Assembly: GCA_947259305.1 (NCBI GenBank)
Contig: CAMYML010000018.1
Coordinates: 1 to 58,971 of the forward strand
Direction: 5' to 3'
Source of the DNA: an uncultured Gammaproteobacteria bacterium
Lineage (GTDB): Bacteria; Pseudomonadota; Gammaproteobacteria; GCA-001735895
Length of the DNA stretch: 58,971 nt
Numbering within the stretch: position 1 is the stretch's first letter; the number at the start of each line of letters is the position of its first letter. Both the position numbers and the translations under genes were made by a program. Positions 1 to 58,971 of the stretch are shown here, one piece after another. The notes under the pieces were generated by a model. That model saw nothing but the letters and a program-made list of their open reading frames with translations. It was not told the origin of the DNA and did no database searches.

Positions 1-543
1 CTCGCCGGCGCTGCAATCGATATCGTCGCCCGGCGCCGTGGTATTGTCTTCGCAGAGGAACAGGTCGGGGATCACGAGCGCCATACCCTCGGTTCGGATT
101 CCATTAGGCGTCACCAGGATTTTATCCGCCCCACCGTTATCAATATTGGAGACCGCGTATCCGTAACCAGAATCCCAGGGATCGACAAGTTGGCCGGTAG
201 CGTCGTAATCGCCATTGATACCGAGGGTTCTGCCCGGGAGAAAACCAAAGAAGGCCTCGCAATCGTTGGTTCCCACTCGATCCTCAGCGCCATCGATGGT
301 ATTGACAGGTGCCACAGCATCCGTGCTGGTATCCGGGCAAGGCAGGCGGCCGTTGACCTGGGCAAAGGCGATCAGATGCTCGATGATTTTATCCATTTCC
401 CGGTCGACCTGGCGGTATTTCTTCAAATCCTGCTGGATCGGGAACATGGCTACCGTGTAGCCAAGCAGGATGGTCACGATCAATAGTACGATCGCAATTT
501 CGACCAGCGTAAAACCTTTACTATTGTGATTCGAACTATTCAT
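1..543 (-). CDS. Prepilin-type (type IV pilin-like) protein; the 3' end runs off the window
   Basis: Absent from the ORF track because it has no stop inside the window. Minus-strand ATG at 543-541; I checked triplet by triplet that the frame stays open to base 1 (181 codons). The N-terminus MNSSNHNSKGFTLVEIAIVLLIVTILLG is a class III signal (G|FTLVE, Glu+5) followed by a hydrophobic helix. It shares the NGRLPCPD motif with the upstream 757-aa protein. Confidence 0.75.
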   Translation of the reverse strand, partial: MNSSNHNSKGFTLVEIAIVLLIVTILLGYTVAMFPIQQDLKKYRQVDREMDKIIEHLIAFAQVNGRLPCPDTSTDAVAPVNTIDGAEDRVGTNDCEAFFGFLPGRTLGINGDYDATGQLVDPWDSGYGYAVSNIDNGGADKILVTPNGIRTEGMALVIPDLFLCEDNTTAPGDDIDCSAGE

Positions 544-572
544 ATTTGTTCGCTCATCGTTGAAGCCTCGCG

Positions 573-2846
573 TCAGTTTACAACGAACACCGTATCCGCA
601 CGGTTGCCGGGAACCGTTTCTTCGCGCTTGTCGAAAATCCGTGGCAGCAAACTATCCGAGGCGGGCGTCGGGTCGTTGTTCGGCACCGGGTGGGGCCACA
701 GCCCGGAATAGTTTTCCGGTTCGAAAACGTCTTGCAAATCGTTAGAAAAGTCGCTGTCCGGCAGATCTTCGTTGGCATCCAGATAGTCGCCGTCGATATT
801 GAGATCGTCGCCATCAAGCAAATCGTGTTCGCCCGCGAGGATCAACAGGGCATTGAAATTGTTATTGGTGCCTGACTGGTTGCTGACCACCAGGCAATCG
901 TCCGCTACCGGGTTCGCAAAATCCAGATCTGCCGTACATGCGCCATCTCCGCCGGGAGCAAAATCGGGCATGTAAGACATCATGATCGTCTCGTCCCAGC
1001 GGTTATCGCTAACCCAGCGCGGCAGTGGCGGATACCAGTCGACGGTGATTACGAGAGGATCCTGGTAACTAGAGGTAACATCCAGTTGCAGGTCTACCGT
1101 ACACAGTATAGTACCGGCGTCTTCGTTGCCGAGAGAATAGAGGTTCAGGCCGCCGCCGACAAAATTATCCTGGTCGCACAGCGAGACCTTGATATCAAAG
1201 AAGTTGCGCGTATCGGGCTCGGCCGGATCGACTATGGGCAGCATCGTTACCTCAGTTTCGCCAAAGGTAAACTGGCGACGCGAATGATTCGCGGCCGTGG
1301 GCAGCGTCGGCGCGTTCACGCCGGGCGCGGGCGCATAGTCAAGCTCTATCACGAAATCGGGATCAATATACTGGAATTCGATCATTCTCACCGCGATATC
1401 CGCGTGATCGTTCCAGTCCGAGAAGGATTCAAACCCATAGGGTGAAACATCATCCTTTGCACAGTCCTCGGGGTTCTGGCCTCCATTGTCGCAAAGCTCC
1501 CAACCGTCCGCGGCTTCGAAACAAGTCGGGCAGCCGTCCCAGAAATAGCGTCTTGCCGTATTGCTGGGATAGGTCGTAGCGGTAATCGCGGATGTGCCGC
1601 TATCCTGAACGATCAGGGTGCCGATATTATCGGTAGACACGTCAGCCACACCGTCGAAAGAAGTCCTGGAAAACGAAACGCGTGCATTCGAAATGTTAAC
1701 GGTCTGGTCGCCATCAGGATAGTCTGAGACGACATCGCTGGCCGCGGCGATATAGGTCGGATCGAAGGGGTCCAGGTTATCGACCATCGAATTGTAGGAC
1801 GTATCGAGATCGTAGGATATCTCCAGGTCGCTAACGATGACTGAATGCGGCGAATTGTCATCGACGAAATAGTCGATAAACGGTACTCGACCCGAGGTTT
1901 CGCCTAGCCGCGCATTGTAAATATCGAGGTCAGTGGTATCACCATAGGCGCTGAGCCAGGGGTAACGATAAAGCGGGTTTGGCGGCGGCCCCCACAAGGT
2001 TTCCTGGTAGGCGACGATCGCGTCCCGATAGGTCTCGAGCACTGCTTTTTCAGCCATGGCGATGACTTCATCGGCAGTGACAATGATCATCTGATCGTTA
2101 ACCACGAACTCGCTTGCATCAGGATCGTATATCGGGCCCAGGATAAAGCTGTCATCGTTGGAATCAGGCACGCCATTGGTGAATACGCTGTTGTCAAACT
2201 CGTTATTGGCGCCCGCGCCCTGCACGAACAGGGTATCCAGATAATTTCTTGGCAACAATCGTTGCGGTGCCGTAGCCCGGACCTGGACATACTCGTAGAC
2301 GCCGTCGTTGTTTGCATCGCGTCTTGTTACCGGCCCCGGCGCAATAATAATAGCCGCAATGCCTGCACCGTCACCGTCATAGAGAATACCGCCTGACTGG
2401 TCTAACACGGTGATGGTGCCGGTCGTGTCTGAATTGATAACGCCGCCACCGGCAACATTGTCGAAAGCATCCGATACCGCGTACCAAAGCCTTTCTCCCG
2501 ATGCATCCAGCGTTTCCTGAATATTAAGGCGCGCATCGGCCCAGGGGAAGCGACCGACCTGATTACAGGTTCCCGCACCATCGACGGTACCATCGTTGTC
2601 AACGTCAGGACAGGGCAGCCGCCCTGGTCCGCCACCGGTTGAAACTGGATAATTGTAGGCAAACATCAGCAGTGCCTGCTTGGCCTGTTGCAGAACGCGC
2701 TGATTATGTTCGTAACGCTGTTTTTCGACATCCTGCCTGGCCTGCTGGGTGAATCCGCTGAGAACCACGCCGCCGAGCCCCATCAACCCGAGCACAACTA
2801 GTATCAGTGCATAACCGGCCTGTTGTCTGACGCGGGGGGTCTGCAT
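573..2846 (-). CDS. Large pilus-associated protein with a PilX_N/MshP-like N-terminal anchor and Asp-rich Ca-binding-like loops (putative tip adhesin or cargo)
   Basis: 757-aa ORF. The N-terminal anchor RQQAGYALILVVLGLMGLGG resembles PilX/MshP-type minor pilins and has no Glu+5. DxDxDG-like loops are present: GRLPCPDVDNDGTVDG, RRDANNDGVYEY and DGDDLNIDGDYLDANED. It ends 29 nt upstream of the pilin-like gene. Confidence 0.55.
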   Translation of the reverse strand: MQTPRVRQQAGYALILVVLGLMGLGGVVLSGFTQQARQDVEKQRYEHNQRVLQQAKQALLMFAYNYPVSTGGGPGRLPCPDVDNDGTVDGAGTCNQVGRFPWADARLNIQETLDASGERLWYAVSDAFDNVAGGGVINSDTTGTITVLDQSGGILYDGDGAGIAAIIIAPGPVTRRDANNDGVYEYVQVRATAPQRLLPRNYLDTLFVQGAGANNEFDNSVFTNGVPDSNDDSFILGPIYDPDASEFVVNDQMIIVTADEVIAMAEKAVLETYRDAIVAYQETLWGPPPNPLYRYPWLSAYGDTTDLDIYNARLGETSGRVPFIDYFVDDNSPHSVIVSDLEISYDLDTSYNSMVDNLDPFDPTYIAAASDVVSDYPDGDQTVNISNARVSFSRTSFDGVADVSTDNIGTLIVQDSGTSAITATTYPSNTARRYFWDGCPTCFEAADGWELCDNGGQNPEDCAKDDVSPYGFESFSDWNDHADIAVRMIEFQYIDPDFVIELDYAPAPGVNAPTLPTAANHSRRQFTFGETEVTMLPIVDPAEPDTRNFFDIKVSLCDQDNFVGGGLNLYSLGNEDAGTILCTVDLQLDVTSSYQDPLVITVDWYPPLPRWVSDNRWDETIMMSYMPDFAPGGDGACTADLDFANPVADDCLVVSNQSGTNNNFNALLILAGEHDLLDGDDLNIDGDYLDANEDLPDSDFSNDLQDVFEPENYSGLWPHPVPNNDPTPASDSLLPRIFDKREETVPGNRADTVFVVN

Positions 2847-2848
2847 GA

Positions 2849-3313
2849 CTAGTTTTCGATGTTGACCAGGTAGGTAACTTCGAGCGTCTGGCCGCTGGTG
2901 GCGTAATACTGCTTGCCATCCGGCGCGGTGATTCTGACCCTGACGTCATCCCCCGCCAGCACCTTGAGCCGGCTGCTGTCTTCGAGCTGCTCGCCGTCTT
3001 CGTACATGATCGAATTTATCCATACCGAGTGCGGTCCATCGCGCGACAGGGTAATGCCAGAAATCACGTATTGCTGCATCACCTCTTCCTGCGCCAGCGG
3101 CTGACTCGGCAATTCGATGACCGCTTCAACCGGCTCCGCCAGCTCGACCAGTTTGGGCTTATCGCCCTTGTAGCGGTTGGAGTTTATGATCTGTCGCTCC
3201 TGCGGCGTAGTGAACAGCGTCGACAGGCCTGCCGCCATCAGCGGCTGGTGTTGCCCGATAAACAGGGTAACCATGAGCAGGGCCAGCCAGGTTTTTTGTC
3301 GATTACTTGGCAT
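2849..3313 (-). CDS. PilP/MshK-like periplasmic assembly component
   Basis: 154 aa with an N-terminal signal-like helix (WLALLMVTLFIGQHQPLMAA). It is small and sits after the PilO-like gene. It overlaps the upstream gene by 11 nt and lies 2 nt from the 757-aa gene. Confidence 0.4.
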   Translation of the reverse strand: MPSNRQKTWLALLMVTLFIGQHQPLMAAGLSTLFTTPQERQIINSNRYKGDKPKLVELAEPVEAVIELPSQPLAQEEVMQQYVISGITLSRDGPHSVWINSIMYEDGEQLEDSSRLKVLAGDDVRVRITAPDGKQYYATSGQTLEVTYLVNIEN

Positions 3314-3899
3314 CGATTGTCACCCAGCGTAGCGTGCATGTTGTAGTGAGGTTGGCCTTCTGGGTATCGAGCGAGCTGCTGACTGGAGAGGACCGGGTAA
3401 TCAAGCAGCTGTCAACCGTGAACAGGTTCCTGATCGACAGGCGCAAACCTTCCAGCAGGGCGAACAGGTCTTCCTCGTGCAGCATTCCCATCGACAGGTC
3501 CATCGGCGAACTGTTGACCTCGACCCCACGCTTGACCTTGAAATTCGGACGCTCGAATTTCTCCTGCGGATTCAGATCATAGGTCAGCCTCGGCAAGCGT
3601 AACACCTGGTTGGTGGATTCAAGGCTTTCAATCCAGCTCAGGCGCCGCTCCTTGCCGACCAGCCCGGAAGATTTGTAGTCGCTGTAGAGGGTGCGATACT
3701 GGTCCAGCAGATCGATATCGTTGACCATGTTGCTGTAAATCTTGTGCGTCGAACGCAGCGTGGCCACCGCTTTCTCGTATTCTTCGTTTTGCATCTTTTC
3801 CCACTGGAAGCTGGCAAGTATCAGCAGCACGAAGATCAGAACCGAACCCAACAACATGCTGATGGGCCGTTTCAGGTAAAACCAGTCGATCCTATTCAC
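3303..3899 (-). CDS. PilO/MshJ/GspM-like bitopic inner-membrane component
   Basis: 198 aa with a single N-terminal TM helix (ISMLLGSVLIFVLLILASF), then a coiled-coil-like stretch and a C-terminal domain. It overlaps the PilMN-like gene by 8 nt. Confidence 0.4.
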   Translation of the reverse strand: MNRIDWFYLKRPISMLLGSVLIFVLLILASFQWEKMQNEEYEKAVATLRSTHKIYSNMVNDIDLLDQYRTLYSDYKSSGLVGKERRLSWIESLESTNQVLRLPRLTYDLNPQEKFERPNFKVKRGVEVNSSPMDLSMGMLHEEDLFALLEGLRLSIRNLFTVDSCLITRSSPVSSSLDTQKANLTTTCTLRWVTIDAK

Positions 3900-5493
3900 C
3901 CCTGGGTACCTCCCTGACGACCCGAAACGCCAGTTCTGCCTTCTCTTTAATGTTCCTTTTTATATTACTGGCGTCGCCGCTTAGCCGGTTATCCGACTCG
4001 ATATCCAGCGGGCGCCTGGTGATTTCCACCGAGAAGTACTTGCCCGACTCGTTCATCGTCTTTTCCAGATCGTCCACCGCGCTTAGCGCATAGCGATAAT
4101 TGCCATCGAAATTCAGGAACTCGCCTTCCACCTGGGCGATTTCGAAATAACCCTTTTTCGGCTTGGGCGCGTTCCTGTCCCTGTTTTTGTCGGTCGCCCG
4201 CCGGCGCTTTTTCGGCTTGCCCCACTGCACGTCGGAAGCCGACCCGACATCTGAATAGTTGGCGACAAACCAGTCGACCTTCTTGACGCGGATATCGGAA
4301 AAAATACTGACGTCGCTGCTGATCATCGCCAGCATCTCTTCCGGATCACGCAGGTACTGCTTCTGCAGCGTCTCTACCGTTTGCACGATATGCTGCATAT
4401 TCGTGGTCGAGGTCGTCGAGTCGATATGGTTTTCACTGAGTTGGTTGTACTTGGCCTTGTACTTTTGCTCGATCAGCCTGGTCTCTTCGATAGTGCTATT
4501 GTAAAGCAGGCCCTTGACGCCGCTGGTCATTGCGATGCCAATCCCCAGGGCGACCAGCGCGATGCTGGCGGCGCGCAACCCCAGGCCGGCGCGATGGTGC
4601 ATGAAGTAACGCCGCTCTTTGGGCTGGGCGTAATGATTGGCGGAAATTTTCTTGCTCGCGAGGTAACAAAAAAGCCCGGAGCTGAAATCCTGCTCATCGC
4701 TGACATCGATTTTCTCGCGCGCCAGCAGTTCATTGATTTCGTGTATCGTAAAATCGAAGTAACTTTCCTTTTCACTACGCATCAACAGCTTGTCGAAATG
4801 GCGCTTGTTGGTCAGGATATGCACCGCCACGGTTTCCGAGCGCTCGACGATACGCTGGCTGATCAGGTAACGCTGGGTCGACTCGATGTCACGCAACACG
4901 TCCGAGGCATAATCGCCCTGGTAGAAACTCGCGATCGGGACCAGCCGGCTGAGGATCAACTTGCCGTCGATGAACACCGACTGTCGCAGGTTGCTCGGCA
5001 CCTGCTGACTTACCAGGATGACCGCCCGTTGTTCCGACTTGAGTTCCTTGACATGGCTTTCGGAAACCAGCGGCAGGCTCAGAATTCCGGACAGGGGTGT
5101 GCGCGTATCCTCGACTATCTTGAGCCAGGGTTCGAGCAGGTACTGGTTGGTGAGGCCCATGATCAGCACCTTCTCTTCCTTGCGCGTTCCCTTTTCCTTC
5201 GATTGCGAAATTGAAAACCTGTACTCCGAGGTACGGAAATACTTGGCGTAGTTGCGCTTGAGAATCGCCTGTCGATCCGAACCCCGCAGCAGCGGGATGC
5301 GAATCTGGCGAAATTCTTCCTCGATCAGGTCGACCAGCAAGCGCACCGGTTCGTTGCGAAACGAACGCAGGTAGGCTGCGAATAAATCCAGCCCCTGGTC
5401 ATCGGGTTCGAAGTAAACGCTGCTCAACAGCTTACGGCCGGACCATTCCTGTGCGACCATTCTGTAACCGGTGAAATATAGGATTCTTCTCAT
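3892..5493 (-). CDS. PilM-PilN / MshI / GspL-like bitopic assembly protein
   Basis: 533 aa: a ~300-aa cytoplasmic part, one TM helix (LRAASIALVALGIGIAMTSGV), and a ~200-aa periplasmic part. It lies directly downstream of the GspF-like gene. The function call rests on architecture and context only. Confidence 0.5.
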   Translation of the reverse strand: MRRILYFTGYRMVAQEWSGRKLLSSVYFEPDDQGLDLFAAYLRSFRNEPVRLLVDLIEEEFRQIRIPLLRGSDRQAILKRNYAKYFRTSEYRFSISQSKEKGTRKEEKVLIMGLTNQYLLEPWLKIVEDTRTPLSGILSLPLVSESHVKELKSEQRAVILVSQQVPSNLRQSVFIDGKLILSRLVPIASFYQGDYASDVLRDIESTQRYLISQRIVERSETVAVHILTNKRHFDKLLMRSEKESYFDFTIHEINELLAREKIDVSDEQDFSSGLFCYLASKKISANHYAQPKERRYFMHHRAGLGLRAASIALVALGIGIAMTSGVKGLLYNSTIEETRLIEQKYKAKYNQLSENHIDSTTSTTNMQHIVQTVETLQKQYLRDPEEMLAMISSDVSIFSDIRVKKVDWFVANYSDVGSASDVQWGKPKKRRRATDKNRDRNAPKPKKGYFEIAQVEGEFLNFDGNYRYALSAVDDLEKTMNESGKYFSVEITRRPLDIESDNRLSGDASNIKRNIKEKAELAFRVVREVPRGE

Positions 5494-5503
5494 GACTCTG
5501 CCG

Positions 5504-6709
5504 CTAAAAATCGATCGTGGCGATGGTGTCGTAAATCGGGCCCAGCACGGACAGCGCCAGCCACAAAACGATAATACCGATGGTCGCCATTAGCGATGTC
5601 TGTAAAACAGGCTCCATTTTCTCGATACTGTCGTTGATGTCGCGATCGAAAAAATAGCTCACGTTATCCAGCGATTTGTCCATTTGACCACTGGCTTCGC
5701 CGACGCGCAGCATGCGTACGACCAGCGGTGGGAAAATCCCGATATTCTTGAACGCTTCGCTGATACTGCTGCCTTCTGAAATTTGCTGCCAGGCGCGATC
5801 GATGCCGTCTTCGAGCACGGCGTTGCTGAGCACGCCCTTGCTCAGGTTGATCGCGTCGAGCACGGTGATGCCGGAAGCAAACATCAGCGAAAAGTATCGC
5901 GTGAAACGCGAAATCTTGATCTTTTCATTGACATGACCAATGATCGGCAGTTTCAGCATTATGCCGTCAAGCCTGAAACGCGCCTTATTGCTGCTGTTAT
6001 AGTAAAACCTGAGGCCAAAGAATATAGCGAACGGTGCTGCAATGACCACGTACCAGTAGTTGACGAGAAAATTCGAGGTCGCCATCAAGGCCCGCGTTTC
6101 GAACGGTATTTTACCGCCGAGCCCGACGATTGCATCCATGATGTCCGGCACCACGAAAACCATCAAGAACATGACCACCGACAATACCAGGCTGCCGATG
6201 ACCGCGGGGTAGGTCATGATCTTGCGCGCCTTGGACATCAGTTCGTCCTGCCATTTCAGGGTTTCGGTAATATCGACCAGCACGTGGCTCATGCGGCCGC
6301 TGCGCTCACCGACCCGGATCAGGCTGGTGAAGACATCGTCAAAAATTTTGGGATAAAGCGCGAGCGCCTGCGAGAATGAGTTGCCGCCCTCGATCGCTTC
6401 GATCAGACCGGTAATGATATCGCGAAAGGTCGGGTTTTCCTCGCCGTCCCTGAGATCGGCCAGGCCCTCGAGAATCGGCACGCCGGCGCGCGTCAGCTGT
6501 TCGAGGTAAAACGAGAAATTGATCAGGTCGCGCCGACCGATCTTGTTGCGGCCGAACAGGTCGGAGCCGGGATCCTTCTGCTTGAAGGTGACCAGGTCCA
6601 TGTCCATTTTCTCGAGCCGTAGCTCGAGGTCGTTGATATTACCGGCATCGAGGCTACCCGAGATAAACTTGCCGCTGGCATCGATGGCCTTGTACTGAAA
6701 CAGTGGCAT
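5504..6709 (-). CDS. GspF/PilC/MshG-family inner-membrane platform protein
   Basis: 401 aa. It has the duplicated T2SS-F-type organisation and hydrophobic segments, and it visibly resembles the mshG product in this window (LxxAGxPIxxxL blocks; C-terminal LGPIYD versus VPMWD). Confidence 0.9.
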   Translation of the reverse strand: MPLFQYKAIDASGKFISGSLDAGNINDLELRLEKMDMDLVTFKQKDPGSDLFGRNKIGRRDLINFSFYLEQLTRAGVPILEGLADLRDGEENPTFRDIITGLIEAIEGGNSFSQALALYPKIFDDVFTSLIRVGERSGRMSHVLVDITETLKWQDELMSKARKIMTYPAVIGSLVLSVVMFLMVFVVPDIMDAIVGLGGKIPFETRALMATSNFLVNYWYVVIAAPFAIFFGLRFYYNSSNKARFRLDGIMLKLPIIGHVNEKIKISRFTRYFSLMFASGITVLDAINLSKGVLSNAVLEDGIDRAWQQISEGSSISEAFKNIGIFPPLVVRMLRVGEASGQMDKSLDNVSYFFDRDINDSIEKMEPVLQTSLMATIGIIVLWLALSVLGPIYDTIATIDF

Positions 6710-6711
6710 GG

Positions 6712-8418
6712 CTAGCCCATCCGCTCGGTCAGGTCGGCAACGCGCGCGACCTCTTTGATCGAGGTAACGCCTTCGATGATATGACGCACGCCATCATCGG
6801 CCAGGGTAAAGAATCCCTGCTTGTAAGCCGCTTCCTTGATTTCCTTGGTGGTGGCGCCATGCGCCAGCAAGTCGTCGAGGTCCGAGTTCATTTTCAGAAT
6901 TTCGAGCAGCGCCATACGCCCCTTGTAACCGGTGTTATCGCAGCTGGTGCAACCCTTGGCCTTGTAAATTTTTTCCGGCACCAGGCTACGGTCGTTGCTG
7001 AGCAGGCGCAATTCTTCCTCGGTCGGGGCATAGGCCGTCTTGCAGAATTTGCAGAGCTTGCGGATCAGGCGCTGGGCGACCACGCCGATAATATTGCCAG
7101 CCATGATTTCGGGAATGATGCCGATATCACGCAAGCGCGGCAGCGCGCCAATCGCCGAGTTGGTATGCAGCGTCGAATATACCTGGTGACCGGTCATCGC
7201 GGCGCGGAAAGCCATTTCCGCGGTTTCTTCGTCGCGCACCTCGCCGACCAGGATGACATCCGGGTCCTGGCGCATCAGCGACTTGATGCCGCTGGCGAAG
7301 TCCATGCCCGCGGCTTCGTTAACCGAAGTCTGACGAATCAACGGGAACGGATACTCGACCGGGTCTTCCAGCGTCATGACGTTGATCTGTTCGCTGCTGA
7401 GATAGTTCAGCAAGGAGTAAAGCGTAGTGGTTTTACCGCTGCCGGTCGGGCCGGTGACGAGAATGATACCTTCAGGCCGCGACATCATGATCTTCAGGGT
7501 ACGCAGCGACTCGGCGGGTAATTCCAGCTTTTCCAGCGGAATAACGCCCTTCTCGCGGTCGAGTACCCGCAGCACGATATTCTCGCCGTGGATGGTCGGT
7601 TGCGAGGCGACACGAAAATCGATCTGGCGGCCGACGATGGTGCGCGAAATACGTCCATCCTGAGGGGAGCGGGTTTCGGCGATGTTCATGTCCGCCATAA
7701 CCTTGAGGCGCACCGCGATCGCCGACCAGTAGGTTTTGTGCAGGCTGCGAATCTGGCGCAATACACCGTCGATACGATAGCGAATGCGCAGAAAGCTTTC
7801 TTCGGGTTCGAAGTGCAGATCCGATGCGCCGCGTTTGACCGCGTCGGACAGCATGACATCGACCAGGCGCACCAGCGGCTGGCTGTACTCCTCGATGTCG
7901 CCCTGGTAATTGGTATAGTCGGCTTCACCGGTCTCGATTTCGCGCAGAATGCCGTCGATGGACAGCTCGTAACCGTAAAACTGGTCGATCGCGTTGGATA
8001 TTTCGGCTTCGCCGGCAAGCACCGGGATCAACTCGATATGCTGGCCGATCTGGATCCGGATCCGGTCCAGCGTAAACAGGTTGAAGGTGTCCGACATCGC
8101 AATCGTCAGCGTGCTGCGAATTGGATCGTAATTCAGCGGGATAATCTTGTGTTTGCGCGCGGTATCCGAGTTGATCATCTTGATCGCATCTGGATCGGGA
8201 ACCACGCGCGACAGGTCGACGCTATCCTGCTCCAGCGCTTCGCCCAGTGCCGAACGCATGATCGCCTCGGTCGCGAAACCGAGGTTGACCAGCAGTTTAC
8301 CGAGCGGTTCATGAATCTTTTTCTGTTCGGTCAGGGCGATGTCCAGCTGATCCTTGGTGATGACACCTTCGTCGATCAGAATTTCGCCGAGCCGCTTGGG
8401 TTTATTTTCCGCGTTCAT
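6712..8418 (-). CDS. GspE/PilB/MshE-family assembly ATPase with an N-terminal MshEN-type motif
   Basis: 568 aa. Walker A is VTGPTGSGKTTTLYS. A tetracysteine CKFCK...CTSCDNTGYKGR is present. The N-terminus RLGEILIDEGVITKDQLDIALTEQ matches the MshEN consensus. Confidence 0.92.
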   Translation of the reverse strand: MNAENKPKRLGEILIDEGVITKDQLDIALTEQKKIHEPLGKLLVNLGFATEAIMRSALGEALEQDSVDLSRVVPDPDAIKMINSDTARKHKIIPLNYDPIRSTLTIAMSDTFNLFTLDRIRIQIGQHIELIPVLAGEAEISNAIDQFYGYELSIDGILREIETGEADYTNYQGDIEEYSQPLVRLVDVMLSDAVKRGASDLHFEPEESFLRIRYRIDGVLRQIRSLHKTYWSAIAVRLKVMADMNIAETRSPQDGRISRTIVGRQIDFRVASQPTIHGENIVLRVLDREKGVIPLEKLELPAESLRTLKIMMSRPEGIILVTGPTGSGKTTTLYSLLNYLSSEQINVMTLEDPVEYPFPLIRQTSVNEAAGMDFASGIKSLMRQDPDVILVGEVRDEETAEMAFRAAMTGHQVYSTLHTNSAIGALPRLRDIGIIPEIMAGNIIGVVAQRLIRKLCKFCKTAYAPTEEELRLLSNDRSLVPEKIYKAKGCTSCDNTGYKGRMALLEILKMNSDLDDLLAHGATTKEIKEAAYKQGFFTLADDGVRHIIEGVTSIKEVARVADLTERMG

Positions 8419-10805
8419 AGCTTCCCTAATATCTCCAATCGCTGGTCCACCACTTCCCTGCTGAAGGTCGCGAGTCCATTACCAAAATTATCCAGCGCGC
8501 GCCGATAATACGAAACTGCAACGCGGGGCTGAGAGATATGCTCCAGACTGACCGCCAGATTGTAGGCATAGTTAGGATCGCCTGGATTATTTTCGAGCGC
8601 CCTGAAGTAGTGACCCTGCGCTTCCTGCCAGCGATTTTGCGCACCATAGGCATTGGCTAACGCAAAATTCAGATACGGCGAATCGGGTTCGTCGCGAATC
8701 ATCAGTTTCAACTGCGTTTCGGTATCCTGCGGCGAATAGTTGGCAACCGAGATCAAGGATGCCATCGCCAGCGAATCCTTGGGGTTCGCCAGCAGCACGG
8801 TCTGGTAATCGCGGATGGCGGCTCGGCTGTTATTGTTCTGAACATGGATCGCCGCACGCGCGAGCAAAGCATTTCGACTCTGGGGATCGACCTCGAGCAC
8901 CTTATTGTAAAGACTCATGGCGAGCTCATCATTGCCCGCCTGATAAGCGGCATAAGCTTCACGTAACCAGATACTCTTCTGCTCGACGCGCTGCGTCGAT
9001 GTAATCTCGAGCGTCGACGCAGTCGTCCCGCTATAGGACCCAGCCGCTGCCGGCTGCGCGAGACTTGCAATCTCGGTTGCTGCTTCAGTTTCTATTTTGC
9101 TTTGCGATGGCGTGTCGATGGTAGCGGCCGCTGCTGTCTCGGTCTGGGCGGGTATCGCAGTTGTGTCGCTCGCTGCCGTCGGCGCTGCAGATTCGGCGAC
9201 GGCGCTTTCACCCGTTGCGACAGGCACCGATTCCCCGGCGATGACCCCGCTGTCCGGGACCGAGACCGGCTCACCGCTGGCGTTATCGGCGTTTTGAATG
9301 ATGTCGATGGTACGCTCATCGACTTCGGTCTGGGCAAACAGACTGCCAGCCTGCGGTGCAGTTTCGGGGCGTATGATACCGGGCATCGGGTCGCGCTTGA
9401 GTGGGCGTAAACTGGCATCGATGTTGCTCGATTGATCGTTGTACTCGATCAGACCGTAGACTAAAAGCGCCAGCAGAATCGCAACCGCGATGCCGGTATA
9501 AAACTTGTAATGCTGCAGTCGCTGCGCTGACGATTTGCTGTGAAACACCTTCTTAGCATATTCCGGCGTCATGACGACGTCGGAATCGGATTTCATCCCG
9601 GCAAACAGTTTCGACGCATCGTCGCTCGGCATGCGCATCAGGGTGCGATCGTAATTATCCGGCGCATAGGTGCGTGTCGACGTGGTTTCGGTGCGCGCCG
9701 TGGCGCCGGTCTGGGTGTCGAGCGCAACGCCGGTGGTGGCGCTAGTGCTGGTTTGCGTCTGGCCCGCGGTCGAGGTTGCCTCGGAGGGCATCTGGTGACG
9801 TGTCGTGTCGACCAGCGCAAGGCCATCGTCGCCGCCGCTACCGTCCTGCAATGCCTGTATCTGGTCTTGCCTCAACTGGGGATCGGTTACCGCAGTCGGG
9901 TTGGTCAAATTGGTCTGATCACGCTCAACCAGCAACAGGGACATGTCCTCGGCGTCAGCGTCGGTATCGTCCTCCACTTCGACCATCTGGCTAATATCAT
10001 CGTCAGCCCCTGCCTGCTGCTGGGCCGCTGCGTATTCAAGGTCCGCGACCGAGGCCGGCGGGACGCTGATATCGGTTTCGTCCTCGGCGCTGACCTGGTC
10101 CCTGGAATCGGTTTCATCGTCGACAACCGCCTGCTGCTCGGGTTCCGCTAATTCGTTCAACGGAAAAGGCTGGCTGATATCGGTATCGTCTGCCCGCGCT
10201 GCGAGCTGGCTAAGGTCGGTTTCATCAGCCGCAGTCGGTGCCGCCGCTATCTTGCTGACGTCGGTTTCATCCTCGTGCTGGAGGAGCTGGCTCAGGTCGG
10301 TTTCGTCACCTGCAACCGCTGCCGCCGCCATCTCGCTGACATCGGTTTCATCCTCGCGCTGGGCCAGCTGGCTCAGGTCGGTTTCATCTTCGGGGGCGCG
10401 CTGCTCGCGGCTGACCAGCTGCGGCTCACCCATGAATTCCTCGACATCCTCGTCAGCAAAAATGATCGTTTCATCTTCACCCGTCTGCATTTGCGCACTT
10501 AACGAGGGCACCTCGGTCGTGGTCGTATCGGGGACTTCCAGCCGGGTTTCGGTGCCGTCTTCAGGTTCGACCTGGGTTCGTTCGAGCCGCGTATTGAACT
10601 CGGAATCATCGATTTCGGTTTCATCCCGCAGCGCCCGTTGGGATTGCCGCAGGCTGCTATCCACACCGCCTTCAAGCTCAGAGACATCCTCCGCGGCGGC
10701 AACGATCTCGGTTTCGTCCGACGAACCGGCCTGCGGAGCCTCCTGCTTGTTCTTTTCCGCCTTTTGCTCGGCGGCTTTTTTCAGCGCGTCTAGCAGTAAA
10801 CTCAT
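8415..10805 (-). CDS. Bitopic TPR protein (MshN-like) with a GspB-like N-terminus and a long acidic repeat region
   Basis: 796 aa. The N-terminus MSLLLDALKKAAEQ is GspB/ExeB-like. Residues ~29-286 carry 13 DET(D/E)-type motifs. One TM helix (FYTGIAVAILLALLVYGLIEY) is followed by an Ala/Thr-rich linker and C-terminal TPR repeats (AYAAYQAGN..., ALANAYGAQNRWQEAQGHYFRALE). Confidence 0.75.
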   Translation of the reverse strand: MSLLLDALKKAAEQKAEKNKQEAPQAGSSDETEIVAAAEDVSELEGGVDSSLRQSQRALRDETEIDDSEFNTRLERTQVEPEDGTETRLEVPDTTTTEVPSLSAQMQTGEDETIIFADEDVEEFMGEPQLVSREQRAPEDETDLSQLAQREDETDVSEMAAAAVAGDETDLSQLLQHEDETDVSKIAAAPTAADETDLSQLAARADDTDISQPFPLNELAEPEQQAVVDDETDSRDQVSAEDETDISVPPASVADLEYAAAQQQAGADDDISQMVEVEDDTDADAEDMSLLLVERDQTNLTNPTAVTDPQLRQDQIQALQDGSGGDDGLALVDTTRHQMPSEATSTAGQTQTSTSATTGVALDTQTGATARTETTSTRTYAPDNYDRTLMRMPSDDASKLFAGMKSDSDVVMTPEYAKKVFHSKSSAQRLQHYKFYTGIAVAILLALLVYGLIEYNDQSSNIDASLRPLKRDPMPGIIRPETAPQAGSLFAQTEVDERTIDIIQNADNASGEPVSVPDSGVIAGESVPVATGESAVAESAAPTAASDTTAIPAQTETAAAATIDTPSQSKIETEAATEIASLAQPAAAGSYSGTTASTLEITSTQRVEQKSIWLREAYAAYQAGNDELAMSLYNKVLEVDPQSRNALLARAAIHVQNNNSRAAIRDYQTVLLANPKDSLAMASLISVANYSPQDTETQLKLMIRDEPDSPYLNFALANAYGAQNRWQEAQGHYFRALENNPGDPNYAYNLAVSLEHISQPRVAVSYYRRALDNFGNGLATFSREVVDQRLEILGKL
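9948..10721 (-). repeat. Coding acidic repeat region (DETD[LVI]S-type motifs); the near-perfect ~27-aa/81-bp super-repeat core is at 10173-10391
   Basis: At the DNA level, ggtcggtttcatc / gacRtcggtttcatcctcg units recur about every 40 and 80 bp (for example near 10203, 10251, 10283, 10331 and 10366). In the protein this reads EDETDLSQL..EDETDVS..AAA repeated. Confidence 0.7.
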
Positions 10806-10822
10806 TCTTTATCTTCTCTCTA

Positions 10823-12403
10823 TTACTCGGAGAATATCTGAGGTTTCAGGAACTGCTTGAAGTCCTGCATACTGGTATCGATACTGGCGTTGTCGATAAC
10901 CCGCGGCCGCAGGAAAATCACGAGTTCGGTCTTGTCGGCATCTCGCGACTTGTTACCAAAAAGTAACCCAATCCCCTTGGCATCATGCAGCCCCGGTAAA
11001 CCCCGACTTTCGGTTTCGATAGAATCCTGCATTAGTCCGCCGATCACCGCTGTATTGCCGCTGGCAACGCGCAGCACCGACTCCATTTCACGCACCTGAA
11101 TTTCGGGTATGCTATTGGGAATAAGCAAATTGGGATTCGGATCATCCTTGAATCCCACTATACGGGTGATGGTGGGACGTATGTTCAGCGTAACCTCGTC
11201 ATCGGCGGATATAAACGGCGTCACGTTCATGACAAAGCCGACGGCGACGGTTTTCGCAGTGGTATTGACAATATCGGTCGTGACCGCGCCAGCGCCCGAG
11301 CCCGTGGTATTACTGGTCGATTCAACCTCAAAATAGATTATGTTATCGGCAACCTTCAACACCGAGGTCTGGTTGTTGAGCGCCATTATCTTCGGGCTCG
11401 ACATGACCGACACGTCACCGAAGGTATCCAGCGCCTGGATCGCGGAAGATATATTCCTTTCGCTGTTGGTATTCAGATAGGTTGCCGAGGTGATCGGAGG
11501 CGTTCCTATACTTGGCGCCGTTCCCGCATCCCCCGCCGACGCACCGATTACTTGTTGCGACAGGCTCCAGCCGTCTCCACCAGCGAGGCGCGCCCAGTCG
11601 ACTCCGGCCTGGAAATCATCGTTCAGCCTGACTTCGACCACGGTCGCCTCGATCAGCACCTGGCGACGGGCGCTGCCCATTACGGTATCGATAAACAGCT
11701 GAATATTTTTGTGTGCCGCTGAGCTCGTGCGTACCGATATCGTGCCTGATTCGCGATTCGATATCACGACGCCCTCGGTCGTGTCTGGACTAGCCATTAA
11801 CGCTATATTCTCTTCCAGGGTTTGCCAGAACTGATTATTCGACTCGTTAGAAATCGAAGCCGATGAATCGCCGGTGGCGCCGCCTTCACCTCCGCCCTCG
11901 CCCAGGGCCGTCTCAATACCGATTGCCGTGCTGGTGTTTCTCGACATATTGAGATAGTCGACCCGGTATATACGGGTAAAAGGCCGGTCCACTTCTACCA
12001 CCAAATTCGGGCCATCCAGGTAATAACGCAATGCCACCTGGCGCGAAACGCGCTTCAGGATTTGCGGCAGGGTTTGATCGATGGCGTTAATGCTGACCCG
12101 ACCGTCGATCGCCGGGTCGATGTCCAGGTTGAGGCGCGCGTCACGCGCCAGTGCGAACAACAGTTCGCTGGCGGGCAAGTCCGTTGCCACCACGGTAAAG
12201 GTTTGCATGGGCTCGGCAGGTTCGGGCACGGCGATAATCGGCACCTGGTTCACCACCGGGGGAATATCGATCTCGGCCTGCGTAACCGGCGGTGGCGCCG
12301 TGTCGAGATGCCCTTCGGTAACCGCCATCCGTTCATTTTTCGACCCCGGGACCTGGCAGGCCGTCAGGCTGAGTAAAACGAGTAACAGTGCAATTCTTTT
12401 CAT
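10823..12403 (-). CDS. Secretin lipoprotein (MshL/PilQ/GspD family)
   Basis: 526 aa. A lipobox signal is present (LLSLTAC). Secretin-domain motifs include VLIEATVVEVRLNDDFQAGVDW, VMSSPKIMALNNQTSVLKV and GLPGL...LFG...ELVIFLRPRVI. Confidence 0.9.
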   Translation of the reverse strand: MKRIALLLVLLSLTACQVPGSKNERMAVTEGHLDTAPPPVTQAEIDIPPVVNQVPIIAVPEPAEPMQTFTVVATDLPASELLFALARDARLNLDIDPAIDGRVSINAIDQTLPQILKRVSRQVALRYYLDGPNLVVEVDRPFTRIYRVDYLNMSRNTSTAIGIETALGEGGGEGGATGDSSASISNESNNQFWQTLEENIALMASPDTTEGVVISNRESGTISVRTSSAAHKNIQLFIDTVMGSARRQVLIEATVVEVRLNDDFQAGVDWARLAGGDGWSLSQQVIGASAGDAGTAPSIGTPPITSATYLNTNSERNISSAIQALDTFGDVSVMSSPKIMALNNQTSVLKVADNIIYFEVESTSNTTGSGAGAVTTDIVNTTAKTVAVGFVMNVTPFISADDEVTLNIRPTITRIVGFKDDPNPNLLIPNSIPEIQVREMESVLRVASGNTAVIGGLMQDSIETESRGLPGLHDAKGIGLLFGNKSRDADKTELVIFLRPRVIDNASIDTSMQDFKQFLKPQIFSE

Positions 12404-12431
12404 TGTGTTATTCCAGTTAATATCCAGACTG

Positions 12432-12953
12432 CTAAAGCAAAGCTTTCTGCATGCGATAAACCGAATGCAGATACGGCGAATTGACCTTCACCGACGCGGG
12501 CAGTCGCTCGAGTTGGGCCCTGCCCTGAGACAGGGTGTCAAATTCACTATAGAAAACCCGATATATACTTCTTTCCTCGGTATTTACTTCATATAAATAC
12601 GTCTTCGATAAATCCAGCGGCCATTCGTTACGTAGATAATAGACCAATTCGCGCGCCGCGGACTTACTGCGCATTAAAACCTGGATCGACACATTGTTCC
12701 GGTTCGCGTTACTGAGCCAGTCACGGCTCTCTCTCAATTTTACATTTAGCCACTGATTGTAATCCGCGGTCAAGCCTAGATCATTGCTATTAATGGTCTC
12801 GAGCGCGTCAGTTGAAGCGGTTTGATCGAGCGCGTCAGTTGAAGCGGCCTGATCGAGCGCGTCAGTTGAAGCGGCCTGATCGAGCGCACTCTGAAGGACT
12901 TCGTCTTCAGCCACCTGTGCTAGCGCAGACTCTACTGGTGCCTGCTCTGTCAC
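12432..12953 (-). CDS. SPOR-like peptidoglycan-binding module with an N-terminal 9-aa tandem repeat; probably the detached C-terminus of the ExeA-like protein
   Basis: 173-aa ORF with a GTG start, no signal peptide and no TM helix. It carries ALDQAASTD x3. The C-terminal part (VSIQVLMRSKSAARELVYYL...YRVFYSEFDTLSQGRAQLERLP) has the look of a SPOR/ExeA periplasmic domain. It overlaps the upstream gene by 47 nt. Confidence 0.5.
   Translation of the reverse strand: MTEQAPVESALAQVAEDEVLQSALDQAASTDALDQAASTDALDQTASTDALETINSNDLGLTADYNQWLNVKLRESRDWLSNANRNNVSIQVLMRSKSAARELVYYLRNEWPLDLSKTYLYEVNTEERSIYRVFYSEFDTLSQGRAQLERLPASVKVNSPYLHSVYRMQKALL
12801..12887. repeat. Perfect or near-perfect 27-bp tandem repeat, 3.2 copies, in-frame
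   Basis: The unit gagcgcgtcagttgaagcggYYtgatc occurs at 12801-12827, 12828-12854 and 12855-12881, with a partial copy at 12882-12887. Copies 2 and 3 are identical; copy 1 differs at 2 positions. Confidence 0.9.
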
Positions 12954-14145
12954 CTGATTCGTGGCTACATGGGCACCCTGGCGACTGCGTCGGTGGAATC
13001 GCCGTTTGTGTTTGCTGGCTCACGGTTTCAATTGGCTGGTCTAGCGTTTCGGTTTGCTGGGAAACCGGCTCCGGAGTTTGCGTGACCGCGCCCAGATTCG
13101 CCTGTATTTCAACGCTATTCTGCACCTTTGCGGCCTCGGGTTTTGCAGTTTCCTGGACCTGTGGCCCAATATCTGTGACAGGTTTGTCATTTATTACGAC
13201 ATTTTGCCGATTATCGGCCATATCAGCGCTCTGCAGCGGCATCCACTGCGACCGCGTCTGGTACAAAGCTATCGCCAACGCAGCTAGCGCAAGCAGGCCA
13301 AGCCACCATAACTTGCTCGATTTACCCGAGGATTTCTGATTGAAGGCGCTGTCATTGACCGCCGCGGTGACGTGTTTGGGACTCAGATTATGAGTTCCCT
13401 CGGCAAACGCGGATAGCAGAATTTTGTCGGCGATGATGTTGATGCGCCGCAGCAATCCGTCGGAATGCTGCTCGACCTTTTTCGCCACCGACTGGTTGAT
13501 CAATTCCGGCCCGGTATAGCCGACTTCGCGCATGCGGAAATTAAGGTAGTTGTGGATCTCATCCTGGGTTAACGGATCGAGATTGAAATTATGGGTAATG
13601 CGTTCGCGTAATTGCCGAATCGACTGTTGCGCCAGGTTTTCATCCAGTTCCGGCTGCCCGAACAAAATGATTTGCAGCAGTTTGTTCTCATCGGTCTCGA
13701 GATTGGATAGCAGGCGTATTTCCTCCAGGGTTTCGAGCGGCATGCCCTGCGCTTCCTCGATGAATAAAACGACCTGCTTGTTTTCCATATGCCGCTGCAG
13801 CAGATAATCCTGCAACAGGTGCATGACTTCGTGTTTGGAAGCCTCTTTGCCCACCGGCAACGATAGCTCGTGCGCAATGACAAACAGGATATCTTCGGGC
13901 GACACGCTCGGATTCGCGATATACACGATTTCAACCGTATTCGGCAATTTGAGCTGCAGCATGCGGCAGAGCATGGTTTTACCGCTGCCGACTTCACCAA
14001 CCACCTTGATGATGCCTTCGCCGCGATGGATTGCGTAGGCCAGCGCCGCAAGTATATCGCCGCGCTTGCCGCCCTCATAAAACAGGCTGGTGTCGGGCGT
14101 TATTTTGAAAGGCGGGCGCTCGAGGCCGAAATAGTCTTCGTACAT
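12907..14145 (-). CDS. ExeA/GspA/MshM-family AAA ATPase with a TM segment and a Q/T/E/P-rich tail
   Basis: 412 aa. Walker A is GEVGSGKTMLCRML and Walker B-like is VLFIEEAQGM. It closely parallels MshM in this window. It then has a TM helix (LWWLGLLALAALAIALY) and a low-complexity tail. The start lies 3 nt after the regulator's stop. Confidence 0.85.
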   Translation of the reverse strand: MYEDYFGLERPPFKITPDTSLFYEGGKRGDILAALAYAIHRGEGIIKVVGEVGSGKTMLCRMLQLKLPNTVEIVYIANPSVSPEDILFVIAHELSLPVGKEASKHEVMHLLQDYLLQRHMENKQVVLFIEEAQGMPLETLEEIRLLSNLETDENKLLQIILFGQPELDENLAQQSIRQLRERITHNFNLDPLTQDEIHNYLNFRMREVGYTGPELINQSVAKKVEQHSDGLLRRINIIADKILLSAFAEGTHNLSPKHVTAAVNDSAFNQKSSGKSSKLWWLGLLALAALAIALYQTRSQWMPLQSADMADNRQNVVINDKPVTDIGPQVQETAKPEAAKVQNSVEIQANLGAVTQTPEPVSQQTETLDQPIETVSQQTQTAIPPTQSPGCPCSHESGDRAGTSRVCASTGG

Positions 14146-14148
14146 GAC

Positions 14149-15543
14149 TTAGTCCCTGTCCTCGAGCCGGTCCATGCGGCCATACAAGGTCGTGCGGTTG
14201 ACGCCGAGCATTTCAGCCGCCTTGCTGATGTTGCCATCGTGCTCGCGCAGCGCCAGATCGATAGCCTTCTTTTCGACCATTTTTAACAAGCGGTCCAGTT
14301 CGAAGTCGGCATCCTGCAATGCCTCACTGAGCCACTCTTCACTGCGGGTCGCGTCGTTATGTCGTTGTAGTCCTGACATTTCTCTCTTCAGCACTTCCGG
14401 CTTGATGGTCTGCCCGGGATACTTCGCTGAAAGTCTAATTATTATGTTACGTAATTCTCGCACATTTCCAGGAAAAGTATAAGAATTCCAGAGCTTTAGC
14501 GCATCGTCGTCAAGTTTGAATGTGGCCAGTTGCTCGGCTACCTGCTGCATAAAATAGAGCAATAGTTCCTGGGCATCGCCATTGCGTTCCTTGAGCGACG
14601 GCACACGCACGGTCAGTACGCTCAAACGATGATATAAATCCTCGCGGAAGTGACCGTCCCTGATTGCGGCAAAAATGTCCTTGTTGGTAGCCGCCAGCAC
14701 GCGCGCCGATGAATGCCGTGGCTGGGTTTCGCCGAGCCGGTAGTACTCGCCGTTTTCAAGCACGCGCAGTAGCTTGGCCTGCAGGTCCAGCGGCAAATCG
14801 GCAACCTCGTCGAGCAATAACGTGCCTGCGCCGGCCTCTTCGAAAAATCCTTTCTTGGTTTCGGTGGCCCCGGTAAACGAACCCTTGACGTGGCCAAACA
14901 ATTGCGACTCGAGCAGTTCACCGTTGAAGGCGGCGCAGTTCAGCGTCAGGAAGGGTTCGAGCTTGCGTGAGCTGCAGCGATGCAGGTTGCGCGCAGCGAC
15001 TTCCTTGCCGCTACCGGATTCACCCTCGATCAGCACCGGGTAGGGCGAATCGGCGATCTGGCGGATCTGCATGCGCAGCAACTCGAGTTCCTCGCTGGAG
15101 CCAATGAGGCCCTCGATATCGCCATGCCCGCCGGCGTTACCGCCGCCAGCGATGATCTGCTTCTTCAGCCGCACCTTGATTTCGGCAATATCGCAGGGTT
15201 TGGATATGAAATCGACCGCGCCATCTTCCTTGGCCTGGAATATGTGTTTCTTGTTGTCCTGACCCGACAGCACCAGCACACGGGTGGAGGGATGCATTTG
15301 CGAAATTTTGCGAATAACCGCGAGTCCCTCGTCGGGACGATGCGTATTCGGTGGCAGACCGAGATCGACCAGCGCCAGCGTCGGCGAGTCCACCATTTTA
15401 TCGATCAGCGCGAAACTCGAGGGTCGATCCGAAGCGCGCTCGACGTCGTATTCTTCGCTGAGCACATACTCAAGGCTGTCGGCGATGATAGCGTCATCAT
15501 CGACCAGCAACAGTGTCGGTTTTTTTTCACTGTTCAGTGACAT
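14149..15543 (-). CDS. Sigma54-dependent response regulator (NtrC-family enhancer-binding protein)
   Basis: 464 aa. It has a REC domain (LLVDDD...LALVDLGLPP), an AAA+ domain (GESGSGKEVAARNLH) with the GAFTGA variant GSFTGA, ESQLFGH, and a C-terminal Fis-type HTH (GNISKAAEMLGVNRTTLYGRM). Confidence 0.92.
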   Translation of the reverse strand: MSLNSEKKPTLLLVDDDAIIADSLEYVLSEEYDVERASDRPSSFALIDKMVDSPTLALVDLGLPPNTHRPDEGLAVIRKISQMHPSTRVLVLSGQDNKKHIFQAKEDGAVDFISKPCDIAEIKVRLKKQIIAGGGNAGGHGDIEGLIGSSEELELLRMQIRQIADSPYPVLIEGESGSGKEVAARNLHRCSSRKLEPFLTLNCAAFNGELLESQLFGHVKGSFTGATETKKGFFEEAGAGTLLLDEVADLPLDLQAKLLRVLENGEYYRLGETQPRHSSARVLAATNKDIFAAIRDGHFREDLYHRLSVLTVRVPSLKERNGDAQELLLYFMQQVAEQLATFKLDDDALKLWNSYTFPGNVRELRNIIIRLSAKYPGQTIKPEVLKREMSGLQRHNDATRSEEWLSEALQDADFELDRLLKMVEKKAIDLALREHDGNISKAAEMLGVNRTTLYGRMDRLEDRD

Positions 15544-15571
15544 CCCGTATAACCCAACTATTAACCTATTT

Positions 15572-15600
15572 AGTATAGTGTCTAAATTTCAACAACTCAA
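15572..15600 (-). promoter_or_regulatory. Putative sigma70 promoter for the regulator-led operon
   Basis: On the minus strand: TTGAGT (15600-15595), a 17-nt spacer, then TATACT (15577-15572). It lies ~25 nt upstream of the regulator ATG inside an AT-rich gap. This is a pattern match only. Confidence 0.3.
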
Positions 15601-15752
15601 ATAATACTTTAATTTTGATTTAAAACTACTTGAATTATATAGAAAAAATATTTTCAACGTTCGATCCAAATGAGTTTATCGGCATTGTTCAGGCATCTCT
15701 GTTAAGCGCTTCAAGGTTTTGTCATAGCCCGGTGTTTTCCACCAGGTCAGGC

Positions 15753-16157
15753 TCACGGCGGATCGATCGAAACGGTCGCCTGAATCTGGCGCTGTACGTA
15801 ATCGAGCGTGCCGTAGCTGCCGCTGCTGGCGATTGACCTCAGGCTGAAGGTATGGATCGGAGGGGGGCCGCCTTCGACATGCGTGGTGCGATCGCATTGA
15901 ACCTCGATATTGAATCCGGCAAACGCGGCATCGGTAAAATTGGTCGATGCCGCACAATTGTCGTTGACAATCGACTGGTGTATGCCCCATTCGATGCCGC
16001 TGCGCGCCGCCTGGTTAGCGCGCGCACCCTGCACCCCGTAGAGCAGCGTGGTTTGTTGCACCACGCGAATATTGGCGATGTAAATCACCAGGGCGGCGAC
16101 GACCACCAGCAGGAATATGGCCGCGATCAGCGTGAAACCGGTCTGCCCACGCTTCAT
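15753..16157 (-). CDS. mshP: MSHA minor pilin-like protein MshP
   Basis: 134 aa. N-terminus KRGQTGFTLIAAIFLLVVVAALVIY (PilX_N-like, no Glu+5). It follows the mshO-like gene with a 4-nt overlap. Confidence 0.6.
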   Translation of the reverse strand: MKRGQTGFTLIAAIFLLVVVAALVIYIANIRVVQQTTLLYGVQGARANQAARSGIEWGIHQSIVNDNCAASTNFTDAAFAGFNIEVQCDRTTHVEGGPPPIHTFSLRSIASSGSYGTLDYVQRQIQATVSIDPP

Positions 16158-17020
16158 GGCACGTTCACCACGTGTATCTGGTGCAGCAGGTTTACCGTTT
16201 CACCGCTATCGCTAATGGCAATTTCGATGGTCAGAATGCCGCCGCGCTGCGCGCTGCCCGCGCTATAGGAGAAATTGCAGCTGCTGAGCTGGGAGACCAC
16301 CTTGCCGGAAGCGACGCCGAAATCGGCCGGCGCCGTGGGCTGAACCGCGCGGAACCCGTATTCCGCGTAGCGCAAGATCTGGCTGCCTGCCGGATCGCAG
16401 ATATAACTGGTTGAACTATCGACGAAAAACGCGCGCTGACCCGGCGACTGCTGGGTAAACAGGAAAGGCGCGCTCAATGTAATCTGGTCTTCCCGGGTGA
16501 GTCCGGCACCGAGATTACTCAGACCAAGCGAGATGCCGGCCGGGGTAATTATACCCTGGTTATCGACATCCACCGCCTCGGCATAGATATTGACCGACGT
16601 GTTGTATATGACAAGCCGGTTGTTAGCATTGAACGCAGCCGAGTTTCGCAGCGGGCCAAGCAGGTTAAAAACCATGTCGGCGCTGGCAAAATCGAGCACG
16701 AAATCCGCATCACCGGTATATGGCGCGCCAAATTCGTCGCGATAGCGCGCGCCGTCGACGGTATTTACCATTTCCAGCGCGAGGCCCGCACCGCCGGGAA
16801 TGCGGATGCTGTTAGGTAACGCGCGCCGCACGTCGCGCGCGATCTGGCGCAGCGCCATCTCGCCCTGGTCGACGAGTTGCTGGCGACGCACCTGGGCTTC
16901 GTAGGCCTTGATCGGGTTGGTAATCAACAGCCCGGCACCGCTGGCGAGAATTCCGAGCAGCACGACCACGACGATAAGTTCGACCAGTGAAAACCCGGCT
17001 TGTGAGTGGCATCGTTTCAT
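16154..17020 (-). CDS. mshO: MSHA biogenesis/minor pilin protein MshO
   Basis: 288 aa. The prepilin motif is AGFSLVELIVVVVLLGILA. The segment YEAQVRRQQLVDQGEMALRQIARDVRRALPNSIRI is typical of MshO-like proteins. Confidence 0.65.
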   Translation of the reverse strand: MKRCHSQAGFSLVELIVVVVLLGILASGAGLLITNPIKAYEAQVRRQQLVDQGEMALRQIARDVRRALPNSIRIPGGAGLALEMVNTVDGARYRDEFGAPYTGDADFVLDFASADMVFNLLGPLRNSAAFNANNRLVIYNTSVNIYAEAVDVDNQGIITPAGISLGLSNLGAGLTREDQITLSAPFLFTQQSPGQRAFFVDSSTSYICDPAGSQILRYAEYGFRAVQPTAPADFGVASGKVVSQLSSCNFSYSAGSAQRGGILTIEIAISDSGETVNLLHQIHVVNVP

Positions 17021-17478
17021 GGATATCGCGTGCGAAAGCCGCTCAGCTGGATATTTCCGATAGCCGGATGATTGACGTCGACGTCGACGCGTAGCGAATC
17101 TGCAACCGGCACGCCACCTAGCGCGGAATTGGTAATGGTAACCGTCACCGTGTATGCCGCGAGCGCGGCCACCGGATTGCCGAACTGATCGGCCGCCGGC
17201 CCGGCCGCGAGGCTGCGGTAATCCTTGACGTCGTCGTAATCCGCGCGCCCCGCCTCGCCTTCGTCGTTGCCGGTTTCACCACCCTGCGGATCATTGAAGG
17301 CACGCAGCATGATTTCTTCGAGGTAGGCTTCGGCGATGGTAGTCGCCTGCTGTTGAATCACCGGGTCGGCGCTGCCGCGCACCATGTTGGCAAAGCTCAG
17401 CAAGGCAGTAGAGGCAATGGCGATCACAACAAGTGTGACGATTATTTCGATCAGCGTGAAGGCGGCCTGGCGGCGCAT
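17017..17478 (-). CDS. mshD: MSHA minor pilin MshD
   Basis: 153 aa. The prepilin motif is AAFTLIEIIVTLVVIAIAS. It is in the GspI/PilV-like size class. The call also rests on its position between the mshC-like and mshO-like genes. Confidence 0.6.
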   Translation of the reverse strand: MRRQAAFTLIEIIVTLVVIAIASTALLSFANMVRGSADPVIQQQATTIAEAYLEEIMLRAFNDPQGGETGNDEGEAGRADYDDVKDYRSLAAGPAADQFGNPVAALAAYTVTVTITNSALGGVPVADSLRVDVDVNHPAIGNIQLSGFRTRYP

Positions 17479-17482
17479 CGAT

Positions 17483-17959
17483 TTACAGCACCTCTACCAA
17501 TCCGGTGCTGGCGTGCACGCGAAAGCTGTAGCTGCTGGCGCCGTCGCTGAGGCTGAAATCCGAGGTCGCGCCTTCACGCTCACCGCGGGCGTTGAAAGTG
17601 ATGCTGCCGGCGGTCAGGGTATATCCGGGTGGGATGTTCAAGTTCTGGTAGTTATTGCCGCGATTGGCCGGGCTCGCCACCGGATTGGCAAAATCGTCGG
17701 CAGTACAGGTCGAGCTCTGGCGTAACTGGTAACTGCTCGCGCTGGTAATGACACGCACGTCGCAACCGCTGCTGATGGCGAGTTTCTGCGCGAAACGCAC
17801 CGCGTTCAAAGTGTCGTCAAAGAATCCGCGTGCGGCGAAAACGTCCCCGCCGCTAAAACGTCCGAGCGCGACCACGCCGAGGATTCCGAGCAAAATGATC
17901 ACGGTGATCAGCTCGATCAGAGAAAACCCGGAATTGTGATAATTTTTTACTACACTCAT
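17483..17959 (-). CDS. mshC: MSHA minor pilin MshC (GspH/FimT-like)
   Basis: 158 aa. The prepilin motif is SGFSLIELITVIILLGILGVVALGRF, followed by FFDDTLNAVRFAQKLAISSG. It is the first gene of the structural operon. Confidence 0.55.
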   Translation of the reverse strand: MSVVKNYHNSGFSLIELITVIILLGILGVVALGRFSGGDVFAARGFFDDTLNAVRFAQKLAISSGCDVRVITSASSYQLRQSSTCTADDFANPVASPANRGNNYQNLNIPPGYTLTAGSITFNARGEREGATSDFSLSDGASSYSFRVHASTGLVEVL

Positions 17960-18120
17960 GTGATTCAGGTCTTGAAATTAGGTCAATAATCGTATTGATT
18001 TGTGTAATTTTTAGGCTATAAATCATTTACTTATAGGGCAATTTGAGCATATTGCTTTAACTTGATCTATAAATCAGAGATTCAACCAACATTATTACCC
18101 GGGTACTGGGAGTATAGAAC

Positions 18121-18525
18121 ATGCATAAGTCACAAAAAGGTTTCACGCTGGTAGAACTGGTAGTCGTCATCGTTCTGCTGGGAATTCTGGGCGTCACCGC
18201 CCTGGGCCGATTCCAGGATCTGTCCGGCGACGCGCAAGACGCCGCCAACGATGGTATCGCGAGCGAACTATCCGCGGCCTCGTCGATCAATTTCGCCGCA
18301 CGCATATTGAACCCGCTGAACGGGGTTGCCATTAACGGGGCCGCCGAAGATTGTGCCAGCGCCAATATCGATGCATTGTTCGCGTCCGGCACGCGCCCGG
18401 CGGGTTACAACTGGGTTGGTGGCCCGGTCGACTGCGGCGCAGTGACCTCTTTCAACTGCGCTATCGATAGTGCCGGTAGCGCGACCGACACCGCGGGCAC
18501 CGCAACCGTACTGTGCACGCCTTAG
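18121..18525 (+). CDS. mshA: MSHA major pilin
   Basis: 134 aa. N-terminus MHKSQKGFTLVELVVVIVLLGILGVTALGRF (G|FTLVE). A C-terminal Cys pair is present. It is the only msh gene on the plus strand, and a terminator hairpin follows it. Confidence 0.8.
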   Translation: MHKSQKGFTLVELVVVIVLLGILGVTALGRFQDLSGDAQDAANDGIASELSAASSINFAARILNPLNGVAINGAAEDCASANIDALFASGTRPAGYNWVGGPVDCGAVTSFNCAIDSAGSATDTAGTATVLCTP

Positions 18526-18549
18526 CCTGAAGCACTCGTTCCCGCAAAA

Positions 18550-18580
18550 GCCCCGCCAGTTTTACTGGCGTGGCTTTTTT
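18550..18580 (+). terminator. Rho-independent terminator after mshA (possibly bidirectional)
   Basis: Stem GCCCCGCCAG (18550-18559), loop TTTTA, stem CTGGCGTGGC (18565-18574) with 9 of 10 pairs, then T6 (18575-18580). An A4 run precedes it. The right arm lies inside the last codons of mshF. Confidence 0.55.
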
Positions 18581-19059
18581 ATGAATTGAAGATTGCGAAA
18601 CAGGTCCTGCCCGGCTTCATAACTACCCGACTGGTTCACATCATCGTAGTTCAACACCAGCGAATACCATTCTGCGCCGTCGAGAAATCTCGGGATATAA
18701 ACCACGGCGCGCGAGACCCGGCTGTAATACCACCCCGGTTTCAGTTCGGCCAAATCTTCCTGCGCTATCTCCCCGCGGTAAGTCGCCGGTAGCAGGCTGT
18801 AATCCTTGAGAAAAACAAACGGATTACTGCCCTCGATCTGGCTCAGTTCGTTTAACCGACCCTTCACCGCGTAACTGGCGAACACCACCGTCAGCGACGA
18901 ATCGATGATGCGCTTGGTTTGAATGATTGACTGTCGTTCGAGCGCTTTCTGGGTGCCGTCGGTATAGCGGAAGAAAGCCACCATCAGGATCGCGATGATG
19001 ATGATCATTACGCTGAGGCGAAATAAAATCGCTCCCGGGTGGGAACTGAGGGTGCTCAT
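18562..19059 (-). CDS. mshF: MSHA biogenesis protein MshF
   Basis: I trimmed the ORF to the ATG at 19059, which forms an ATGA overlap with the mshG stop. That gives 165 aa with one N-terminal TM helix (ILFRLSVMIIIIAILMVAFF). The position after mshG matches msh loci. Confidence 0.55.
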   Translation of the reverse strand: MSTLSSHPGAILFRLSVMIIIIAILMVAFFRYTDGTQKALERQSIIQTKRIIDSSLTVVFASYAVKGRLNELSQIEGSNPFVFLKDYSLLPATYRGEIAQEDLAELKPGWYYSRVSRAVVYIPRFLDGAEWYSLVLNYDDVNQSGSYEAGQDLFRNLQFIKKPRQ

Positions 19060-20279
19060 CGTCCGGCGAGTTGCGCGATGTCCCACATCGGCACGAAGAT
19101 ACCCAGCGCCAGCACCAGCACCATCGCGCCGATAGCGACATAGATCAGCGGTTCGATCTTGTCGGACAGGGTCTTGACGTCGTAATCGACCTCTTCTTCG
19201 TAGAAATCGGCGATGAAGGTCATCATCTCGTCGAGATTACCGGCCTCTTCGCCAACCGAGAACATCTGCATCACCACCGGGGTGAACATGCCGGTGCGAT
19301 GCGCGGTGCGCGTCAGGGCTTCGCCGCGCTCGATACCCTCGCGCATGCTGTTGACGTGGCTGGAAATGTACTCATTGCCGATCGAGCGTGAAATCACGCC
19401 CATGGCCTGCACGATCGGCACACCGGCGCCGTAAGCCATGGCAAAGGAGCGCGCAAAACGCGCCATCAGCGCCCGGTTCAGGATCTCCCCGATCAGCGGC
19501 GCGTTAACGATGAACTTGTGCCACCGGTATTTCCCGTTGGGGGTGTTGACGTAATGTCTGAAGCCGAGCACCAGGGCAAGCAGCGCCATGCCGACGAAAA
19601 CCCAGTATTCGACAAAGAAACCGGACATGTTCAGCAACAATAGGGTCTGCCAGGGCAACTCCAGCTCATTGGCCTCGAAGAAACTGGCGAATTTCGGGAT
19701 TACGAACAGGTTCAGAATCACCATCGCAATCGCGATCGCTATGATAACCGTGGTCGGATAGCGCATCGCAGTCTTGATGTTCTGCGTGATGCGGCGATTG
19801 CGATCGATGTAGTCCGCCATCAGGGCGAAAGTCTCTTCCAGGCGCCCGGTGTTTTCACCGACCTGAATCATGCTGATATACAGGTTGGAAAATACCCGCG
19901 GATGACGCGCACAGGAAACCGAAAGGTTGCGGCCGGACTCGAGCTGCTCGAGGATATCGCGCAGCGATTTGATCAACAGCGGATTCTCGATCGATTCGAG
20001 TATGCCCGCAATGGCGCGTGTAATCGGAATGCCGGCCTTGATCAGGGCGCCCATCTGGCGGGTAAACATCAACATCTCCTCGATGCTTACCTGGTGCAGG
20101 TTGAAGCGATCCCTGAACACTTCGAGGATGTCGATCTGCTGGTTCTTTTCGACGATCGATATCGGGGTTACACCGCGATCCATCAGCAGGCCCGCGACCG
20201 CGTTGGAATTGGCGCCCTCGATTTCGCCGTCGACCAGTTGGCCGTTACCGCTTCTGCCCTTGAACTCGAACTGGGGCAT
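19056..20279 (-). CDS. mshG: MSHA platform protein MshG (GspF family)
   Basis: 407 aa with a duplicated T2SS-F organisation. It lies immediately downstream of mshE, sharing 1 nt with it. Confidence 0.9.
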   Translation of the reverse strand: MPQFEFKGRSGNGQLVDGEIEGANSNAVAGLLMDRGVTPISIVEKNQQIDILEVFRDRFNLHQVSIEEMLMFTRQMGALIKAGIPITRAIAGILESIENPLLIKSLRDILEQLESGRNLSVSCARHPRVFSNLYISMIQVGENTGRLEETFALMADYIDRNRRITQNIKTAMRYPTTVIIAIAIAMVILNLFVIPKFASFFEANELELPWQTLLLLNMSGFFVEYWVFVGMALLALVLGFRHYVNTPNGKYRWHKFIVNAPLIGEILNRALMARFARSFAMAYGAGVPIVQAMGVISRSIGNEYISSHVNSMREGIERGEALTRTAHRTGMFTPVVMQMFSVGEEAGNLDEMMTFIADFYEEEVDYDVKTLSDKIEPLIYVAIGAMVLVLALGIFVPMWDIAQLAGR

Positions 20280-22018
20280 TAATCGTCAATCTCCAGCAGC
20301 GGCGGATGATCGAGCACGTCGTCCGGCACTTCGCCGGCGAGACGCAACATTTCCTCGATCGAAGTCAGGCCGTTGGTGGCATGCTCATGCGCGACCATCA
20401 CCAGCGGCTGGTAACCGGGCGCACGCTCGGCGGCTTCGACGAAACCCTGCGAATCATCATGCCGCAACTTCTCCGCCAGCTCGGCATTCATGTCGAGCAA
20501 TTCATAGACGCCCATGCGTCCCTGGTAACCGGTTTCGCCGCATTGCTTGCAACCGCGGCCCTGTTTGTATTGATAACGGCTGGCGTCGATCAGCAGGTCG
20601 TCGCGCAACCAGCCGATCTCGAACTCGGTCGGGGTATAGTCTGCACTGCAGCTCTGGCAAACCTTGCGCACCAGGCGCTGGGCGATGATGGTGCGCAGGG
20701 TGCTGGCAAGCAGGTATCCCTGGACGCCCATGTCCATCAACCGCGTGGCGGTTGAAATGGTGTCATTGGTATGCAGGGTCGACAACACCAGGTGCCCGGT
20801 CATCGCCGCGCTGACACCGATTTCCACCGTCTCGGCATCGCGCATTTCACCGACCATGATAATATCCGGGTCCTGGCGCAAGGCCGAGCGCAACACGCTG
20901 GCGAAAGTCAGGCCGATGCGCGGGTTGACCTGTACCTGGCTGATGCGATCGAGCCGGTATTCCACCGGGTCTTCAACCGTCACGATCTTGGACGCCTGAA
21001 CGTTGAGCTCCGACAGGGCGGCGTACAGCGTGGTCGTTTTACCGCTACCGGTCGGCCCGGTTACCAGGATCATGCCGTTGGGCAAATGAAAGTTCTTGCG
21101 GAATCGGTGCAGCAGTTCCGTCGGCATGCCGAGCTGCTCGAGATCGAGCGCGCCCTGGGTCTGGTCGAGCAAACGCATGACCACCGATTCGCCATACTGT
21201 ACCGGCATGGTCGACAGGCGCACATCGATATCGCGGTTATTGACCAGCACGTGGAAGCGTCCATCCTGCGGCAGGCGCTTCTCGGAAATATTGAGCCCGC
21301 ACATCAGTTTCAGCCGCACCACGACCGCCGGCGCGATCTGGGTTTCCTGCATCACCTGTTCCTGCAACACGCCGTCGACCCGCTGGCGAATTCGAATCAC
21401 GTGCTGGTCGGGTTCGATGTGAATATCGGATGCGCCGACCTGTACCGCGTCCTCGAAAATAGATTGCAACAGTTTGGCCACCGGCGCATCGGTCATCTCG
21501 GTCTGCACTAGTTCGTTCAGATCGGTCGCGGACTCGGACAGGTCCTGTCCCAGTTCGCTCGCCAGCGCGCTGATTTCCTCGGTACGTCGATAGACCAGGT
21601 CAAAGTTTTCCAGCAACGCGGTTTCGCGCACGATGGCCTGGCTGACCGGCTTGCTCAGCTTGCTCTGGATTTCGTCGAGCGCGTAAATATCGGTCGGATC
21701 GGCCATTGCCACCAGGTAATCCTGGCCGCGATCCTCGAGCACCAGCGCACGGTAACGGCGCGCGATGGACTCCGGCAACATCTTGGCGGCCTCGTTGCTG
21801 TAGTTGTAATTATTAATATCGATTAAGGGGATGTTGAGCTGGCTGGCGAGCAGGTTGAGCAGGCTGGTTTCATCGATCATGCCGAGTTCGACCAGGGTGC
21901 CGCCAAGCTTGCGCCCTAGTTTTTTCTGTTCGCTGAGCGCCTGCTGCAACTGCTCGTCGGAGATCAGGCCCTTTTCAACCAGCAGGTCGCCGAGGCGGAT
22001 TTTCTTGGTAAACGCCAT
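20279..22018 (-). CDS. mshE: MSHA assembly ATPase MshE (c-di-GMP-binding MshEN N-terminus)
   Basis: 579 aa. Both 24-residue MshEN motifs are present: RLGDLLVEKGLISDEQLQQALSEQ and KLGGTLVELGMIDETSLLNLLASQ. Walker A is VTGPTGSGKTTTLYA. A tetracysteine CQSC...CKQCGETGYQGR is present. Confidence 0.93.
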   Translation of the reverse strand: MAFTKKIRLGDLLVEKGLISDEQLQQALSEQKKLGRKLGGTLVELGMIDETSLLNLLASQLNIPLIDINNYNYSNEAAKMLPESIARRYRALVLEDRGQDYLVAMADPTDIYALDEIQSKLSKPVSQAIVRETALLENFDLVYRRTEEISALASELGQDLSESATDLNELVQTEMTDAPVAKLLQSIFEDAVQVGASDIHIEPDQHVIRIRQRVDGVLQEQVMQETQIAPAVVVRLKLMCGLNISEKRLPQDGRFHVLVNNRDIDVRLSTMPVQYGESVVMRLLDQTQGALDLEQLGMPTELLHRFRKNFHLPNGMILVTGPTGSGKTTTLYAALSELNVQASKIVTVEDPVEYRLDRISQVQVNPRIGLTFASVLRSALRQDPDIIMVGEMRDAETVEIGVSAAMTGHLVLSTLHTNDTISTATRLMDMGVQGYLLASTLRTIIAQRLVRKVCQSCSADYTPTEFEIGWLRDDLLIDASRYQYKQGRGCKQCGETGYQGRMGVYELLDMNAELAEKLRHDDSQGFVEAAERAPGYQPLVMVAHEHATNGLTSIEEMLRLAGEVPDDVLDHPPLLEIDD

Positions 22019-23421
22019 TAATTCAACACCTGTTGCAGGGTATTACTGCGCCGCTCGACAAACGCCTGTAGGCGGGTGTTCAGATTACCCAGTTTGCCCG
22101 CGCGCTGGTACGAAGCGAGCGCTGCCTCAAGTTCCGCGCTGTGCTCCTGTGAAATGCCGAGTCCGATCCAGCTTTTGGCGTTACTCGCATCCTGCTCGAG
22201 CGCCAGTTGATAATGCCGTATCGCAGCGCTGTGTTCGTCGAGGCGCTGGTAACTGGCCGCGACCAGCGCCTGCTGGCCAGAGTCGAGCCCGGTTTCAACG
22301 CTGAACAGCTGGATCACAGCGCGATAATCCGTATTTTGAAACAACGAACGCCCATATTCGGTTCTGAACAAGGCATCATCCGCATATTTTGCCGCGGAGT
22401 CCCGCGCCAGCCGGTGGTAGCGGTCATTGAGCTGCTGGCCATTGTAAAGCGCGAGCAGATGCTGGCGCGCGCTATGGTCTTCGACACCCCCGAGCAATCC
22501 CTGTAGCAGGCTTTCGGCGTCGGCATAGCGGCGCGAATTGATCAACTCGACTGCATATTCCAGCTGGTTGGCGGATTTGGCATTCGGATTGGTCGATTTG
22601 ATTTCCAACTTCACCACAGGCGCCTGCGCCTGCGCGACCGAAGTGATCTCGATCGGGGCCGGTGATGCCACGGATTCTCCAGGCATGATAGCTTCCGGCG
22701 TCGATTCGATAGCCGGGAATTCGACGACTGCAGTTTGCTCGGCCAGCGGCACGACAACCGCCTGCGGCAGGGATTTTCTCAGATTGATGGCCCAGACCTG
22801 CTCGCCATCGACCTGGCTTTGCCGGGTTTCGACCAGGATTTCAGGCGCGGTTTCGAACTGGATATCGACACCCTGCGCCGATGTCGTAATGGCAAGATCG
22901 GTAATCCAGGGATTGTCGGATATCTCCGGCGCCACAATCTGGCTCTCGATTTCGCGCAGATGATAGCCAAAGCTGTTTTCACCGCGCTGCTTCAGGTAGG
23001 CCACAACCTTGTCGCGCAATACGAACTCGAGGCGCATATCCTGCTCGGATTCGCGGATTTGCAAACCGATGATCTGGTTGCCGATCGTCTGGTCGGAGAC
23101 GACCCCAACGCCTTCATCCACGACCGCTGGCGGCTCCTCGTAGGACGCGGCAGCGACGGCGCCACCGTCTGCCTTCATCACGACGACGGCCCCGGCCTCA
23201 TTGGTCGATAGTGAAGCCGGTGCTGCGTCGCCCGGCTCCGGCTGCCGTTGCAGGTAAATCCAGGCGGCCGCGGCCAGCAAAAGTAGCGACATAACCGCCA
23301 GCGCCGCCGGCTTCAGGTCGCGGCGCGCCGCTGGCGACGCCGCAACCGAAGTGATCTCGATCGGGGTGAAATGACTCTCCCTGGTTTCAAGATCCTTTAA
23401 TACGTTATTGATTACACTCAT
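22018..23421 (-). CDS. mshN: MSHA TPR protein MshN
   Basis: I trimmed the start to the ATG at 23421, which forms an ATGA overlap with the mshM stop. The protein begins MSVINNVLKDLE, has one TM helix (LAVMSLLLLAAAAWIYL) and C-terminal TPR repeats. Confidence 0.75.
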   Translation of the reverse strand: MSVINNVLKDLETRESHFTPIEITSVAASPAARRDLKPAALAVMSLLLLAAAAWIYLQRQPEPGDAAPASLSTNEAGAVVVMKADGGAVAAASYEEPPAVVDEGVGVVSDQTIGNQIIGLQIRESEQDMRLEFVLRDKVVAYLKQRGENSFGYHLREIESQIVAPEISDNPWITDLAITTSAQGVDIQFETAPEILVETRQSQVDGEQVWAINLRKSLPQAVVVPLAEQTAVVEFPAIESTPEAIMPGESVASPAPIEITSVAQAQAPVVKLEIKSTNPNAKSANQLEYAVELINSRRYADAESLLQGLLGGVEDHSARQHLLALYNGQQLNDRYHRLARDSAAKYADDALFRTEYGRSLFQNTDYRAVIQLFSVETGLDSGQQALVAASYQRLDEHSAAIRHYQLALEQDASNAKSWIGLGISQEHSAELEAALASYQRAGKLGNLNTRLQAFVERRSNTLQQVLN

Positions 23422-24221
23422 TGCAGCTGGCTGTCGGCGGCGGCGGCTTCGATGTGCTTGCTGTTGACATAGAATTCGCCGCTGGCGTAGGCAAGCATCA
23501 ACGCCTTGTTGCACAGGACGTTAATCACCCGCGGAATTCCCTGGCTTAACTTGTACAGGCGCCGCAGGGCGCCATTGTCGAACAGCTCGGGGCCCCGGTA
23601 TCCGGCCGACCTGACGCGGTGCAGTAAATAGGAACGGACCGAATCCCGGTTCAGCGGCTGCAGTTGATAGGCGTGCATGATCCGTTGTTGCAGTTGCCTG
23701 ATGCTGCTCTGGGCAAGCCGCGCGTCGAGTTCGGGCTGGCCAAACAGCACGATTTGCACCAGCTTCTGTTTGCCGGTTTCGAGATTACTGAGCAGCCGAA
23801 TCGCTTCCAGGCTCTCCTCGGGCAGGGACTGGGCCTCATCGAGGATAATGACCGTGCTGCGGCCACGCCGCGCATTGGCAATCAGATAATCATTGATGCA
23901 GGCCATGTAATTATCATTTTCGAGCCGGTCGGCAATTCCCATCTCGTGCACTACCGCATCCAGCAATGCATTGCAGTTCATATAGGGATTGGGGATGTAA
24001 ACCGTATCGAGTTCGGGCTCCAGCCCATCGAGCAACTTGCGGCATAACAGGGTTTTACCGGTACCTACTTCGCCGGTTACCTTGATAAAGCCATCGCCGG
24101 CCCGGATTGCGACCAGCAGCACGTTAAGCGCTTCCTGATGGGTGAAGGACTGGTAAAAAAACTCGGTGTCAGGCGTCAGGCTGAAAGGCTTTTCCGACAG
24201 GCCATAATATTGTTCGTACAT
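23418..24221 (-). CDS. mshM: MSHA ExeA-like AAA ATPase MshM
   Basis: 267 aa. Walker A is GEVGTGKTLLCRKL and Walker B is VIILDEAQSL. It has no TM helix and no periplasmic domain. Confidence 0.88.
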   Translation of the reverse strand: MYEQYYGLSEKPFSLTPDTEFFYQSFTHQEALNVLLVAIRAGDGFIKVTGEVGTGKTLLCRKLLDGLEPELDTVYIPNPYMNCNALLDAVVHEMGIADRLENDNYMACINDYLIANARRGRSTVIILDEAQSLPEESLEAIRLLSNLETGKQKLVQIVLFGQPELDARLAQSSIRQLQQRIMHAYQLQPLNRDSVRSYLLHRVRSAGYRGPELFDNGALRRLYKLSQGIPRVINVLCNKALMLAYASGEFYVNSKHIEAAAADSQLQ

Positions 24222-25897
24222 TACTCACCTTCTGCGGGAACCGCGTTCAACCGCTTCACGCGATCGGCGCTTTGCTGAATGTAGTTGGACCAGACCTTGT
24301 TATTATCGACGACGATAGGCCGCAACAGGATTACCAGCTCGCTGCGCCGGTTCAGTTTTCTTTTCTGCCTGAAGGCCTCACCTACAAACGGAATATCGCG
24401 CACGCCGGGCACGCCGCCGTCTTCATCGCTGGTAATATTCTTCATCAGGCCACCAATTACCACTACCTCGCCATTACGCGCCCTGACCACGGAATCGGAC
24501 TCGCGCACCGTACTCAGCGCCAGCGGCAGCTCGAAAGTCTCGCCGCCGAGCGTTATCACTTTCAACTGGTCGGTTATTTCGCTGATGCTGGGATGAATAT
24601 GCAGGATAACATCGCCTGCCTCGCTGATCTGCGGGGTAACGTCAAGCGCTATCCCGGAGAAAAACGGGGTCAGAGTCAACTCCGGATTGGAAGAGGTACC
24701 GCTGGCCGTGGTGGTGCTATCCGACGATATCTCGGTAACAAAAAACTCATCCGAACCAACCTTGATCACCGCCTTTTGATTGTTGACGGTGGAAACTCGC
24801 GGACTGGAGAGCACGTGCACGTTGCCCTGCGTACTCAACAGCGTTATCAGTGAACCAAAGGTACTCGCCGAACTGCCCACGGCGAACAGGTTGGCAAAGG
24901 CCGTATTGGTTACATCCAGCGCGGAGTCGACGACGACATCGCCCGCCGCATTGATTTGCGGCCGCGAATTGCCGCCACTAATGACGCTACTGGTGCCGAC
25001 CGACAGATTGCGGTTGGACGAGATCGCGGCCCAGTCGATGCCCGATTGAAAGCTATCGTTGAGATCGACTTCGATTACCTTGGCCTCCAGTATGACCTGG
25101 CGCTGCAGATTATCCTGGGCGCTGGCGAGATAGTTCCCGACATCGCGCAATTCTCCCGGCATCGCGCGCACGATGACCAACCCTGAATGCCGGTCTACCA
25201 CCACCGAACGGCCCTCTTCTTCCGCACCGATAATCGAGATCAGGGTAGCCCGCAGCTCGGTCCAGAAGTCGGCCTGGCTGCGGGTGTTGATACTGCTCGA
25301 CTTGAGCGAAGCGGAATTTGATGAGTCATCGCCTTCGTTATTGCTGCCGCTGTCTTCGATCTGACCCGAGCTGACTGTCATCAGCGATTCGCCGCTGCGG
25401 CTGACGTTGAGGTAATCGACCGGAAAGATTTTCGACTGAATACGCGCCGGCAGCACGATATAACCGCTGCCGTTTTCCTTGAATTCATAACCGTAAACTT
25501 CGCGCGTGAGCCGCATGACCTCGCGCACCGTTACGTTTTTCAAATCGAGTGAAATCTGACCCTCGACGCTCGGATGCACGACCATGTTGATGTTGGTGTC
25601 CTTGACCAGGCTCATGAAGAACAGTCGCGCGGGCGCATTCGACACCGACATATCAAACGCGGTTTCCCGCTTCAGGTCCTGCTCCAGCCCCGGCACACTA
25701 ATGCCGCTGCCCGGCATCAGTTCGTCGAGAATCTCATCCGAAGGCGCTTCCACCTCGGGGATCTCCAGCGCGGCTGCTTCACTCAGCGTAGCGTCGATAT
25801 CCTGGCGCGTCTGATTGGCTGTTTCCAGCGATTGCCTCGAGGCACAGGCCGCCAGCAATAACACCAGGGCCAGCAAACTTAAACGTTGTCTATTCAT
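24221..25897 (-). CDS. mshL: MSHA secretin lipoprotein MshL
   Basis: 558 aa. A lipobox is present (LLLAAC). Secretin motifs include VILEAKVIEVDLNDSFQSGIDW, VLSSPRVSTVNNQKAVIKV and GVPGV...ELVILLRPIVV. Confidence 0.9.
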   Translation of the reverse strand: MNRQRLSLLALVLLLAACASRQSLETANQTRQDIDATLSEAAALEIPEVEAPSDEILDELMPGSGISVPGLEQDLKRETAFDMSVSNAPARLFFMSLVKDTNINMVVHPSVEGQISLDLKNVTVREVMRLTREVYGYEFKENGSGYIVLPARIQSKIFPVDYLNVSRSGESLMTVSSGQIEDSGSNNEGDDSSNSASLKSSSINTRSQADFWTELRATLISIIGAEEEGRSVVVDRHSGLVIVRAMPGELRDVGNYLASAQDNLQRQVILEAKVIEVDLNDSFQSGIDWAAISSNRNLSVGTSSVISGGNSRPQINAAGDVVVDSALDVTNTAFANLFAVGSSASTFGSLITLLSTQGNVHVLSSPRVSTVNNQKAVIKVGSDEFFVTEISSDSTTTASGTSSNPELTLTPFFSGIALDVTPQISEAGDVILHIHPSISEITDQLKVITLGGETFELPLALSTVRESDSVVRARNGEVVVIGGLMKNITSDEDGGVPGVRDIPFVGEAFRQKRKLNRRSELVILLRPIVVDNNKVWSNYIQQSADRVKRLNAVPAEGE

Positions 25898-26310
25898 AGA
25901 TCACTCTCGACAGCCTTTTTTCTGATTGCTGTAAGTTCGTTACCCAGGCTTAAATTGATTACTTTGCCCTTGCGCACCAGGCGTGCGCTTTCACGCGTGA
26001 GGCTAACCAGCCGGGCGCCTCTGATGCTAACGCCCAGCGCCAGCATCTGGTTGTCGATAATGGCGATTTTGCGTTCGGCGGAAAACAGGATCGAAGTCAA
26101 CTGCAACGGCTTCGGCCTGGGTTTTGTGGCCTGCGGCTTGACGGGTTTCGGTTTTCCGGCCCATTTAGCCTCGCGAAATTTCCGGAGCGCGAACGCGGGT
26201 GGCTGCATCGGGTCGCGCAATTCCTGGGCCGAAGCGATCGCGCCGAGGCCAAAAAAGCCCAGGGACAGCAACAACAGGACGAAAATGTAAGTTGCGATGA
26301 TTCGGCGCAT
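25894..26310 (-). CDS. mshK: MSHA biogenesis protein MshK (PilP-like)
   Basis: 138 aa with a signal peptide (YIFVLLLLSLGFFGLGAIASA), then LRDPMQPP and a Pro/Lys-rich linker. It lies between mshJ and mshL. Confidence 0.6.
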   Translation of the reverse strand: MRRIIATYIFVLLLLSLGFFGLGAIASAQELRDPMQPPAFALRKFREAKWAGKPKPVKPQATKPRPKPLQLTSILFSAERKIAIIDNQMLALGVSIRGARLVSLTRESARLVRKGKVINLSLGNELTAIRKKAVESDL

Positions 26311-26970
26311 CTAGATGCCAACCCATTCTTTGCGCGTTGACAGCGTCGACATAACCAGCTTGACGATAACTCTCGGATGGTCGTCGCTGATGATTTCGAT
26401 TTCGTCCCACAGCAACTTCCAGTCGAGTCCCTCCATCGCTTGCATGTAGCCGAGAATGTCGAGGTACTTACCGGCAAACTGCAGTTCGAGCACGTGCCGG
26501 TAGATGCCCACTTCGTCGTCCGGTTGCTCCGGGTCAACCTGAGGTATGGCGGCCTTGACTTCACGACGTTTGAGGCTTAATAGCGTCAGTTTTGAATCGC
26601 GATAAACCAGCTGGTTCATCAGCTGGAACATTTTTTCCGGATCGATCAGCTCGATGGTGGTAACCCTGAGCTGCTCTTCGAGCGCGGACAAGTCCTCGAC
26701 CAGCCTGGTCAACCGGGTTTCTTTTTCCTGATGGACACCTGCCGCGATCCGCTGGCGAATACTGGCTACGACGACACGGGAGCTTTCGATTTCAGCGCTA
26801 ATGCGCCTGTTTTCGCTTTGCTTGTTATCGATTTCCGCCATCATCGGCGTGGCGAAATAGTGCCACCACAGGAAGCCGATTACCGCTATTAGCATGACGG
26901 CGATCGCCCCGCGATCACGGATGGCCTGCGCTTCAAAACGCTGTGCATATTGCTTCAACTGCTTATTCAT
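26311..26970 (-). CDS. mshJ: MSHA biogenesis protein MshJ (PilO-like)
   Basis: I trimmed the start to the ATG at 26970 (MNKQLKQYAQRFE...). It has a single TM helix (AIAVMLIAVIGFLWWHYF), then a coiled-coil stretch and a C-terminal domain. Confidence 0.65.
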   Translation of the reverse strand: MNKQLKQYAQRFEAQAIRDRGAIAVMLIAVIGFLWWHYFATPMMAEIDNKQSENRRISAEIESSRVVVASIRQRIAAGVHQEKETRLTRLVEDLSALEEQLRVTTIELIDPEKMFQLMNQLVYRDSKLTLLSLKRREVKAAIPQVDPEQPDDEVGIYRHVLELQFAGKYLDILGYMQAMEGLDWKLLWDEIEIISDDHPRVIVKLVMSTLSTRKEWVGI

Positions 26971-27565
26971 CGAGCACCACGCGGGTGGCAATTTCGAAAT
27001 CCACCTTCCATTCGCTGTTACGGTCGCGGCTCAATGCGAACAGTTCAAAGCGGTTGCCGCGGAAAACTTCTTCTTCGCTGAAGCGATCGAAATATCCCGG
27101 CACCTGCTCCGCGCTGAGCGAACTACCCTTGATCTGCACGAAATCTTCGGCCAGACGAATCTGGTTGAGCCAGACTTCATTGACCTGCAGGTTTGACAGC
27201 GCCACCAGGTAGCTGGAAAAGCCTTCACCGGAGCCGAAGCGGTTGGCATCGACGAAATTCAGCACTCTTTTGCGGGCCGATATCTGGCGCGCGGCATCCT
27301 CGATTTCGCTATCGATGCGGCTATCTTCGAGCAGCCCGGCGAGCTCGGCGTTAACGGCGGCGAATTCTTCGGTCATGCGCTCACGCTCGGCCCCGATTTC
27401 GAGGTTTCGCTGTTCCGCCTGCTGCAAATCGAGCTGCAGCAGGAAGCTCCAGATTGCGATCGCGGCAATCACGATCAGCACCGCCGCCGCGACCTGGGCG
27501 GCCGAAATCCAGAGCCGCTTTTCCCGAAAACGGTCCTGATACAGATTGACCTGCTGCACGATCAC
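26963..27565 (-). CDS. mshI: PilN-like half of MshI (separate ORF here)
   Basis: 200 aa. It begins MIVQQVNLYQDRFREKR, then has a TM helix (AAQVAAAVLIVIAAIAIWSFLL). This is the fimbrial-assembly (PilN) architecture. It forms an ATGA overlap with the upstream PilM-like ORF. Confidence 0.65.
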   Translation of the reverse strand: MIVQQVNLYQDRFREKRLWISAAQVAAAVLIVIAAIAIWSFLLQLDLQQAEQRNLEIGAERERMTEEFAAVNAELAGLLEDSRIDSEIEDAARQISARKRVLNFVDANRFGSGEGFSSYLVALSNLQVNEVWLNQIRLAEDFVQIKGSSLSAEQVPGYFDRFSEEEVFRGNRFELFALSRDRNSEWKVDFEIATRVVLDE

Positions 27566-28477
27566 AGGCTCACCCCTCGCAGTGCGGCACAGTACGCGTG
27601 AAAGCAGTGCGGTTCGAGGCCGGGATTGTCATCGTCGCCGGCAAAGCTGATAAATTCGATATCGAAATTGCTCAGATTCTGCAGGTACATGGCCATTTTT
27701 TCGGTGGCTTTAAGCTGCGGAAAAATCCGCAGGTCGGTCACGGAACCCATGCCATAAAAGCTCTCGAAATAATCCAGCGAACGCTGCAGCTCGAGCAACA
27801 GCGCGTCGAATATGCTTTCATCCTCGCTGGTAGCCAGCCCGAGTTGATCGGTGCCTATCATGAACTCGCGCGATACGTATAAATCGGTGTCGTGATACAC
27901 GCTGAGCAACCCGCTTTCCCGGGTTAGTGTCAGCACCGCCATGCTGTGCTCGCTGCTGTGCTGCACCACCTGCAGGTTGGCACGCACCAGTTCGTGAATA
28001 TCCAGCGCGCGCGTCGAGGGTCATGGCGCTGGCCTTGACGCTGGCGATGTAATTCATGACAACCGCCTCGCGCGCCGCGACCACGCCTACCTGTTGCTGT
28101 TTGTTTTTGCTCGAATCAGGCATCGGATAGCTGTCGACGACAGCATGACTGACGTCGTAGTTGATCAAATCCTTTATCTTCCAGCTGACCGCCTGAATCA
28201 TTTCGGAATCTTCGACCTCGGGTTTCTCGACCTGGTAAATGTCGCAGTCATCGTTCGCGACCAGACAAACGCAGGGCGTTTTTTGTAAATTATTGCTCTG
28301 CACCCACGCTTTAAGCGCCGCGACCTGGGCCTCCTGCCCGTCAGCCTCGACAAACTCGCTGCGCAGGATTCGGCCGGCGCTTTTCTTGCCGGTTTGAACC
28401 TGGGCGATAGCAACGCCATCAGGCAGGAAATCAACCCCGATCTGAGAATCTTTTTGCGCTGCCGAAAACAGAGCCAC
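27562..28477 (-). pseudogene. mshI: PilM-like half of mshI, interrupted by a frameshift in a (GC)n tract
   Basis: ORFs 27818-28477 (219 aa) and 27562-27987 (141 aa) overlap in different frames. The 219-aa product turns Arg/Gly-rich nonsense after ...VKASAMTLDARA. The other frame reads LDIHELVRANLQVVQH..., which continues it naturally. The switch point is gcgcgcgcg at 28005-28013. Confidence 0.7.
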
Positions 28478-28724
28478 GTTTTTACCCCGAGCCTTTCAAT
28501 TTACCTGTGCATTAATATGCAAGTTGCGGGCCAACTCGGGCAGGGCCCTCGTTGCTCGCACGCAGAAACCTTTCGCGCCTAATTACGCGCGGTGACAACC
28601 TCCTTAGGTGTGTGATTTTTATTCTAGATATTCCTTAAGAAAATCACGATAACTTATTGTCATTACTAGAAATATTAACCTATAGTTGGGCTTTTTCAAG
28701 TTATTAGCCAAAATTAATTTTATT

Positions 28725-29180
28725 ATGATGCACATCGTTCTTTTCGAACCCGAAATCCCGCCCAACACTGGAAATATCATGCGCCTCGCGGCCAACACCG
28801 GTTTCCGGCTGCATTTGATTGAACCCCTGGGCTTCGAACTCGAAGACAAGCAGTTACGCCGGGCCGGCCTCGACTATCGAGAATGGGCCGACACCAGTCG
28901 TTATCGCGACTTTGAGGATTTCGTGAAAACCTGTGAATTCAATAACTTATACGCATTTACGACCAGGGCGAAAAGGACTTACAGCGAAGCGGCTTTCAAG
29001 CCCGACGACGCGCTGCTGTTTGGTCCGGAAAGTCGGGGCCTGCCCACGGAACTGCTGGATTCACTGGATGGTGACAACAAGCTGCGCATTCCGATGGTCG
29101 CGACGTCGCGCAGCCTGAACCTGTCGAATACGGTGTCCATTGCCGTCTATGAAGCCTGGCGGCAACAGGGATTTACCTGA
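28725..29180 (+). CDS. trmL: tRNA (cytidine/uridine-2'-O)-methyltransferase TrmL (SpoU family)
   Basis: MMHIVLFEPEIPPNTGNIMRLAANTGFRLHLIEPLGF matches the E. coli TrmL/YibK N-terminus almost residue for residue. I trimmed the start from the TTG at 28686 to the ATG at 28725. Confidence 0.9.
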   Translation: MMHIVLFEPEIPPNTGNIMRLAANTGFRLHLIEPLGFELEDKQLRRAGLDYREWADTSRYRDFEDFVKTCEFNNLYAFTTRAKRTYSEAAFKPDDALLFGPESRGLPTELLDSLDGDNKLRIPMVATSRSLNLSNTVSIAVYEAWRQQGFT

Positions 29181-29370
29181 CGGCCAGCTTATTTCAGTGA
29201 TTTTCGTAGCAACAAGGCGATAGCTCGTGCACTGCCTGCTTTGCGGACCCGGATCGGAGTCCGGGGCAGGCGGCATCGACACTATGTTGAGCGCGCCGAG
29301 CAGGTGAAGCCTGGCAGGGCGCGGCATGCGTCGGCGTCAGGAGATCGCCGAGACAGGCAGGCTGGCCGGC

Positions 29371-30363
29371 TTACTCCTGGCCCTGCGGCCGGCTTTCAAG
29401 GTCGCGTACCGCGTCACGCGGGTTCTTATTGTCGTAAAGTACTTGATAAACCTGATTGATGATCGGCAGATCGAGCCCGAGCTGTTTCGACTTGTGGTAA
29501 ATAGCCCTGGCGGCGCGCAATCCCTCGACGGTATGGCCGACCTCGATTTCAGCCTGGCAAACGCTCTTACCCTTACCGATGGCGAGCCCGAAGCGCCGGT
29601 TACGGCTCTGATCATCGGTACAGGTCAGAATGATATCGCCTAGTCCAGCCAACCCCATCAGGGTTTCCCGCTGGGCGCCAAGCTGGGTGCCAAGGTGCAT
29701 GATTTCGGAAAGTCCGCGTGTCATCAACGCGGCGCGGGTATTGGCGCCGAAGCCAAGCCCGTCAGAAATGCCAACGGCGATCGCCAGCACATTTTTAAGT
29801 GCGCCACCGAGCTCGACACCGACGATGTCAGTGCTGGTATAGACTCGAAAATGTTGGCTGCGCAACAGTTCGGCAAAGGTTTCGCTGGATTGTGGATTAT
29901 TGCCGGCGCAGGCAATGGCCGCCGGCGTACCGCGCGCCACTTCGGTCGCAAAGGTGGGGCCCGAAATCACGCCGTAGTGACGTATCGGTAATTCCTCCGC
30001 GACAACTTCGTGCAACAGTTTGCCGGTTTCAATTTCGAAACCCTTGCTGGCCCAGAACAGCATCTTGTCGTCATCTAGCAACGGTTTCAGCTTTTGCAGT
30101 AATCCCCTGAAGCCCTTGCTTGGAATAACGATCAACAGATACGGCGCCTGCTTTACCGCGTCTGCAAGGCTCGCCAAAGGTTCGATATTGTCGGCCAGGG
30201 CGAAACCCGGCAGGAGATCTGTATTTTCACGCAGCGCCTGCAGTTTTGTGATGTGATCGGCTTGGTGGCCCCAGAGTTTGACCTGCAGCTGGTTGCGGGC
30301 CAGCTGGATCGCGAGCGCGGTTCCCCAGGAACCGGCACCCAGCACTGCGATCGTTTCTGTCAT
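29371..30363 (-). CDS. gpsA: NAD(P)H-dependent glycerol-3-phosphate dehydrogenase
   Basis: 330 aa. The N-terminus IAVLGAGSWGTALA is a Rossmann motif. The sequence is GpsA-like throughout, and it lies downstream of secB as in E. coli. Confidence 0.95.
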   Translation of the reverse strand: MTETIAVLGAGSWGTALAIQLARNQLQVKLWGHQADHITKLQALRENTDLLPGFALADNIEPLASLADAVKQAPYLLIVIPSKGFRGLLQKLKPLLDDDKMLFWASKGFEIETGKLLHEVVAEELPIRHYGVISGPTFATEVARGTPAAIACAGNNPQSSETFAELLRSQHFRVYTSTDIVGVELGGALKNVLAIAVGISDGLGFGANTRAALMTRGLSEIMHLGTQLGAQRETLMGLAGLGDIILTCTDDQSRNRRFGLAIGKGKSVCQAEIEVGHTVEGLRAARAIYHKSKQLGLDLPIINQVYQVLYDNKNPRDAVRDLESRPQGQE

Positions 30364-30369
30364 GCCTGC

Positions 30370-30867
30370 TTAATGCGTCGCCTCGGCCTCTTCCTGCGCG
30401 CTGTCTTCCTGCGTGCCGTCTGCCTGCCCGGCCTGCTGCTGCAGGTGCTGCTGGTAGAGGGCATCGAAATTAACCGGTGACAGAATGAGGGGCGGAAAAC
30501 CGCCGCGTACCGACAGGTCGGAGACAACTTCACGGGCATAGGGAAACATAATGTTCATGCACTGACTGCCCAGCAGGTATTTTTTTTCTGCTTCGTCGAA
30601 GCCGGTCATGGCAACCAGGCCCGCCTGCTGGACTTCGATCAGAAACACCGTGCTTTCCTCGTGAGTTACGGTGGCGGTAATACTGAGCACGACTTCGTAC
30701 AGATCGCCTTCCAGGTGCCGCTGGTTATTGGTCAGGTTCAGGTCGATCTTTGGATCCCATTTTTTGAAGCTAAACGAATTCGGTGTGCCCGGCGATTCGA
30801 ACGACAAGTCTTTGACGTAGAGTTTCTGGATCGCAAACTGTTTTTTTGTTTCCTGTTCTTTGCTCAT
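30370..30867 (-). CDS. secB: Protein-export chaperone SecB
   Basis: 165 aa. It contains FAIQKLYVKDLSFESP... and has an acidic C-terminal tail. The synteny matches yibN-secB-gpsA. Confidence 0.93.
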   Translation of the reverse strand: MSKEQETKKQFAIQKLYVKDLSFESPGTPNSFSFKKWDPKIDLNLTNNQRHLEGDLYEVVLSITATVTHEESTVFLIEVQQAGLVAMTGFDEAEKKYLLGSQCMNIMFPYAREVVSDLSVRGGFPPLILSPVNFDALYQQHLQQQAGQADGTQEDSAQEEAEATH

Positions 30868-30871
30868 AAGA

Positions 30872-31300
30872 TTACTTTTTGCTAATGGGTAAATGTGCTT
30901 CCTGCCAGGCAGTTATGCCACCGTTCAAACTATACACCTTGTCAAAACCCTGCTGGCCTAGTTCCTTACAGGCCAACCCCGAGCGCGCGCCCGTTTTGCA
31001 ATACACCAGCAGGGTCTTGTTTTTATGCTTTTCCAGCTCGCCGATGCGTTTCGCCACGGCACCAGCCGGAATTTGAATTGCCTTGGAAATCTTGCCGCCG
31101 ACTGTTTCAGAAGGCTCGCGTACGTCGAGCACGACGACATCCTCGCTATTCATTAGCTGCACCGCGCCCGCAGGCGTCAGGCTGGCAAACCGCTGCGACG
31201 CGATTTTCATCTCGTTGAAAAAGGTCAACGCCAGCAGCACCGCAAACGCGATCACCAGAAAAGGGTGATTCACCGCAAATTCAGAAACTTGAGCCAACAT
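30872..31300 (-). CDS. Membrane-anchored rhodanese-domain protein (YibN-like)
   Basis: 142 aa with an N-terminal TM helix and a rhodanese active-site loop (CKTGARS). It lies upstream of secB. Confidence 0.8.
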   Translation of the reverse strand: MLAQVSEFAVNHPFLVIAFAVLLALTFFNEMKIASQRFASLTPAGAVQLMNSEDVVVLDVREPSETVGGKISKAIQIPAGAVAKRIGELEKHKNKTLLVYCKTGARSGLACKELGQQGFDKVYSLNGGITAWQEAHLPISKK

Positions 31301-31327
31301 ACTTATGGGAAAATTGAATCTAGAGTA

Positions 31328-31660
31328 TTAGTCGGTAGAACAGAACACTTCCTGCATCATTCCTATCAGACGCAGGGTACGCTCATCACCGACGCGATAA
31401 TAAACCTTGTTCGCATCCTTGCGCGACGACAGTATACCTTTATCGCGCAAAATCGCGAGATGTTGTGAGATATTACTTTGCGAAGTGCCGACATTATCGA
31501 CGATTCCCTGCACGCAGACTTCACGACTGCCGAGCGTGCACAGGATTTTAAGGCGTAGCGGATGAGACATGGCCTTGAGCGAACGCGAGGCGATCTCGAT
31601 ATCTGCGGCGTGCGCCAACAGTTGATCGCCGTCCACTACATTTGCTGCTTCAGTTACCAT
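31328..31660 (-). CDS. ArsR/SmtB-family transcriptional regulator
   Basis: I trimmed the 231-aa track ORF to the ATG at 31660, giving 110 aa. LKAMSHPLRLKILCTL...QSNISQHLAILRDKGILSSRKDANKVYYRV is a classic ArsR winged HTH. The upstream extension is hydrophobic nonsense and runs antisense into envC. Confidence 0.85.
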   Translation of the reverse strand: MVTEAANVVDGDQLLAHAADIEIASRSLKAMSHPLRLKILCTLGSREVCVQGIVDNVGTSQSNISQHLAILRDKGILSSRKDANKVYYRVGDERTLRLIGMMQEVFCSTD

Positions 31661-31721
31661 TTGCTTAAGTGTATTACCAAACGTTAATATTAGGGAATGA
31701 TTATGGTTAAAACCCGAGCCA

Positions 31722-32900
31722 ATGTCCACTGCGCCGCTGAGTAAACTATTTCTCTGCGCGTTGATTGCGGGTCTGGTGGTCGCGCCGCAGTCGCTGGCCG
31801 CCGACCGCAGCGCCAAGGAAAAACAGCTTAAAACCGTTCTCACCAAAATCGAAAAGCTGAAGCAGGCTATCGACGTCAAGGAAGACAGCAAGTCCCAGTA
31901 CATCAAGCAATTGAAATCGATCGAACGCAAGATCGGCAAGGTCAACCAGAAAATCCGCGTTATCGACAAAAAAATCAAGGGCAAAAAATCGGAGCTCGCG
32001 GCCCTGCGTAAAACCCGCCTCAAGCACCAGCGCCGGTTAAGCCGCGAAAACGACTACCTCGCCGAGCAGGTCTACACGGCATTTACCCTGGGACGCGAGG
32101 AAAAGGTTAAATTGCTGTTTTCACAGCAGGATCCACAAACGCTGCAACGCAACCTGATTTACTACCAGTATTTCTCCAATGCGCGGGTCGAGCTAATCAA
32201 TCAGGTGCAAGACAACATCGACAAGATTATCGAGACCGAACGACTGATTCAGCAGGCGCGTCAGGACCTGGAAAAGAGCCAGCAGGACCTGAGCCAGCAG
32301 AAACAGCAGCTCAACCAGGATCGCGGTAAGCGCAAATCGATCATCGCCTCGCTCGACAAGCAATTGAAAAACCAGGGTGGAAATCTTTCACGGCTCAAGG
32401 ATGAAGCAGCGCAGTTACAAAACCTGATCAACTCGATCCAGGAGATCTTTACCGATGCGCCCGAAGACGACATCGCGGGGCAAGCTTTTTCGGAGTTGAA
32501 GGGCAAGCTTGCCTGGCCGGTCAAGGGCAAGTTAAAACGGCTATTCGGCCGCAACAAGCCATTATCCGACCTGCGCTGGCAGGGGGTTATTCTCGAGGCG
32601 CCCAGCGGTTCTCACGTGCAGGCGATATCCCACGGACGGGTCGCCTTTGCCGATTGGCTGCGAGGGCTTGGCAACCTGATCATCATCGATCACGGCAACT
32701 CTTACCTGTCGCTTTACGGTCACAACGAATCGCTGTTTAAAACTGCTGGCGAATGGGTCGAAGCCGGAGACGTGATCAGCAGCATCGGCAGTAGCGGCGG
32801 GCAAAAAAAGTCCGGACTTTACTTCGAAATCCGTAAAAAAGGCAAACCGCAGAACCCCACCGGCTGGTGCAAGGCGAGCAATAAATTTGCCGCTGGTTAA
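31722..32900 (+). CDS. envC: Murein hydrolase activator EnvC (coiled coil plus LytM/M23 domain)
   Basis: 392 aa with a signal peptide and a long K/Q/E-rich coiled coil. The C-terminal LytM-like block is GVILEAPSGSHVQAISHGRVAFADWLRGLGNLIIIDHGNSYLSLYGH. Confidence 0.85.
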   Translation: MSTAPLSKLFLCALIAGLVVAPQSLAADRSAKEKQLKTVLTKIEKLKQAIDVKEDSKSQYIKQLKSIERKIGKVNQKIRVIDKKIKGKKSELAALRKTRLKHQRRLSRENDYLAEQVYTAFTLGREEKVKLLFSQQDPQTLQRNLIYYQYFSNARVELINQVQDNIDKIIETERLIQQARQDLEKSQQDLSQQKQQLNQDRGKRKSIIASLDKQLKNQGGNLSRLKDEAAQLQNLINSIQEIFTDAPEDDIAGQAFSELKGKLAWPVKGKLKRLFGRNKPLSDLRWQGVILEAPSGSHVQAISHGRVAFADWLRGLGNLIIIDHGNSYLSLYGHNESLFKTAGEWVEAGDVISSIGSSGGQKKSGLYFEIRKKGKPQNPTGWCKASNKFAAG

Positions 32901-33055
32901 CGCCCTGGCCTGATAAATCTGCAAAAAATCGCACTTTCCCGTAGAATTTTGCATTCTCGGCACAATCTTTTGAACTGTTTACAACTTACAGAGCCTTATT
33001 CTGGTCTACAATATCCAGTCAGGCTCATCGCCAGCGCGCACTATCGGAGAATCGA

Positions 33056-34357
33056 ATGCTACAAAATCTGCGAACTTCCACCTGGTTTCTGAGTGGAATA
33101 CTGCTCGGGTTATCACTGGCGGTAGGCCACAGTGTTTACGCTTTAAAGGACGATAACAGCAAGCAGATCCCGTTTGAGGATCTGCAAGCTTTTACCGAGG
33201 TCTTCTCCAAAGTCAAATCCGACTACGTGGAATCGGTTGACGACAAGAAACTGATCGAGGACGCGATCCGCGGCATGCTCAACGGACTCGATCCGCATTC
33301 CGCATTCCTCAACACCAGCGAATTCAGCGATCTCAAAATCGGCACCACCGGCCAGTTCGGCGGGCTCGGCATCGAGGTCGGTATGGAGAACGGTTTCGTC
33401 AAGGTCATTTCGCCGATCGATGATACACCCGCATCGCGGGCAGGCGTGCAGGCCAGCGACCTGATCATCAAGCTCGATGAAAAATCGGTCAAGGGCATGA
33501 CCCTGAACGAAGCGGTCAAGATCATGCGCGGCAAGCCCAACACCGATATCGACCTGACTATCGTGCGCGAAGGCGAACCCAAGCCGCTGGTCATCAATAT
33601 CACGCGTGAAATCATCCGCGTCAAAAGTGTCAAGAATCGCATGCTCGAGCCGGGCTACGGTTATGTTCGCATTACCAATTTCCAGTCACGCACCACCACC
33701 GACCTGCTAAAGGCCATTTCCGATCTGCAAAAGAAAGAACGTCTCAAGGGTATGGTGCTCGATCTGCGTAATAACCCGGGTGGTGTTCTTAACGGCGCGG
33801 TTGGCGTCTCCGACGCATTTATCGATGACGGCCTGATCGTTTATACCGAGGGCCGCCTGGACGATTCCAGCCACCGCTACCTGGCAACCCCGGGCGATAG
33901 CCTCAACGGCGCGCCGCTGGTGGTTTTGATTAACGGCGGTTCGGCATCGGCTTCCGAAATCGTCGCCGGCGCGGTGCAGGATCACAAGCGCGGCATCATC
34001 ATGGGCACCAAGTCATTCGGCAAGGGTTCGGTGCAAACCATCCAGGAACTGCGCAACGGTTCGGCGGTGAAGCTGACCACCGCGCGTTACTTCACCCCGA
34101 ACGGACGTTCGATTCAGGCCAAAGGTATCGAGCCGGACATCAAGCTCTCCACCGTGAAGCTTTCTGATAAAGATGAAAAGGCGCGTGAAACCTATTCCGA
34201 GAGCGATCTCGAAGGGCGCCTGAGTAATCCCAATGGCGAAGGCGACGAGGCCAAGAAAAGCGACAGCGAAACGCTGGCGAAATCTGACTTCCAGCTGTAC
34301 GAGGCGCTTAACCTGCTCAAGGGTCTGTATATCCTCAAAGATATCAGCAACGGCTAA
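33056..34357 (+). CDS. ctpA: Carboxy-terminal processing protease (S41 family, PDZ domain)
   Basis: 433 aa with a signal or TM helix, a PDZ domain (GIEVGMENGFVKVISPIDDTPASRAGV), and S41 motifs LRNNPGG and GGSASASEIVAGA...GTKSFGKGSVQ. Confidence 0.92.
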   Translation: MLQNLRTSTWFLSGILLGLSLAVGHSVYALKDDNSKQIPFEDLQAFTEVFSKVKSDYVESVDDKKLIEDAIRGMLNGLDPHSAFLNTSEFSDLKIGTTGQFGGLGIEVGMENGFVKVISPIDDTPASRAGVQASDLIIKLDEKSVKGMTLNEAVKIMRGKPNTDIDLTIVREGEPKPLVINITREIIRVKSVKNRMLEPGYGYVRITNFQSRTTTDLLKAISDLQKKERLKGMVLDLRNNPGGVLNGAVGVSDAFIDDGLIVYTEGRLDDSSHRYLATPGDSLNGAPLVVLINGGSASASEIVAGAVQDHKRGIIMGTKSFGKGSVQTIQELRNGSAVKLTTARYFTPNGRSIQAKGIEPDIKLSTVKLSDKDEKARETYSESDLEGRLSNPNGEGDEAKKSDSETLAKSDFQLYEALNLLKGLYILKDISNG

Positions 34358-34368
34358 CCAGCGGCCCG

Positions 34369-35154
34369 ATGTTACGCTTCTGGTTGAGCCTGCTTGCGCT
34401 ATTGGCGACCGGCGCCGCAGCGGATCAGCGTCCGGCTTTATCGCTGGTCATCGACGATCTCGGGTATTCACTGGGAAACGGCATGGCGGCCATCGATCTC
34501 GACGGCGATCATACCTACGCCATCCTGCCGGGCGCGGCATACAGTCGCAAGCTGGCCCGGCATGCGCACGAACTAAACAAGGAAGTCATCCTGCACCTGC
34601 CGATGCAATCGATCAGTTCCGGGGCTGCGCACGAGCCGAATGCGCTCAACGAGGCAATGGATGAAGATCAGCTCACGGCGAACGTGCATTCGCTGCTGGC
34701 GGAGATTCCATTTATCCGCGGCGTCAACAACCACATGGGCAGCCATCTGACCGAGTTCGATTTTTTCATGCGCCCGGTGATGGACAGCATTCGCGGTTAC
34801 AATCCGCGACTTTATTTTCTCGATAGCCGCACGTCGCCGCGCAGCGTGGCGTACGCGCAGGCGCTGGATGCCGGTCTGAATTCGATTTCGCGCGACATCT
34901 TCCTCGACAATGAACCCAATCCGGAATCGATACGGCTACAGTACGACATCTGGCTGACCAAGGCGCGCGCGCTTGGCTCGGCCATCGCCATCGGTCATCC
35001 CTATCCGAATACGATTGCGGTATTGCGGGAAAGCCTGGGCGAGACCAACGCTGATTTCAGATTCCTGCGCCTTTCAAGCCTGATCGACGAGCGCAAATCA
35101 GCGGGATTGTCCGCCGGCAAAATAACCACTACGACAACTGTGCTCAGGCAGTAA
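34369..35154 (+). CDS. Divergent polysaccharide deacetylase family protein (YibQ-like)
   Basis: 261 aa with a signal peptide. Motifs LSLVIDDLGYS, YAILP, ILHLPMQ, NNHMGS and FLDSRTS are typical of YibQ. It follows envC and ctp, as in enterobacterial synteny. Confidence 0.8.
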   Translation: MLRFWLSLLALLATGAAADQRPALSLVIDDLGYSLGNGMAAIDLDGDHTYAILPGAAYSRKLARHAHELNKEVILHLPMQSISSGAAHEPNALNEAMDEDQLTANVHSLLAEIPFIRGVNNHMGSHLTEFDFFMRPVMDSIRGYNPRLYFLDSRTSPRSVAYAQALDAGLNSISRDIFLDNEPNPESIRLQYDIWLTKARALGSAIAIGHPYPNTIAVLRESLGETNADFRFLRLSSLIDERKSAGLSAGKITTTTTVLRQ

Positions 35155-36546
35155 TTAAATCGGCGGCGGCCTAAAACCACCCATCAGGGTTTCAACCTGT
35201 TGCGCCAGCGCCAGCGCGATATCTTCACGCCAGGGGGCGGCGATCAATTGCACTCCGACCGGTAATCCTTCGGCACTGGTGCCAGCTCGTACCGATACCC
35301 CTGGCCAGCCGAGCAGGTTATGAATCTGATTGTAACCCCAGTCGTCGAAACTATCGTTATGCGAAGCCCGATGCGGTCGAGCGATAGCAAACGAAACCGG
35401 GCACAGAATGGCATCGTAGTCGGCAAAAAACCCGAGCGCCTGGCTGCGGGCCTCGTCGATCGCTTCGACTAGCGCCGGGTCAAGCTGGTTGGCGCTGGCA
35501 ATGCCCTGCTCGGTCAGGTAACCGCGCAGCTCTTCCCCGGGTTGTTCGGTGCCATGGCGTTGCAGCAGCCGCATAATGAAACCCGCGCTGGTCGCTTCGC
35601 GAAACTCGGTAGTCAGATCGACCAGCTGTCGCGTCTGCGGCAAGAGTTTTTCTTCGAGGTTAAAACCCGCGACGCGCAACGCCTTTGCGCTGGCGGTGAC
35701 CACGCGCTGAATATCGTCGACCGGGGTCACGATGCCATTATCGGCGTACCAGGCGATACGCAACTGCGAGACATCGACCGACCGCGGGTCACCCATCGGA
35801 ACCGGCACCACGGCAGGGTCACGGCCATCCGGGCCGCAGATCAACGGCAGGGCCAGGCTCAGATCTTCGACGTAGCGCGCCATCGGCCCGATCTGGGTCA
35901 GCGAATCCAGCACCCCCCCGGCATAGGGCACGATATGCCCGGTTCGCGGCGTACGCCCCGAGGTCGGCTTGATTCCGGCAATGCCGCAGAGATGCGCCGG
36001 CTCGCGAATGCTGCCACCGGTGTCCGACCCCAGTTCCAGCGCGGCGCCGCCGCAGGCGATGATTGCAGCCGAGCCGCCGCTACTGCCGCCGGGGCTGCGT
36101 TCGAGGTCGAAAGGATTACAGGTACGGCCATAAATCAGGTTGTTGGTTTCGCCGCTGAAGGTCAGTTCCGGGGTATTGGTTTTACCGAGCAGTACCGCGC
36201 CGGCGGCACGCAGGCGCGCCACCACCGGGGCATCCTGATCCGGCAGAAAATCCTTGCGCCCGAGGGTGCCGCCGGTGGTAACAATGTCGGCGGTATCGAG
36301 CGAATCCTTGATCGTAATCGGCACCCCGTGCAGCGGACCCCTGAACTGTTCATGGGCCGCCATCCGGTCGAGCTCATCGGCTTCTCCGAGCGCGCGCTCA
36401 GCCACCAGCTGCACCACCGCATTGATGTCGGGATTGACCTGCTCGATACGTTCGAGGCAGGCTTCGACGATTTGCCGGCAGGAAAGCCGTGCGTTGCGGA
36501 TTTCGCGCGCGATCCGGCGCGCGGACCAGTAGATAGCATCAGACAT
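35155..36546 (-). CDS. Amidase-signature (GatA-like) amidase
   Basis: 463 aa. It carries the catalytic Lys context VPITIKDS and the signature GGSSGGSAAIIA. It starts 18 nt downstream of the kinase gene. Confidence 0.88.
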   Translation of the reverse strand: MSDAIYWSARRIAREIRNARLSCRQIVEACLERIEQVNPDINAVVQLVAERALGEADELDRMAAHEQFRGPLHGVPITIKDSLDTADIVTTGGTLGRKDFLPDQDAPVVARLRAAGAVLLGKTNTPELTFSGETNNLIYGRTCNPFDLERSPGGSSGGSAAIIACGGAALELGSDTGGSIREPAHLCGIAGIKPTSGRTPRTGHIVPYAGGVLDSLTQIGPMARYVEDLSLALPLICGPDGRDPAVVPVPMGDPRSVDVSQLRIAWYADNGIVTPVDDIQRVVTASAKALRVAGFNLEEKLLPQTRQLVDLTTEFREATSAGFIMRLLQRHGTEQPGEELRGYLTEQGIASANQLDPALVEAIDEARSQALGFFADYDAILCPVSFAIARPHRASHNDSFDDWGYNQIHNLLGWPGVSVRAGTSAEGLPVGVQLIAAPWREDIALALAQQVETLMGGFRPPPI

Positions 36547-36564
36547 GATGCAATTATGGTTATC

Positions 36565-38076
36565 TCAATCCTGATTATCCAGCCTTGATTTGGCCGTCTC
36601 GAAGTAGGCGACGAACTCGACCCCGCGCACATCCAGCGGCGAGAACACCAGTTTAGAAGAACGTTTTCTGTTCCTGACATCGAGCACCCAGCGCGGTAAC
36701 CGGGGCTCGGCGGTATCGAGATGGAGGTTATCCTCGCCGGCACGCAGCTCGGAAATCAGCTGCGGTTTTCTGCTGGCCTGAGGACTGGCCTCGATGCTGG
36801 CAATCGGCGCCTCGTAGGACCATTCCTGGCGCTTGCCGGCCTGCGCCTCCGAGGCCTCGAGCCGGCACATCGGCCGGCCATTGACGATGACGATTTCGAG
36901 TTCGTGTTTATGCACTTCGCCATTGGTGAGCTTGACGCTGAGCGCAAAACTGCCAGCGCGGTTGTCGATATTGTCGAACTCGATCGAGCCCTCGAAACCC
37001 TTGGTGATTTCGTTGACAAAGTACAGGCCCAGGCCCTTGCCGTGATGCTCGCGAATCCGGCGCGACGAAAATCCGAGCTGGTAAATCTTGTCCTTTTCAT
37101 CCTCCTTGATGCGCGGGCCGCGGTTATAAACCCTGAACTCGACCTCGCCGCCGCGCTGCGCAAGCGAAATAGCGACCCGGCTGTAACGGTTGCGGTGCGC
37201 CTTCTGCTGCGAGTAAAACAGCGCGTTATTGATCAGGTTTTCAATCAGTAACACCATGTGGTTTTCGTTGCCGAGCATTTCGCTATCGCTGCGCAACTGG
37301 ATACTGAACTTGTCATCGGCATAGCTGCCACGCCCTGGCCAGTCCTGGTTGAGCCCGAGTTCGTCCGGATTTTCGGTTATCGGCAACAATGCACGCCGCA
37401 GCGCATGACTCATCATGAAGGTCGGTTCGAACGGCGCCGGCTCGATGTCGTCGTTGAGCTGCGCCTGGAAGAAATGCTCTTCGCAATCGTAGATCTGGTT
37501 GGCGACATGCAGCGCGATATTATCGGTGGTCGACAGATCCAGTAGATCCCACAGGTACAGCAGGCCATCGGCGGCTTCGCGATACTGCTGTTTTTCGCCT
37601 GGCTCGCAGGCTTGCTGCGCGTTCCTGAGCGCGGTCTGCGCCTTGTCGTAACTGATGACGCCATTGTGGCGTACTTCCGAGGCAATATTTTTGAAATGCA
37701 GGAATTTTTCATCGTACTCGATGGTTTCCAGCAGGCGTTCGCTGATAAACATTTTCAGTTTGTCGGCGTGATCGGAATAGGTGCGCGCGCGCGTGCCGAG
37801 TTCGCGTTTCGAATCGAACAGTTCGCTGATCTGCTCCTGGTATTGCCGCAGCTGTGCGCGGTAACGCCGGCTTGCCCTGGCAAAGCGCCAGATATCGAAA
37901 ATCACCAGTAACAGCAACAGCGCGGCGGCGGGCAGCACCGTGTCCTGCCGCTGCAGCGGCGCGGGCAGGCGCTCGAGCCTGAACAGATCGGCATTGGCGA
38001 GTGCGAATTGCCAGACGATAAACGCTATTGCGCCCAACATGCTAAACCAGGGGTAGTAGATACGCGCCGATTTCAT
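36565..38076 (-). CDS. Atypical sensor histidine kinase / GHKL ATPase (intramembrane-sensing topology, C-terminal extra domain)
   Basis: 503 aa. Two N-terminal TM helices are joined by an ~18-aa loop. The N-box (LIENLINNALFYS), a G1-like box (YNRGPRI) and G2 (GKGLGLYFV) are present. I could not see a canonical HisKA H-box. About 130 aa follow the ATPase domain. It overlaps the regulator gene by 4 nt. Confidence 0.7.
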   Translation of the reverse strand: MKSARIYYPWFSMLGAIAFIVWQFALANADLFRLERLPAPLQRQDTVLPAAALLLLLVIFDIWRFARASRRYRAQLRQYQEQISELFDSKRELGTRARTYSDHADKLKMFISERLLETIEYDEKFLHFKNIASEVRHNGVISYDKAQTALRNAQQACEPGEKQQYREAADGLLYLWDLLDLSTTDNIALHVANQIYDCEEHFFQAQLNDDIEPAPFEPTFMMSHALRRALLPITENPDELGLNQDWPGRGSYADDKFSIQLRSDSEMLGNENHMVLLIENLINNALFYSQQKAHRNRYSRVAISLAQRGGEVEFRVYNRGPRIKEDEKDKIYQLGFSSRRIREHHGKGLGLYFVNEITKGFEGSIEFDNIDNRAGSFALSVKLTNGEVHKHELEIVIVNGRPMCRLEASEAQAGKRQEWSYEAPIASIEASPQASRKPQLISELRAGEDNLHLDTAEPRLPRWVLDVRNRKRSSKLVFSPLDVRGVEFVAYFETAKSRLDNQD

Positions 38077-38879
38077 TTCGATTTATCGCCGGGCGGGCTC
38101 CACAGGTAGGCGCCTTCGTCACCGAAAGTAACGATACCCGCGCCATTGTTGCACAGCTCGGTAAAGCGGCCCTCGCCTTCCTCGGCCGCATCGAAGGCCC
38201 GCCGCAGCGTCTTGATGTGCTGCCGGTAGCTGGCGTAGGAAAATTTTTCCGGATCGAGATCGAGACGCTCGGCGATTTGGCCCGCGGTCAGCGGACGCGG
38301 TGAAGACTGCACCAGTTCGCGCAGCAGCTTGCGCGGGGTCGGCGCCAGCGGTCGGCGCGCATTGCTCGGATTCATCAGGCGCTGCCCTTTCCAGTAGACG
38401 TTCCAGGTATTCAGGTCGATCGTCAGTTCGCCGCTATTCACCACGTTAATGGTTGCGGACAGGTCTGAATCGATCGAAACCTGTCTGAGCACGGCCTTGA
38501 TGCGCCAGCACAGCACCTGCTCGACGTTATGCTGATGCTTGGCGATGAAATCGGTGGCCGAAAACTGTTCCAGTGCTTCGCGCTCGATCTCGGTGCCGCT
38601 GTGTTCCGACAGGTAAATAATGGGCAGGCGCGGCCACTTCTTGCGCAGCGCGTTGGAGACCGTGAAGCCGGCCTGATCGTTACCGTTCATACGCGCGTCG
38701 AGCAGCGCCACATCAGGCGGGGATTCCTTGTCGGTGAGCGCGATCTTTTGCCGCGCGGCCTCGGCAAAATTCAGGATCGTCAACGAATTCGGCTTACCGT
38801 CGAAGTCTTCTTTCTCCAGCACCGGGGAGAATTTCTTGATCCAGTGCGATTGGTCTTCGACCCAGAAAATGGACGCCAT
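38073..38879 (-). CDS. OmpR/PhoB-type response regulator (REC plus winged-helix domains)
   Basis: 268 aa. The REC domain has IFWVEDQ, the acceptor VALLDARM, YLSEH and FIAKH. The C-terminal part (ELTIDLNTWNVYWKGQRL...LTAGQIAERL...HIKTLRRAF) looks like trans_reg_C. Confidence 0.8.
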   Translation of the reverse strand: MASIFWVEDQSHWIKKFSPVLEKEDFDGKPNSLTILNFAEAARQKIALTDKESPPDVALLDARMNGNDQAGFTVSNALRKKWPRLPIIYLSEHSGTEIEREALEQFSATDFIAKHQHNVEQVLCWRIKAVLRQVSIDSDLSATINVVNSGELTIDLNTWNVYWKGQRLMNPSNARRPLAPTPRKLLRELVQSSPRPLTAGQIAERLDLDPEKFSYASYRQHIKTLRRAFDAAEEGEGRFTELCNNGAGIVTFGDEGAYLWSPPGDKSK

Positions 38880-39015
38880 CAGTAACCCGGCTGCTTTGTG
38901 TTGACCATAGATTGTAAGTATACAGCGGCCCTGATGAACTACCGTTTGCCTCTCCGGAATGTGAAATATTTCTTAGTAAAGGATATTTATTAAAAATTTT
39001 AGCTGTTTTACCCCG

Positions 39016-39034
39016 TTTTTCACCAATTTTTCAC
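39016..39034 (+). promoter_or_regulatory. Direct repeat TTTTTCAC-N3-TTTTTCAC (11-bp phasing); candidate response-regulator operator overlapping a -35 position
   Basis: The repeats are at 39016-39023 and 39027-39034. An inverted GTGAAA lies at 38961-38966. A TAGAGT -10-like hexamer lies at 39045-39050. All sit in the divergent intergenic region between the regulator gene and the AT-rich cassette. Confidence 0.3.
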
Positions 39035-39084
39035 AGCCCCTGCATAGAGTCCAGATTACATTTAACGAAGTTGAGGTTAGGCCC

Positions 39085-39255
39085 ATGTTTATCGAAGTAT
39101 TTAGAGCCTGGTCAATGGTATTAGCCATGTCTGTCGCCATCTGGCATAGCGCAAGTATCGCCAGGCGCTATGGCTGGAATATGGGTAAAAACGCCTTTTC
39201 CCTGCAATATTGCTCGATACTCAGAATCCCGAAAAGTGACAATTACCCACTATAG
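39085..39255 (+). CDS. Small hypothetical membrane peptide (56 aa)
   Basis: It is below the ORF-track size cutoff. A GAGG RBS at 39073-39076 sits 8 nt before the ATG. The product is MFIEVFRAWSMVLAMSVAIWHSASIARRYGWNMGKNAFSLQYCSILRIPKSDNYPL, with one hydrophobic helix. The call is speculative. Confidence 0.25.
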   Translation: MFIEVFRAWSMVLAMSVAIWHSASIARRYGWNMGKNAFSLQYCSILRIPKSDNYPL

Positions 39256-39338
39256 GATTGCCGAGACAGCCTGGTTTTCCAGCGAAAGGCATCTATTCTC
39301 TACTATTCACAACTACTTATAAGATTAGGAAGATAACC

Positions 39339-40739
39339 ATGAACAATCTTTACTTTTTACCAGAAATGCCTGGCGTTTCGATCGCAGTCTGGATAGTTGC
39401 GAGCATGGTTTTCCTGTTTTTGGCCAGGGAACCGGTACACAAAATGATTCAGGCATTTTCCGACGCCACCGCGGGTGGTTTAAGAAAACTGGCCGAATGG
39501 ACAAAAACTACCGCGCAGGCCATGCGCGAAAAAGACAGAAAAGTCTTGTTGGAATCCGGGGTTGCCAAGATTCAGGGCGAAATCCTCCAGGAATTCACCA
39601 AAATCGAGATGGCCAATACCAAGAGCCTGGCCGGGTACCCCAAGTTACAGTTAAAGCTCGACGACAACATCAGTCAGATCGAGCGCGACTACAAGGAATG
39701 CGGGCAGGTAACACCCGAAGCGCCTGGATGGAGTGAAGTCATCGAAAGTATCGGCAGGGCGCAGGGTTCGACCTCTGACCGGATTATCGAAAACATGCTG
39801 TCTGAAATACACAAGTCAGCGGTCGACGGGGAAAAGAAAGCGCTGTCTGAATTTCGCGACGTCGCGGCAAAACGCCACAAGATACTAGGCTCGATGGCGC
39901 CGGTCTGGAAGCGCGTCGAGAAACTGGGCAAGGAAATCAATAGCCAGGTCGAAAAGGTCATGGAAAACGGTCGTAATATTGAAAAATACATGGCCCGCTA
40001 CGAAAAAATTTCCGCCGCCGAACCCGAATCGATTGATATGCTTTCGTCGAAAGTAACCAAGTTGTTCATCATTTCACTGATTGTTATTTGCGTCGGACTG
40101 GTGGGCGCATTCATCAACTTTAACCTGATTGCGCTGCCCATGTCCGAACTGGTACCCGCCGGGGTACGAGTCGCCGGAATGGCGGTATCGGAAGTATCGG
40201 CGCTGGTTATTGTCGCGCTTGAACTGGTCCTGGGCATATTCATGTTTGAAGCGATCGGCGTGACTCACACCTTCCCGCAAATTTCGAATATGACCCGGGG
40301 TAAGCGCAAAATCATCCTGTCTGGATGCCTGCTTGGGCTTTTGTTCCTGTCTACCGTCGAAGCATCGCTTGCAATCCTGCGTGAAAATCTGGCCGAGGCC
40401 AAAACGGCGCTGGACATCAGTCTGGCTGGAGAATCGGCAACGGTTATCGACAACGTCAACTCAAAAATCACCCTGATTGGACAAGCATTGCTGGGTTTTG
40501 TGCTGCCGTGGATACTGGCGGTAATCGCAATTCCGCTGGAAATGTTTATCGAGGCCAGCCAACACGCCTTCGCCAAGATATATACCATGCTAATCACCCT
40601 GCTCTGCCATCTGGCCAACGCGATCGCGTACCTGGTAGAAGGGTTTTTTAATATCCTGTCGCACCTGTTCGACATCTACATCATCATTCCCGTACAGATC
40701 GCCAACATGTTCACCGGGAAACGGGTTAGCGCAAGCTAA
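39339..40739 (+). CDS. Polytopic membrane protein with a large K/E-rich coiled-coil domain, function unknown
   Basis: I trimmed the start to the ATG at 39339, preceded by an AGGAAG RBS 7 nt upstream; this gives 466 aa. Layout: TM1 (VSIAVWIVASMVFLFLA), a ~225-aa soluble helical region, then 4-5 TM helices. I did not recognise a family. Confidence 0.7.
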   Translation: MNNLYFLPEMPGVSIAVWIVASMVFLFLAREPVHKMIQAFSDATAGGLRKLAEWTKTTAQAMREKDRKVLLESGVAKIQGEILQEFTKIEMANTKSLAGYPKLQLKLDDNISQIERDYKECGQVTPEAPGWSEVIESIGRAQGSTSDRIIENMLSEIHKSAVDGEKKALSEFRDVAAKRHKILGSMAPVWKRVEKLGKEINSQVEKVMENGRNIEKYMARYEKISAAEPESIDMLSSKVTKLFIISLIVICVGLVGAFINFNLIALPMSELVPAGVRVAGMAVSEVSALVIVALELVLGIFMFEAIGVTHTFPQISNMTRGKRKIILSGCLLGLLFLSTVEASLAILRENLAEAKTALDISLAGESATVIDNVNSKITLIGQALLGFVLPWILAVIAIPLEMFIEASQHAFAKIYTMLITLLCHLANAIAYLVEGFFNILSHLFDIYIIIPVQIANMFTGKRVSAS

Positions 40740-40754
40740 CCAGGGGAAGATAAG

Positions 40755-41426
40755 ATGGAAAAGATATTAAAGCCTGTTTTGTTTGCAGTATCGATAGTGG
40801 TGGCCGTTTCAGCCTGTTCCGATAGCAAGAAATATGAAACATCCTATTGTACGCTGGCCGATATATCCGGCACCTACGCCGGTGAAAAGGCCAGCGTGGT
40901 CAAGATAATCAAGGCCGGCATAGTGCCGGAAATGATTCCCGGCGACAGCCTGTTCTTCATCAAGATCGACAGCAACAGTTATGCGGAAGAAAACCTGGTA
41001 ACGAAAATGACCCTGGATTACAGGCCGACGACGGCGAACAGCCAGAAGCTGGCCATCGCAAAAACGCTGGACGATTTTGGCAGAGGCAATGCCAGGTCCA
41101 GGCTGACCGATATCAGCGGCGCATTAATGCTTTGCTCCGATTATCTGAAATCGACACAATCCGGAACCCAGGTAATGTTCGTTTTCAGCGATATGAAAGA
41201 AGAACTGCCATCGGGCGTGGTACGCAAGTTTACCGAGGATGAGTTTGCGGGCATCGACATCGTTGCCATGAATGTCATCAAGCTCAACAAGGACAGCTCG
41301 AATCCGGAAGTCTATCGCAAGCGGCTAAAATCCTGGAATGAGCGCATTATCAATTCCGGCGCCAGAAGCTGGCAAACCATGATCGACGCGACCAAGATAC
41401 AGGAATTTATTTATCAAGTTAAATAA
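40755..41426 (+). CDS. Lipoprotein with vWA-like motifs, function unknown
   Basis: 223 aa. A lipobox is present (VAVSAC|SD). There is a MIDAS-like DISGT, then TDISGALMLCSDYL and VMFVFSDMKEE, in the usual vWA spacing. A GGGGAAG RBS is present, and the gene starts 15 nt after the previous stop. That it is a CDS is fairly safe; the vWA assignment is tentative. Confidence 0.6.
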   Translation: MEKILKPVLFAVSIVVAVSACSDSKKYETSYCTLADISGTYAGEKASVVKIIKAGIVPEMIPGDSLFFIKIDSNSYAEENLVTKMTLDYRPTTANSQKLAIAKTLDDFGRGNARSRLTDISGALMLCSDYLKSTQSGTQVMFVFSDMKEELPSGVVRKFTEDEFAGIDIVAMNVIKLNKDSSNPEVYRKRLKSWNERIINSGARSWQTMIDATKIQEFIYQVK

Positions 41427-41475
41427 CCGCTCCCCCATGGTTAATTGATAATAACCTGCCTTTTCATGTTGCACG

Positions 41476-41499
41476 CCCCGCGCAAGCGGGGGTTTTTTT
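41476..41499 (+). terminator. Rho-independent terminator of the membrane-protein/lipoprotein operon
   Basis: CCCCGC (41476-41481), loop GCAA, GCGGGG (41486-41491), one G, then T7 (41493-41499). Confidence 0.75.
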
Positions 41500-41550
41500 A
41501 CCTGGGAGCCGCATGACGGGACCCGGGGCGCAGCCTTTGCCAGCAGCCAG

Positions 41551-41841
41551 TTGGTGGGCGCCTATAATGCGTTGCTGGAAGGCGCTCTCCGGCAACTCGA
41601 ACAATGCCCCGCGTTTGCCGGCATCTCGATCAAACGTCTAGATATCTTCCGCATTCTCAACGACATATCGGCAAATCCCGGCAGTTTCGGTATCAACGAA
41701 GTCGAGTCGGCCTGTCTGAGTTTCGGCGTCATCGAGGTCCATGGCGGTGAGATCTGGCTTGAGTCCGATGGTCCAGGGCACGGCAGTACCCTGTCTTGTT
41801 ACCCTTGCGGACGCGGAGCAATTCGCCGTCGGGCAGCATAA
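41551..41841 (+). pseudogene. Chimeric gene remnant: SGNH/GDSL-lipase internal fragment joined to a histidine-kinase C-terminal fragment
   Basis: AYNALLEGALRQL...LDIFRILNDISANPGSFGINEVESAC resembles the conserved block of GDSL esterases just before their catalytic C-terminus. It is followed directly by IEVHGGEIWLESDGPGHGSTLS, the G2/C-terminal end of HATPase_c. Neither part has its N-terminal portion. Confidence 0.45.
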
Positions 41842-41936
41842 AGATCCGATAGTGAGCACTTAACCTGACCCAGATCAATGTTCCTTTTCCTGGAACAGGT
41901 AAAAACGCTGCTTACACGACCACTTGAGGATAGACG

Positions 41937-42152
41937 ATGGCCAGAACAATCAGACAGCAAATTCTCAGATGCCCGACCCGCAATCGCGATGTCGAGGTGT
42001 CCTATATCGCTTCCGGCCGCTGGTTCGCAACCCGGTACGAAATAGTGTCCTGCCCGAGCATGTTCGATGGCCCGGGAAGCTGTCACCGGCAGTGCAGCCC
42101 GCTGTTGTCGCGCCCGTCGAATTTCATGTCACAGGCCCTGACCCGAATTTAA
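41937..42152 (+). CDS. Small Cys-containing hypothetical protein (71 aa)
   Basis: A strong GAGGA RBS at 41926-41930 sits 6 nt before the ATG. Four Cys are present (CP...CP...CHRQC), which could form a zinc ribbon. I did not recognise a family. Confidence 0.35.
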   Translation: MARTIRQQILRCPTRNRDVEVSYIASGRWFATRYEIVSCPSMFDGPGSCHRQCSPLLSRPSNFMSQALTRI

Positions 42153-42199
42153 AACGCCGCGATGCCGCAGCGTCTCCCTTCCGCCAGAGAATCCCGTAA

Positions 42200-42540
42200 T
42201 CTTCAGCGATCGAACCAGGACGACTATCCATAAAACTGCCTTGCCACGGCATCGACGGCGTTGGTGAGAATTACAGCCAGCAGGCACTGACCGACAAGAA
42301 TTATTTCATGGCGCCCGCGCTTGACGCGTCCGCACATGCCTGGCACCACAGCGACGCGGGCCTGGTGAAATCGATACGCGAGGGATCGCCTCGCACAAAG
42401 CGCATGGCGGCATGGCGGCATGGCAAGAAGCTGGCGTCAGCGCCGAGGATGCCGCCGACCTGGTGGCCTATATCAAGAGCCTGTGGACCCAGCGCGAGTT
42501 CGACTGTCAGGGTCCGAAACACATGCAATGCATGCAGTAA
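42200..42540 (+). pseudogene. Class I cytochrome c remnant: 5'-truncated and frameshifted by an 8-bp tandem duplication
   Basis: Frame 1 reads ..KLPCHGIDGVGENYSQQALTDKNYFMAPALDASAHAWHHSDAGLVKSIREGSPRTKRMAAW. It has no start codon, no signal peptide and no first Cys of CxxCH. After GCATGGCG x2 (+GCATGGCA) at 42402-42425, the natural C-terminus QEAGVSAEDAADLVAYIKSLWTQ...* continues in another frame. Confidence 0.55.
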
Positions 42541-42584
42541 CGGTTATCATGACGGGTATCGATTCAGCGAACTACGAGTAGAGC

Positions 42585-43199
42585 ATGTTTTACAAGACTA
42601 GCGAACACCATGGCCTGCCGCATAATCCATTCAAAAGTTGCGTCGCGCCGCGACCCATCGCCTGGGTGAGTTCACTTCATCCCGACGGCACGATAAACCT
42701 GGCGCCCTACAGCTTTTTCAACGCGCTCACCAGCGACCCGCCGATGGTGATGATCTCCTTCAACGGTTACCACGAACACGGCGGCGAGAAAGATACGCTT
42801 TACAATATAAAGGCCTGCGGCGAATTCGTGGTTAACATGGTGCCGCTGACCCTCAAGGACGCGATGAATGTCACCACCGCCAACCTGGCACATGAAGTCG
42901 ACGAGCTCGCGCTGGCCGGGCTTAGCACCGAGGATTCGCAACTGGTCAAACCGCCGCGCGTCAAGGAATCCCCGATACACCTGGAATGCGAATTTTTTAA
43001 AGAGATCCAGCTACCCTGCACCCTGCCAGACAGTATCAATACGATGATCATCGGCAGCGTACTCGGGGTGCATATCAGCGACGAAGTGCTGGTCGACGGC
43101 CTGGTCGATTTATCCCGCATCAAGCCATTGGCGAGGCTTGGCTACATGCAATACACCTCGGTCGACGAGTTGTTTGCCATGGCACGCCCGGACGACTGA
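42585..43199 (+). CDS. Flavin reductase-like (FMN-binding split-barrel) protein
   Basis: 204 aa. FKSCVAPRPIAWVSSLHPDGTINLAPYSFFNALTSDPPMVMISF is the typical flavin_reduct domain core. Confidence 0.85.
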   Translation: MFYKTSEHHGLPHNPFKSCVAPRPIAWVSSLHPDGTINLAPYSFFNALTSDPPMVMISFNGYHEHGGEKDTLYNIKACGEFVVNMVPLTLKDAMNVTTANLAHEVDELALAGLSTEDSQLVKPPRVKESPIHLECEFFKEIQLPCTLPDSINTMIIGSVLGVHISDEVLVDGLVDLSRIKPLARLGYMQYTSVDELFAMARPDD

Positions 43200-43209
43200 C
43201 GGCGTCTCT

Positions 43210-43860
43210 TCAGTCGTCTGCAGCCGCCAGTGATTGCTGGAACTCGAGCGCAACACCAGCGGAATAACGCGCCAGGCCGTTTGCCAGAAAGTCATCGCGC
43301 ATCGGCTTGCCGTTTCCGACCAGTGCCTTCATTTCCGATTCCGGCGTATGCTTCTCCACCGGGGGCCAGTGACCGGGTTGGGGATCGGCGCCCTCGGCCG
43401 CGATCTCGAGCGGGTCGTCTTCGCTGATTGCCGGGATTTGTTCGAGATCCATGAACTGCCAGGTCGCTTCCAGGGGAATATTGTTATGCGGGTCGTAAAA
43501 ATAAATCGACCAGAACAGGCCATGGTCGACCGCGCCCTCCACCTCGATACCGGCCGCCTCGATACGATCCTTGAGTGCGAACAGGGCTTCCCTGGATTCA
43601 ACCGTGAGCGAAACATGATCGAAGCCAAGGGGCAGGCTGCTGCGATCGCCGGGAAACTTGCGATTCATTACGCTGGCGCCGTCGTATTCGAAAAACGCAA
43701 TGTGAGTCAGGCCATCGCCTAGCTGGAAGAAATAATGCCGATACCCGTCATGGCCGATGCCGGCGCTTAGTTTCATGCCCAGCAGATCGCGGTAAAAACG
43801 TATCGTGGTGACCATATCGTCGGTAATAAAAGCGAGATGATTGATGCCTTGCAGTGTCAT
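43210..43860 (-). CDS. VOC-family (glyoxalase/bleomycin-resistance/extradiol dioxygenase fold) protein
   Basis: I trimmed the start to the ATG at 43860, with GGAG 8 nt upstream. MTLQGINHLAFITDDMVTTIRFYRDLLGM... and a second HVSLTV module indicate the paired beta-alpha-beta-beta-beta VOC repeats. Confidence 0.85.
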   Translation of the reverse strand: MTLQGINHLAFITDDMVTTIRFYRDLLGMKLSAGIGHDGYRHYFFQLGDGLTHIAFFEYDGASVMNRKFPGDRSSLPLGFDHVSLTVESREALFALKDRIEAAGIEVEGAVDHGLFWSIYFYDPHNNIPLEATWQFMDLEQIPAISEDDPLEIAAEGADPQPGHWPPVEKHTPESEMKALVGNGKPMRDDFLANGLARYSAGVALEFQQSLAAADD

Positions 43861-44133
43861 ATTCCGCTCCAGATAGCCGTAAGATCGTCCTTTGTAGAAG
43901 CTCGTCGCAGGACAGTCGGGCAATCATAGCGCAATCCTGATTAATCTATACAGGCCTGAGATCGAAGTCTCTTGATCTGCTCACAACTTAAGCTACGAAT
44001 CTGCTTGCAGGCAACAGTTTTACCAACACGCGGTCGCCTCAGCTTACTTCTTTGGGCTAAGGCCGGAGCTTCTACAGCGAGCGTATAATTGCGATCTGCC
44101 TACGATCGCCAAAACTGAATATGCCGGTGCTTA

Positions 44134-45957
44134 TTACTCGACGGTTACCGATTTTGCGAGGTTGCGCGGTTGATCGACGTCGGTGCCGCGCAGCACTGCG
44201 ACGTGATAGGCGAAAAGTTGCAGCGGCACTATCGACAGGATCGGGGTGATGTAGTCGGTATCGCAATCCATCTCGATGACGACATCGTCGGCGTCGGCTT
44301 CGAGCTGAGCGCCGCGATGCGCGAACACGTAAAGCTTGCCGCCGCGCGCCTTGACCTCCTGCATATTGGAGTGCAGCTTTTCCAGCAGATCGTCGTTGGG
44401 CGCGACCACGATAACCGGCATCTCGGCATCGACCAGCGCTAGCGGCCCATGCTTGAGCTCGCCCGCCGGGTCAGCCTCGGCATGGATATAGGAAATCTCC
44501 TTGAGCTTCAGGGCGCCTTCCATAGCAATCGGGTAATGCTCGCCGCGACCCAGGAACAGCGCGTGCTGCTTGTCGACAAATTCCTCGGCGATACTCTCGA
44601 TGCGCGCTTCCAGCTGCAGCAACTCATCGATTTGCCGCGGCAGTGAATTCAATTCGCCAATAATGGCGGCCGCGGTTTTATTATCGAGCCGCTGCTGGAT
44701 ACGCCCGAGCGAGGTAACCAGTAACAACATCGCCACCAGCTGTGTAGTAAAGGCCTTGGTCGATGCAACCCCGATTTCCGGTCCCGCGCGGGTCATCATC
44801 ACCAGATCGGATTCCCGTACCAGTGAAGATTCGGGTACATTGCATATACATAAACTGCCGCAATAGTTGTCCGATGTCAGGCTGCGTAACGCGGACAGGC
44901 TATCGGCGGTTTCGCCCGATTGCGACAGCGTGACAAACAGCGTGTTATCCAGCACCACCGATTTGCGATAGCGAAATTCGCTGGCGACTTCGACCTGGCA
45001 GGGCAGGTTGAGCAGCGATTCGATCCAGTAGCGAGCGACCATGCCGGCGATATAGCTGGTGCCGCAGGCCACGATCTGGACGTTTTGCACGCGTTCGAAA
45101 ATCTCCGCGGCGTCGAAACCGAATACATTGTCGAGCACCGCCGAATCGGTAATTCGGCCCTGGAGGCATTGGGCCACCGCCTGTCCCTGTTCATGGATTT
45201 CCTTTTGCATGTAGTGCCGGTAATCACCCTTGCTGGCGGCGTCGGCGGTTTGCTCACTGGTTTTGACTTCCATCTGCCTGGCATTACCCGCGGCATCGTA
45301 AACCTGGTAATCGCTGTCGCTGAGTACGACATAGTCGCCATCGTCGAGGTAAATAAAGCGGTTAGTCACCGGCAGCAATGCCGACACGTCCGAAGCAACG
45401 AAGTTTTCCTTGATGCCGACCCCAACCACCAGCGGATTGCCACGACGGCAGGCAACCAGGGTGCGCGGATCGTCGGTGGCGATGATACCGAGCGCAAACG
45501 CACCCTCGAGTTCAGCCACGGCTTTTTTAACCGCGTCGAACAGATCACCATCGAAGTAGCTGTCGATCAAATGGGCGACTACCTCGCTATCGGTTTCGGA
45601 ACTGAATTCGTAACCATTTTGCAGCAGGCGCTCGCGGATCGCCTTGTAGTTTTCGATGATGCCGTTATGCACGAGGGCGATACGATCGCTGGAAAAATGC
45701 GGGTGGGCATTGTTTTCCGAGGGCTCGCCATGGGTCGCCCAACGTGTATGCGCGATACCGATATGCCCGGGCTGTTCGGGCGGCATTCTAGATTCGAGCT
45801 CCCTGACCTTGCCGAGCGCGCGAAAGCGGGCCAGTTTCTGGTTATCGATTAGCGCAATACCGGCGGAATCGTAGCCCCGATATTCGAGGCGGTATAAACC
45901 CTCGAGCAGTATCGAGCTGACGTCGCGATGCGCCAGCGCGCCCACTATTCCACACAT
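44134..45957 (-). CDS. glmS: Glutamine--fructose-6-phosphate aminotransferase
   Basis: 607 aa. It has the MCGIVGA Ntn-amidotransferase start, two SIS domains and a C-terminal ...AKSVTVE. Confidence 0.97.
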   Translation of the reverse strand: MCGIVGALAHRDVSSILLEGLYRLEYRGYDSAGIALIDNQKLARFRALGKVRELESRMPPEQPGHIGIAHTRWATHGEPSENNAHPHFSSDRIALVHNGIIENYKAIRERLLQNGYEFSSETDSEVVAHLIDSYFDGDLFDAVKKAVAELEGAFALGIIATDDPRTLVACRRGNPLVVGVGIKENFVASDVSALLPVTNRFIYLDDGDYVVLSDSDYQVYDAAGNARQMEVKTSEQTADAASKGDYRHYMQKEIHEQGQAVAQCLQGRITDSAVLDNVFGFDAAEIFERVQNVQIVACGTSYIAGMVARYWIESLLNLPCQVEVASEFRYRKSVVLDNTLFVTLSQSGETADSLSALRSLTSDNYCGSLCICNVPESSLVRESDLVMMTRAGPEIGVASTKAFTTQLVAMLLLVTSLGRIQQRLDNKTAAAIIGELNSLPRQIDELLQLEARIESIAEEFVDKQHALFLGRGEHYPIAMEGALKLKEISYIHAEADPAGELKHGPLALVDAEMPVIVVAPNDDLLEKLHSNMQEVKARGGKLYVFAHRGAQLEADADDVVIEMDCDTDYITPILSIVPLQLFAYHVAVLRGTDVDQPRNLAKSVTVE

Positions 45958-45959
45958 AG

Positions 45960-47324
45960 CTAATTTTCCTTCTTTTTCGGTTTCGACCAGGCGCCAATAG
46001 TAACCTGTTTTGCACGCGAAATAGTCAACTTGTCGGCCGGCGCATTGCGGGTAATGGTGGAGCCGGCGCCAATCGTGGCATTGCGCTCAACCCGCACCGG
46101 CGCTACCAGTTGCGTATCCGATCCTATAAAAACGCCATCCTCGATAACGGTTTTCGATTTATTGACGCCATCGTAGTTGCAGGTGATGGTGCCGGCGCCT
46201 ATATTGACCTCGCTGCCCATCTCGGTATCGCCGATATAGCTCAGATGGTTGACCTTGCTGCCCCTGCCAATTTGAGATTTCTTGGTTTCGACGAAGTTAC
46301 CGATTTTCGCTTCGTCCGCCAGTTCCGTGCCGGGGCGGATGCGTGCAAACGGACCGATACTGACATTGCGCCCTATCACCGCTTCATCGATCGAAGTCAT
46401 CGGCTGGATCACGCTGTCGGCGGCGATACTGGTATTTCGAATTACGCAATTGGCGCCGATGCGCACGTTATCGCCGAGGGTGACCGTGCCTTCGAAGATG
46501 CAGTTAACATCGATCTCCACATCCTTACCGACTTCGACAACGCCACGCAGGTCGATTCGCGCCGGATCGTAAATTTTAACGCCATGCTCCATCAGCATTT
46601 CGACCTGCCTGGTGCGATAAAGAGCTTCGACCGCGGCCAGCTGTCGCTGATTGTTTACCCCGATAACCTCGTCGGGGTCGCTGCAAACCACGGCGCAGAC
46701 CAAATCGCCATCGGCAACCGAGATCCCGACCACGTCGGTTAAATAATATTCCTGCTGCGCATTGTCGTTCTTCAGCGCGCTCGCCAGCCGCTGCAGCTTA
46801 TCGCCCCGGATCAGCATCAGTCCGGAGTGACATTCGTCAATCGCCTGCTGTTCCGGTGTTGCGTCTTTTTGTTCGACGATAGCCTGTACCGCCTGTTGAT
46901 TGCGAATAATGCGGCCGTAGCCGAAGGGATTTTCCGCTTCCCAGCTGAGAATACAAACCGCGGCATCGCGGCTCTGTTCGATCATCGACGCCATGGTTTC
47001 GGCACGGATCAGCGGCACATCGCCATACAGCACCAGCACCGCGTTGCCGGGGTTGATATGGTCGAGACACTGTTGCAGCGCATGCCCGGTACCCAGCTGT
47101 TCGCGCTGTTCAACAAATTGCAAGTCTTGCCCCTGCATCTCGTTTTGCACCTGATCGGCGCCATGGCCGACGACCACGATGATTTGCTCGGGCTCGAGCG
47201 CACGACTGCTGTCGACCACGTGCTGCAGCAGTGGCTTACCGGCCAGTTGATGCAGCACCTTGGGACGCGCGGACTTCATGCGCGTGCCCTGGCCTGCGGC
47301 AAGAATGACAATACTCAGGGGCAT
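45960..47324 (-). CDS. glmU: Bifunctional UDP-N-acetylglucosamine pyrophosphorylase / GlcN-1-P acetyltransferase
   Basis: 454 aa. It has the LAAGQGTRMKS motif and C-terminal hexapeptide repeats. It lies 2 nt upstream of glmS. Confidence 0.97.
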   Translation of the reverse strand: MPLSIVILAAGQGTRMKSARPKVLHQLAGKPLLQHVVDSSRALEPEQIIVVVGHGADQVQNEMQGQDLQFVEQREQLGTGHALQQCLDHINPGNAVLVLYGDVPLIRAETMASMIEQSRDAAVCILSWEAENPFGYGRIIRNQQAVQAIVEQKDATPEQQAIDECHSGLMLIRGDKLQRLASALKNDNAQQEYYLTDVVGISVADGDLVCAVVCSDPDEVIGVNNQRQLAAVEALYRTRQVEMLMEHGVKIYDPARIDLRGVVEVGKDVEIDVNCIFEGTVTLGDNVRIGANCVIRNTSIAADSVIQPMTSIDEAVIGRNVSIGPFARIRPGTELADEAKIGNFVETKKSQIGRGSKVNHLSYIGDTEMGSEVNIGAGTITCNYDGVNKSKTVIEDGVFIGSDTQLVAPVRVERNATIGAGSTITRNAPADKLTISRAKQVTIGAWSKPKKKEN

Positions 47325-47444
47325 GAGTGGATTCTAGAAGAAAATCAGCGGATTATTGTAGTCCATCGATGTAATTTCGTCATTCGCGGAACGCATAGAT
47401 TTTACCCAGAGTAAAATTCCGCAGGTTTGGAGTTAATACATTGT

Positions 47445-47565
47445 TGTCATCCCGCGGCTTGACCGCGGGATCTAGTTCCAATCAGAGGGAAGATGTCGGC
47501 CTGCGGCCGGGTTGTTTTGCTGGGCCCCGCCGGTCCGACGCATCGGGTCTAGCCGCGGGGTGACA
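47445..47565. repeat. MITE/REP-like element, copy 1 (121 bp, ~20-bp terminal inverted repeats)
   Basis: The ends are TGTCATCCCGCGGCTTGACC ... GGTCTAGCCGCGGGGTGACA. The left end forms a 9-bp hairpin (ATCCCGCGG-CTTGA-CCGCGGGAT). Its reverse complement matches copy 2 at 38 of 39 bases at one end and over ~25 nt at the other. Confidence 0.6.
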
Positions 47566-47600
47566 GGATATGGGGGTGGATGCCCCATGTTTCTATCTTG

Positions 47601-48014
47601 TTATTTTCTTCTCAGTTTCTTGATGGCCTGGATCTGCGCCGCGGCGGCGGCGAGTTCGGCTTTCGCCTTGGCGACATCGAGATCCGATTGCTGGTCGGCA
47701 AGCGCATTCTCGGCCCGCTTTTGCGCTTCCAGCGCAGCGGCTTCGTCAAGGTCATCCGCGCGGATCGCGGTATCCGACAACACCGTCACCAGGTGCGGCT
47801 GCACCTCGAGAATTCCGCCGGAAATGAAGAAGAACTCTTCCTTGCCACCACCCATGTCGAGGCGAACTTCGCCCGGCTTCAATGGTGAAATCAGCGGCGT
47901 GTGGCGCGGCGCGATGCCCACTTCGCCCATTACTGCCGGCGCGTACACCATCTCCGCTTCGCCGGAGAAGATCTGCTCTTCGGCGCTGACGATTTCTACC
48001 TGGATTGTGCTCAT
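47601..48014 (-). CDS. atpC: F1 ATP synthase epsilon subunit
   Basis: 137 aa. It begins [41 protein letters not shown]... and is the last gene of the atp operon. Confidence 0.95.
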
Positions 48015-48023
48015 TGCGCTACC

Positions 48024-49406
<1,383 letters not shown>

Positions 49407-49469
49407 CTAATCCTCTATCAATCAAATTCGTTAATCGCTGCACAAGTCATCCTGACCTGGCAGCTTCAC

Positions 49470-49580
49470 GAAAAACAAAAACGTGGTTTTTGTTTTTCTT
49501 CATTTTCCAATCACTTAATGATTGGAAAATGGTGGTGCGTCCATGCACCACGGGAGGCTCCGCCTTTGGCAGAGCCTCCC
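49470..49580. other. Cluster of four consecutive perfect stem-loops in the atpG-atpD spacer
   Basis: Hairpins: 49470-49498 (13-bp stem GAAAAACAAAAAC/GTTTTTGTTTTTC), 49501-49531 (13-bp stem CATTTTCCAATCA/TGATTGGAAAATG), 49532-49551 (7-bp stem GTGGTGC/GCACCAC) and 49552-49580 (9-bp stem GGGAGGCTC/GAGCCTCCC). Confidence 0.7.
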
Positions 49581-49584
49581 CCGT

Positions 49585-50445
49585 TTAAACTGCTGCCGCG
49601 CCGCCCACGATTTCGCTGATTTCCTGCGTAATCGAAGCCTGGCGTTCGCGGTTATAAATAAGCTGTAACTCGTCGATCATTTCGCCGGCGTTATCGGTCG
49701 CGCTCTTCATCGCGATCATGCGCGCGGCCATTTCGCAGGCCACATTCTCGACCACGCCCTGGTAAACCAGCGACTCGATATAACGCTCCAGCACGCTGTC
49801 AAGCACCTCTTTCGAATCGGGCTCGTAGATGTAATCCCAGTGGTGGCTGAGCTCCTTGTCGGGCGCCGGTTGCACCGGCACCAGCTGCACCATCTTCGGC
49901 TGCTGGGTCATGGTGTTGACGAATTCGTTCGCGATCAGGTAAATCACGTCGATGTCACCCTTTTCATAGCGTTGCAGCAGGGTCTGCACCGGACCGATGA
50001 TCTTGCTGATTTCGGGCGAATCGCCGATGTGGCTGGTTTCGGCAACCACTTTGGCGCCAATCCGTTTGAAGAAGTTCAACGCCTTGGTACCAAAGGTCAC
50101 GACCTCGATTTCGACGCCCTTGTCGTCCAGTTCGCCAATGTGGTTGAGGGCCTGTTTGAACAGGTTGGTGTTGAGGCCGCCGCACAGCCCCCGATCGGTG
50201 GACACCGCAACGATGCCGGCGCGCTTGATCGGGCGATCGATCAGAAACGGGTGCTTATATTCCGGGTGCGAACTCGCGACATGGCTGACCACGTCGGCGA
50301 TGCGCTGCGCGTAGGGACGCGTGGCGAACATCTGGTCCTGGGCGCGGCGCATTTTGCTCGCCGCCACCATTTCCATCGCCGCGGTGATCTTCTGAGTGTT
50401 CTGCACACTCGCGATCTTGGTCTTTATCTCTTTGCCGCCAGCCAT
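49585..50445 (-). CDS. atpG: F1 ATP synthase gamma subunit
   Basis: 286 aa. It begins [36 protein letters not shown].... Confidence 0.97.
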
Positions 50446-50457
50446 GTTTAAGCTCTC

Positions 50458-51999
50458 TTAGTAAACGCCGTTGGCTTTGAAGTCTTCGATCGCCTGCTTG
50501 ATCTCTGCGGCGATATCGTCGTTGTAATCACCAGCCTCGTTGATCTTGTCGAGCAGGGCCTGGTTGTTGGAGCGGATATGACCGAGCATCGCGTCTTCGA
50601 AGGCAACCACTTTGGTGACCACGACGTCGTCGAGGAAACCCTCGTTCGCCGCGTACAGCGAAATCGCCATTTCGGCAACCGACATCGGCGAATACTGGCG
50701 CTGCTTCATCAGTTCGGTAACGCGCTGACCGCGTTCCAGCTGCTTGCGCGTGGCTTCGTCGAGATCGGAAGCGAACTGCGAGAAGGCCGCGAGTTCGCGA
50801 TACTGCGCCAGCGCCAGGCGCACACCACCGCCAAGCTTCTTGATAATCGGCGTCTGCGCCGCACCACCCACGCGCGATACCGACAGGCCGGCGTTGATCG
50901 CGGGCCGGATACCGGCGTTGAACAGGTCGGACTCGAGAAAGATCTGGCCATCGGTGATCGAGATAACGTTGGTCGGTACGAAGGCCGAGACGTCGCCGCC
51001 CTGGGTTTCGATGATCGGCAGTGCCGTCAGCGAACCGGTCTTGCCCTTGATCTTGCCGCCGGTAATCTTTTCGACGTAGTCCGGATTGATCCGCGCGGCG
51101 CGTTCCAGCAGGCGCGAGTGCAGGTAAAAAACGTCGCCCGGGTAGGCTTCGCGTCCCGGCGGACGACGCAGCAGCAGCGATACCTGGCGGTAAGCCCAGG
51201 CCTGCTTGGTCAGGTCGTCGTATACGATCAGCGCGTCTTCGCCACGGTCGCGGAAGTATTCACCCATGGTGCAACCCGAGTAGGGCGCGATAAACTGCAG
51301 CGCCGCCGAGTCGGAGGCGTTGGCCGCGACCACGATGGTGTGCTCCATGGCGCCGAATTCTTCGAGCTTGCGCACGACGTTGGCGATGGTCGATGCCTTC
51401 TGACCGATACCGACGTAGACACACTTGATACCGGTGCCCTTCTGGTTGATGATCGCGTCGATTGCTACCGCCGATTTACCGGTTTGACGGTCGCCGATGA
51501 TCAATTCGCGCTGTCCGCGACCGATCGGCACCATCGCGTCGATGGACTTGAGGCCGGTCTGCACCGGCTGCGATACCGACTGGCGCGCGATAACGCCGGG
51601 CGCTACTTTTTCAATCGGCTCGAACTGCTTGGCATCGATGGCGCCCTTGCCGTCGATCGGCTCGCCCAGCGAGTTGACGACGCGGCCGAGCAATTGCTCG
51701 CCCACCGGCACTTCGAGGATACGGCCGGTACACTTGGCGGTATCGCCCTCGGAGATGTGCTCGTAGTCACCCAGGATTACCGCACCCACCGAATCACGCT
51801 CGAGGTTGAGCGCCATGCCGTAGGTGTTGCCCGGAAATTCGATCATCTCACCCGACATGACGTCAGCGAGACCGTGGATACGTGCGATGCCGTCCATCAG
51901 GCTGACAACAGTGCCCTCGGTTCTGGCTTCGGCCGTACTTTCAAAGTTCTTGATGCGATCTTTAATAAGCTCGCTAATTTCTGACGGATTAAGTTGCAT
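50458..51999 (-). CDS. atpA: F1 ATP synthase alpha subunit
   Basis: 513 aa. The N-terminus [19 protein letters not shown] is canonical and full length. The P-loop is GDRQTGKS. Confidence 0.98.
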
Positions 52000-52029
52000 C
52001 GCGTTTTATCCCGTAATCATAAAAATCTG

Positions 52030-52437
52030 TTATTTGGCCATGCTTTTGGCAATCTTGTCCTGCTGCTCGGCACTCAGCTCCCGGGCGCTTCTAATGCGCA
52101 CTTCGATCTCGCCCTGCGCTTCCTGTTTCAGGGTCGCAAACTGGGCAGCGATCGCCGGCAAGGCAGCGAGCCGGCTATTTTCGGCCAGCAGGCGGATGGC
52201 GTTGTCGAAATCACTATCGCTTTCGAGCCCGGCCGCGTTGACGACTGACAGGAACAACTCGCCGAGCTCTCTGGGCAGCACGGAAGGCTGTTCGACAATA
52301 GCCTCCATGTCGGCGTCGGCGGCAATCGCCGCAGCCAGCGACAGTCGTTCCTGCCATTGATCCAGCTTGCTTTCACCCTGCGCCAGTTCAAACAGGGCCC
52401 TGGCGTAGGGTCGAGCGGCGGTTTCGAAATCAGCCAT
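52030..52437 (-). CDS. atpH: F1 ATP synthase delta subunit, C-terminally truncated (135 aa)
   Basis: MADFETAARPYARALFELA... aligns with E. coli delta from residue 1. It stops at ...DKIAKSMAK*, the position equivalent to E. coli ~134 of 177. Only 30 nt separate its stop from the atpA ATG. Confidence 0.85.
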   Translation of the reverse strand: MADFETAARPYARALFELAQGESKLDQWQERLSLAAAIAADADMEAIVEQPSVLPRELGELFLSVVNAAGLESDSDFDNAIRLLAENSRLAALPAIAAQFATLKQEAQGEIEVRIRSARELSAEQQDKIAKSMAK

Positions 52438-52447
52438 AATCTAGCCC

Positions 52448-52918
52448 TTAAATCTGCGCGACCAGTTCATCGAGCACATCGGCATGCACCTTGGCATCGA
52501 CCTCGCGCTTGAGAATCTGCTCGGCGCCGGCCAGCGCAATCACGGACACTTCTTTGCGCAATTGCTCGCGCGCCGCGGTGACTTGCTGATCGATATCCGC
52601 GCTCGCCGCCAGCTTGATCTTGTCGGCTTCGCCGCGTGCGCTATCCTTGGCTTCATCGACGATTTCGTTGGCGCGTTTCTGCGCCTGGTTGATGATTTCC
52701 TGTGCCTGCGCCTTGGCGTCGTTCAGACTTTCGCTAACCTTGACCTGGGCATCTTCTAAGTCCTGCTGTCCGCGTTGTGCTGCGGCCAGGCCTTCGGAAA
52801 TGCGCGCATTACGCTCGTCCAGGGCTGCCATGAGTGGTGGCCATATATATTTCATGCAGAACCAGACAAACACGATAAATGTGATGGTTTGTCCAATCAG
52901 TGTCGCATTGAAATTCAT
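52448..52918 (-). CDS. atpF: Fo ATP synthase b subunit
   Basis: 156 aa with one N-terminal TM helix followed by a long charged helix. Confidence 0.93.
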
Positions 52919-52958
52919 ATTGCTGTCCTCGTTCTAGTGAATGTCAGGTTTGTCGCTG

Positions 52959-53198
<240 letters not shown>

Positions 53199-53229
53199 CT
53201 AATTATATAGAGTGTGTTGTGTTTAAAAG

Positions 53230-54078
<849 letters not shown>

Positions 54079-54082
54079 TCAA

Positions 54083-54460
54083 TTACCCTTTAATAACAAA
54101 CGGTACTATCCAGCCGGATCCCTGCATCAACACAAATCCGGCAAACAAAACTACAGGATCCCAGGGATGTCCGGAGGTGAAGGCGAGTGCGAAAATCGAA
54201 CCCATAATCACCCATTTCCCGATTTCGGATCGGTATGCGTAGCCCAAAAACTGCGCCGCATCATTATTATTCTCCATGGCCCGCAACATCCTTATATCGA
54301 AGTATGTTTTCGGTACCAGGGCCGCCAAACAGCCAACCAGGGCCGAAAGTGTGACCGCATTATCCCAGAGACCTGTGCCTGTCAGGTATACAACCCCCAG
54401 AATGTATTGAAGAACCAGCGCCTTGATAATCTGATTTTTCATCGCTATTTCTGGCAGCAA
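54083..54460 (-). CDS. atpI: ATP synthase protein I
   Basis: 125 aa, small and hydrophobic, and the first gene of the atp operon. The start could instead be the internal Met (MKNQ...). Confidence 0.8.
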   Translation of the reverse strand: MLPEIAMKNQIIKALVLQYILGVVYLTGTGLWDNAVTLSALVGCLAALVPKTYFDIRMLRAMENNNDAAQFLGYAYRSEIGKWVIMGSIFALAFTSGHPWDPVVLFAGFVLMQGSGWIVPFVIKG

Positions 54461-54546
54461 TCAAGCCCGGAATGCCCCGTCCGAAAAAGCGGATGCAGAG
54501 TATAAACGAGTTAATTGCGAATAATCAATGACCCGAACAAATATAT

Positions 54547-55422
54547 TTATGAAGACAAATGCTCGAGGATTCCTTCGAGTTCGGCGCTGCTGTGAAAGTT
54601 AATCACCAGCTGTCCGGAACCCTTCTTTCCCGGCTTGATTTTGACCGCTGCGCCAAGCTTTTCACTGAGGCTATTCTCGAGTCGCCGAATGTCGGGGTCG
54701 ACCGCCGCGGGTGGTGCTTTCTTGCTACCTGCCTGGGTTGCCAGCGTCTTTTTCACCAGCATTTCGGTTTCGCGCACCGACAGGCCGCGGTTCACGACCA
54801 GCTTCGCGACTTCGATCTGATCATGGCGAATCAGCGCCAGCAGCGCGCGCGCATGCCCCATATTGAGCAGGCCATCGTTGACCTGCTGCTTAACCGGATC
54901 GGCCAGGTCGAGCAGGCGCAACAGGTTACTGATGGTCGCGCGCGATCGCCCAACCGAATCTGCAACTTGTTGATGCGTAAGATCAAATTCTTCGATCAGG
55001 CGCAAAAACGCATTTGCCTCCTCGAGCGGATTAAGGTCTTCTCGCTGAATGTTTTCGATCAGCCCAATCGCCGCGGCCGACCTGGCGTCGAGCTCGCGCA
55101 CCAGCGCCGGAATTTTCTGCAGCCCGGCCAGCTGGGCCGCACGCCAGCGGCGTTCGCCGGCAACCAGCTCGAAATGATTGCCTTCCGGGCGCACCACCAC
55201 CGGTTGCACGATACCCTGCGAGCGGATCGAATCGGACAGTTCCTGCAACGCCTGCTGATCGAACACCGTGCGCGGCTGGAATTTGCCACGCTGGATACGA
55301 TCGATATCGAGTTCGACCAGGCCGTCCGTCCTGTCTTCGTCGGCGACGCTGGTGACTTGCTCGATGTTACCGATCAGTGATCCGAGCCCTCTGCCCAGGC
55401 GCTTTTTTTTCATAATGGTCAT
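54547..55422 (-). CDS. parB: Chromosome partitioning protein ParB
   Basis: 291 aa. Motifs KRLGRGLGSLI, the ParB box GERRWRAA and an HTH are present. It forms an ATGA overlap with parA. Confidence 0.93.
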   Translation of the reverse strand: MTIMKKKRLGRGLGSLIGNIEQVTSVADEDRTDGLVELDIDRIQRGKFQPRTVFDQQALQELSDSIRSQGIVQPVVVRPEGNHFELVAGERRWRAAQLAGLQKIPALVRELDARSAAAIGLIENIQREDLNPLEEANAFLRLIEEFDLTHQQVADSVGRSRATISNLLRLLDLADPVKQQVNDGLLNMGHARALLALIRHDQIEVAKLVVNRGLSVRETEMLVKKTLATQAGSKKAPPAAVDPDIRRLENSLSEKLGAAVKIKPGKKGSGQLVINFHSSAELEGILEHLSS

Positions 55423-56207
55423 TGGGTTAGGTAATGATTTTGTTTGGCGTCGCGCCGCAGAACTTCGCCCGCAAGCGCGAGATAGGCCAGCGAACCGCGC
55501 GAGTTCTTATTGTATTTCAGGATCGACAGGCCGAAGCTTGGCGCCTCGGCGAGCGCGACATTGCGCGGGATGACGGTACGGTAAACGCGATCGCCGAAAT
55601 GCTCGACCAGTTCGGACGAGACGTCATTGGACAGGTTATTGCGCGGGTCGTACATGGTGCGCAACAGGCCTTCCACCCTGATATCCGGATTTACGCTGAC
55701 GCGGATCTGTTCGATGGTATCGAGCAGCGAGGATAATCCCTCGAGCGCAAAATACTCACACTGCATCGGAATGACGACACCATTGGCGGCCACCAGCGCG
55801 TTGACGGTCAGCATGTTCAACGCCGGCGGACAATCGATCAATATGTAATCGTAGTCGTCGCGCAGCGTATCGAGCGCGAGTGATAACTGTCTTTCGCGGC
55901 CGATCTTGTTCATCAACTGCACCTCGGCCGCCGTCAGGTCGGCGTTGGCGGGGAGCACATCGTAGCCCGCCTCGGTCGCGTGCCGCAGCGCCTGGCTGGC
56001 GCTGGCTTCACCCAGCAACACTTCGCAGATAGTGCATTCGAGGTCGTTCTTGTCGATGCCGCTGCCCATGGTTGCGTTGCCTTGCGGGTCCATATCGACC
56101 AGCAGCACCCGGCGCCTGGTCGCGGCCAGCGCAGCGGCCAGGTTGACCGTGGTCGTGGTCTTGCCGACCCCGCCCTTTTGATTGGCAATGGTAATGGTCT
56201 TTGTCAT
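55419..56207 (-). CDS. parA: Chromosome partitioning ATPase ParA (Soj)
   Basis: 262 aa with the deviant Walker A NQKGGVGKTTT. Confidence 0.95.
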   Translation of the reverse strand: MTKTITIANQKGGVGKTTTTVNLAAALAATRRRVLLVDMDPQGNATMGSGIDKNDLECTICEVLLGEASASQALRHATEAGYDVLPANADLTAAEVQLMNKIGRERQLSLALDTLRDDYDYILIDCPPALNMLTVNALVAANGVVIPMQCEYFALEGLSSLLDTIEQIRVSVNPDIRVEGLLRTMYDPRNNLSNDVSSELVEHFGDRVYRTVIPRNVALAEAPSFGLSILKYNKNSRGSLAYLALAGEVLRRDAKQNHYLTQ

Positions 56208-56830
56208 AACGGTGTAATCATCACCAGGCTGCGGGTTTCGCCGATGCCGGGCACTGTTAACGTTTCTTCCTCGAAAGCAAACCTGTCGGTATTTAGTTGC
56301 TGCGCTTCCTGCGGCCTGAGCCCGGTCTTCATCGTCAGCAAGCGGGTTTTCGGTGCCAGCAGATGCGCAACGCTGTCACAGAATTCCGCCAGTGGGGCGT
56401 AGGCCCGGCTGACGATAAAATCCAGCGAATCCGGCGCATGATAGTCCTGAACCCGCGCCTGCACAACTTGCGCATTGCGCAGACCGCAATGCGCGATCGC
56501 CTGGCGGATAAAACGCGTTTTACGCGCATTGCTGTCGAGCATGATCCAGATCGTCTCGGGCATCGCAATCGCCAACGGAATCCCCGGCAGGCCGGCGCCG
56601 CTGCCAACATCCAGCACCTTGCTGGATTTTAACAGCGGCGGCATCAGCGAAAGGCTGTCGAGCAAATGATGGCTCAGCATCTTGCGCGGCTCGGTAATTG
56701 CCGTCAGGTTGTATACCTGGTTCCATTTACCGAGCAAATGCAGATATTCGAGCAATTGATCGTATTGCGACTGTTGCAGCGAGATCCCGAGCTCCTCGGA
56801 GCCGGCACGGAGTTCGCGCGCGAGGTCCAT
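56204..56830 (-). CDS. rsmG: 16S rRNA (guanine527-N7)-methyltransferase RsmG (GidB)
   Basis: 208 aa with the SAM motif VLDVGSGAGLPGIPLA. It abuts the mnmG stop. Confidence 0.92.
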   Translation of the reverse strand: MDLARELRAGSEELGISLQQSQYDQLLEYLHLLGKWNQVYNLTAITEPRKMLSHHLLDSLSLMPPLLKSSKVLDVGSGAGLPGIPLAIAMPETIWIMLDSNARKTRFIRQAIAHCGLRNAQVVQARVQDYHAPDSLDFIVSRAYAPLAEFCDSVAHLLAPKTRLLTMKTGLRPQEAQQLNTDRFAFEEETLTVPGIGETRSLVMITPL

Positions 56831-58720
<1,890 letters not shown>

Positions 58721-58865
58721 AACCCGTCATATTAATGAAAAAGGGCGCGCATTCTAACGTATTTAGTGACTGGTTTCCAAAATATCCCGCGTGCCAGGGA
58801 CTCTCTTCGAAGGGGAGCCGGGCCCTACGTCAAACGCGAAACCATTAGTTCCGCAATGGATTTGC

Positions 58866-58962
58866 TGTCACCCCGCGGCTTGACCCGATGCGTCGGACCG
58901 GCGGTATCCAGAAACCCAATGGAATCAAGCTCTGGACCCCGCGGTCAAGCCGCGGGGTGACA
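58866..58962. repeat. MITE/REP-like element, copy 2 (97 bp, opposite orientation to copy 1)
   Basis: It reads TGTCACCCCGCGGCTTGACCCGATGCGTCGGACCGGCGG ... CCCCGCGGTCAAGCCGCGGGGTGACA. The ends match the reverse complement of copy 1; the middle differs. It lies upstream of mnmG. Confidence 0.6.
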
Positions 58963-58971
58963 ATTAATACA

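Follow-up and report, generated by a model that had tools for sequence, protein, structure and literature searches.

What is the second set of type IV filament genes that lies beside the msh locus of an uncultured marine gammaproteobacterium? The window (the whole 58,971-nt stretch analysed, contig CAMYML010000018.1 of assembly GCA_947259305.1) carries ordinary MSHA genes and, at positions 1-15543, a block that the initial annotation took to be a second, reordered and deeply diverged MSHA/T2SS-like machine. Domain searches, paralogue identities and trees bear this out. The block very probably represents an independent, conserved type IV filament machine and no duplicate of msh, and the organism appears to possess a complete second pilus-building machine next to its MSHA genes.

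A compact block beside the msh locus

The block consists of 12 tightly packed ORFs on the minus strand, as are all features described below. Every gene listed in the initial annotation was recovered in its place on that strand, and the packing it described (overlaps of 4-47 nt, gaps of 30 nt or less) agrees with measured spacings of 29, 2, -11, -8, 10, 2, -4, 17, 28, -47 and 3 nt. The AT-rich gap of about 210 bp that separates the block from the last msh gene measures 209 nt at 34% GC. Upstream of the regulator gene it contains a sigma70-like promoter candidate from a consensus scan (TTGAGT-17-TATACT, 15572-15600), which is a consensus match only, in a region that overall shows no enrichment for such sites. 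A scan for sigma54 promoters inside the window found none that was prominent. Searches of the window detected neither a prepilin peptidase nor a third T2SSE or retraction ATPase, as had been noted from the outset.

Components of the machine

The first gene (14149-15543) encodes, as initially recognised, an NtrC-type regulator. This 464-aa response regulator and sigma54 activator has a receiver, an AAA+ domain with GSFTGA and a Fis-type HTH (Pfam Response_reg, Sigma54_activat and HTH_8). Its scores reach the cutoff of no named NCBIfam regulator. It comes first in every fetched related locus whose upstream flank reaches that far, and is a PilR analogue.

The adjoining ExeA/GspA/MshM-like P-loop ATPase had been described as an ExeA homologue with a TM helix and a SPOR-like piece. 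Both parts are present, but they belong to one gene in the relatives (single ORFs of 564-578 aa) that is split here by a frameshift into ORFs of 412 and 173 aa. The N-terminal part (12907-14145, its 3' end out of frame) comprises Pfam AAA_22 followed by a TM helix at residues 276-297 in a TM scan. Alignment to the 564-aa orthologue of L001, a 95%-identical relative, uses frame 1 as far as residue 387 and resumes at residue 397 in frame 2, placing a +1 frameshift zone at 12932-12985, inside a low-complexity periplasmic linker. The C-terminal part (12432-12953), recognised by alignment to L001 and L002, comprises a linker of 9-aa repeats (27 nt x 3.3 at 12799-12887) and a conserved domain of about 110 aa. 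Ten of 18 orthologues match Pfam SPOR (best E 8e-5); a Pfam search with the window copy gave no match.

The outer-membrane secretin (10823-12403, 526 aa; Pfam Secretin and Secretin_N_2, lipobox LSLTAC) is of the MshL type. It passes the MshL model TIGR02519 with 256.4 bits (cutoff 250.2), and its identity is 28% to MshL and 19% to GspD. A bitopic TPR protein of 796 aa (8415-10805; TPR families, TM helix 434-457) is the MshN/GspB analogue. Its N-terminus, MSLLxDALxxA, is invariant across 17 orthologues, the acidic repeats reported initially occupy residues 21-300 (29% Asp+Glu), placed in the cytoplasm, and the C-terminal TPRs are periplasmic; the gene contains a tandem repeat of 81 nt x 2.4 at 10195-10388. 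The assembly ATPase (6712-8418, 568 aa) joins an N-terminal MshEN domain to a GspE/PilB-type core with CxxC...CxxC (Pfam MshEN and T2SSE, the latter at 416 bits), and its closest solved relatives are PilF/PilB and EpsE. The c-di-GMP motif NF053729 is matched at 60.8 bits (cutoff 38), and the MshEN domain is predicted to bind c-di-GMP. The inner-membrane platform protein of the GspF/PilC/MshG family (5504-6709, 401 aa; Pfam T2SSF, two repeats) falls under every NCBIfam equivalog cutoff.

Four block components matched no family in Pfam or NCBIfam, and among them a fold was confirmed, from a predicted structure, for the PilM-type protein only. This 533-aa bitopic alignment protein (3892-5493) has no match among Pfam, NCBIfam or PDB sequences, so that its earlier label, PilMN/GspL-like, lacked sequence support; the label is nevertheless upheld by an AF2 model (pLDDT 85.5) whose top Foldseek matches are PilM (E 1.5e-10), cyto-EpsL and GspL. 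Its actin-like domain of PilM/GspL type lies in the cytoplasm and its alpha/beta domain in the periplasm, with a TM/coiled helix (roughly residues 295-358) between them. This is the signature protein of the filament family, and 1679 clusters (50% identity level) match it. The labels PilO-like and PilP-like given to the two small envelope proteins had no sequence support, and the assignments that we retain come from size, position and topology. The 198-aa bitopic protein (3303-3899; TM 9-34, two invariant Cys in its periplasmic body) gave no match in family, PDB or MshJ comparisons and is a putative PilO/GspM/MshJ counterpart from its topology and conserved position. The secreted 154-aa protein (2849-3313), with a signal peptide, an LFTTPxER motif and a beta-rich C-terminal part defined from N-termini and alignment, has no match in the PDB and a faint one to MshK by hhalign (E 0.0026, probability 12%); it would take the PilP/GspC/MshK position.

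Two pilin-like genes close the block within the window. The larger (573-2846) encodes the 757-aa protein first described as Asp-rich and PilX-anchored. Its 12% Asp and hydrophobic, GspK/PilX-style N-terminus without Glu5 agree with that description, and its AF2 model (pLDDT 77.7, pTM 0.77) has a pilin-type alpha1 helix of 60 residues (11-70) and a large beta-rich body rich in Asp and Cys; searches of Pfam and NCBIfam gave no match, however, and a PDB fold search with the body matched no known adhesin fold (best E 0.02). Its orthologues range from 357 to 1139 aa with a median identity of 44% where that of the ATPase is 94%, making it the fastest-evolving block component. Since an exposed tip or adhesin would be expected to diversify far faster than the motor, we regard it as a candidate tip adhesin, both the tip location and the adhesive role being suggested by this pattern. 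At the window edge, the pilin-like gene noted initially (1-543) encodes a prepilin with a class III signal, KG/FTLVE, and a Pfam N_methyl match; because the edge cuts the gene, only its first 181 codons are seen, and full-length orthologues have 287 aa. Both proteins share the motif NGRLPCPD after the helix.

Relatives of the locus and alternative readings

The same gene order, which the initial annotation had proposed seeking in other genomes, is shared by Gamma- and Betaproteobacteria, with at least 500 loci counted by the presence of a relative of the signature protein and the conserved order checked in about 80 fetched loci. It reads regulator-ExeA-secretin-TPR-ATPase-platform-PilMN-PilO-(PilP)-giant-prepilin, then kinase, then ABC-2 permease-245 aa-prepilin-ABC ATPase, and persists as the identity of the signature protein falls from 95% to 27%. 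All carriers identified are metagenome-assembled genomes. That the block is appended to msh is true here but a local accident, as the locus type elsewhere almost never lies beside msh; among the fetched loci an msh gene adjoins it in one close relative only (L024). The block described initially is also only part of the system, which in relatives continues past the left window edge with a histidine kinase (PilS-like, about six TM helices, no periplasmic domain), an ABC-2 transporter and, where further pilin genes had been anticipated, a second prepilin of 233 aa. Of 25 loci, 16 have a sigma54 -24/-12 motif upstream of this prepilin, where 0.006 per region would be expected. Judging from these relatives, this genome probably also encodes the kinase, the transporter and the major pilin. 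On sequence grounds, the system appears to belong to a type IV filament family, MSH-like in character, that is widespread and conserved but as yet has no name.

The adjacency and common direction of the two loci, and the MshL-, MshM-, MshN-, MshE- and MshG-type parts found in both, would also fit a lineage-specific tandem duplication of msh that was later rearranged and diverged. We give that reading virtually no probability. Identities to the window paralogues are only 23-44% (MshM 44%, MshE 38%, MshL 28%, MshG 23%), BLAST of the four remaining component pairs gave no match, and the window MshE shares 57% identity with its Aeromonas counterpart, against 38% with the block ATPase. In the phylogenies that the initial annotation had suggested, the block ATPase, platform and secretin form a clade of their own, about equally far from MSH, T2SS and T4aP. 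They group with Thiotrichaceae, Ectothiorhodospiraceae and Sulfuricella orthologues in 200/200 bootstraps, apart from the local msh, and sisterhood with MSH reaches 44-48% in these neighbour-joining trees with few references; an ancient common origin with MSH is possible. The locus type also occurs without adjoining msh in other lineages. Divergence, tree placement and msh-free relatives rule out a recent msh duplication, which had been rejected at the outset. It is also very unlikely that the window holds the remnant of a decaying, non-functional paralogous locus. The split ExeA-like gene and the L001 secretin, called as three ORFs, point that way; however, the former break falls in a low-complexity linker full of repeats, a kind of sequence in which slippage and assembly errors often arise, and the latter equally fits indel errors in the L001 assembly. 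Inactivating lesions in several genes had been named as evidence against a working locus, and this frameshift, unflagged at the time, affects one gene only. All other block genes are full length relative to orthologues, the catalytic and binding motifs of the core filament parts are intact, and strong purifying selection is indicated by the 85-98% identity of motor proteins between relatives.

The best NCBIfam matches of the regulator (PrsR), kinase (PrsK), ExeA-like ATPase (TIGR03015) and TPR protein (PrsT) would suggest that the locus is no pilus system but an accessory module of the exopolysaccharide/PEP-CTERM (XrtA) type, but all four scores are under cutoff (347 vs 503, 57 vs 300, 229 vs 324 and 48 vs 312). 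The NtrC score nearly equals that for PrsR, the canonical MshM matches TIGR03015 better (242 bits), the locus has a full set of ATPase, platform, secretin and prepilin, and the related loci examined contain no exosortase or PEP-CTERM gene, so this reading is extremely improbable. More weight, though still as an unlikely explanation, goes to a T2SS-like machine in which a short pseudopilus of 233-aa subunits pushes substrate through the secretin, the 757-aa protein is a GspK-like cap or displayed or secreted cargo, and the linked ABC-2 transporter might supply the periplasm with material. Accessories of the ExeA/GspA and GspB kind are classic factors in the assembly of T2SS secretins, the topology of the bitopic PilM-fold protein is that of GspL and its top fold matches include cyto-EpsL/GspL, the pilins score best, if weakly, to GspG and GspH models, Glu5 is missing from the 757-aa protein as it is from GspK, the window has no retraction ATPase, and the trees are compatible with T2SS affinity. 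Yet the GspD, GspE and GspF equivalogs, like the PilQ model for the secretin, are far under cutoffs where the MshL model passes, Secretin_N (N1-N3) repeats and GspC were looked for and not detected, and three pilin-like genes stand against a G-H-I-J-K set. Pili typically have a highly expressed major pilin driven by sigma54 together with a PilS-like kinase, and the best-known protein with an MshEN c-di-GMP domain is MshE, the MSHA pilus ATPase. The pilin helix modelled in the 757-aa protein would make it a filament subunit and no free cargo.

Proposed function and comparison with known systems

We propose, as the probable reading, that the block forms the principal operon of a self-contained type IV pilus system of MSH-like character, whose likeliest function, as far as sequence can suggest it, would be an adhesive pilus under c-di-GMP and two-component control with a fast-evolving tip protein. 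The six-TM PilS-like kinase encoded left of the window in relatives would phosphorylate the regulator (14149-15543), which would switch on the sigma54 promoter before the gene of the 233-aa prepilin, which is probably the major subunit. The MshEN-type ATPase would respond to c-di-GMP and drive assembly on the GspF-type platform, with the PilM/GspL-fold protein and the two small bitopic or periplasmic proteins possibly connecting the ATPase to the secretin. The ExeA-like ATPase may bind peptidoglycan through its periplasmic SPOR-type domain and, with the GspB/MshN-like TPR protein, aid assembly of the lipoprotein secretin. The 757-aa protein and the 287-aa prepilin would prime the filament and occupy its tip, presenting a rapidly diversifying adhesive head. 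The product would be a surface pilus rather than a pseudopilus, and the prepilin peptidase and any retraction ATPase would be encoded at other genomic sites, as they are for MSH systems.

A lipoprotein secretin is common to the block and both canonical MshL proteins. Canonical MshN starts MSVINNVLKDLE, which may be compared with the MSLLxDALxxA start of the block TPR protein. MSH, T2SS and T4aP each have five or more pilin-like genes, whereas only three were seen in the block system. A peptidase without a locus copy is common to the block system and MSH loci, from which the prepilin peptidase is likewise absent (PMC6668835), and the MSHA system of V. cholerae borrows PilT (PMC9815625). The ABC-2 transporter linked to the system in its relatives finds a parallel in the T4aP of M. 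xanthus, with which the ABC transporter PilGHI is associated (PMC6060248).

Composition of the block and the adjoining msh locus

The twelve ORFs at 1-15543 all lie on the minus strand and are co-directional, with spacings of −47 to +29 nt. A 209-nt gap of 34% GC separates them from the last gene of the canonical msh locus, and the GC content of the block is not distinct from that of the remainder of the window. Named after their msh counterparts, the block genes run in the order M-L-N-E-G-I-J-K. Domain searches mostly bore out the family calls that the initial annotation had made by eye: an NtrC-type sigma54 activator with receiver and Fis HTH, an ExeA/MshM-like protein with an AAA_22 domain, a secretin, a TPR protein, an MshE-like ATPase, a platform protein (Pfam T2SSF, two repeats, 155.8 bits; three TM segments) and, at 1-543, a prepilin with a class III signal peptide (G/FTLxE and a hydrophobic helix) and an N_methyl match that is cut by the window edge. 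A sigma70-like element, TTGAGT-17-TATACT, lies upstream of the regulator gene and is a consensus match only. As had been noted by eye, neither a retraction ATPase nor a prepilin peptidase turned up on searching the window; there is no third T2SSE-family ATPase and no GspO/PilD homologue within these 59 kb.

The neighbouring genes at 15753-28477 are a genuine MSH locus. MshL, MshM, MshE and MshG match the models expected of them, and MshE is 57% identical to MshE of Aeromonas caviae, whose cluster has the classical I-J-K-L-M-N-E-G order. The reference replicon, NZ_AP026896.1 (4.94 Mb), is filed as a plasmid in PLSDB and is evidently a chromosome. Mechanical calling left heavy overlaps at the canonical ORFs 22018-23514 and 26963-28477 (−97 and −170 nt); the true start of the MshN ORF is clearly later than called, at MSVINNVLKDLE, and the MshI region is divided into two or three ORFs (219, 141 and 200 aa), Aeromonas MshI likewise being in two parts. 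The last msh gene, at 15753-16157, encodes 134 aa and is followed by the block regulator without a large MshQ-like ORF; the V. cholerae msh locus presumably has a large mshQ as its last gene. Housekeeping neighbours of an ordinary kind lie upstream of msh: a divergent SpoU-family rRNA methylase (28686-29180, plus strand) and an NAD-dependent glycerol-3-phosphate dehydrogenase in the msh orientation (29371-30363, minus strand). The window holds no tRNA genes, and an Rfam scan of the window and of the related locus L002 gave no RNA family, such as a c-di-GMP riboswitch.

Envelope proteins and filament subunits

Orthologues of the ExeA-like protein are single ORFs of 564-578 aa in which a low-complexity linker joins the AAA_22 domain and TM helix to a conserved domain at the C-terminus. 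Pfam SPOR recognises the C-terminal domain in 10 of 18 orthologues (best E 8e-5) and has no match in the C-terminal part of the window copy. The ExeA homologue with a TM helix and a SPOR-like piece proposed at the outset is therefore borne out for the family, where it is one ORF, but the window gene is not intact and its own SPOR-like piece goes without a Pfam match. The protein from L001, the closest long relative (its signature protein is 95% identical), aligns to the window in one frame through residue 387, and its residues from 397 onward align in the next frame. This switch of frame places an indel at about 12932-12985, just upstream of a tandem repeat, and the frameshift is either a real lesion or an assembly error. 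The repeat (12799-12887, 27 nt x 3.3) is in-frame and recent, and encodes 9-aa units ALDQAASTD in the linker; another in-frame, recent repeat (10195-10388, 81 nt x 2.4) encodes acidic units of 27 aa in the TPR protein, on its cytoplasmic side. Among relatives, the lengths of the two regions vary greatly. In L001 itself, ORF calling splits the secretin (L001:2802-4388) into three consecutive pieces of 245, 229 and 69 aa, reflecting either assembly indel errors or a disrupted secretin.

The TPR protein opens with the motif MSLLxDALxxA, which is invariant in 17 orthologues and resembles the canonical MshN start MSVINNVLKDLE. Residues 21-300 are 29% acidic and are built partly of the 81-nt repeats, and a TM helix follows at 434-457. 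Together, the ExeA-like and TPR proteins look like a GspA/GspB-type pair that would help the secretin through the peptidoglycan. The pairing rests on T2SS/Aeromonas precedent, the periplasmic SPOR domain and the conserved cytoplasmic N-terminal motif.

Four block proteins (533, 198, 154 and 757 aa) have no Pfam/NCBIfam match, and scans of 35/26 diverse family members with E up to 1 returned nothing from these databases. Profiles of the 533-, 198- and 154-aa proteins found nothing among PDB sequences. Compared by hhalign with MshI, MshJ and MshK of the window and of Aeromonas, these three gave no match bar a faint hint linking the 154-aa family to MshK (E 0.0026, probability 12%). Where sequence searches failed, structure prediction was informative. 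The AlphaFold2 model of the 533-aa protein (3892-5493, minus strand; mean pLDDT 85.5), which we take as the signature of the locus, has an actin-like domain at 1-290, after which come a long TM/coiled helix and, at the C-terminus, an alpha/beta domain. The closest structures are PilM proteins (P. aeruginosa, T. thermophilus and M. xanthus; E down to 1.5e-10), with the cytoplasmic domains of EpsL/GspL ranking next, so that the predicted structure confirms at fold level the PilMN/GspL-like assignment made by eye. The 198-aa protein, with a TM helix at 9-34 and two invariant Cys, and the 154-aa protein, with a signal peptide and a conserved LFTTPxER motif, had been called PilO-like and PilP-like; position and topology agree with these names, which stay putative as Pfam/NCBIfam, PDB profiles and hhalign gave them no sequence support.

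The 757-aa protein (573-2846, minus strand) contains 12% Asp and 10 Cys. In its model (pLDDT 77.7, pTM 0.77), a pilin-type helix of 60 residues forms the N-terminus and precedes a large body rich in beta structure, and a fold search of the PDB with this model gave no significant match (best E 0.02). The N-terminus, QQAG/YALILVV, lacks Glu5, as do GspK/PilX-type minor pilins, and a GRLPCPD motif after the helix is common to this protein and the adjacent prepilin. It is the fastest-evolving component of the system, with a median identity of 44% where the ATPase of the same relatives is 94% and the platform 86% identical, and its size among relatives ranges from 357 to 1139 aa. A role as tip-located adhesin or priming subunit would fit best. 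No exact match to the 757-aa protein is on record, and the context to the left of the window was taken from relatives instead.

There, prepilins of 287 aa (the counterpart of the edge-cut gene) and 233 aa both have N_methyl matches, and a locus has only three pilin-like genes. In some lineages, one more prepilin gene of the 233-aa type stands between that for the 287-aa prepilin and a kinase gene (L037:14719-15435, L071:14646-15191, L083:14712-15347, and L064 from 7346 onward), so the pilin complement of the family is not fixed. In one distant locus (L056:12957-18310) the tip module is rearranged, a prepilin-like and a giant-pilin-like gene being inverted on the minus strand and a second giant-pilin-like gene following on the plus strand; L077 and L046 have two or three giant-pilin-like ORFs. 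These arrangements could reflect cassette variation of an exposed protein.

Distribution and control of the locus type

More than 100 proteins are close relatives of the 533-aa protein, with identities of 74-95%. All named relatives are 'hypothetical protein', and the close ones come from uncultured Gammaproteobacteria. An exhaustive search of 50%-identity representatives returned 1679 clusters at E <= 1e-3 and 422 at E <= 1e-30; among the cluster matches listed, most are full length at 24-41% identity. A profile search and cluster look-up for cultured carriers gave only metagenomic 'hypothetical proteins'. Scanning one genome per species for relatives of the signature protein gave at least 500 loci. 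The best 80 of these are MAGs labelled Gammaproteobacteria (Thiotrichaceae, Ectothiorhodospiraceae, Chromatiales, Halofilum, Thiohalobacter) or betaproteobacteria (Sulfuricella, Sulfurimicrobium), and in the best loci the order is conserved: regulator, ExeA-like, secretin, TPR, ATPase, platform, PilMN-like, PilO-like, (PilP-like), giant pilin-like and a prepilin of about 287 aa. Loci in which the identity of the signature protein falls to 27-30% still have this order. The locus type is widespread and abundant in uncultured marine-sediment and sulfur-cycling Gamma- and Betaproteobacteria.

Beyond the point that corresponds to the window edge, relatives have a convergent gene for a histidine kinase with about six TM helices and without a periplasmic domain, and then genes for an ABC-2 permease, a 245-aa single-pass protein, the 233-aa prepilin and an ABC ATPase. 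At the other end, an msh gene stands beside the regulator in the close relative L024 only; neither L016 nor the distant loci with upstream sequence have one. The initial description of the block as appended to msh holds in the window and fails as a general trait. The rarity of this adjacency argues that it is lineage-specific and that the system is an independent module.

A −24/−12 element, TGGCAC/T-N5-xTGC, precedes the 233-aa prepilin gene in 16 of 25 loci, the expectation from the loci's own background being 0.006 per 160-nt region; the 25 scanned loci are related, so that a nominal P value overstates their independence. Its distance from the cleavage-site codon downstream of it is at most about 130 nt, and 75-105 nt in most cases; it recurs in lineages between which protein identity drops to about 30%. 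Within the window, the sigma54 consensus occurs 58 times against 67 expected, with no intergenic match in the block. In type IVa pili, regulation follows a PilS-PilR-sigma54-pilA logic, with which the NtrC-type activator, multi-TM kinase and sigma54 promoter of this locus type would fit by analogy. Because the sigma54 promoter precedes it, in the company of activator and kinase, the 233-aa prepilin is the probable major subunit.

Affiliation and probable function

The ATPase matches Pfam T2SSE (415.7 bits), has an MshEN domain with an MshE-related c-di-GMP-binding motif (60.8 bits; cutoff 38) and gives strong matches to solved PilB, PilF and EpsE. The secretin exceeds the NCBI curated MshL model TIGR02519 (256.4 bits; cutoff 250.2) and has a lipobox, as do both canonical MshL proteins. 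The T2SS models are not reached (GspD TIGR02517, 157.7 vs 351; GspE TIGR02533, 509 vs 630; GspF TIGR02120, 292 vs 424), nor are the T4aP models (PilB TIGR02538, 516.5 vs 675.65; PilQ TIGR02515, 104 vs 284). With E. coli GspC, G, H, I, J, K, L and M as queries, tblastn found no match in the window, a weak test from a single reference. Neighbour-joining trees (200 bootstraps) of ATPase, platform and secretin combined 13-14 members of the new family with MshE/G/L of the window and Aeromonas, E. coli GspD/E/F and HofB/C, Comamonas GspE/F and Acinetobacter PilB/C, a thin reference sampling for a simple method. The new family is monophyletic in 200/200 replicates for each of the three proteins, as are the canonical MSH proteins (200/200); the two clades as sisters received only 44-48% in these thinly sampled trees. 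The ATPase of the block has 37-38% identity with MshE, 37-39% with GspE and 35% with PilB/HofB, and the secretin is closer to MshL (26-28%) than to GspD (19%).

A recent duplication of msh, which the presence of two parallel gene sets side by side might have suggested, is refuted, in agreement with the initial annotation. The block proteins are only 23-44% identical to their local counterparts (MshM 44% over 266 aa, MshE 38%, MshL 28%, MshG 23%), the remaining component pairs have no detectable BLAST match, the window's canonical MshE is closer to Aeromonas MshE than to the block's MshE-like protein, and the trees set the family apart. The safe statement from these comparisons is that the block belongs to a separate deep clade that is MSH-like in its secretin, ExeA-like and TPR parts and is not a recent msh paralogue. 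A link to PEP-CTERM/XrtA was suggested by best NCBIfam matches of four components to PrsR, PrsK, PrsT and TIGR03015. These were rejected as non-specific and the link is not supported, since the scores fall short of the cutoffs (regulator to PrsR, 346.7 vs 502.6; kinase to PrsK, 57.3 vs 300; TPR protein to PrsT, 48.1 vs 312.2; ExeA-like protein to TIGR03015, 229.2 vs 324.5) and canonical MshM matches TIGR03015 better than the ExeA-like protein of the block does. Decay of the locus is unlikely. The frameshift in the window is confined to the ExeA-like gene, where it falls in a linker rich in repeats, and strong constraint acts on the motor proteins; the several inactivating lesions that would have spoken against a working system did not appear.

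Taken together, the block encodes a full assembly machine, with an ATPase, a platform, a secretin and helpers for its assembly, and a PilM-fold alignment protein that has two partners; filament subunits and dedicated regulation would accompany it. Most likely, and this is the reading we favour, the machine builds a surface pilus under c-di-GMP and two-component control, constructed like MSH. It is favoured by (i) the MshL-type lipoprotein secretin; (ii) the MshEN domain; (iii) the sigma54-driven pilin and PilS-like kinase; (iv) the absence of GspC, GspD-type N-domains and a G-K pseudopilin set. A T2SS-like role in secretion is a serious alternative, to which we give a rather low probability; the ExeA/GspB-like helpers, the GspL-like topology of the 533-aa protein and the GspK-like, Glu5-less giant pilin speak for it. 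[quoted passage not shown] The ABC-2 transporter beside the pilin gene may recall M. xanthus PilGHI, an ABC transporter associated with the type IVa pilus (PMC6060248).

Relation to known type IV filaments

Whether the block belongs to a distinct, unnamed type IV filament family on a par with MSH, T2SS and T4aP is in our judgement evenly poised. Such a family would be marked by a fixed architecture of about 16 genes, a c-di-GMP-binding motor, an ABC-2 transporter, ExeA-SPOR with a GspB/MshN-like TPR partner, a PilS/PilR-like sigma54 circuit and signature proteins that lack a Pfam/NCBIfam model, namely a PilM-N fusion, a pair of small envelope proteins and a giant pilin that is hypervariable. 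As judged from sequence, it would be new: MSH-like yet phylogenetically and compositionally distinct, and without name or assigned function. A full-text literature search found no paper describing the architecture, a weak negative given incomplete coverage.

Type IV filaments serve adhesion, motility, DNA uptake and secretion. The locus type is a well-delimited candidate for one unclassified family among them; four of its protein families are recognised by no domain database, and it links c-di-GMP, a two-component system and sigma54 in wiring that can be tested. Defining the family would better the annotation of genomes in which named relatives of the signature protein are now all 'hypothetical', would add a model for ExeA/GspB-type factors serving pilus secretins, and would point to a fast-evolving surface protein that may decide attachment targets. 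The best census of type IV filaments to date left 884 systems unclassified as 'generic', and dropped loci with two paralogues of every gene (Denise et al. 2019, PMC6668835). To such a scan, this window would look like one of the latter. The same census defines MSH by mandatory mshA, E, G, L and M (PMC6668835).

The block has several traits in common with MSH, the mannose-sensitive haemagglutinin pilus (mshHIJKLMNEGF-BACDOPQ in V. cholerae and Aeromonas). The secretin is a lipoprotein of MshL type above TIGR02519; the ExeA-like ATPase is of MshM type and 44% identical; the MshN position is taken by a TPR protein whose N-terminal motif is similar; the assembly ATPase contains the c-di-GMP domain MshEN; and there is a single locus without prepilin peptidase or retraction ATPase (for the block, within the window). 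The block differs in gene order (M-L-N-E-G-I-J-K vs I-J-K-L-M-N-E-G) and in its ATPase, platform and secretin, a separate clade equally far from MshE/G, GspE/F and PilB/C. Its I/J/K equivalents have no detectable sequence similarity, the PilM likeness being at fold level only; an additional TM helix and SPOR domain set the ExeA-like protein apart, as a long acidic stretch on the cytoplasmic side does the TPR protein. The family also has its own two-component system, sigma54 pilin promoter and ABC-2 transporter, and three large pilin-like proteins in place of the seven or so small ones of MSH.

T2SS with GspA/GspB (ExeA/ExeB) resembles the block in pairing an ExeA-type P-loop ATPase, which has a periplasmic peptidoglycan-binding domain, with a bitopic protein. 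Both also have a GspL-like bitopic protein whose cytoplasmic domain is actin-like and a GspE/GspF-type motor and platform, and the large Glu5-less pilin of the block is reminiscent of GspK. However, the block lies below the GspD, GspE and GspF models, no GspC and no G-H-I-J-K set were found for it, and N1-N3 repeats are missing from its secretin, a short lipoprotein. For binding peptidoglycan, ExeA has a domain of the PG_binding_1 type and the block family one of SPOR type, and pilin control in the block family is by sigma54 and a PilS-like kinase.

The T4aP of Pseudomonas, Myxococcus and Geobacter share a multi-TM kinase without periplasmic domain and an NtrC-type regulator, a likeness of architecture, together with a −24/−12 promoter before the pilin gene and a PilM-fold protein. 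As in M. xanthus PilGHI, and again architecturally, the neighbours of the pilin gene encode an ABC-2 permease, an ABC ATPase and one further small protein. In contrast to T4aP, the block lies below the PilB and PilQ models, has PilM and PilN fused, shows no PilT/PilU, and has ExeA-like and MshN-like proteins as its secretin-assembly factors.

Follow-up and report, generated by a model that had tools for sequence, protein, structure and literature searches.

A two-gene envelope module of a polytopic membrane protein and a predicted vWA lipoprotein in an exchangeable slot beside a two-component system of an uncultured gammaproteobacterium

The stretch of DNA analysed here, referred to as the window, comprises 58,971 nucleotides of contig CAMYML010000018.1 from an uncultured Gammaproteobacteria bacterium (assembly GCA_947259305.1). 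The locus of interest includes the following genes and features:

35155-36546, minus strand: amidase-signature enzyme (PF01425), whose gene closes the RR-HK operon in this clade
36565-38076, minus strand: histidine kinase (HK) with two N-terminal transmembrane (TM) helices and a HATPase_c domain
38073-38879, minus strand: response regulator (RR) with a REC domain and a putative winged-helix output
39016-39034, plus strand: direct repeat TTTTTCAC-CAA-TTTTTCAC in tandem (period 11 bp), putative site of the neighbouring OmpR/PhoB-type RR
39038-41499, plus strand: the whole exchangeable A-type cassette, with its left breakpoint between 39038 and 39060
39045-39050, plus strand: TAGAGT, candidate -10 hexamer of P1, a putative RR-dependent promoter, 10 nt past the second repeat
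39085-39255, plus strand: small ORF (56 aa)
39290-39302, plus strand: conserved element CATCTATTCTCTA with a -10-like TATTCT, 46 nt 5' of the mem ATG
39339-40739, plus strand: membrane-protein gene (A-type, mem; 466 aa), with AGGAAG ahead of the ATG
40755-41426, plus strand: lipoprotein gene (223 aa)
41476-41499, plus strand: intrinsic terminator and right-hand cassette end, CCCCGC-GCAA-GCGGGG followed by T7

The small ORF, mem and the lipoprotein gene are divergent from the RR, HK and amidase genes, and the terminator that follows them has an all-GC 6-bp stem, a 4-nt loop and a run of seven T residues; these coordinates agree with the original prediction of a three-ORF cassette, divergent from a two-component/amidase operon and closed by a clean terminator. 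The cassette had also been described as more AT-rich than its surroundings, and the computed profile gives a G+C content of 0.497 (49.7%) for positions 39085-41499 versus a mean of 0.563 (56.3%) for the window. When G+C is taken over 2.4 kb at a time (SD 0.023), values as low as that of the cassette appear in 0.7% of the intervals, all of them overlapping the cassette locus, which is the lowest-G+C 2.4-kb stretch of the window. On the other hand, the supposed preference for A/T-ending codons did not hold: the GC3 of mem and of the lipoprotein gene is 0.63-0.64 (z -1.5 and -1.3), the average over 48 window ORFs being 0.70 (SD 0.05), and G/C-ending codons are still the majority. Much of the G+C deficit lies in GC1 (0.52 and 0.45 versus 0.60).

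The product of the last gene carries the signal MEKILKPVLFAVSIVVAVSAC and a VSAC lipobox that fits the pattern [LVI][ASTVI][GAS]C, with a Cys21 that is invariant in all relatives, two of which match LPAM_1; the +2 residue is Ser/Thr. The motifs DISGT, TDISGAL and FVFSDMKEE are present, and the MIDAS residues D36-x-S38-x-T40, T118 and D146, invariant in alignments of 42 and of 61 relatives, are found at the loop positions expected for a vWA domain. The AlphaFold2 model (pLDDT 88.2) shows a single compact domain with the strand and helix order of a vWA domain, predicted as beta1-alpha1-beta2-beta3-alpha2-alpha3-beta4-(loop)-beta5-alpha5-beta6-alpha6, and a linker of only about 7 residues between Cys21 and strand beta1. 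A Foldseek search of this model against the PDB gave 85 matches at E<=1e-3, and the top-ranked ones are all vWA domains (probability 1.0, E down to 3e-6, TM-scores of the predicted model against PDB entries up to 0.56/0.71); the matches include CMG2, the integrin alpha2 I domain, ITIH1, CaV alpha2delta-1, NorD and 4jdu, an aerotolerance-related membrane protein of B. fragilis. By sequence, the Pfam model VWA_2 did not reach its gathering score (E 0.025, 15.7 bits versus a cut-off of 27), weak VWA_2 matches were obtained in 26 of 61 relatives (best E 0.0041), and a profile search against PDB sequences found nothing; two relatives carry the NCBI name "VWA domain-containing protein". The protein is, on predicted fold and motif, a divergent vWA domain with a MIDAS, as had been proposed from its motifs. 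It would share with integrin I domains the fold order and the metal-site residues at the canonical loops; in contrast, it scores below the VWA_2 cut-off, has a Thr instead of a Ser as the fifth MIDAS residue and a loop in place of helix alpha4, stands alone as a lipoprotein of about 200 residues, and its family shows two extra invariant motifs, PGD and IDS-x-SY.

The 466-aa membrane protein was expected to consist of TM1, a charged K/E-rich helical domain and further hydrophobic helices, and this layout was borne out. According to the AlphaFold2 model (pLDDT 91.7) and the positive-inside rule, a short N-terminus lies outside and is followed by TM1 and a cytoplasmic helical hairpin of about 210 residues; after six further hydrophobic helices, the C-terminus is again in the cytoplasm. 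The predicted helices of the hairpin span residues 30-98, 100-121, 131-141 and 147-225, and the domain (residues 30-240) has 22% K+E and 32% charged residues. The family-averaged number of K+R per segment is 0.22, 0.69 and 1.74 for those proposed to be periplasmic versus 3.03, 2.08, 3.33 and 3.39 for those proposed to be cytoplasmic. A predicted periplasmic loop, N260-F-x-L-I-A-x-P267-M-x-E270, is conserved, with E270 kept in only about 74% of 89 members. In an analysis of 89 members, several residues in or at the ends of the TM helices are conserved: position 304 (E304) is acidic in all 89, position 309 (T309) is T or S in all 89, E401 is kept in 78 and D445 in 84. The conserved polar residues gather on the cytoplasmic side, and no obvious pore lining is formed.

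The family to which this protein belongs includes 494 cluster representatives at E<=1e-3, that is, approximately 500 clusters at 50% identity, from Gammaproteobacteria, Myxococcota (where it is abundant) and other groups. Gutless worms harbour a sulfur-oxidising symbiont, Gamma 3, that carries the family, and so do free-living relatives of this symbiont in sediments; among cultured bacteria, the family is found at least in Exilibacterium tricleocarpae. Searches of Pfam, NCBIfam, PADLOC, PHROG, PDB sequences and Foldseek databases returned no relative of the window protein, nor did 89 members share any consistent Pfam or NCBIfam family. The best match among PDB sequence profiles (E 0.002) was a GPCR by chance, and the best Foldseek values (E 0.079 in the PDB and 0.012 in BFVD) were coiled-coil noise. 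Membership in the MotA/ExbB/TolQ type or in other known membrane families was considered and rejected, given that no curated model or solved fold matched. The lipoprotein also had no match in PADLOC or PHROG, so that the suggested link to a known defence system found no support, and the view that neither protein could be assigned to a characterised system stands.

The region carries a chromosomal two-gene envelope module, made of a polytopic inner-membrane protein and a vWA/MIDAS lipoprotein. In every GTDB-derived locus of Gammaproteobacteria and Myxococcota with a contig that extends far enough, the membrane gene is immediately followed by a lipoprotein homologue, and the same adjacency, with 4-bp overlaps, was seen around relatives of 20-24% identity. 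There is also a natural fusion, P0256 (685 aa), found on two contigs from two sources, in which the membrane protein is followed by a hydrophobic anchor preceded by KRK and by the vWA domain. This fusion speaks for an inner-membrane location of the lipoprotein. In E. coli, a Ser/Thr at +2 directs lipoproteins to the outer membrane; by this rule, the lipoprotein would be at a distance from its partner, whose periplasmic loops are short.

The neighbouring two-component system (TCS) is formed by an RR with a Response_reg domain (PF00072, E 7.5e-10, above the cut-off) and an output domain that falls short of the cut-offs of Trans_reg_C (E 3e-4, 21.2 bits versus 26.2) and HTH_20 (26.5 bits versus 27), and by an HK in which HATPase_c (E 2.5e-13) is the sole domain detected, with no recognisable HisKA; H103 is located within the invariant block TYSDHADKLKMF. 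The TM helices of the HK cover approximately residues 12-28 and 47-63, and the periplasmic loop between them, NADLFRLERLPAPLQRQDTV, read directly from the sequence, has about 20 residues. With two N-terminal TM helices, a short loop and no other input domain, this protein would be an intramembrane-sensing kinase. The third gene of the operon encodes a cytoplasmic amidase-signature enzyme (PF01425, E 6.5e-108), and a cell-wall amidase was rejected as its identity. This gene is found in the loci of the crown clade and is missing from distant loci that carry the TCS and the pair (L147-L168); the amidase is probably an accessory and not a core part, and a role for it in the envelope found no support.

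The module and the TCS next to it are conserved together as one genomic unit. Among 80 metagenome loci retrieved with the kinase, 24 have an A-type pair, 28 a B-type pair, 2 have none (with just one side assessable in both) and 26 were not assessable; therefore, of the 54 assessable loci, with kinase relatives down to 40% identity, 52 have the kinase next to a pair, in three different gene arrangements, and the RR of all the kinase-seeded loci is 56-94% identical. Nevertheless, this linkage is not universal: the pair stands alone, with no adjacent TCS, in Myxococcota, Thiohalomonadaceae, Exilibacterium and one sister gammaproteobacterial clade, and most members of the pair family have no kinase beside them. 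It follows that the pair has a function of its own, which a model based on signalling does not name.

The second line of evidence comes from the intergenic region. The TTCAC tandem repeat, with its 11-bp period, occupies the place of the -35 box, and a weaker third copy is located at 39005-39012. The repeat is invariant across an alignment of 14 RR-bearing loci; its exact form is present in 12 of 85 loci, each with an RR or an RR trace, and missing from about 65 loci that lack the RR. All 51 assessable kinase-seeded loci have a relaxed form, T[TC]AC-N6-TT[TC]AC, upstream of the membrane gene (background 0.071 per kb), also when the pair is placed downstream of the kinase and is not divergent, and this form is kept at 40-47% kinase identity. 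In the window, the TTTTTCAC-N3-TTTTTCAC arrangement, 10 nt upstream of TAGAGT, has the direct repetition, the period of about 11 bp and the -35 overlap of a predicted OmpR/PhoB-type regulator site. All the aligned A- and B-type loci have TAGAGT, TAAAGT, TAAATT, TAGATT or TACATT at an equal distance from the repeat, from which we infer that TAGAGT is the -10 box of the RR-dependent promoter P1. The neighbouring TCS very probably controls the promoter of the cassette. The repeat might also serve the autoregulation of the divergent RR operon, yet it travels with the membrane gene where the arrangement is non-divergent. Given that kinase relatives are almost always beside a pair and that the repeat is upstream of the membrane gene in every assessable case, the cassette and the two-component operon are, as judged from these genomic patterns, most likely one functional unit; this proposal was thus sustained for the kinase-linked lineages, and not for the clades in which the pair stands alone.

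Another characteristic of this locus is that the slot is dimorphic. In this clade, backbones that are 94-96% identical carry either an A or a B cassette, with proteins only about 32% identical between the two types. Aligned with the B-type loci L092 and L122, the window ceases to match at 39038 and 39059, respectively; with A-type relatives, the nucleotide match lasts up to 41499 and restarts at 42586. The A-type locus L123 and the B-type locus L125 have flanks that are 96% identical on both sides, and between them lie cassettes of 2.8 and 2.7 kb that cannot be aligned; the pairs L106/L107, L112/L113 and L090/L092 break exactly at the tandem repeat. A and B types are interleaved in the kinase tree, and B remnants are found downstream of the A pair in L006. 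The G+C content of the B pair equals that of its flanks, whereas that of the A pair is 5-9 points lower. The element CATCTATTCTCTA occurs at -42 to -59 both in A-type loci linked to a TCS and in the sister clade that has none (L015-L029), was not found in B-type or other clades, and is probably the ancestral proximal promoter of the A cassette, P2. These alignments establish, at the level of sequence, that an A-type cassette with its own putative proximal promoter displaced an ancestral B-type cassette at the kinase-controlled slot, and that both types still segregate on near-identical backbones.

The small ORF bears a trace of this event. The DNA alignment with B-type loci spans its ribosome-binding site, its ATG and codons 1-20, and the similarity ends past ATCTGGC; at the protein level, the product in the relative L009, MFTEIIKAWSTVPGITAALW, was set against the B-type N-terminus, MFNEILTVWSSQPGISATIW. 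Judging from this alignment, the first 20 or so codons are the relic 5' end of the displaced B-type membrane-protein gene, and the remainder is found in the A-type cassette only. The variability by codon position is 0.34/0.31/0.46, and the frame is broken in L014 and L018 and absent from L021, L126 and L140. The ORF may still be translated; nevertheless, with such an origin, such losses and a product of only moderate hydrophobicity, its description as a small membrane peptide is doubtful. With respect to the foreign origin proposed for the cassette, a discrete replaceable segment with breakpoints at approximately 39038-39060 and 41499 did displace a compositionally native B cassette. However, the event is old and common to a whole clade, the incoming cassette is a paralogue from within the family, the G+C content of the pair follows that of the host from 38% to 71%, and neither 72,556 plasmids nor 50,697 phage records yielded a homologue.

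Taken as a whole, the best explanation is probably, although by no means surely, a previously undescribed, kinase-controlled envelope signalling unit with a reporting or effector pair. Phylogenetic footprinting suggests that the RR would bind the tandem TTTTTCAC repeat in lieu of a -35 box and activate P1 in the manner of PhoB, and all three ORFs of the cassette would then be expressed. The charge bias would place the C-terminus and the helical domain of about 210 residues of the membrane protein in the cytoplasm; this bias, the lipobox and the fusion are consistent with a vWA domain held on the periplasmic face of the inner membrane, in a complex with its partner. The MIDAS metal ion could bind an acidic ligand, either a residue of the partner loop N260-F-x-L-I-A-x-P267-M-x-E270 or an envelope component, and the complex could report to, or reset, a kinase that has almost no periplasmic domain, act as a protective effector, or both. 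The logic would be that of SaePQ-SaeRS and BceAB-BceRS.

The closest working analogue would be SaePQRS of Staphylococcus aureus, where the lipoprotein SaeP and the membrane protein SaeQ owe their expression to a promoter that depends on SaeR, an OmpR-family regulator, and has two binding sites for it; both proteins join the intramembrane-sensing kinase SaeS in a ternary complex (PMC5083920). Both loci have a kinase with almost no extracytoplasmic domain, adjoining genes for a lipoprotein and a polytopic membrane protein, and a pair promoter with direct-repeat regulator sites, self-induction being a property of Sae and putative here. In contrast, SaeP and SaeQ have 146 and 157 aa, the latter with 4 TM helices, and show no detected or expected sequence relation to this pair, in which the lipoprotein is of the vWA/MIDAS type and the membrane protein has 466 residues and a 210-aa cytoplasmic helical domain; moreover, the host is Gram-negative and the genes are divergent instead of forming one operon. 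The parallel is one of genome and promoter, and an action of the pair on the kinase is putative.

Other intramembrane-sensing kinases, such as those of BceRS-BceAB and LiaFSR, need an accessory membrane partner that is also their target. The likeness to these systems lies in a kinase without a sensor domain that adjoins a conserved membrane-protein target operon, a linkage that holds over deep divergence; the cassette differs in that it has no ABC transporter, LiaF, PspA-like protein or ATPase, and a dependence of sensing on the pair is putative. A membrane-tethered extracytoplasmic vWA/MIDAS domain paired with a polytopic membrane protein recalls CaV alpha2delta and the vWA proteins BatA/BatB of the aerotolerance-related operon of Bacteroides; nevertheless, the partner is unlike any channel, and no Bat/MoxR-vWA genes (MoxR AAA+, DUF58, TPR) are linked in this clade, either among the called neighbours or among the clustered flanking ORFs. 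A TPR gene ahead of the pair was seen in one Myxococcota clade only.

Several other readings of these data have to be weighed. The pair could be an autonomous envelope effector, such as a channel or transporter with a lipid-anchored vWA auxiliary subunit, comparable to alpha2delta in CaV channels, or a membrane-stabilising complex, that does not talk back to the kinase and for which the TCS is just a switch in some lineages. The family members without an adjacent kinase, the conserved acidic and polar residues within TM helices or at helix ends (E304, T309, E401 and D445), alpha2delta-1 among the lipoprotein matches and the proximal promoter element retained by the A cassette all agree with such an effector; against it, the membrane protein resembles no channel or transporter family in sequence or fold, its conserved polar residues lie on the cytoplasmic side instead of lining an obvious pore, and a kinase without its own sensing domain nearly always adjoins a pair. 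We regard this reading as rather unlikely. Somewhat further out is the idea, which we hold as speculative, that the RR, the HK, the 7-TM protein and the vWA lipoprotein are a widespread, undescribed, integrin-like "outside-in" signalling machine: the periplasmic MIDAS would capture an acidic ligand and the signal would pass through the long cytoplasmic helical domain of the 7-TM partner to the sensorless kinase, while the two alleles of about 32% identity would be under balancing selection, exerted for example by phages, bacteriocins or host factors for which the complex is a tool or a target.

The discreteness of the cassette, its sharp breakpoints, its lower G+C content and the A/B dimorphism on backbones of 94-96% identity, interleaved in the kinase tree, could also be read as marks of a cassette for defence or conflict, directed at phages or toxins and acquired horizontally, with deeply divergent alleles under diversifying or balancing selection. 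This is quite improbable, considering the negative PADLOC, PHROG, plasmid and phage searches, the compositional match between pair and host, and the lack of mobile-element genes flanking the cassette in the window; besides, in L006 the membrane protein is as conserved as its housekeeping neighbours (93% identity versus 89% for CtpA). The possibility that the lipoprotein is exported to the outer membrane or the surface as a MIDAS adhesin, with the membrane protein aiding its export or anchoring, has a precedent in CglB of Myxococcus, a vWA outer-membrane lipoprotein adhesin (PMC9946355). The abundance of the family in Myxococcota and the Ser/Thr at +2 of a vWA/MIDAS lipoprotein, an outer-membrane sorting residue by the E. 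coli rule, would fit this role; nonetheless, in the natural fusion the vWA domain is kept tied to its partner in the inner membrane, the predicted linker after Cys21 is very short, and no Glt/Agl-type or secretion genes are linked, which leaves a surface adhesin as a most improbable reading.

To our knowledge, few partners of sensorless kinases are known, i.e., BceAB, LiaF and SaePQ. These kinases need partners, and the kinase-controlled signalling unit favoured here would add a new and widespread one, formed by a vWA/MIDAS lipoprotein and a membrane-protein family with no description in any database. Since the cultured bacterium E. tricleocarpae carries the family, genetics is feasible. The locus also offers a natural experiment, in which two cassette alleles of about 32% identity are placed behind the same promoter in near-identical genomes, and this two-allele slot makes partner specificity and the selection that acts on envelope modules directly testable.

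The cassette at 39085-41499 of the window consists of three open reading frames (ORFs) on the plus strand, followed by a terminator, and is divergent from a minus-strand operon encoding a response regulator (RR), a histidine kinase (HK) and an amidase-signature enzyme; ORFs, strand, divergent operon and terminator are all as originally predicted. Its elements, together with the upstream repeat, are the following.

39016-39034: TTTTTCAC-N3-TTTTTCAC repeat, invariant in the intergenic region; putative RR-binding site
39085-39255, plus strand: small ORF of 56 aa
39290-39302: proximal element CATCTATTCTCTA, retained by the A-type cassette (that of the window)
39339-40739, plus strand: membrane protein of 466 aa
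40755-41426, plus strand: vWA-like lipoprotein of 223 aa, which forms the pair with the membrane protein

The original prediction held that the cassette and the two-component system (TCS) may form one functional unit. When the surroundings of the pair are considered, RR, HK and amidase genes are adjacent to it in a single monophyletic clade, which includes the window, and from this side alone the linkage looked weak. The kinase-side view was obtained by a metagenome scan seeded with the kinase alignment, which returned 80 loci. An A-type pair, 80-95% identical to that of the window, is present in 24 of these, and a divergent pair (B-type) at the same slot in 28; two loci, assessable on one side only, show no pair, and 26 loci were too short to judge. 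The B-type membrane protein and lipoprotein are 31.9% and 33.9% identical to their counterparts in the window, with the vWA metal site (MIDAS) intact. Kinases with as little as 40% identity still show the linkage, which extends over three different gene arrangements. The pair is linked to the TCS elsewhere, and the 52 kinase-seeded loci that carry it, as well as the conserved repeat upstream of the membrane-protein gene, support the proposal of one unit. We conclude that the cassette is a conserved target of this TCS and, plausibly, its accessory. Beyond its two transmembrane helices and the loop of approx. 20 residues between them, the kinase has no input domain. Among parallels, SaePQRS is documented best: its lipoprotein SaeP and membrane protein SaeQ are expressed from a SaeR-dependent promoter that contains two SaeR-binding sites, and they join the intramembrane-sensing kinase SaeS in a ternary complex (PMC5083920).

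After the repeat, at a distance of 10 nt, comes a conserved TAGAGT-like hexamer, a candidate -10 element; judged from the sequence, this layout is that of a putative PhoB/OmpR-type activator site in place of the -35 box. A relaxed form of the repeat occurs upstream of the membrane-protein gene in all 51 assessable loci (background, 0.071 per kb), and is also kept in loci whose pair follows the kinase in the same orientation; it was not found in loci without the regulator. The CATCTATTCTCTA element is common to the cassette of the window and to the A-type pairs of a sister clade that lacks the TCS. Upstream of the membrane-protein gene, this gammaproteobacterial sister clade shows GTGA-N6/7-TCAC sequences (e.g., GTGAATTTATTCAC in locus L024), and several myxococcotal or deltaproteobacterial loci (L074-L083) have a CRP/FNR-type palindrome at 70-100 nt, perfect as TGTGA-N6-TCACA in L078, L079, L080, L081 and L082. 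These palindromes suggest a different regulator where the TCS is absent.

Another aspect of the slot next to the kinase is that its two occupants are exchangeable. In the loci L123 (A-type) and L125 (B-type) both flanks are 96% identical at the DNA level, and the 2.8 and 2.7 kb enclosed by them are unalignable; in three further A/B contig pairs homology ends exactly at the repeat. Kinases linked to A-type and to B-type pairs are intermixed at several levels of the kinase tree, and the A-type membrane proteins found at the kinase slot are monophyletic. Locus L006 carries, just 3' of an intact A-type pair (10169-10611), B-type remnants that correspond to residues 219-276 of the membrane-protein gene and residues 100-197 of the lipoprotein gene, the latter 82% identical; these remnants are a fossil of the displaced cassette. 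The simplest history is that the resident B-type pair of the kinase-controlled slot gave way to an A-type pair that brought its own promoter, and that since then both forms have survived or been passed between relatives.

This history bears on the foreign origin that had been proposed from base composition. The G+C content of 39085-41499 is 49.7% versus 56.3% for the window, the lowest of any 2.4-kb stretch in it and approx. 2.9 SD under the mean, so the AT-richness, originally a visual impression, was confirmed by the computed profile. The supposed preference for A/T-ending codons was wrong, given a GC3 of 0.63-0.64 (mean of 48 ORFs in the window 0.70, SD 0.05); much of the codon-level deficit resides in first codon positions, i.e., in amino-acid composition. 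B-type pairs have the G+C content of their flanks, and A-type pairs lie 5-9 points under theirs. Recent horizontal transfer as the cause was rejected in that form, since low G+C is common to the whole A-type clade. Searches of plasmids and phages by tblastn did not find homologues. Foreign origin is therefore right in a limited sense, as an old displacement by a paralogue, and not as the arrival of an unrelated mobile system.

Homology of the window to B-type relatives stops at 39038 and 39059, and to A-type relatives at 41499, so that the predicted limits of the cassette nearly coincide with real recombination boundaries. Beyond the terminator, the window has approx. 1.1 kb without an intact gene (41500-42585) that is missing from A-type relatives, in which approx. 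300 bp separate the terminator from a flavin reductase gene. Within this segment, ORF 41551-41841 was considered as a relic of a kinase C-terminus; this was rejected by comparison with locus L130, where a secreted GDSL/SGNH esterase (343 aa) of which the ORF retains a C-terminal part is intact 3' of the pair. A second ORF, 42412-42540, is similar to the C-terminal end of a c-type cytochrome (Pfam E 0.055). On the other side, the cassette and the TCS adjoin a conserved envelope cluster (33056-35154) of M23 peptidase, CtpA (S41) and YibQ-like divergent polysaccharide deacetylase; the same synteny in relatives implies that the whole RR-HK-amidase-cassette block was inserted between yibQ and the flavin reductase gene. 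An Rfam scan of 38700-41700 gave zero matches, and in a search for transcripts the cassette sequence was found on metagenome contigs only.

The small ORF shares with the B-type membrane-protein gene the ribosome-binding site, the ATG and approximately the first 20 codons, after which they diverge. It is open in 11 of 14 aligned loci, with a conserved motif, [KR]-R-[YFH]-G-W...A-F-x-L-x-Y, and with the highest variability at third codon positions (0.46 vs 0.34 and 0.31); as far as sequence tells, it may be translated. L014 has a frameshift in it, L018 a disrupted copy, and L021, L126 and L140 lack it; it is not a core part of the cassette.

The core is the pair itself. In 80 loci of species-representative genomes, from Gammaproteobacteria and many Myxococcota, the lipoprotein gene is directly 3' of the membrane-protein gene, the sole exceptions being contigs that end too early; among the gammaproteobacterial carriers are the Gamma 3 endosymbiont of Olavius algarvensis (95% identity), Thiohalomonadaceae and Exilibacterium, of which E. 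tricleocarpae R142 (L052) is cultivable. Relatives at 20-24% identity have a small downstream gene with a 4-bp overlap; of two such genes, one is a clear lipoprotein homologue and the other is very divergent, without the MIDAS motif. In the most distant member examined (L086 6001-8138, 20% identity), the next gene overlaps by 4 bp and encodes a 241-aa lipoprotein, which aligns only weakly to the vWA family (hhalign probability 23%) and has IHYGGLPG in place of DxSGT; it may represent a MIDAS-less branch. Besides the pair, no neighbours are conserved beyond single clades. A TPR protein of approx. 212 aa (TPR_19 E 5e-10; weak TPR_Slam) is encoded directly upstream on the same strand in 14 Myxococcota loci (within L056-L073) and may be a clade-specific third component there. 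A natural fusion of 685 aa, P0256, was found on two contigs from two sources.

L169 1925-3982 and L170 2169-4226: P0256, B-like membrane protein fused to its vWA lipoprotein

In P0256 the membrane protein is followed by a KRK-preceded hydrophobic anchor with a lipobox-like end, and then by the vWA domain. This fusion argues for a physical complex of both proteins; it also fixes a cytoplasmic C-terminus for the membrane protein and puts the vWA domain on the periplasmic side of the inner membrane. The flanking genes of P0256 encode a MauG-type peroxidase and a PadR regulator, and its surroundings lack a two-component system.

As originally stated, neither protein could be assigned to a characterised system: in Pfam, NCBIfam, PADLOC and PHROGs no curated family scored above threshold for the membrane protein and 89 relatives or for the lipoprotein and 61 relatives, the latter giving a weak VWA_2 signal only, and the small-ORF product, scanned as well, had no match; the PADLOC scan showed no link to a known defence system. 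Sequence-profile searches of the PDB with both proteins gave chance matches only. The membrane-protein family is large, with 494 cluster representatives at 50% identity and many full-length matches down to approx. 20%. Its AlphaFold2 model is confident (pLDDT 91.7), and Foldseek against PDB and BFVD returned no significant neighbour, only coiled-coil noise with TM-scores of up to 0.27. Averaged over the family, K/R are scarce in the short loops 267-287 and 348-378, and abundant in 308-324 and in the flanks of the helical domain (approx. 210 residues); this charge bias agrees with the fusion and places the helical domain in the cytoplasm. The alternative of a coiled-coil stalk that extends through the periplasm to a lipoprotein in the outer membrane was rejected on the short-loop bias and the fusion protein.

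In the lipoprotein model (pLDDT 88.2), strands and helices follow one another as in a vWA domain. Among its 85 PDB matches at E<=1e-3, the top-ranked are vWA domains, namely CMG2, the integrin alpha2 I domain, ITIH1, CaV alpha2delta-1, a B. fragilis aerotolerance-related membrane protein and NorD. Residues D36, S38, T40, T118 and D146, at MIDAS positions, are invariant among relatives, two of which NCBI already names "VWA domain-containing protein". The vWA reading is upheld by these matches, residues and names, even below the Pfam threshold. In the O. algarvensis endosymbiont (L010, DS021199.1) the lipoprotein gene carries a 1-nt deletion in the T-run of the signal-peptide region (9416-9460, GTTTT-TTTGC), so gene callers start the protein late (190-210 aa); either the old assembly has a sequencing error here or the gene is decaying in the symbiont. 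Between its ctpA and yibQ genes, L010 also carries two IS/transposase genes that the window lacks.

The vWA fold and the accessory-protein logic are of known kinds. Literature searches gave no description of such a membrane-protein/lipoprotein pair, and in the literature searched the membrane-protein family, the four-gene unit, the conserved box and the dimorphic slot are undescribed. From context, topology and analogy, the mechanism that we favour as a hypothesis is that the regulator would activate an inner-membrane complex of membrane protein and lipoprotein, whose periplasmic MIDAS domain and cytoplasmic helical domain would link an envelope cue to the kinase, to protection or to both.
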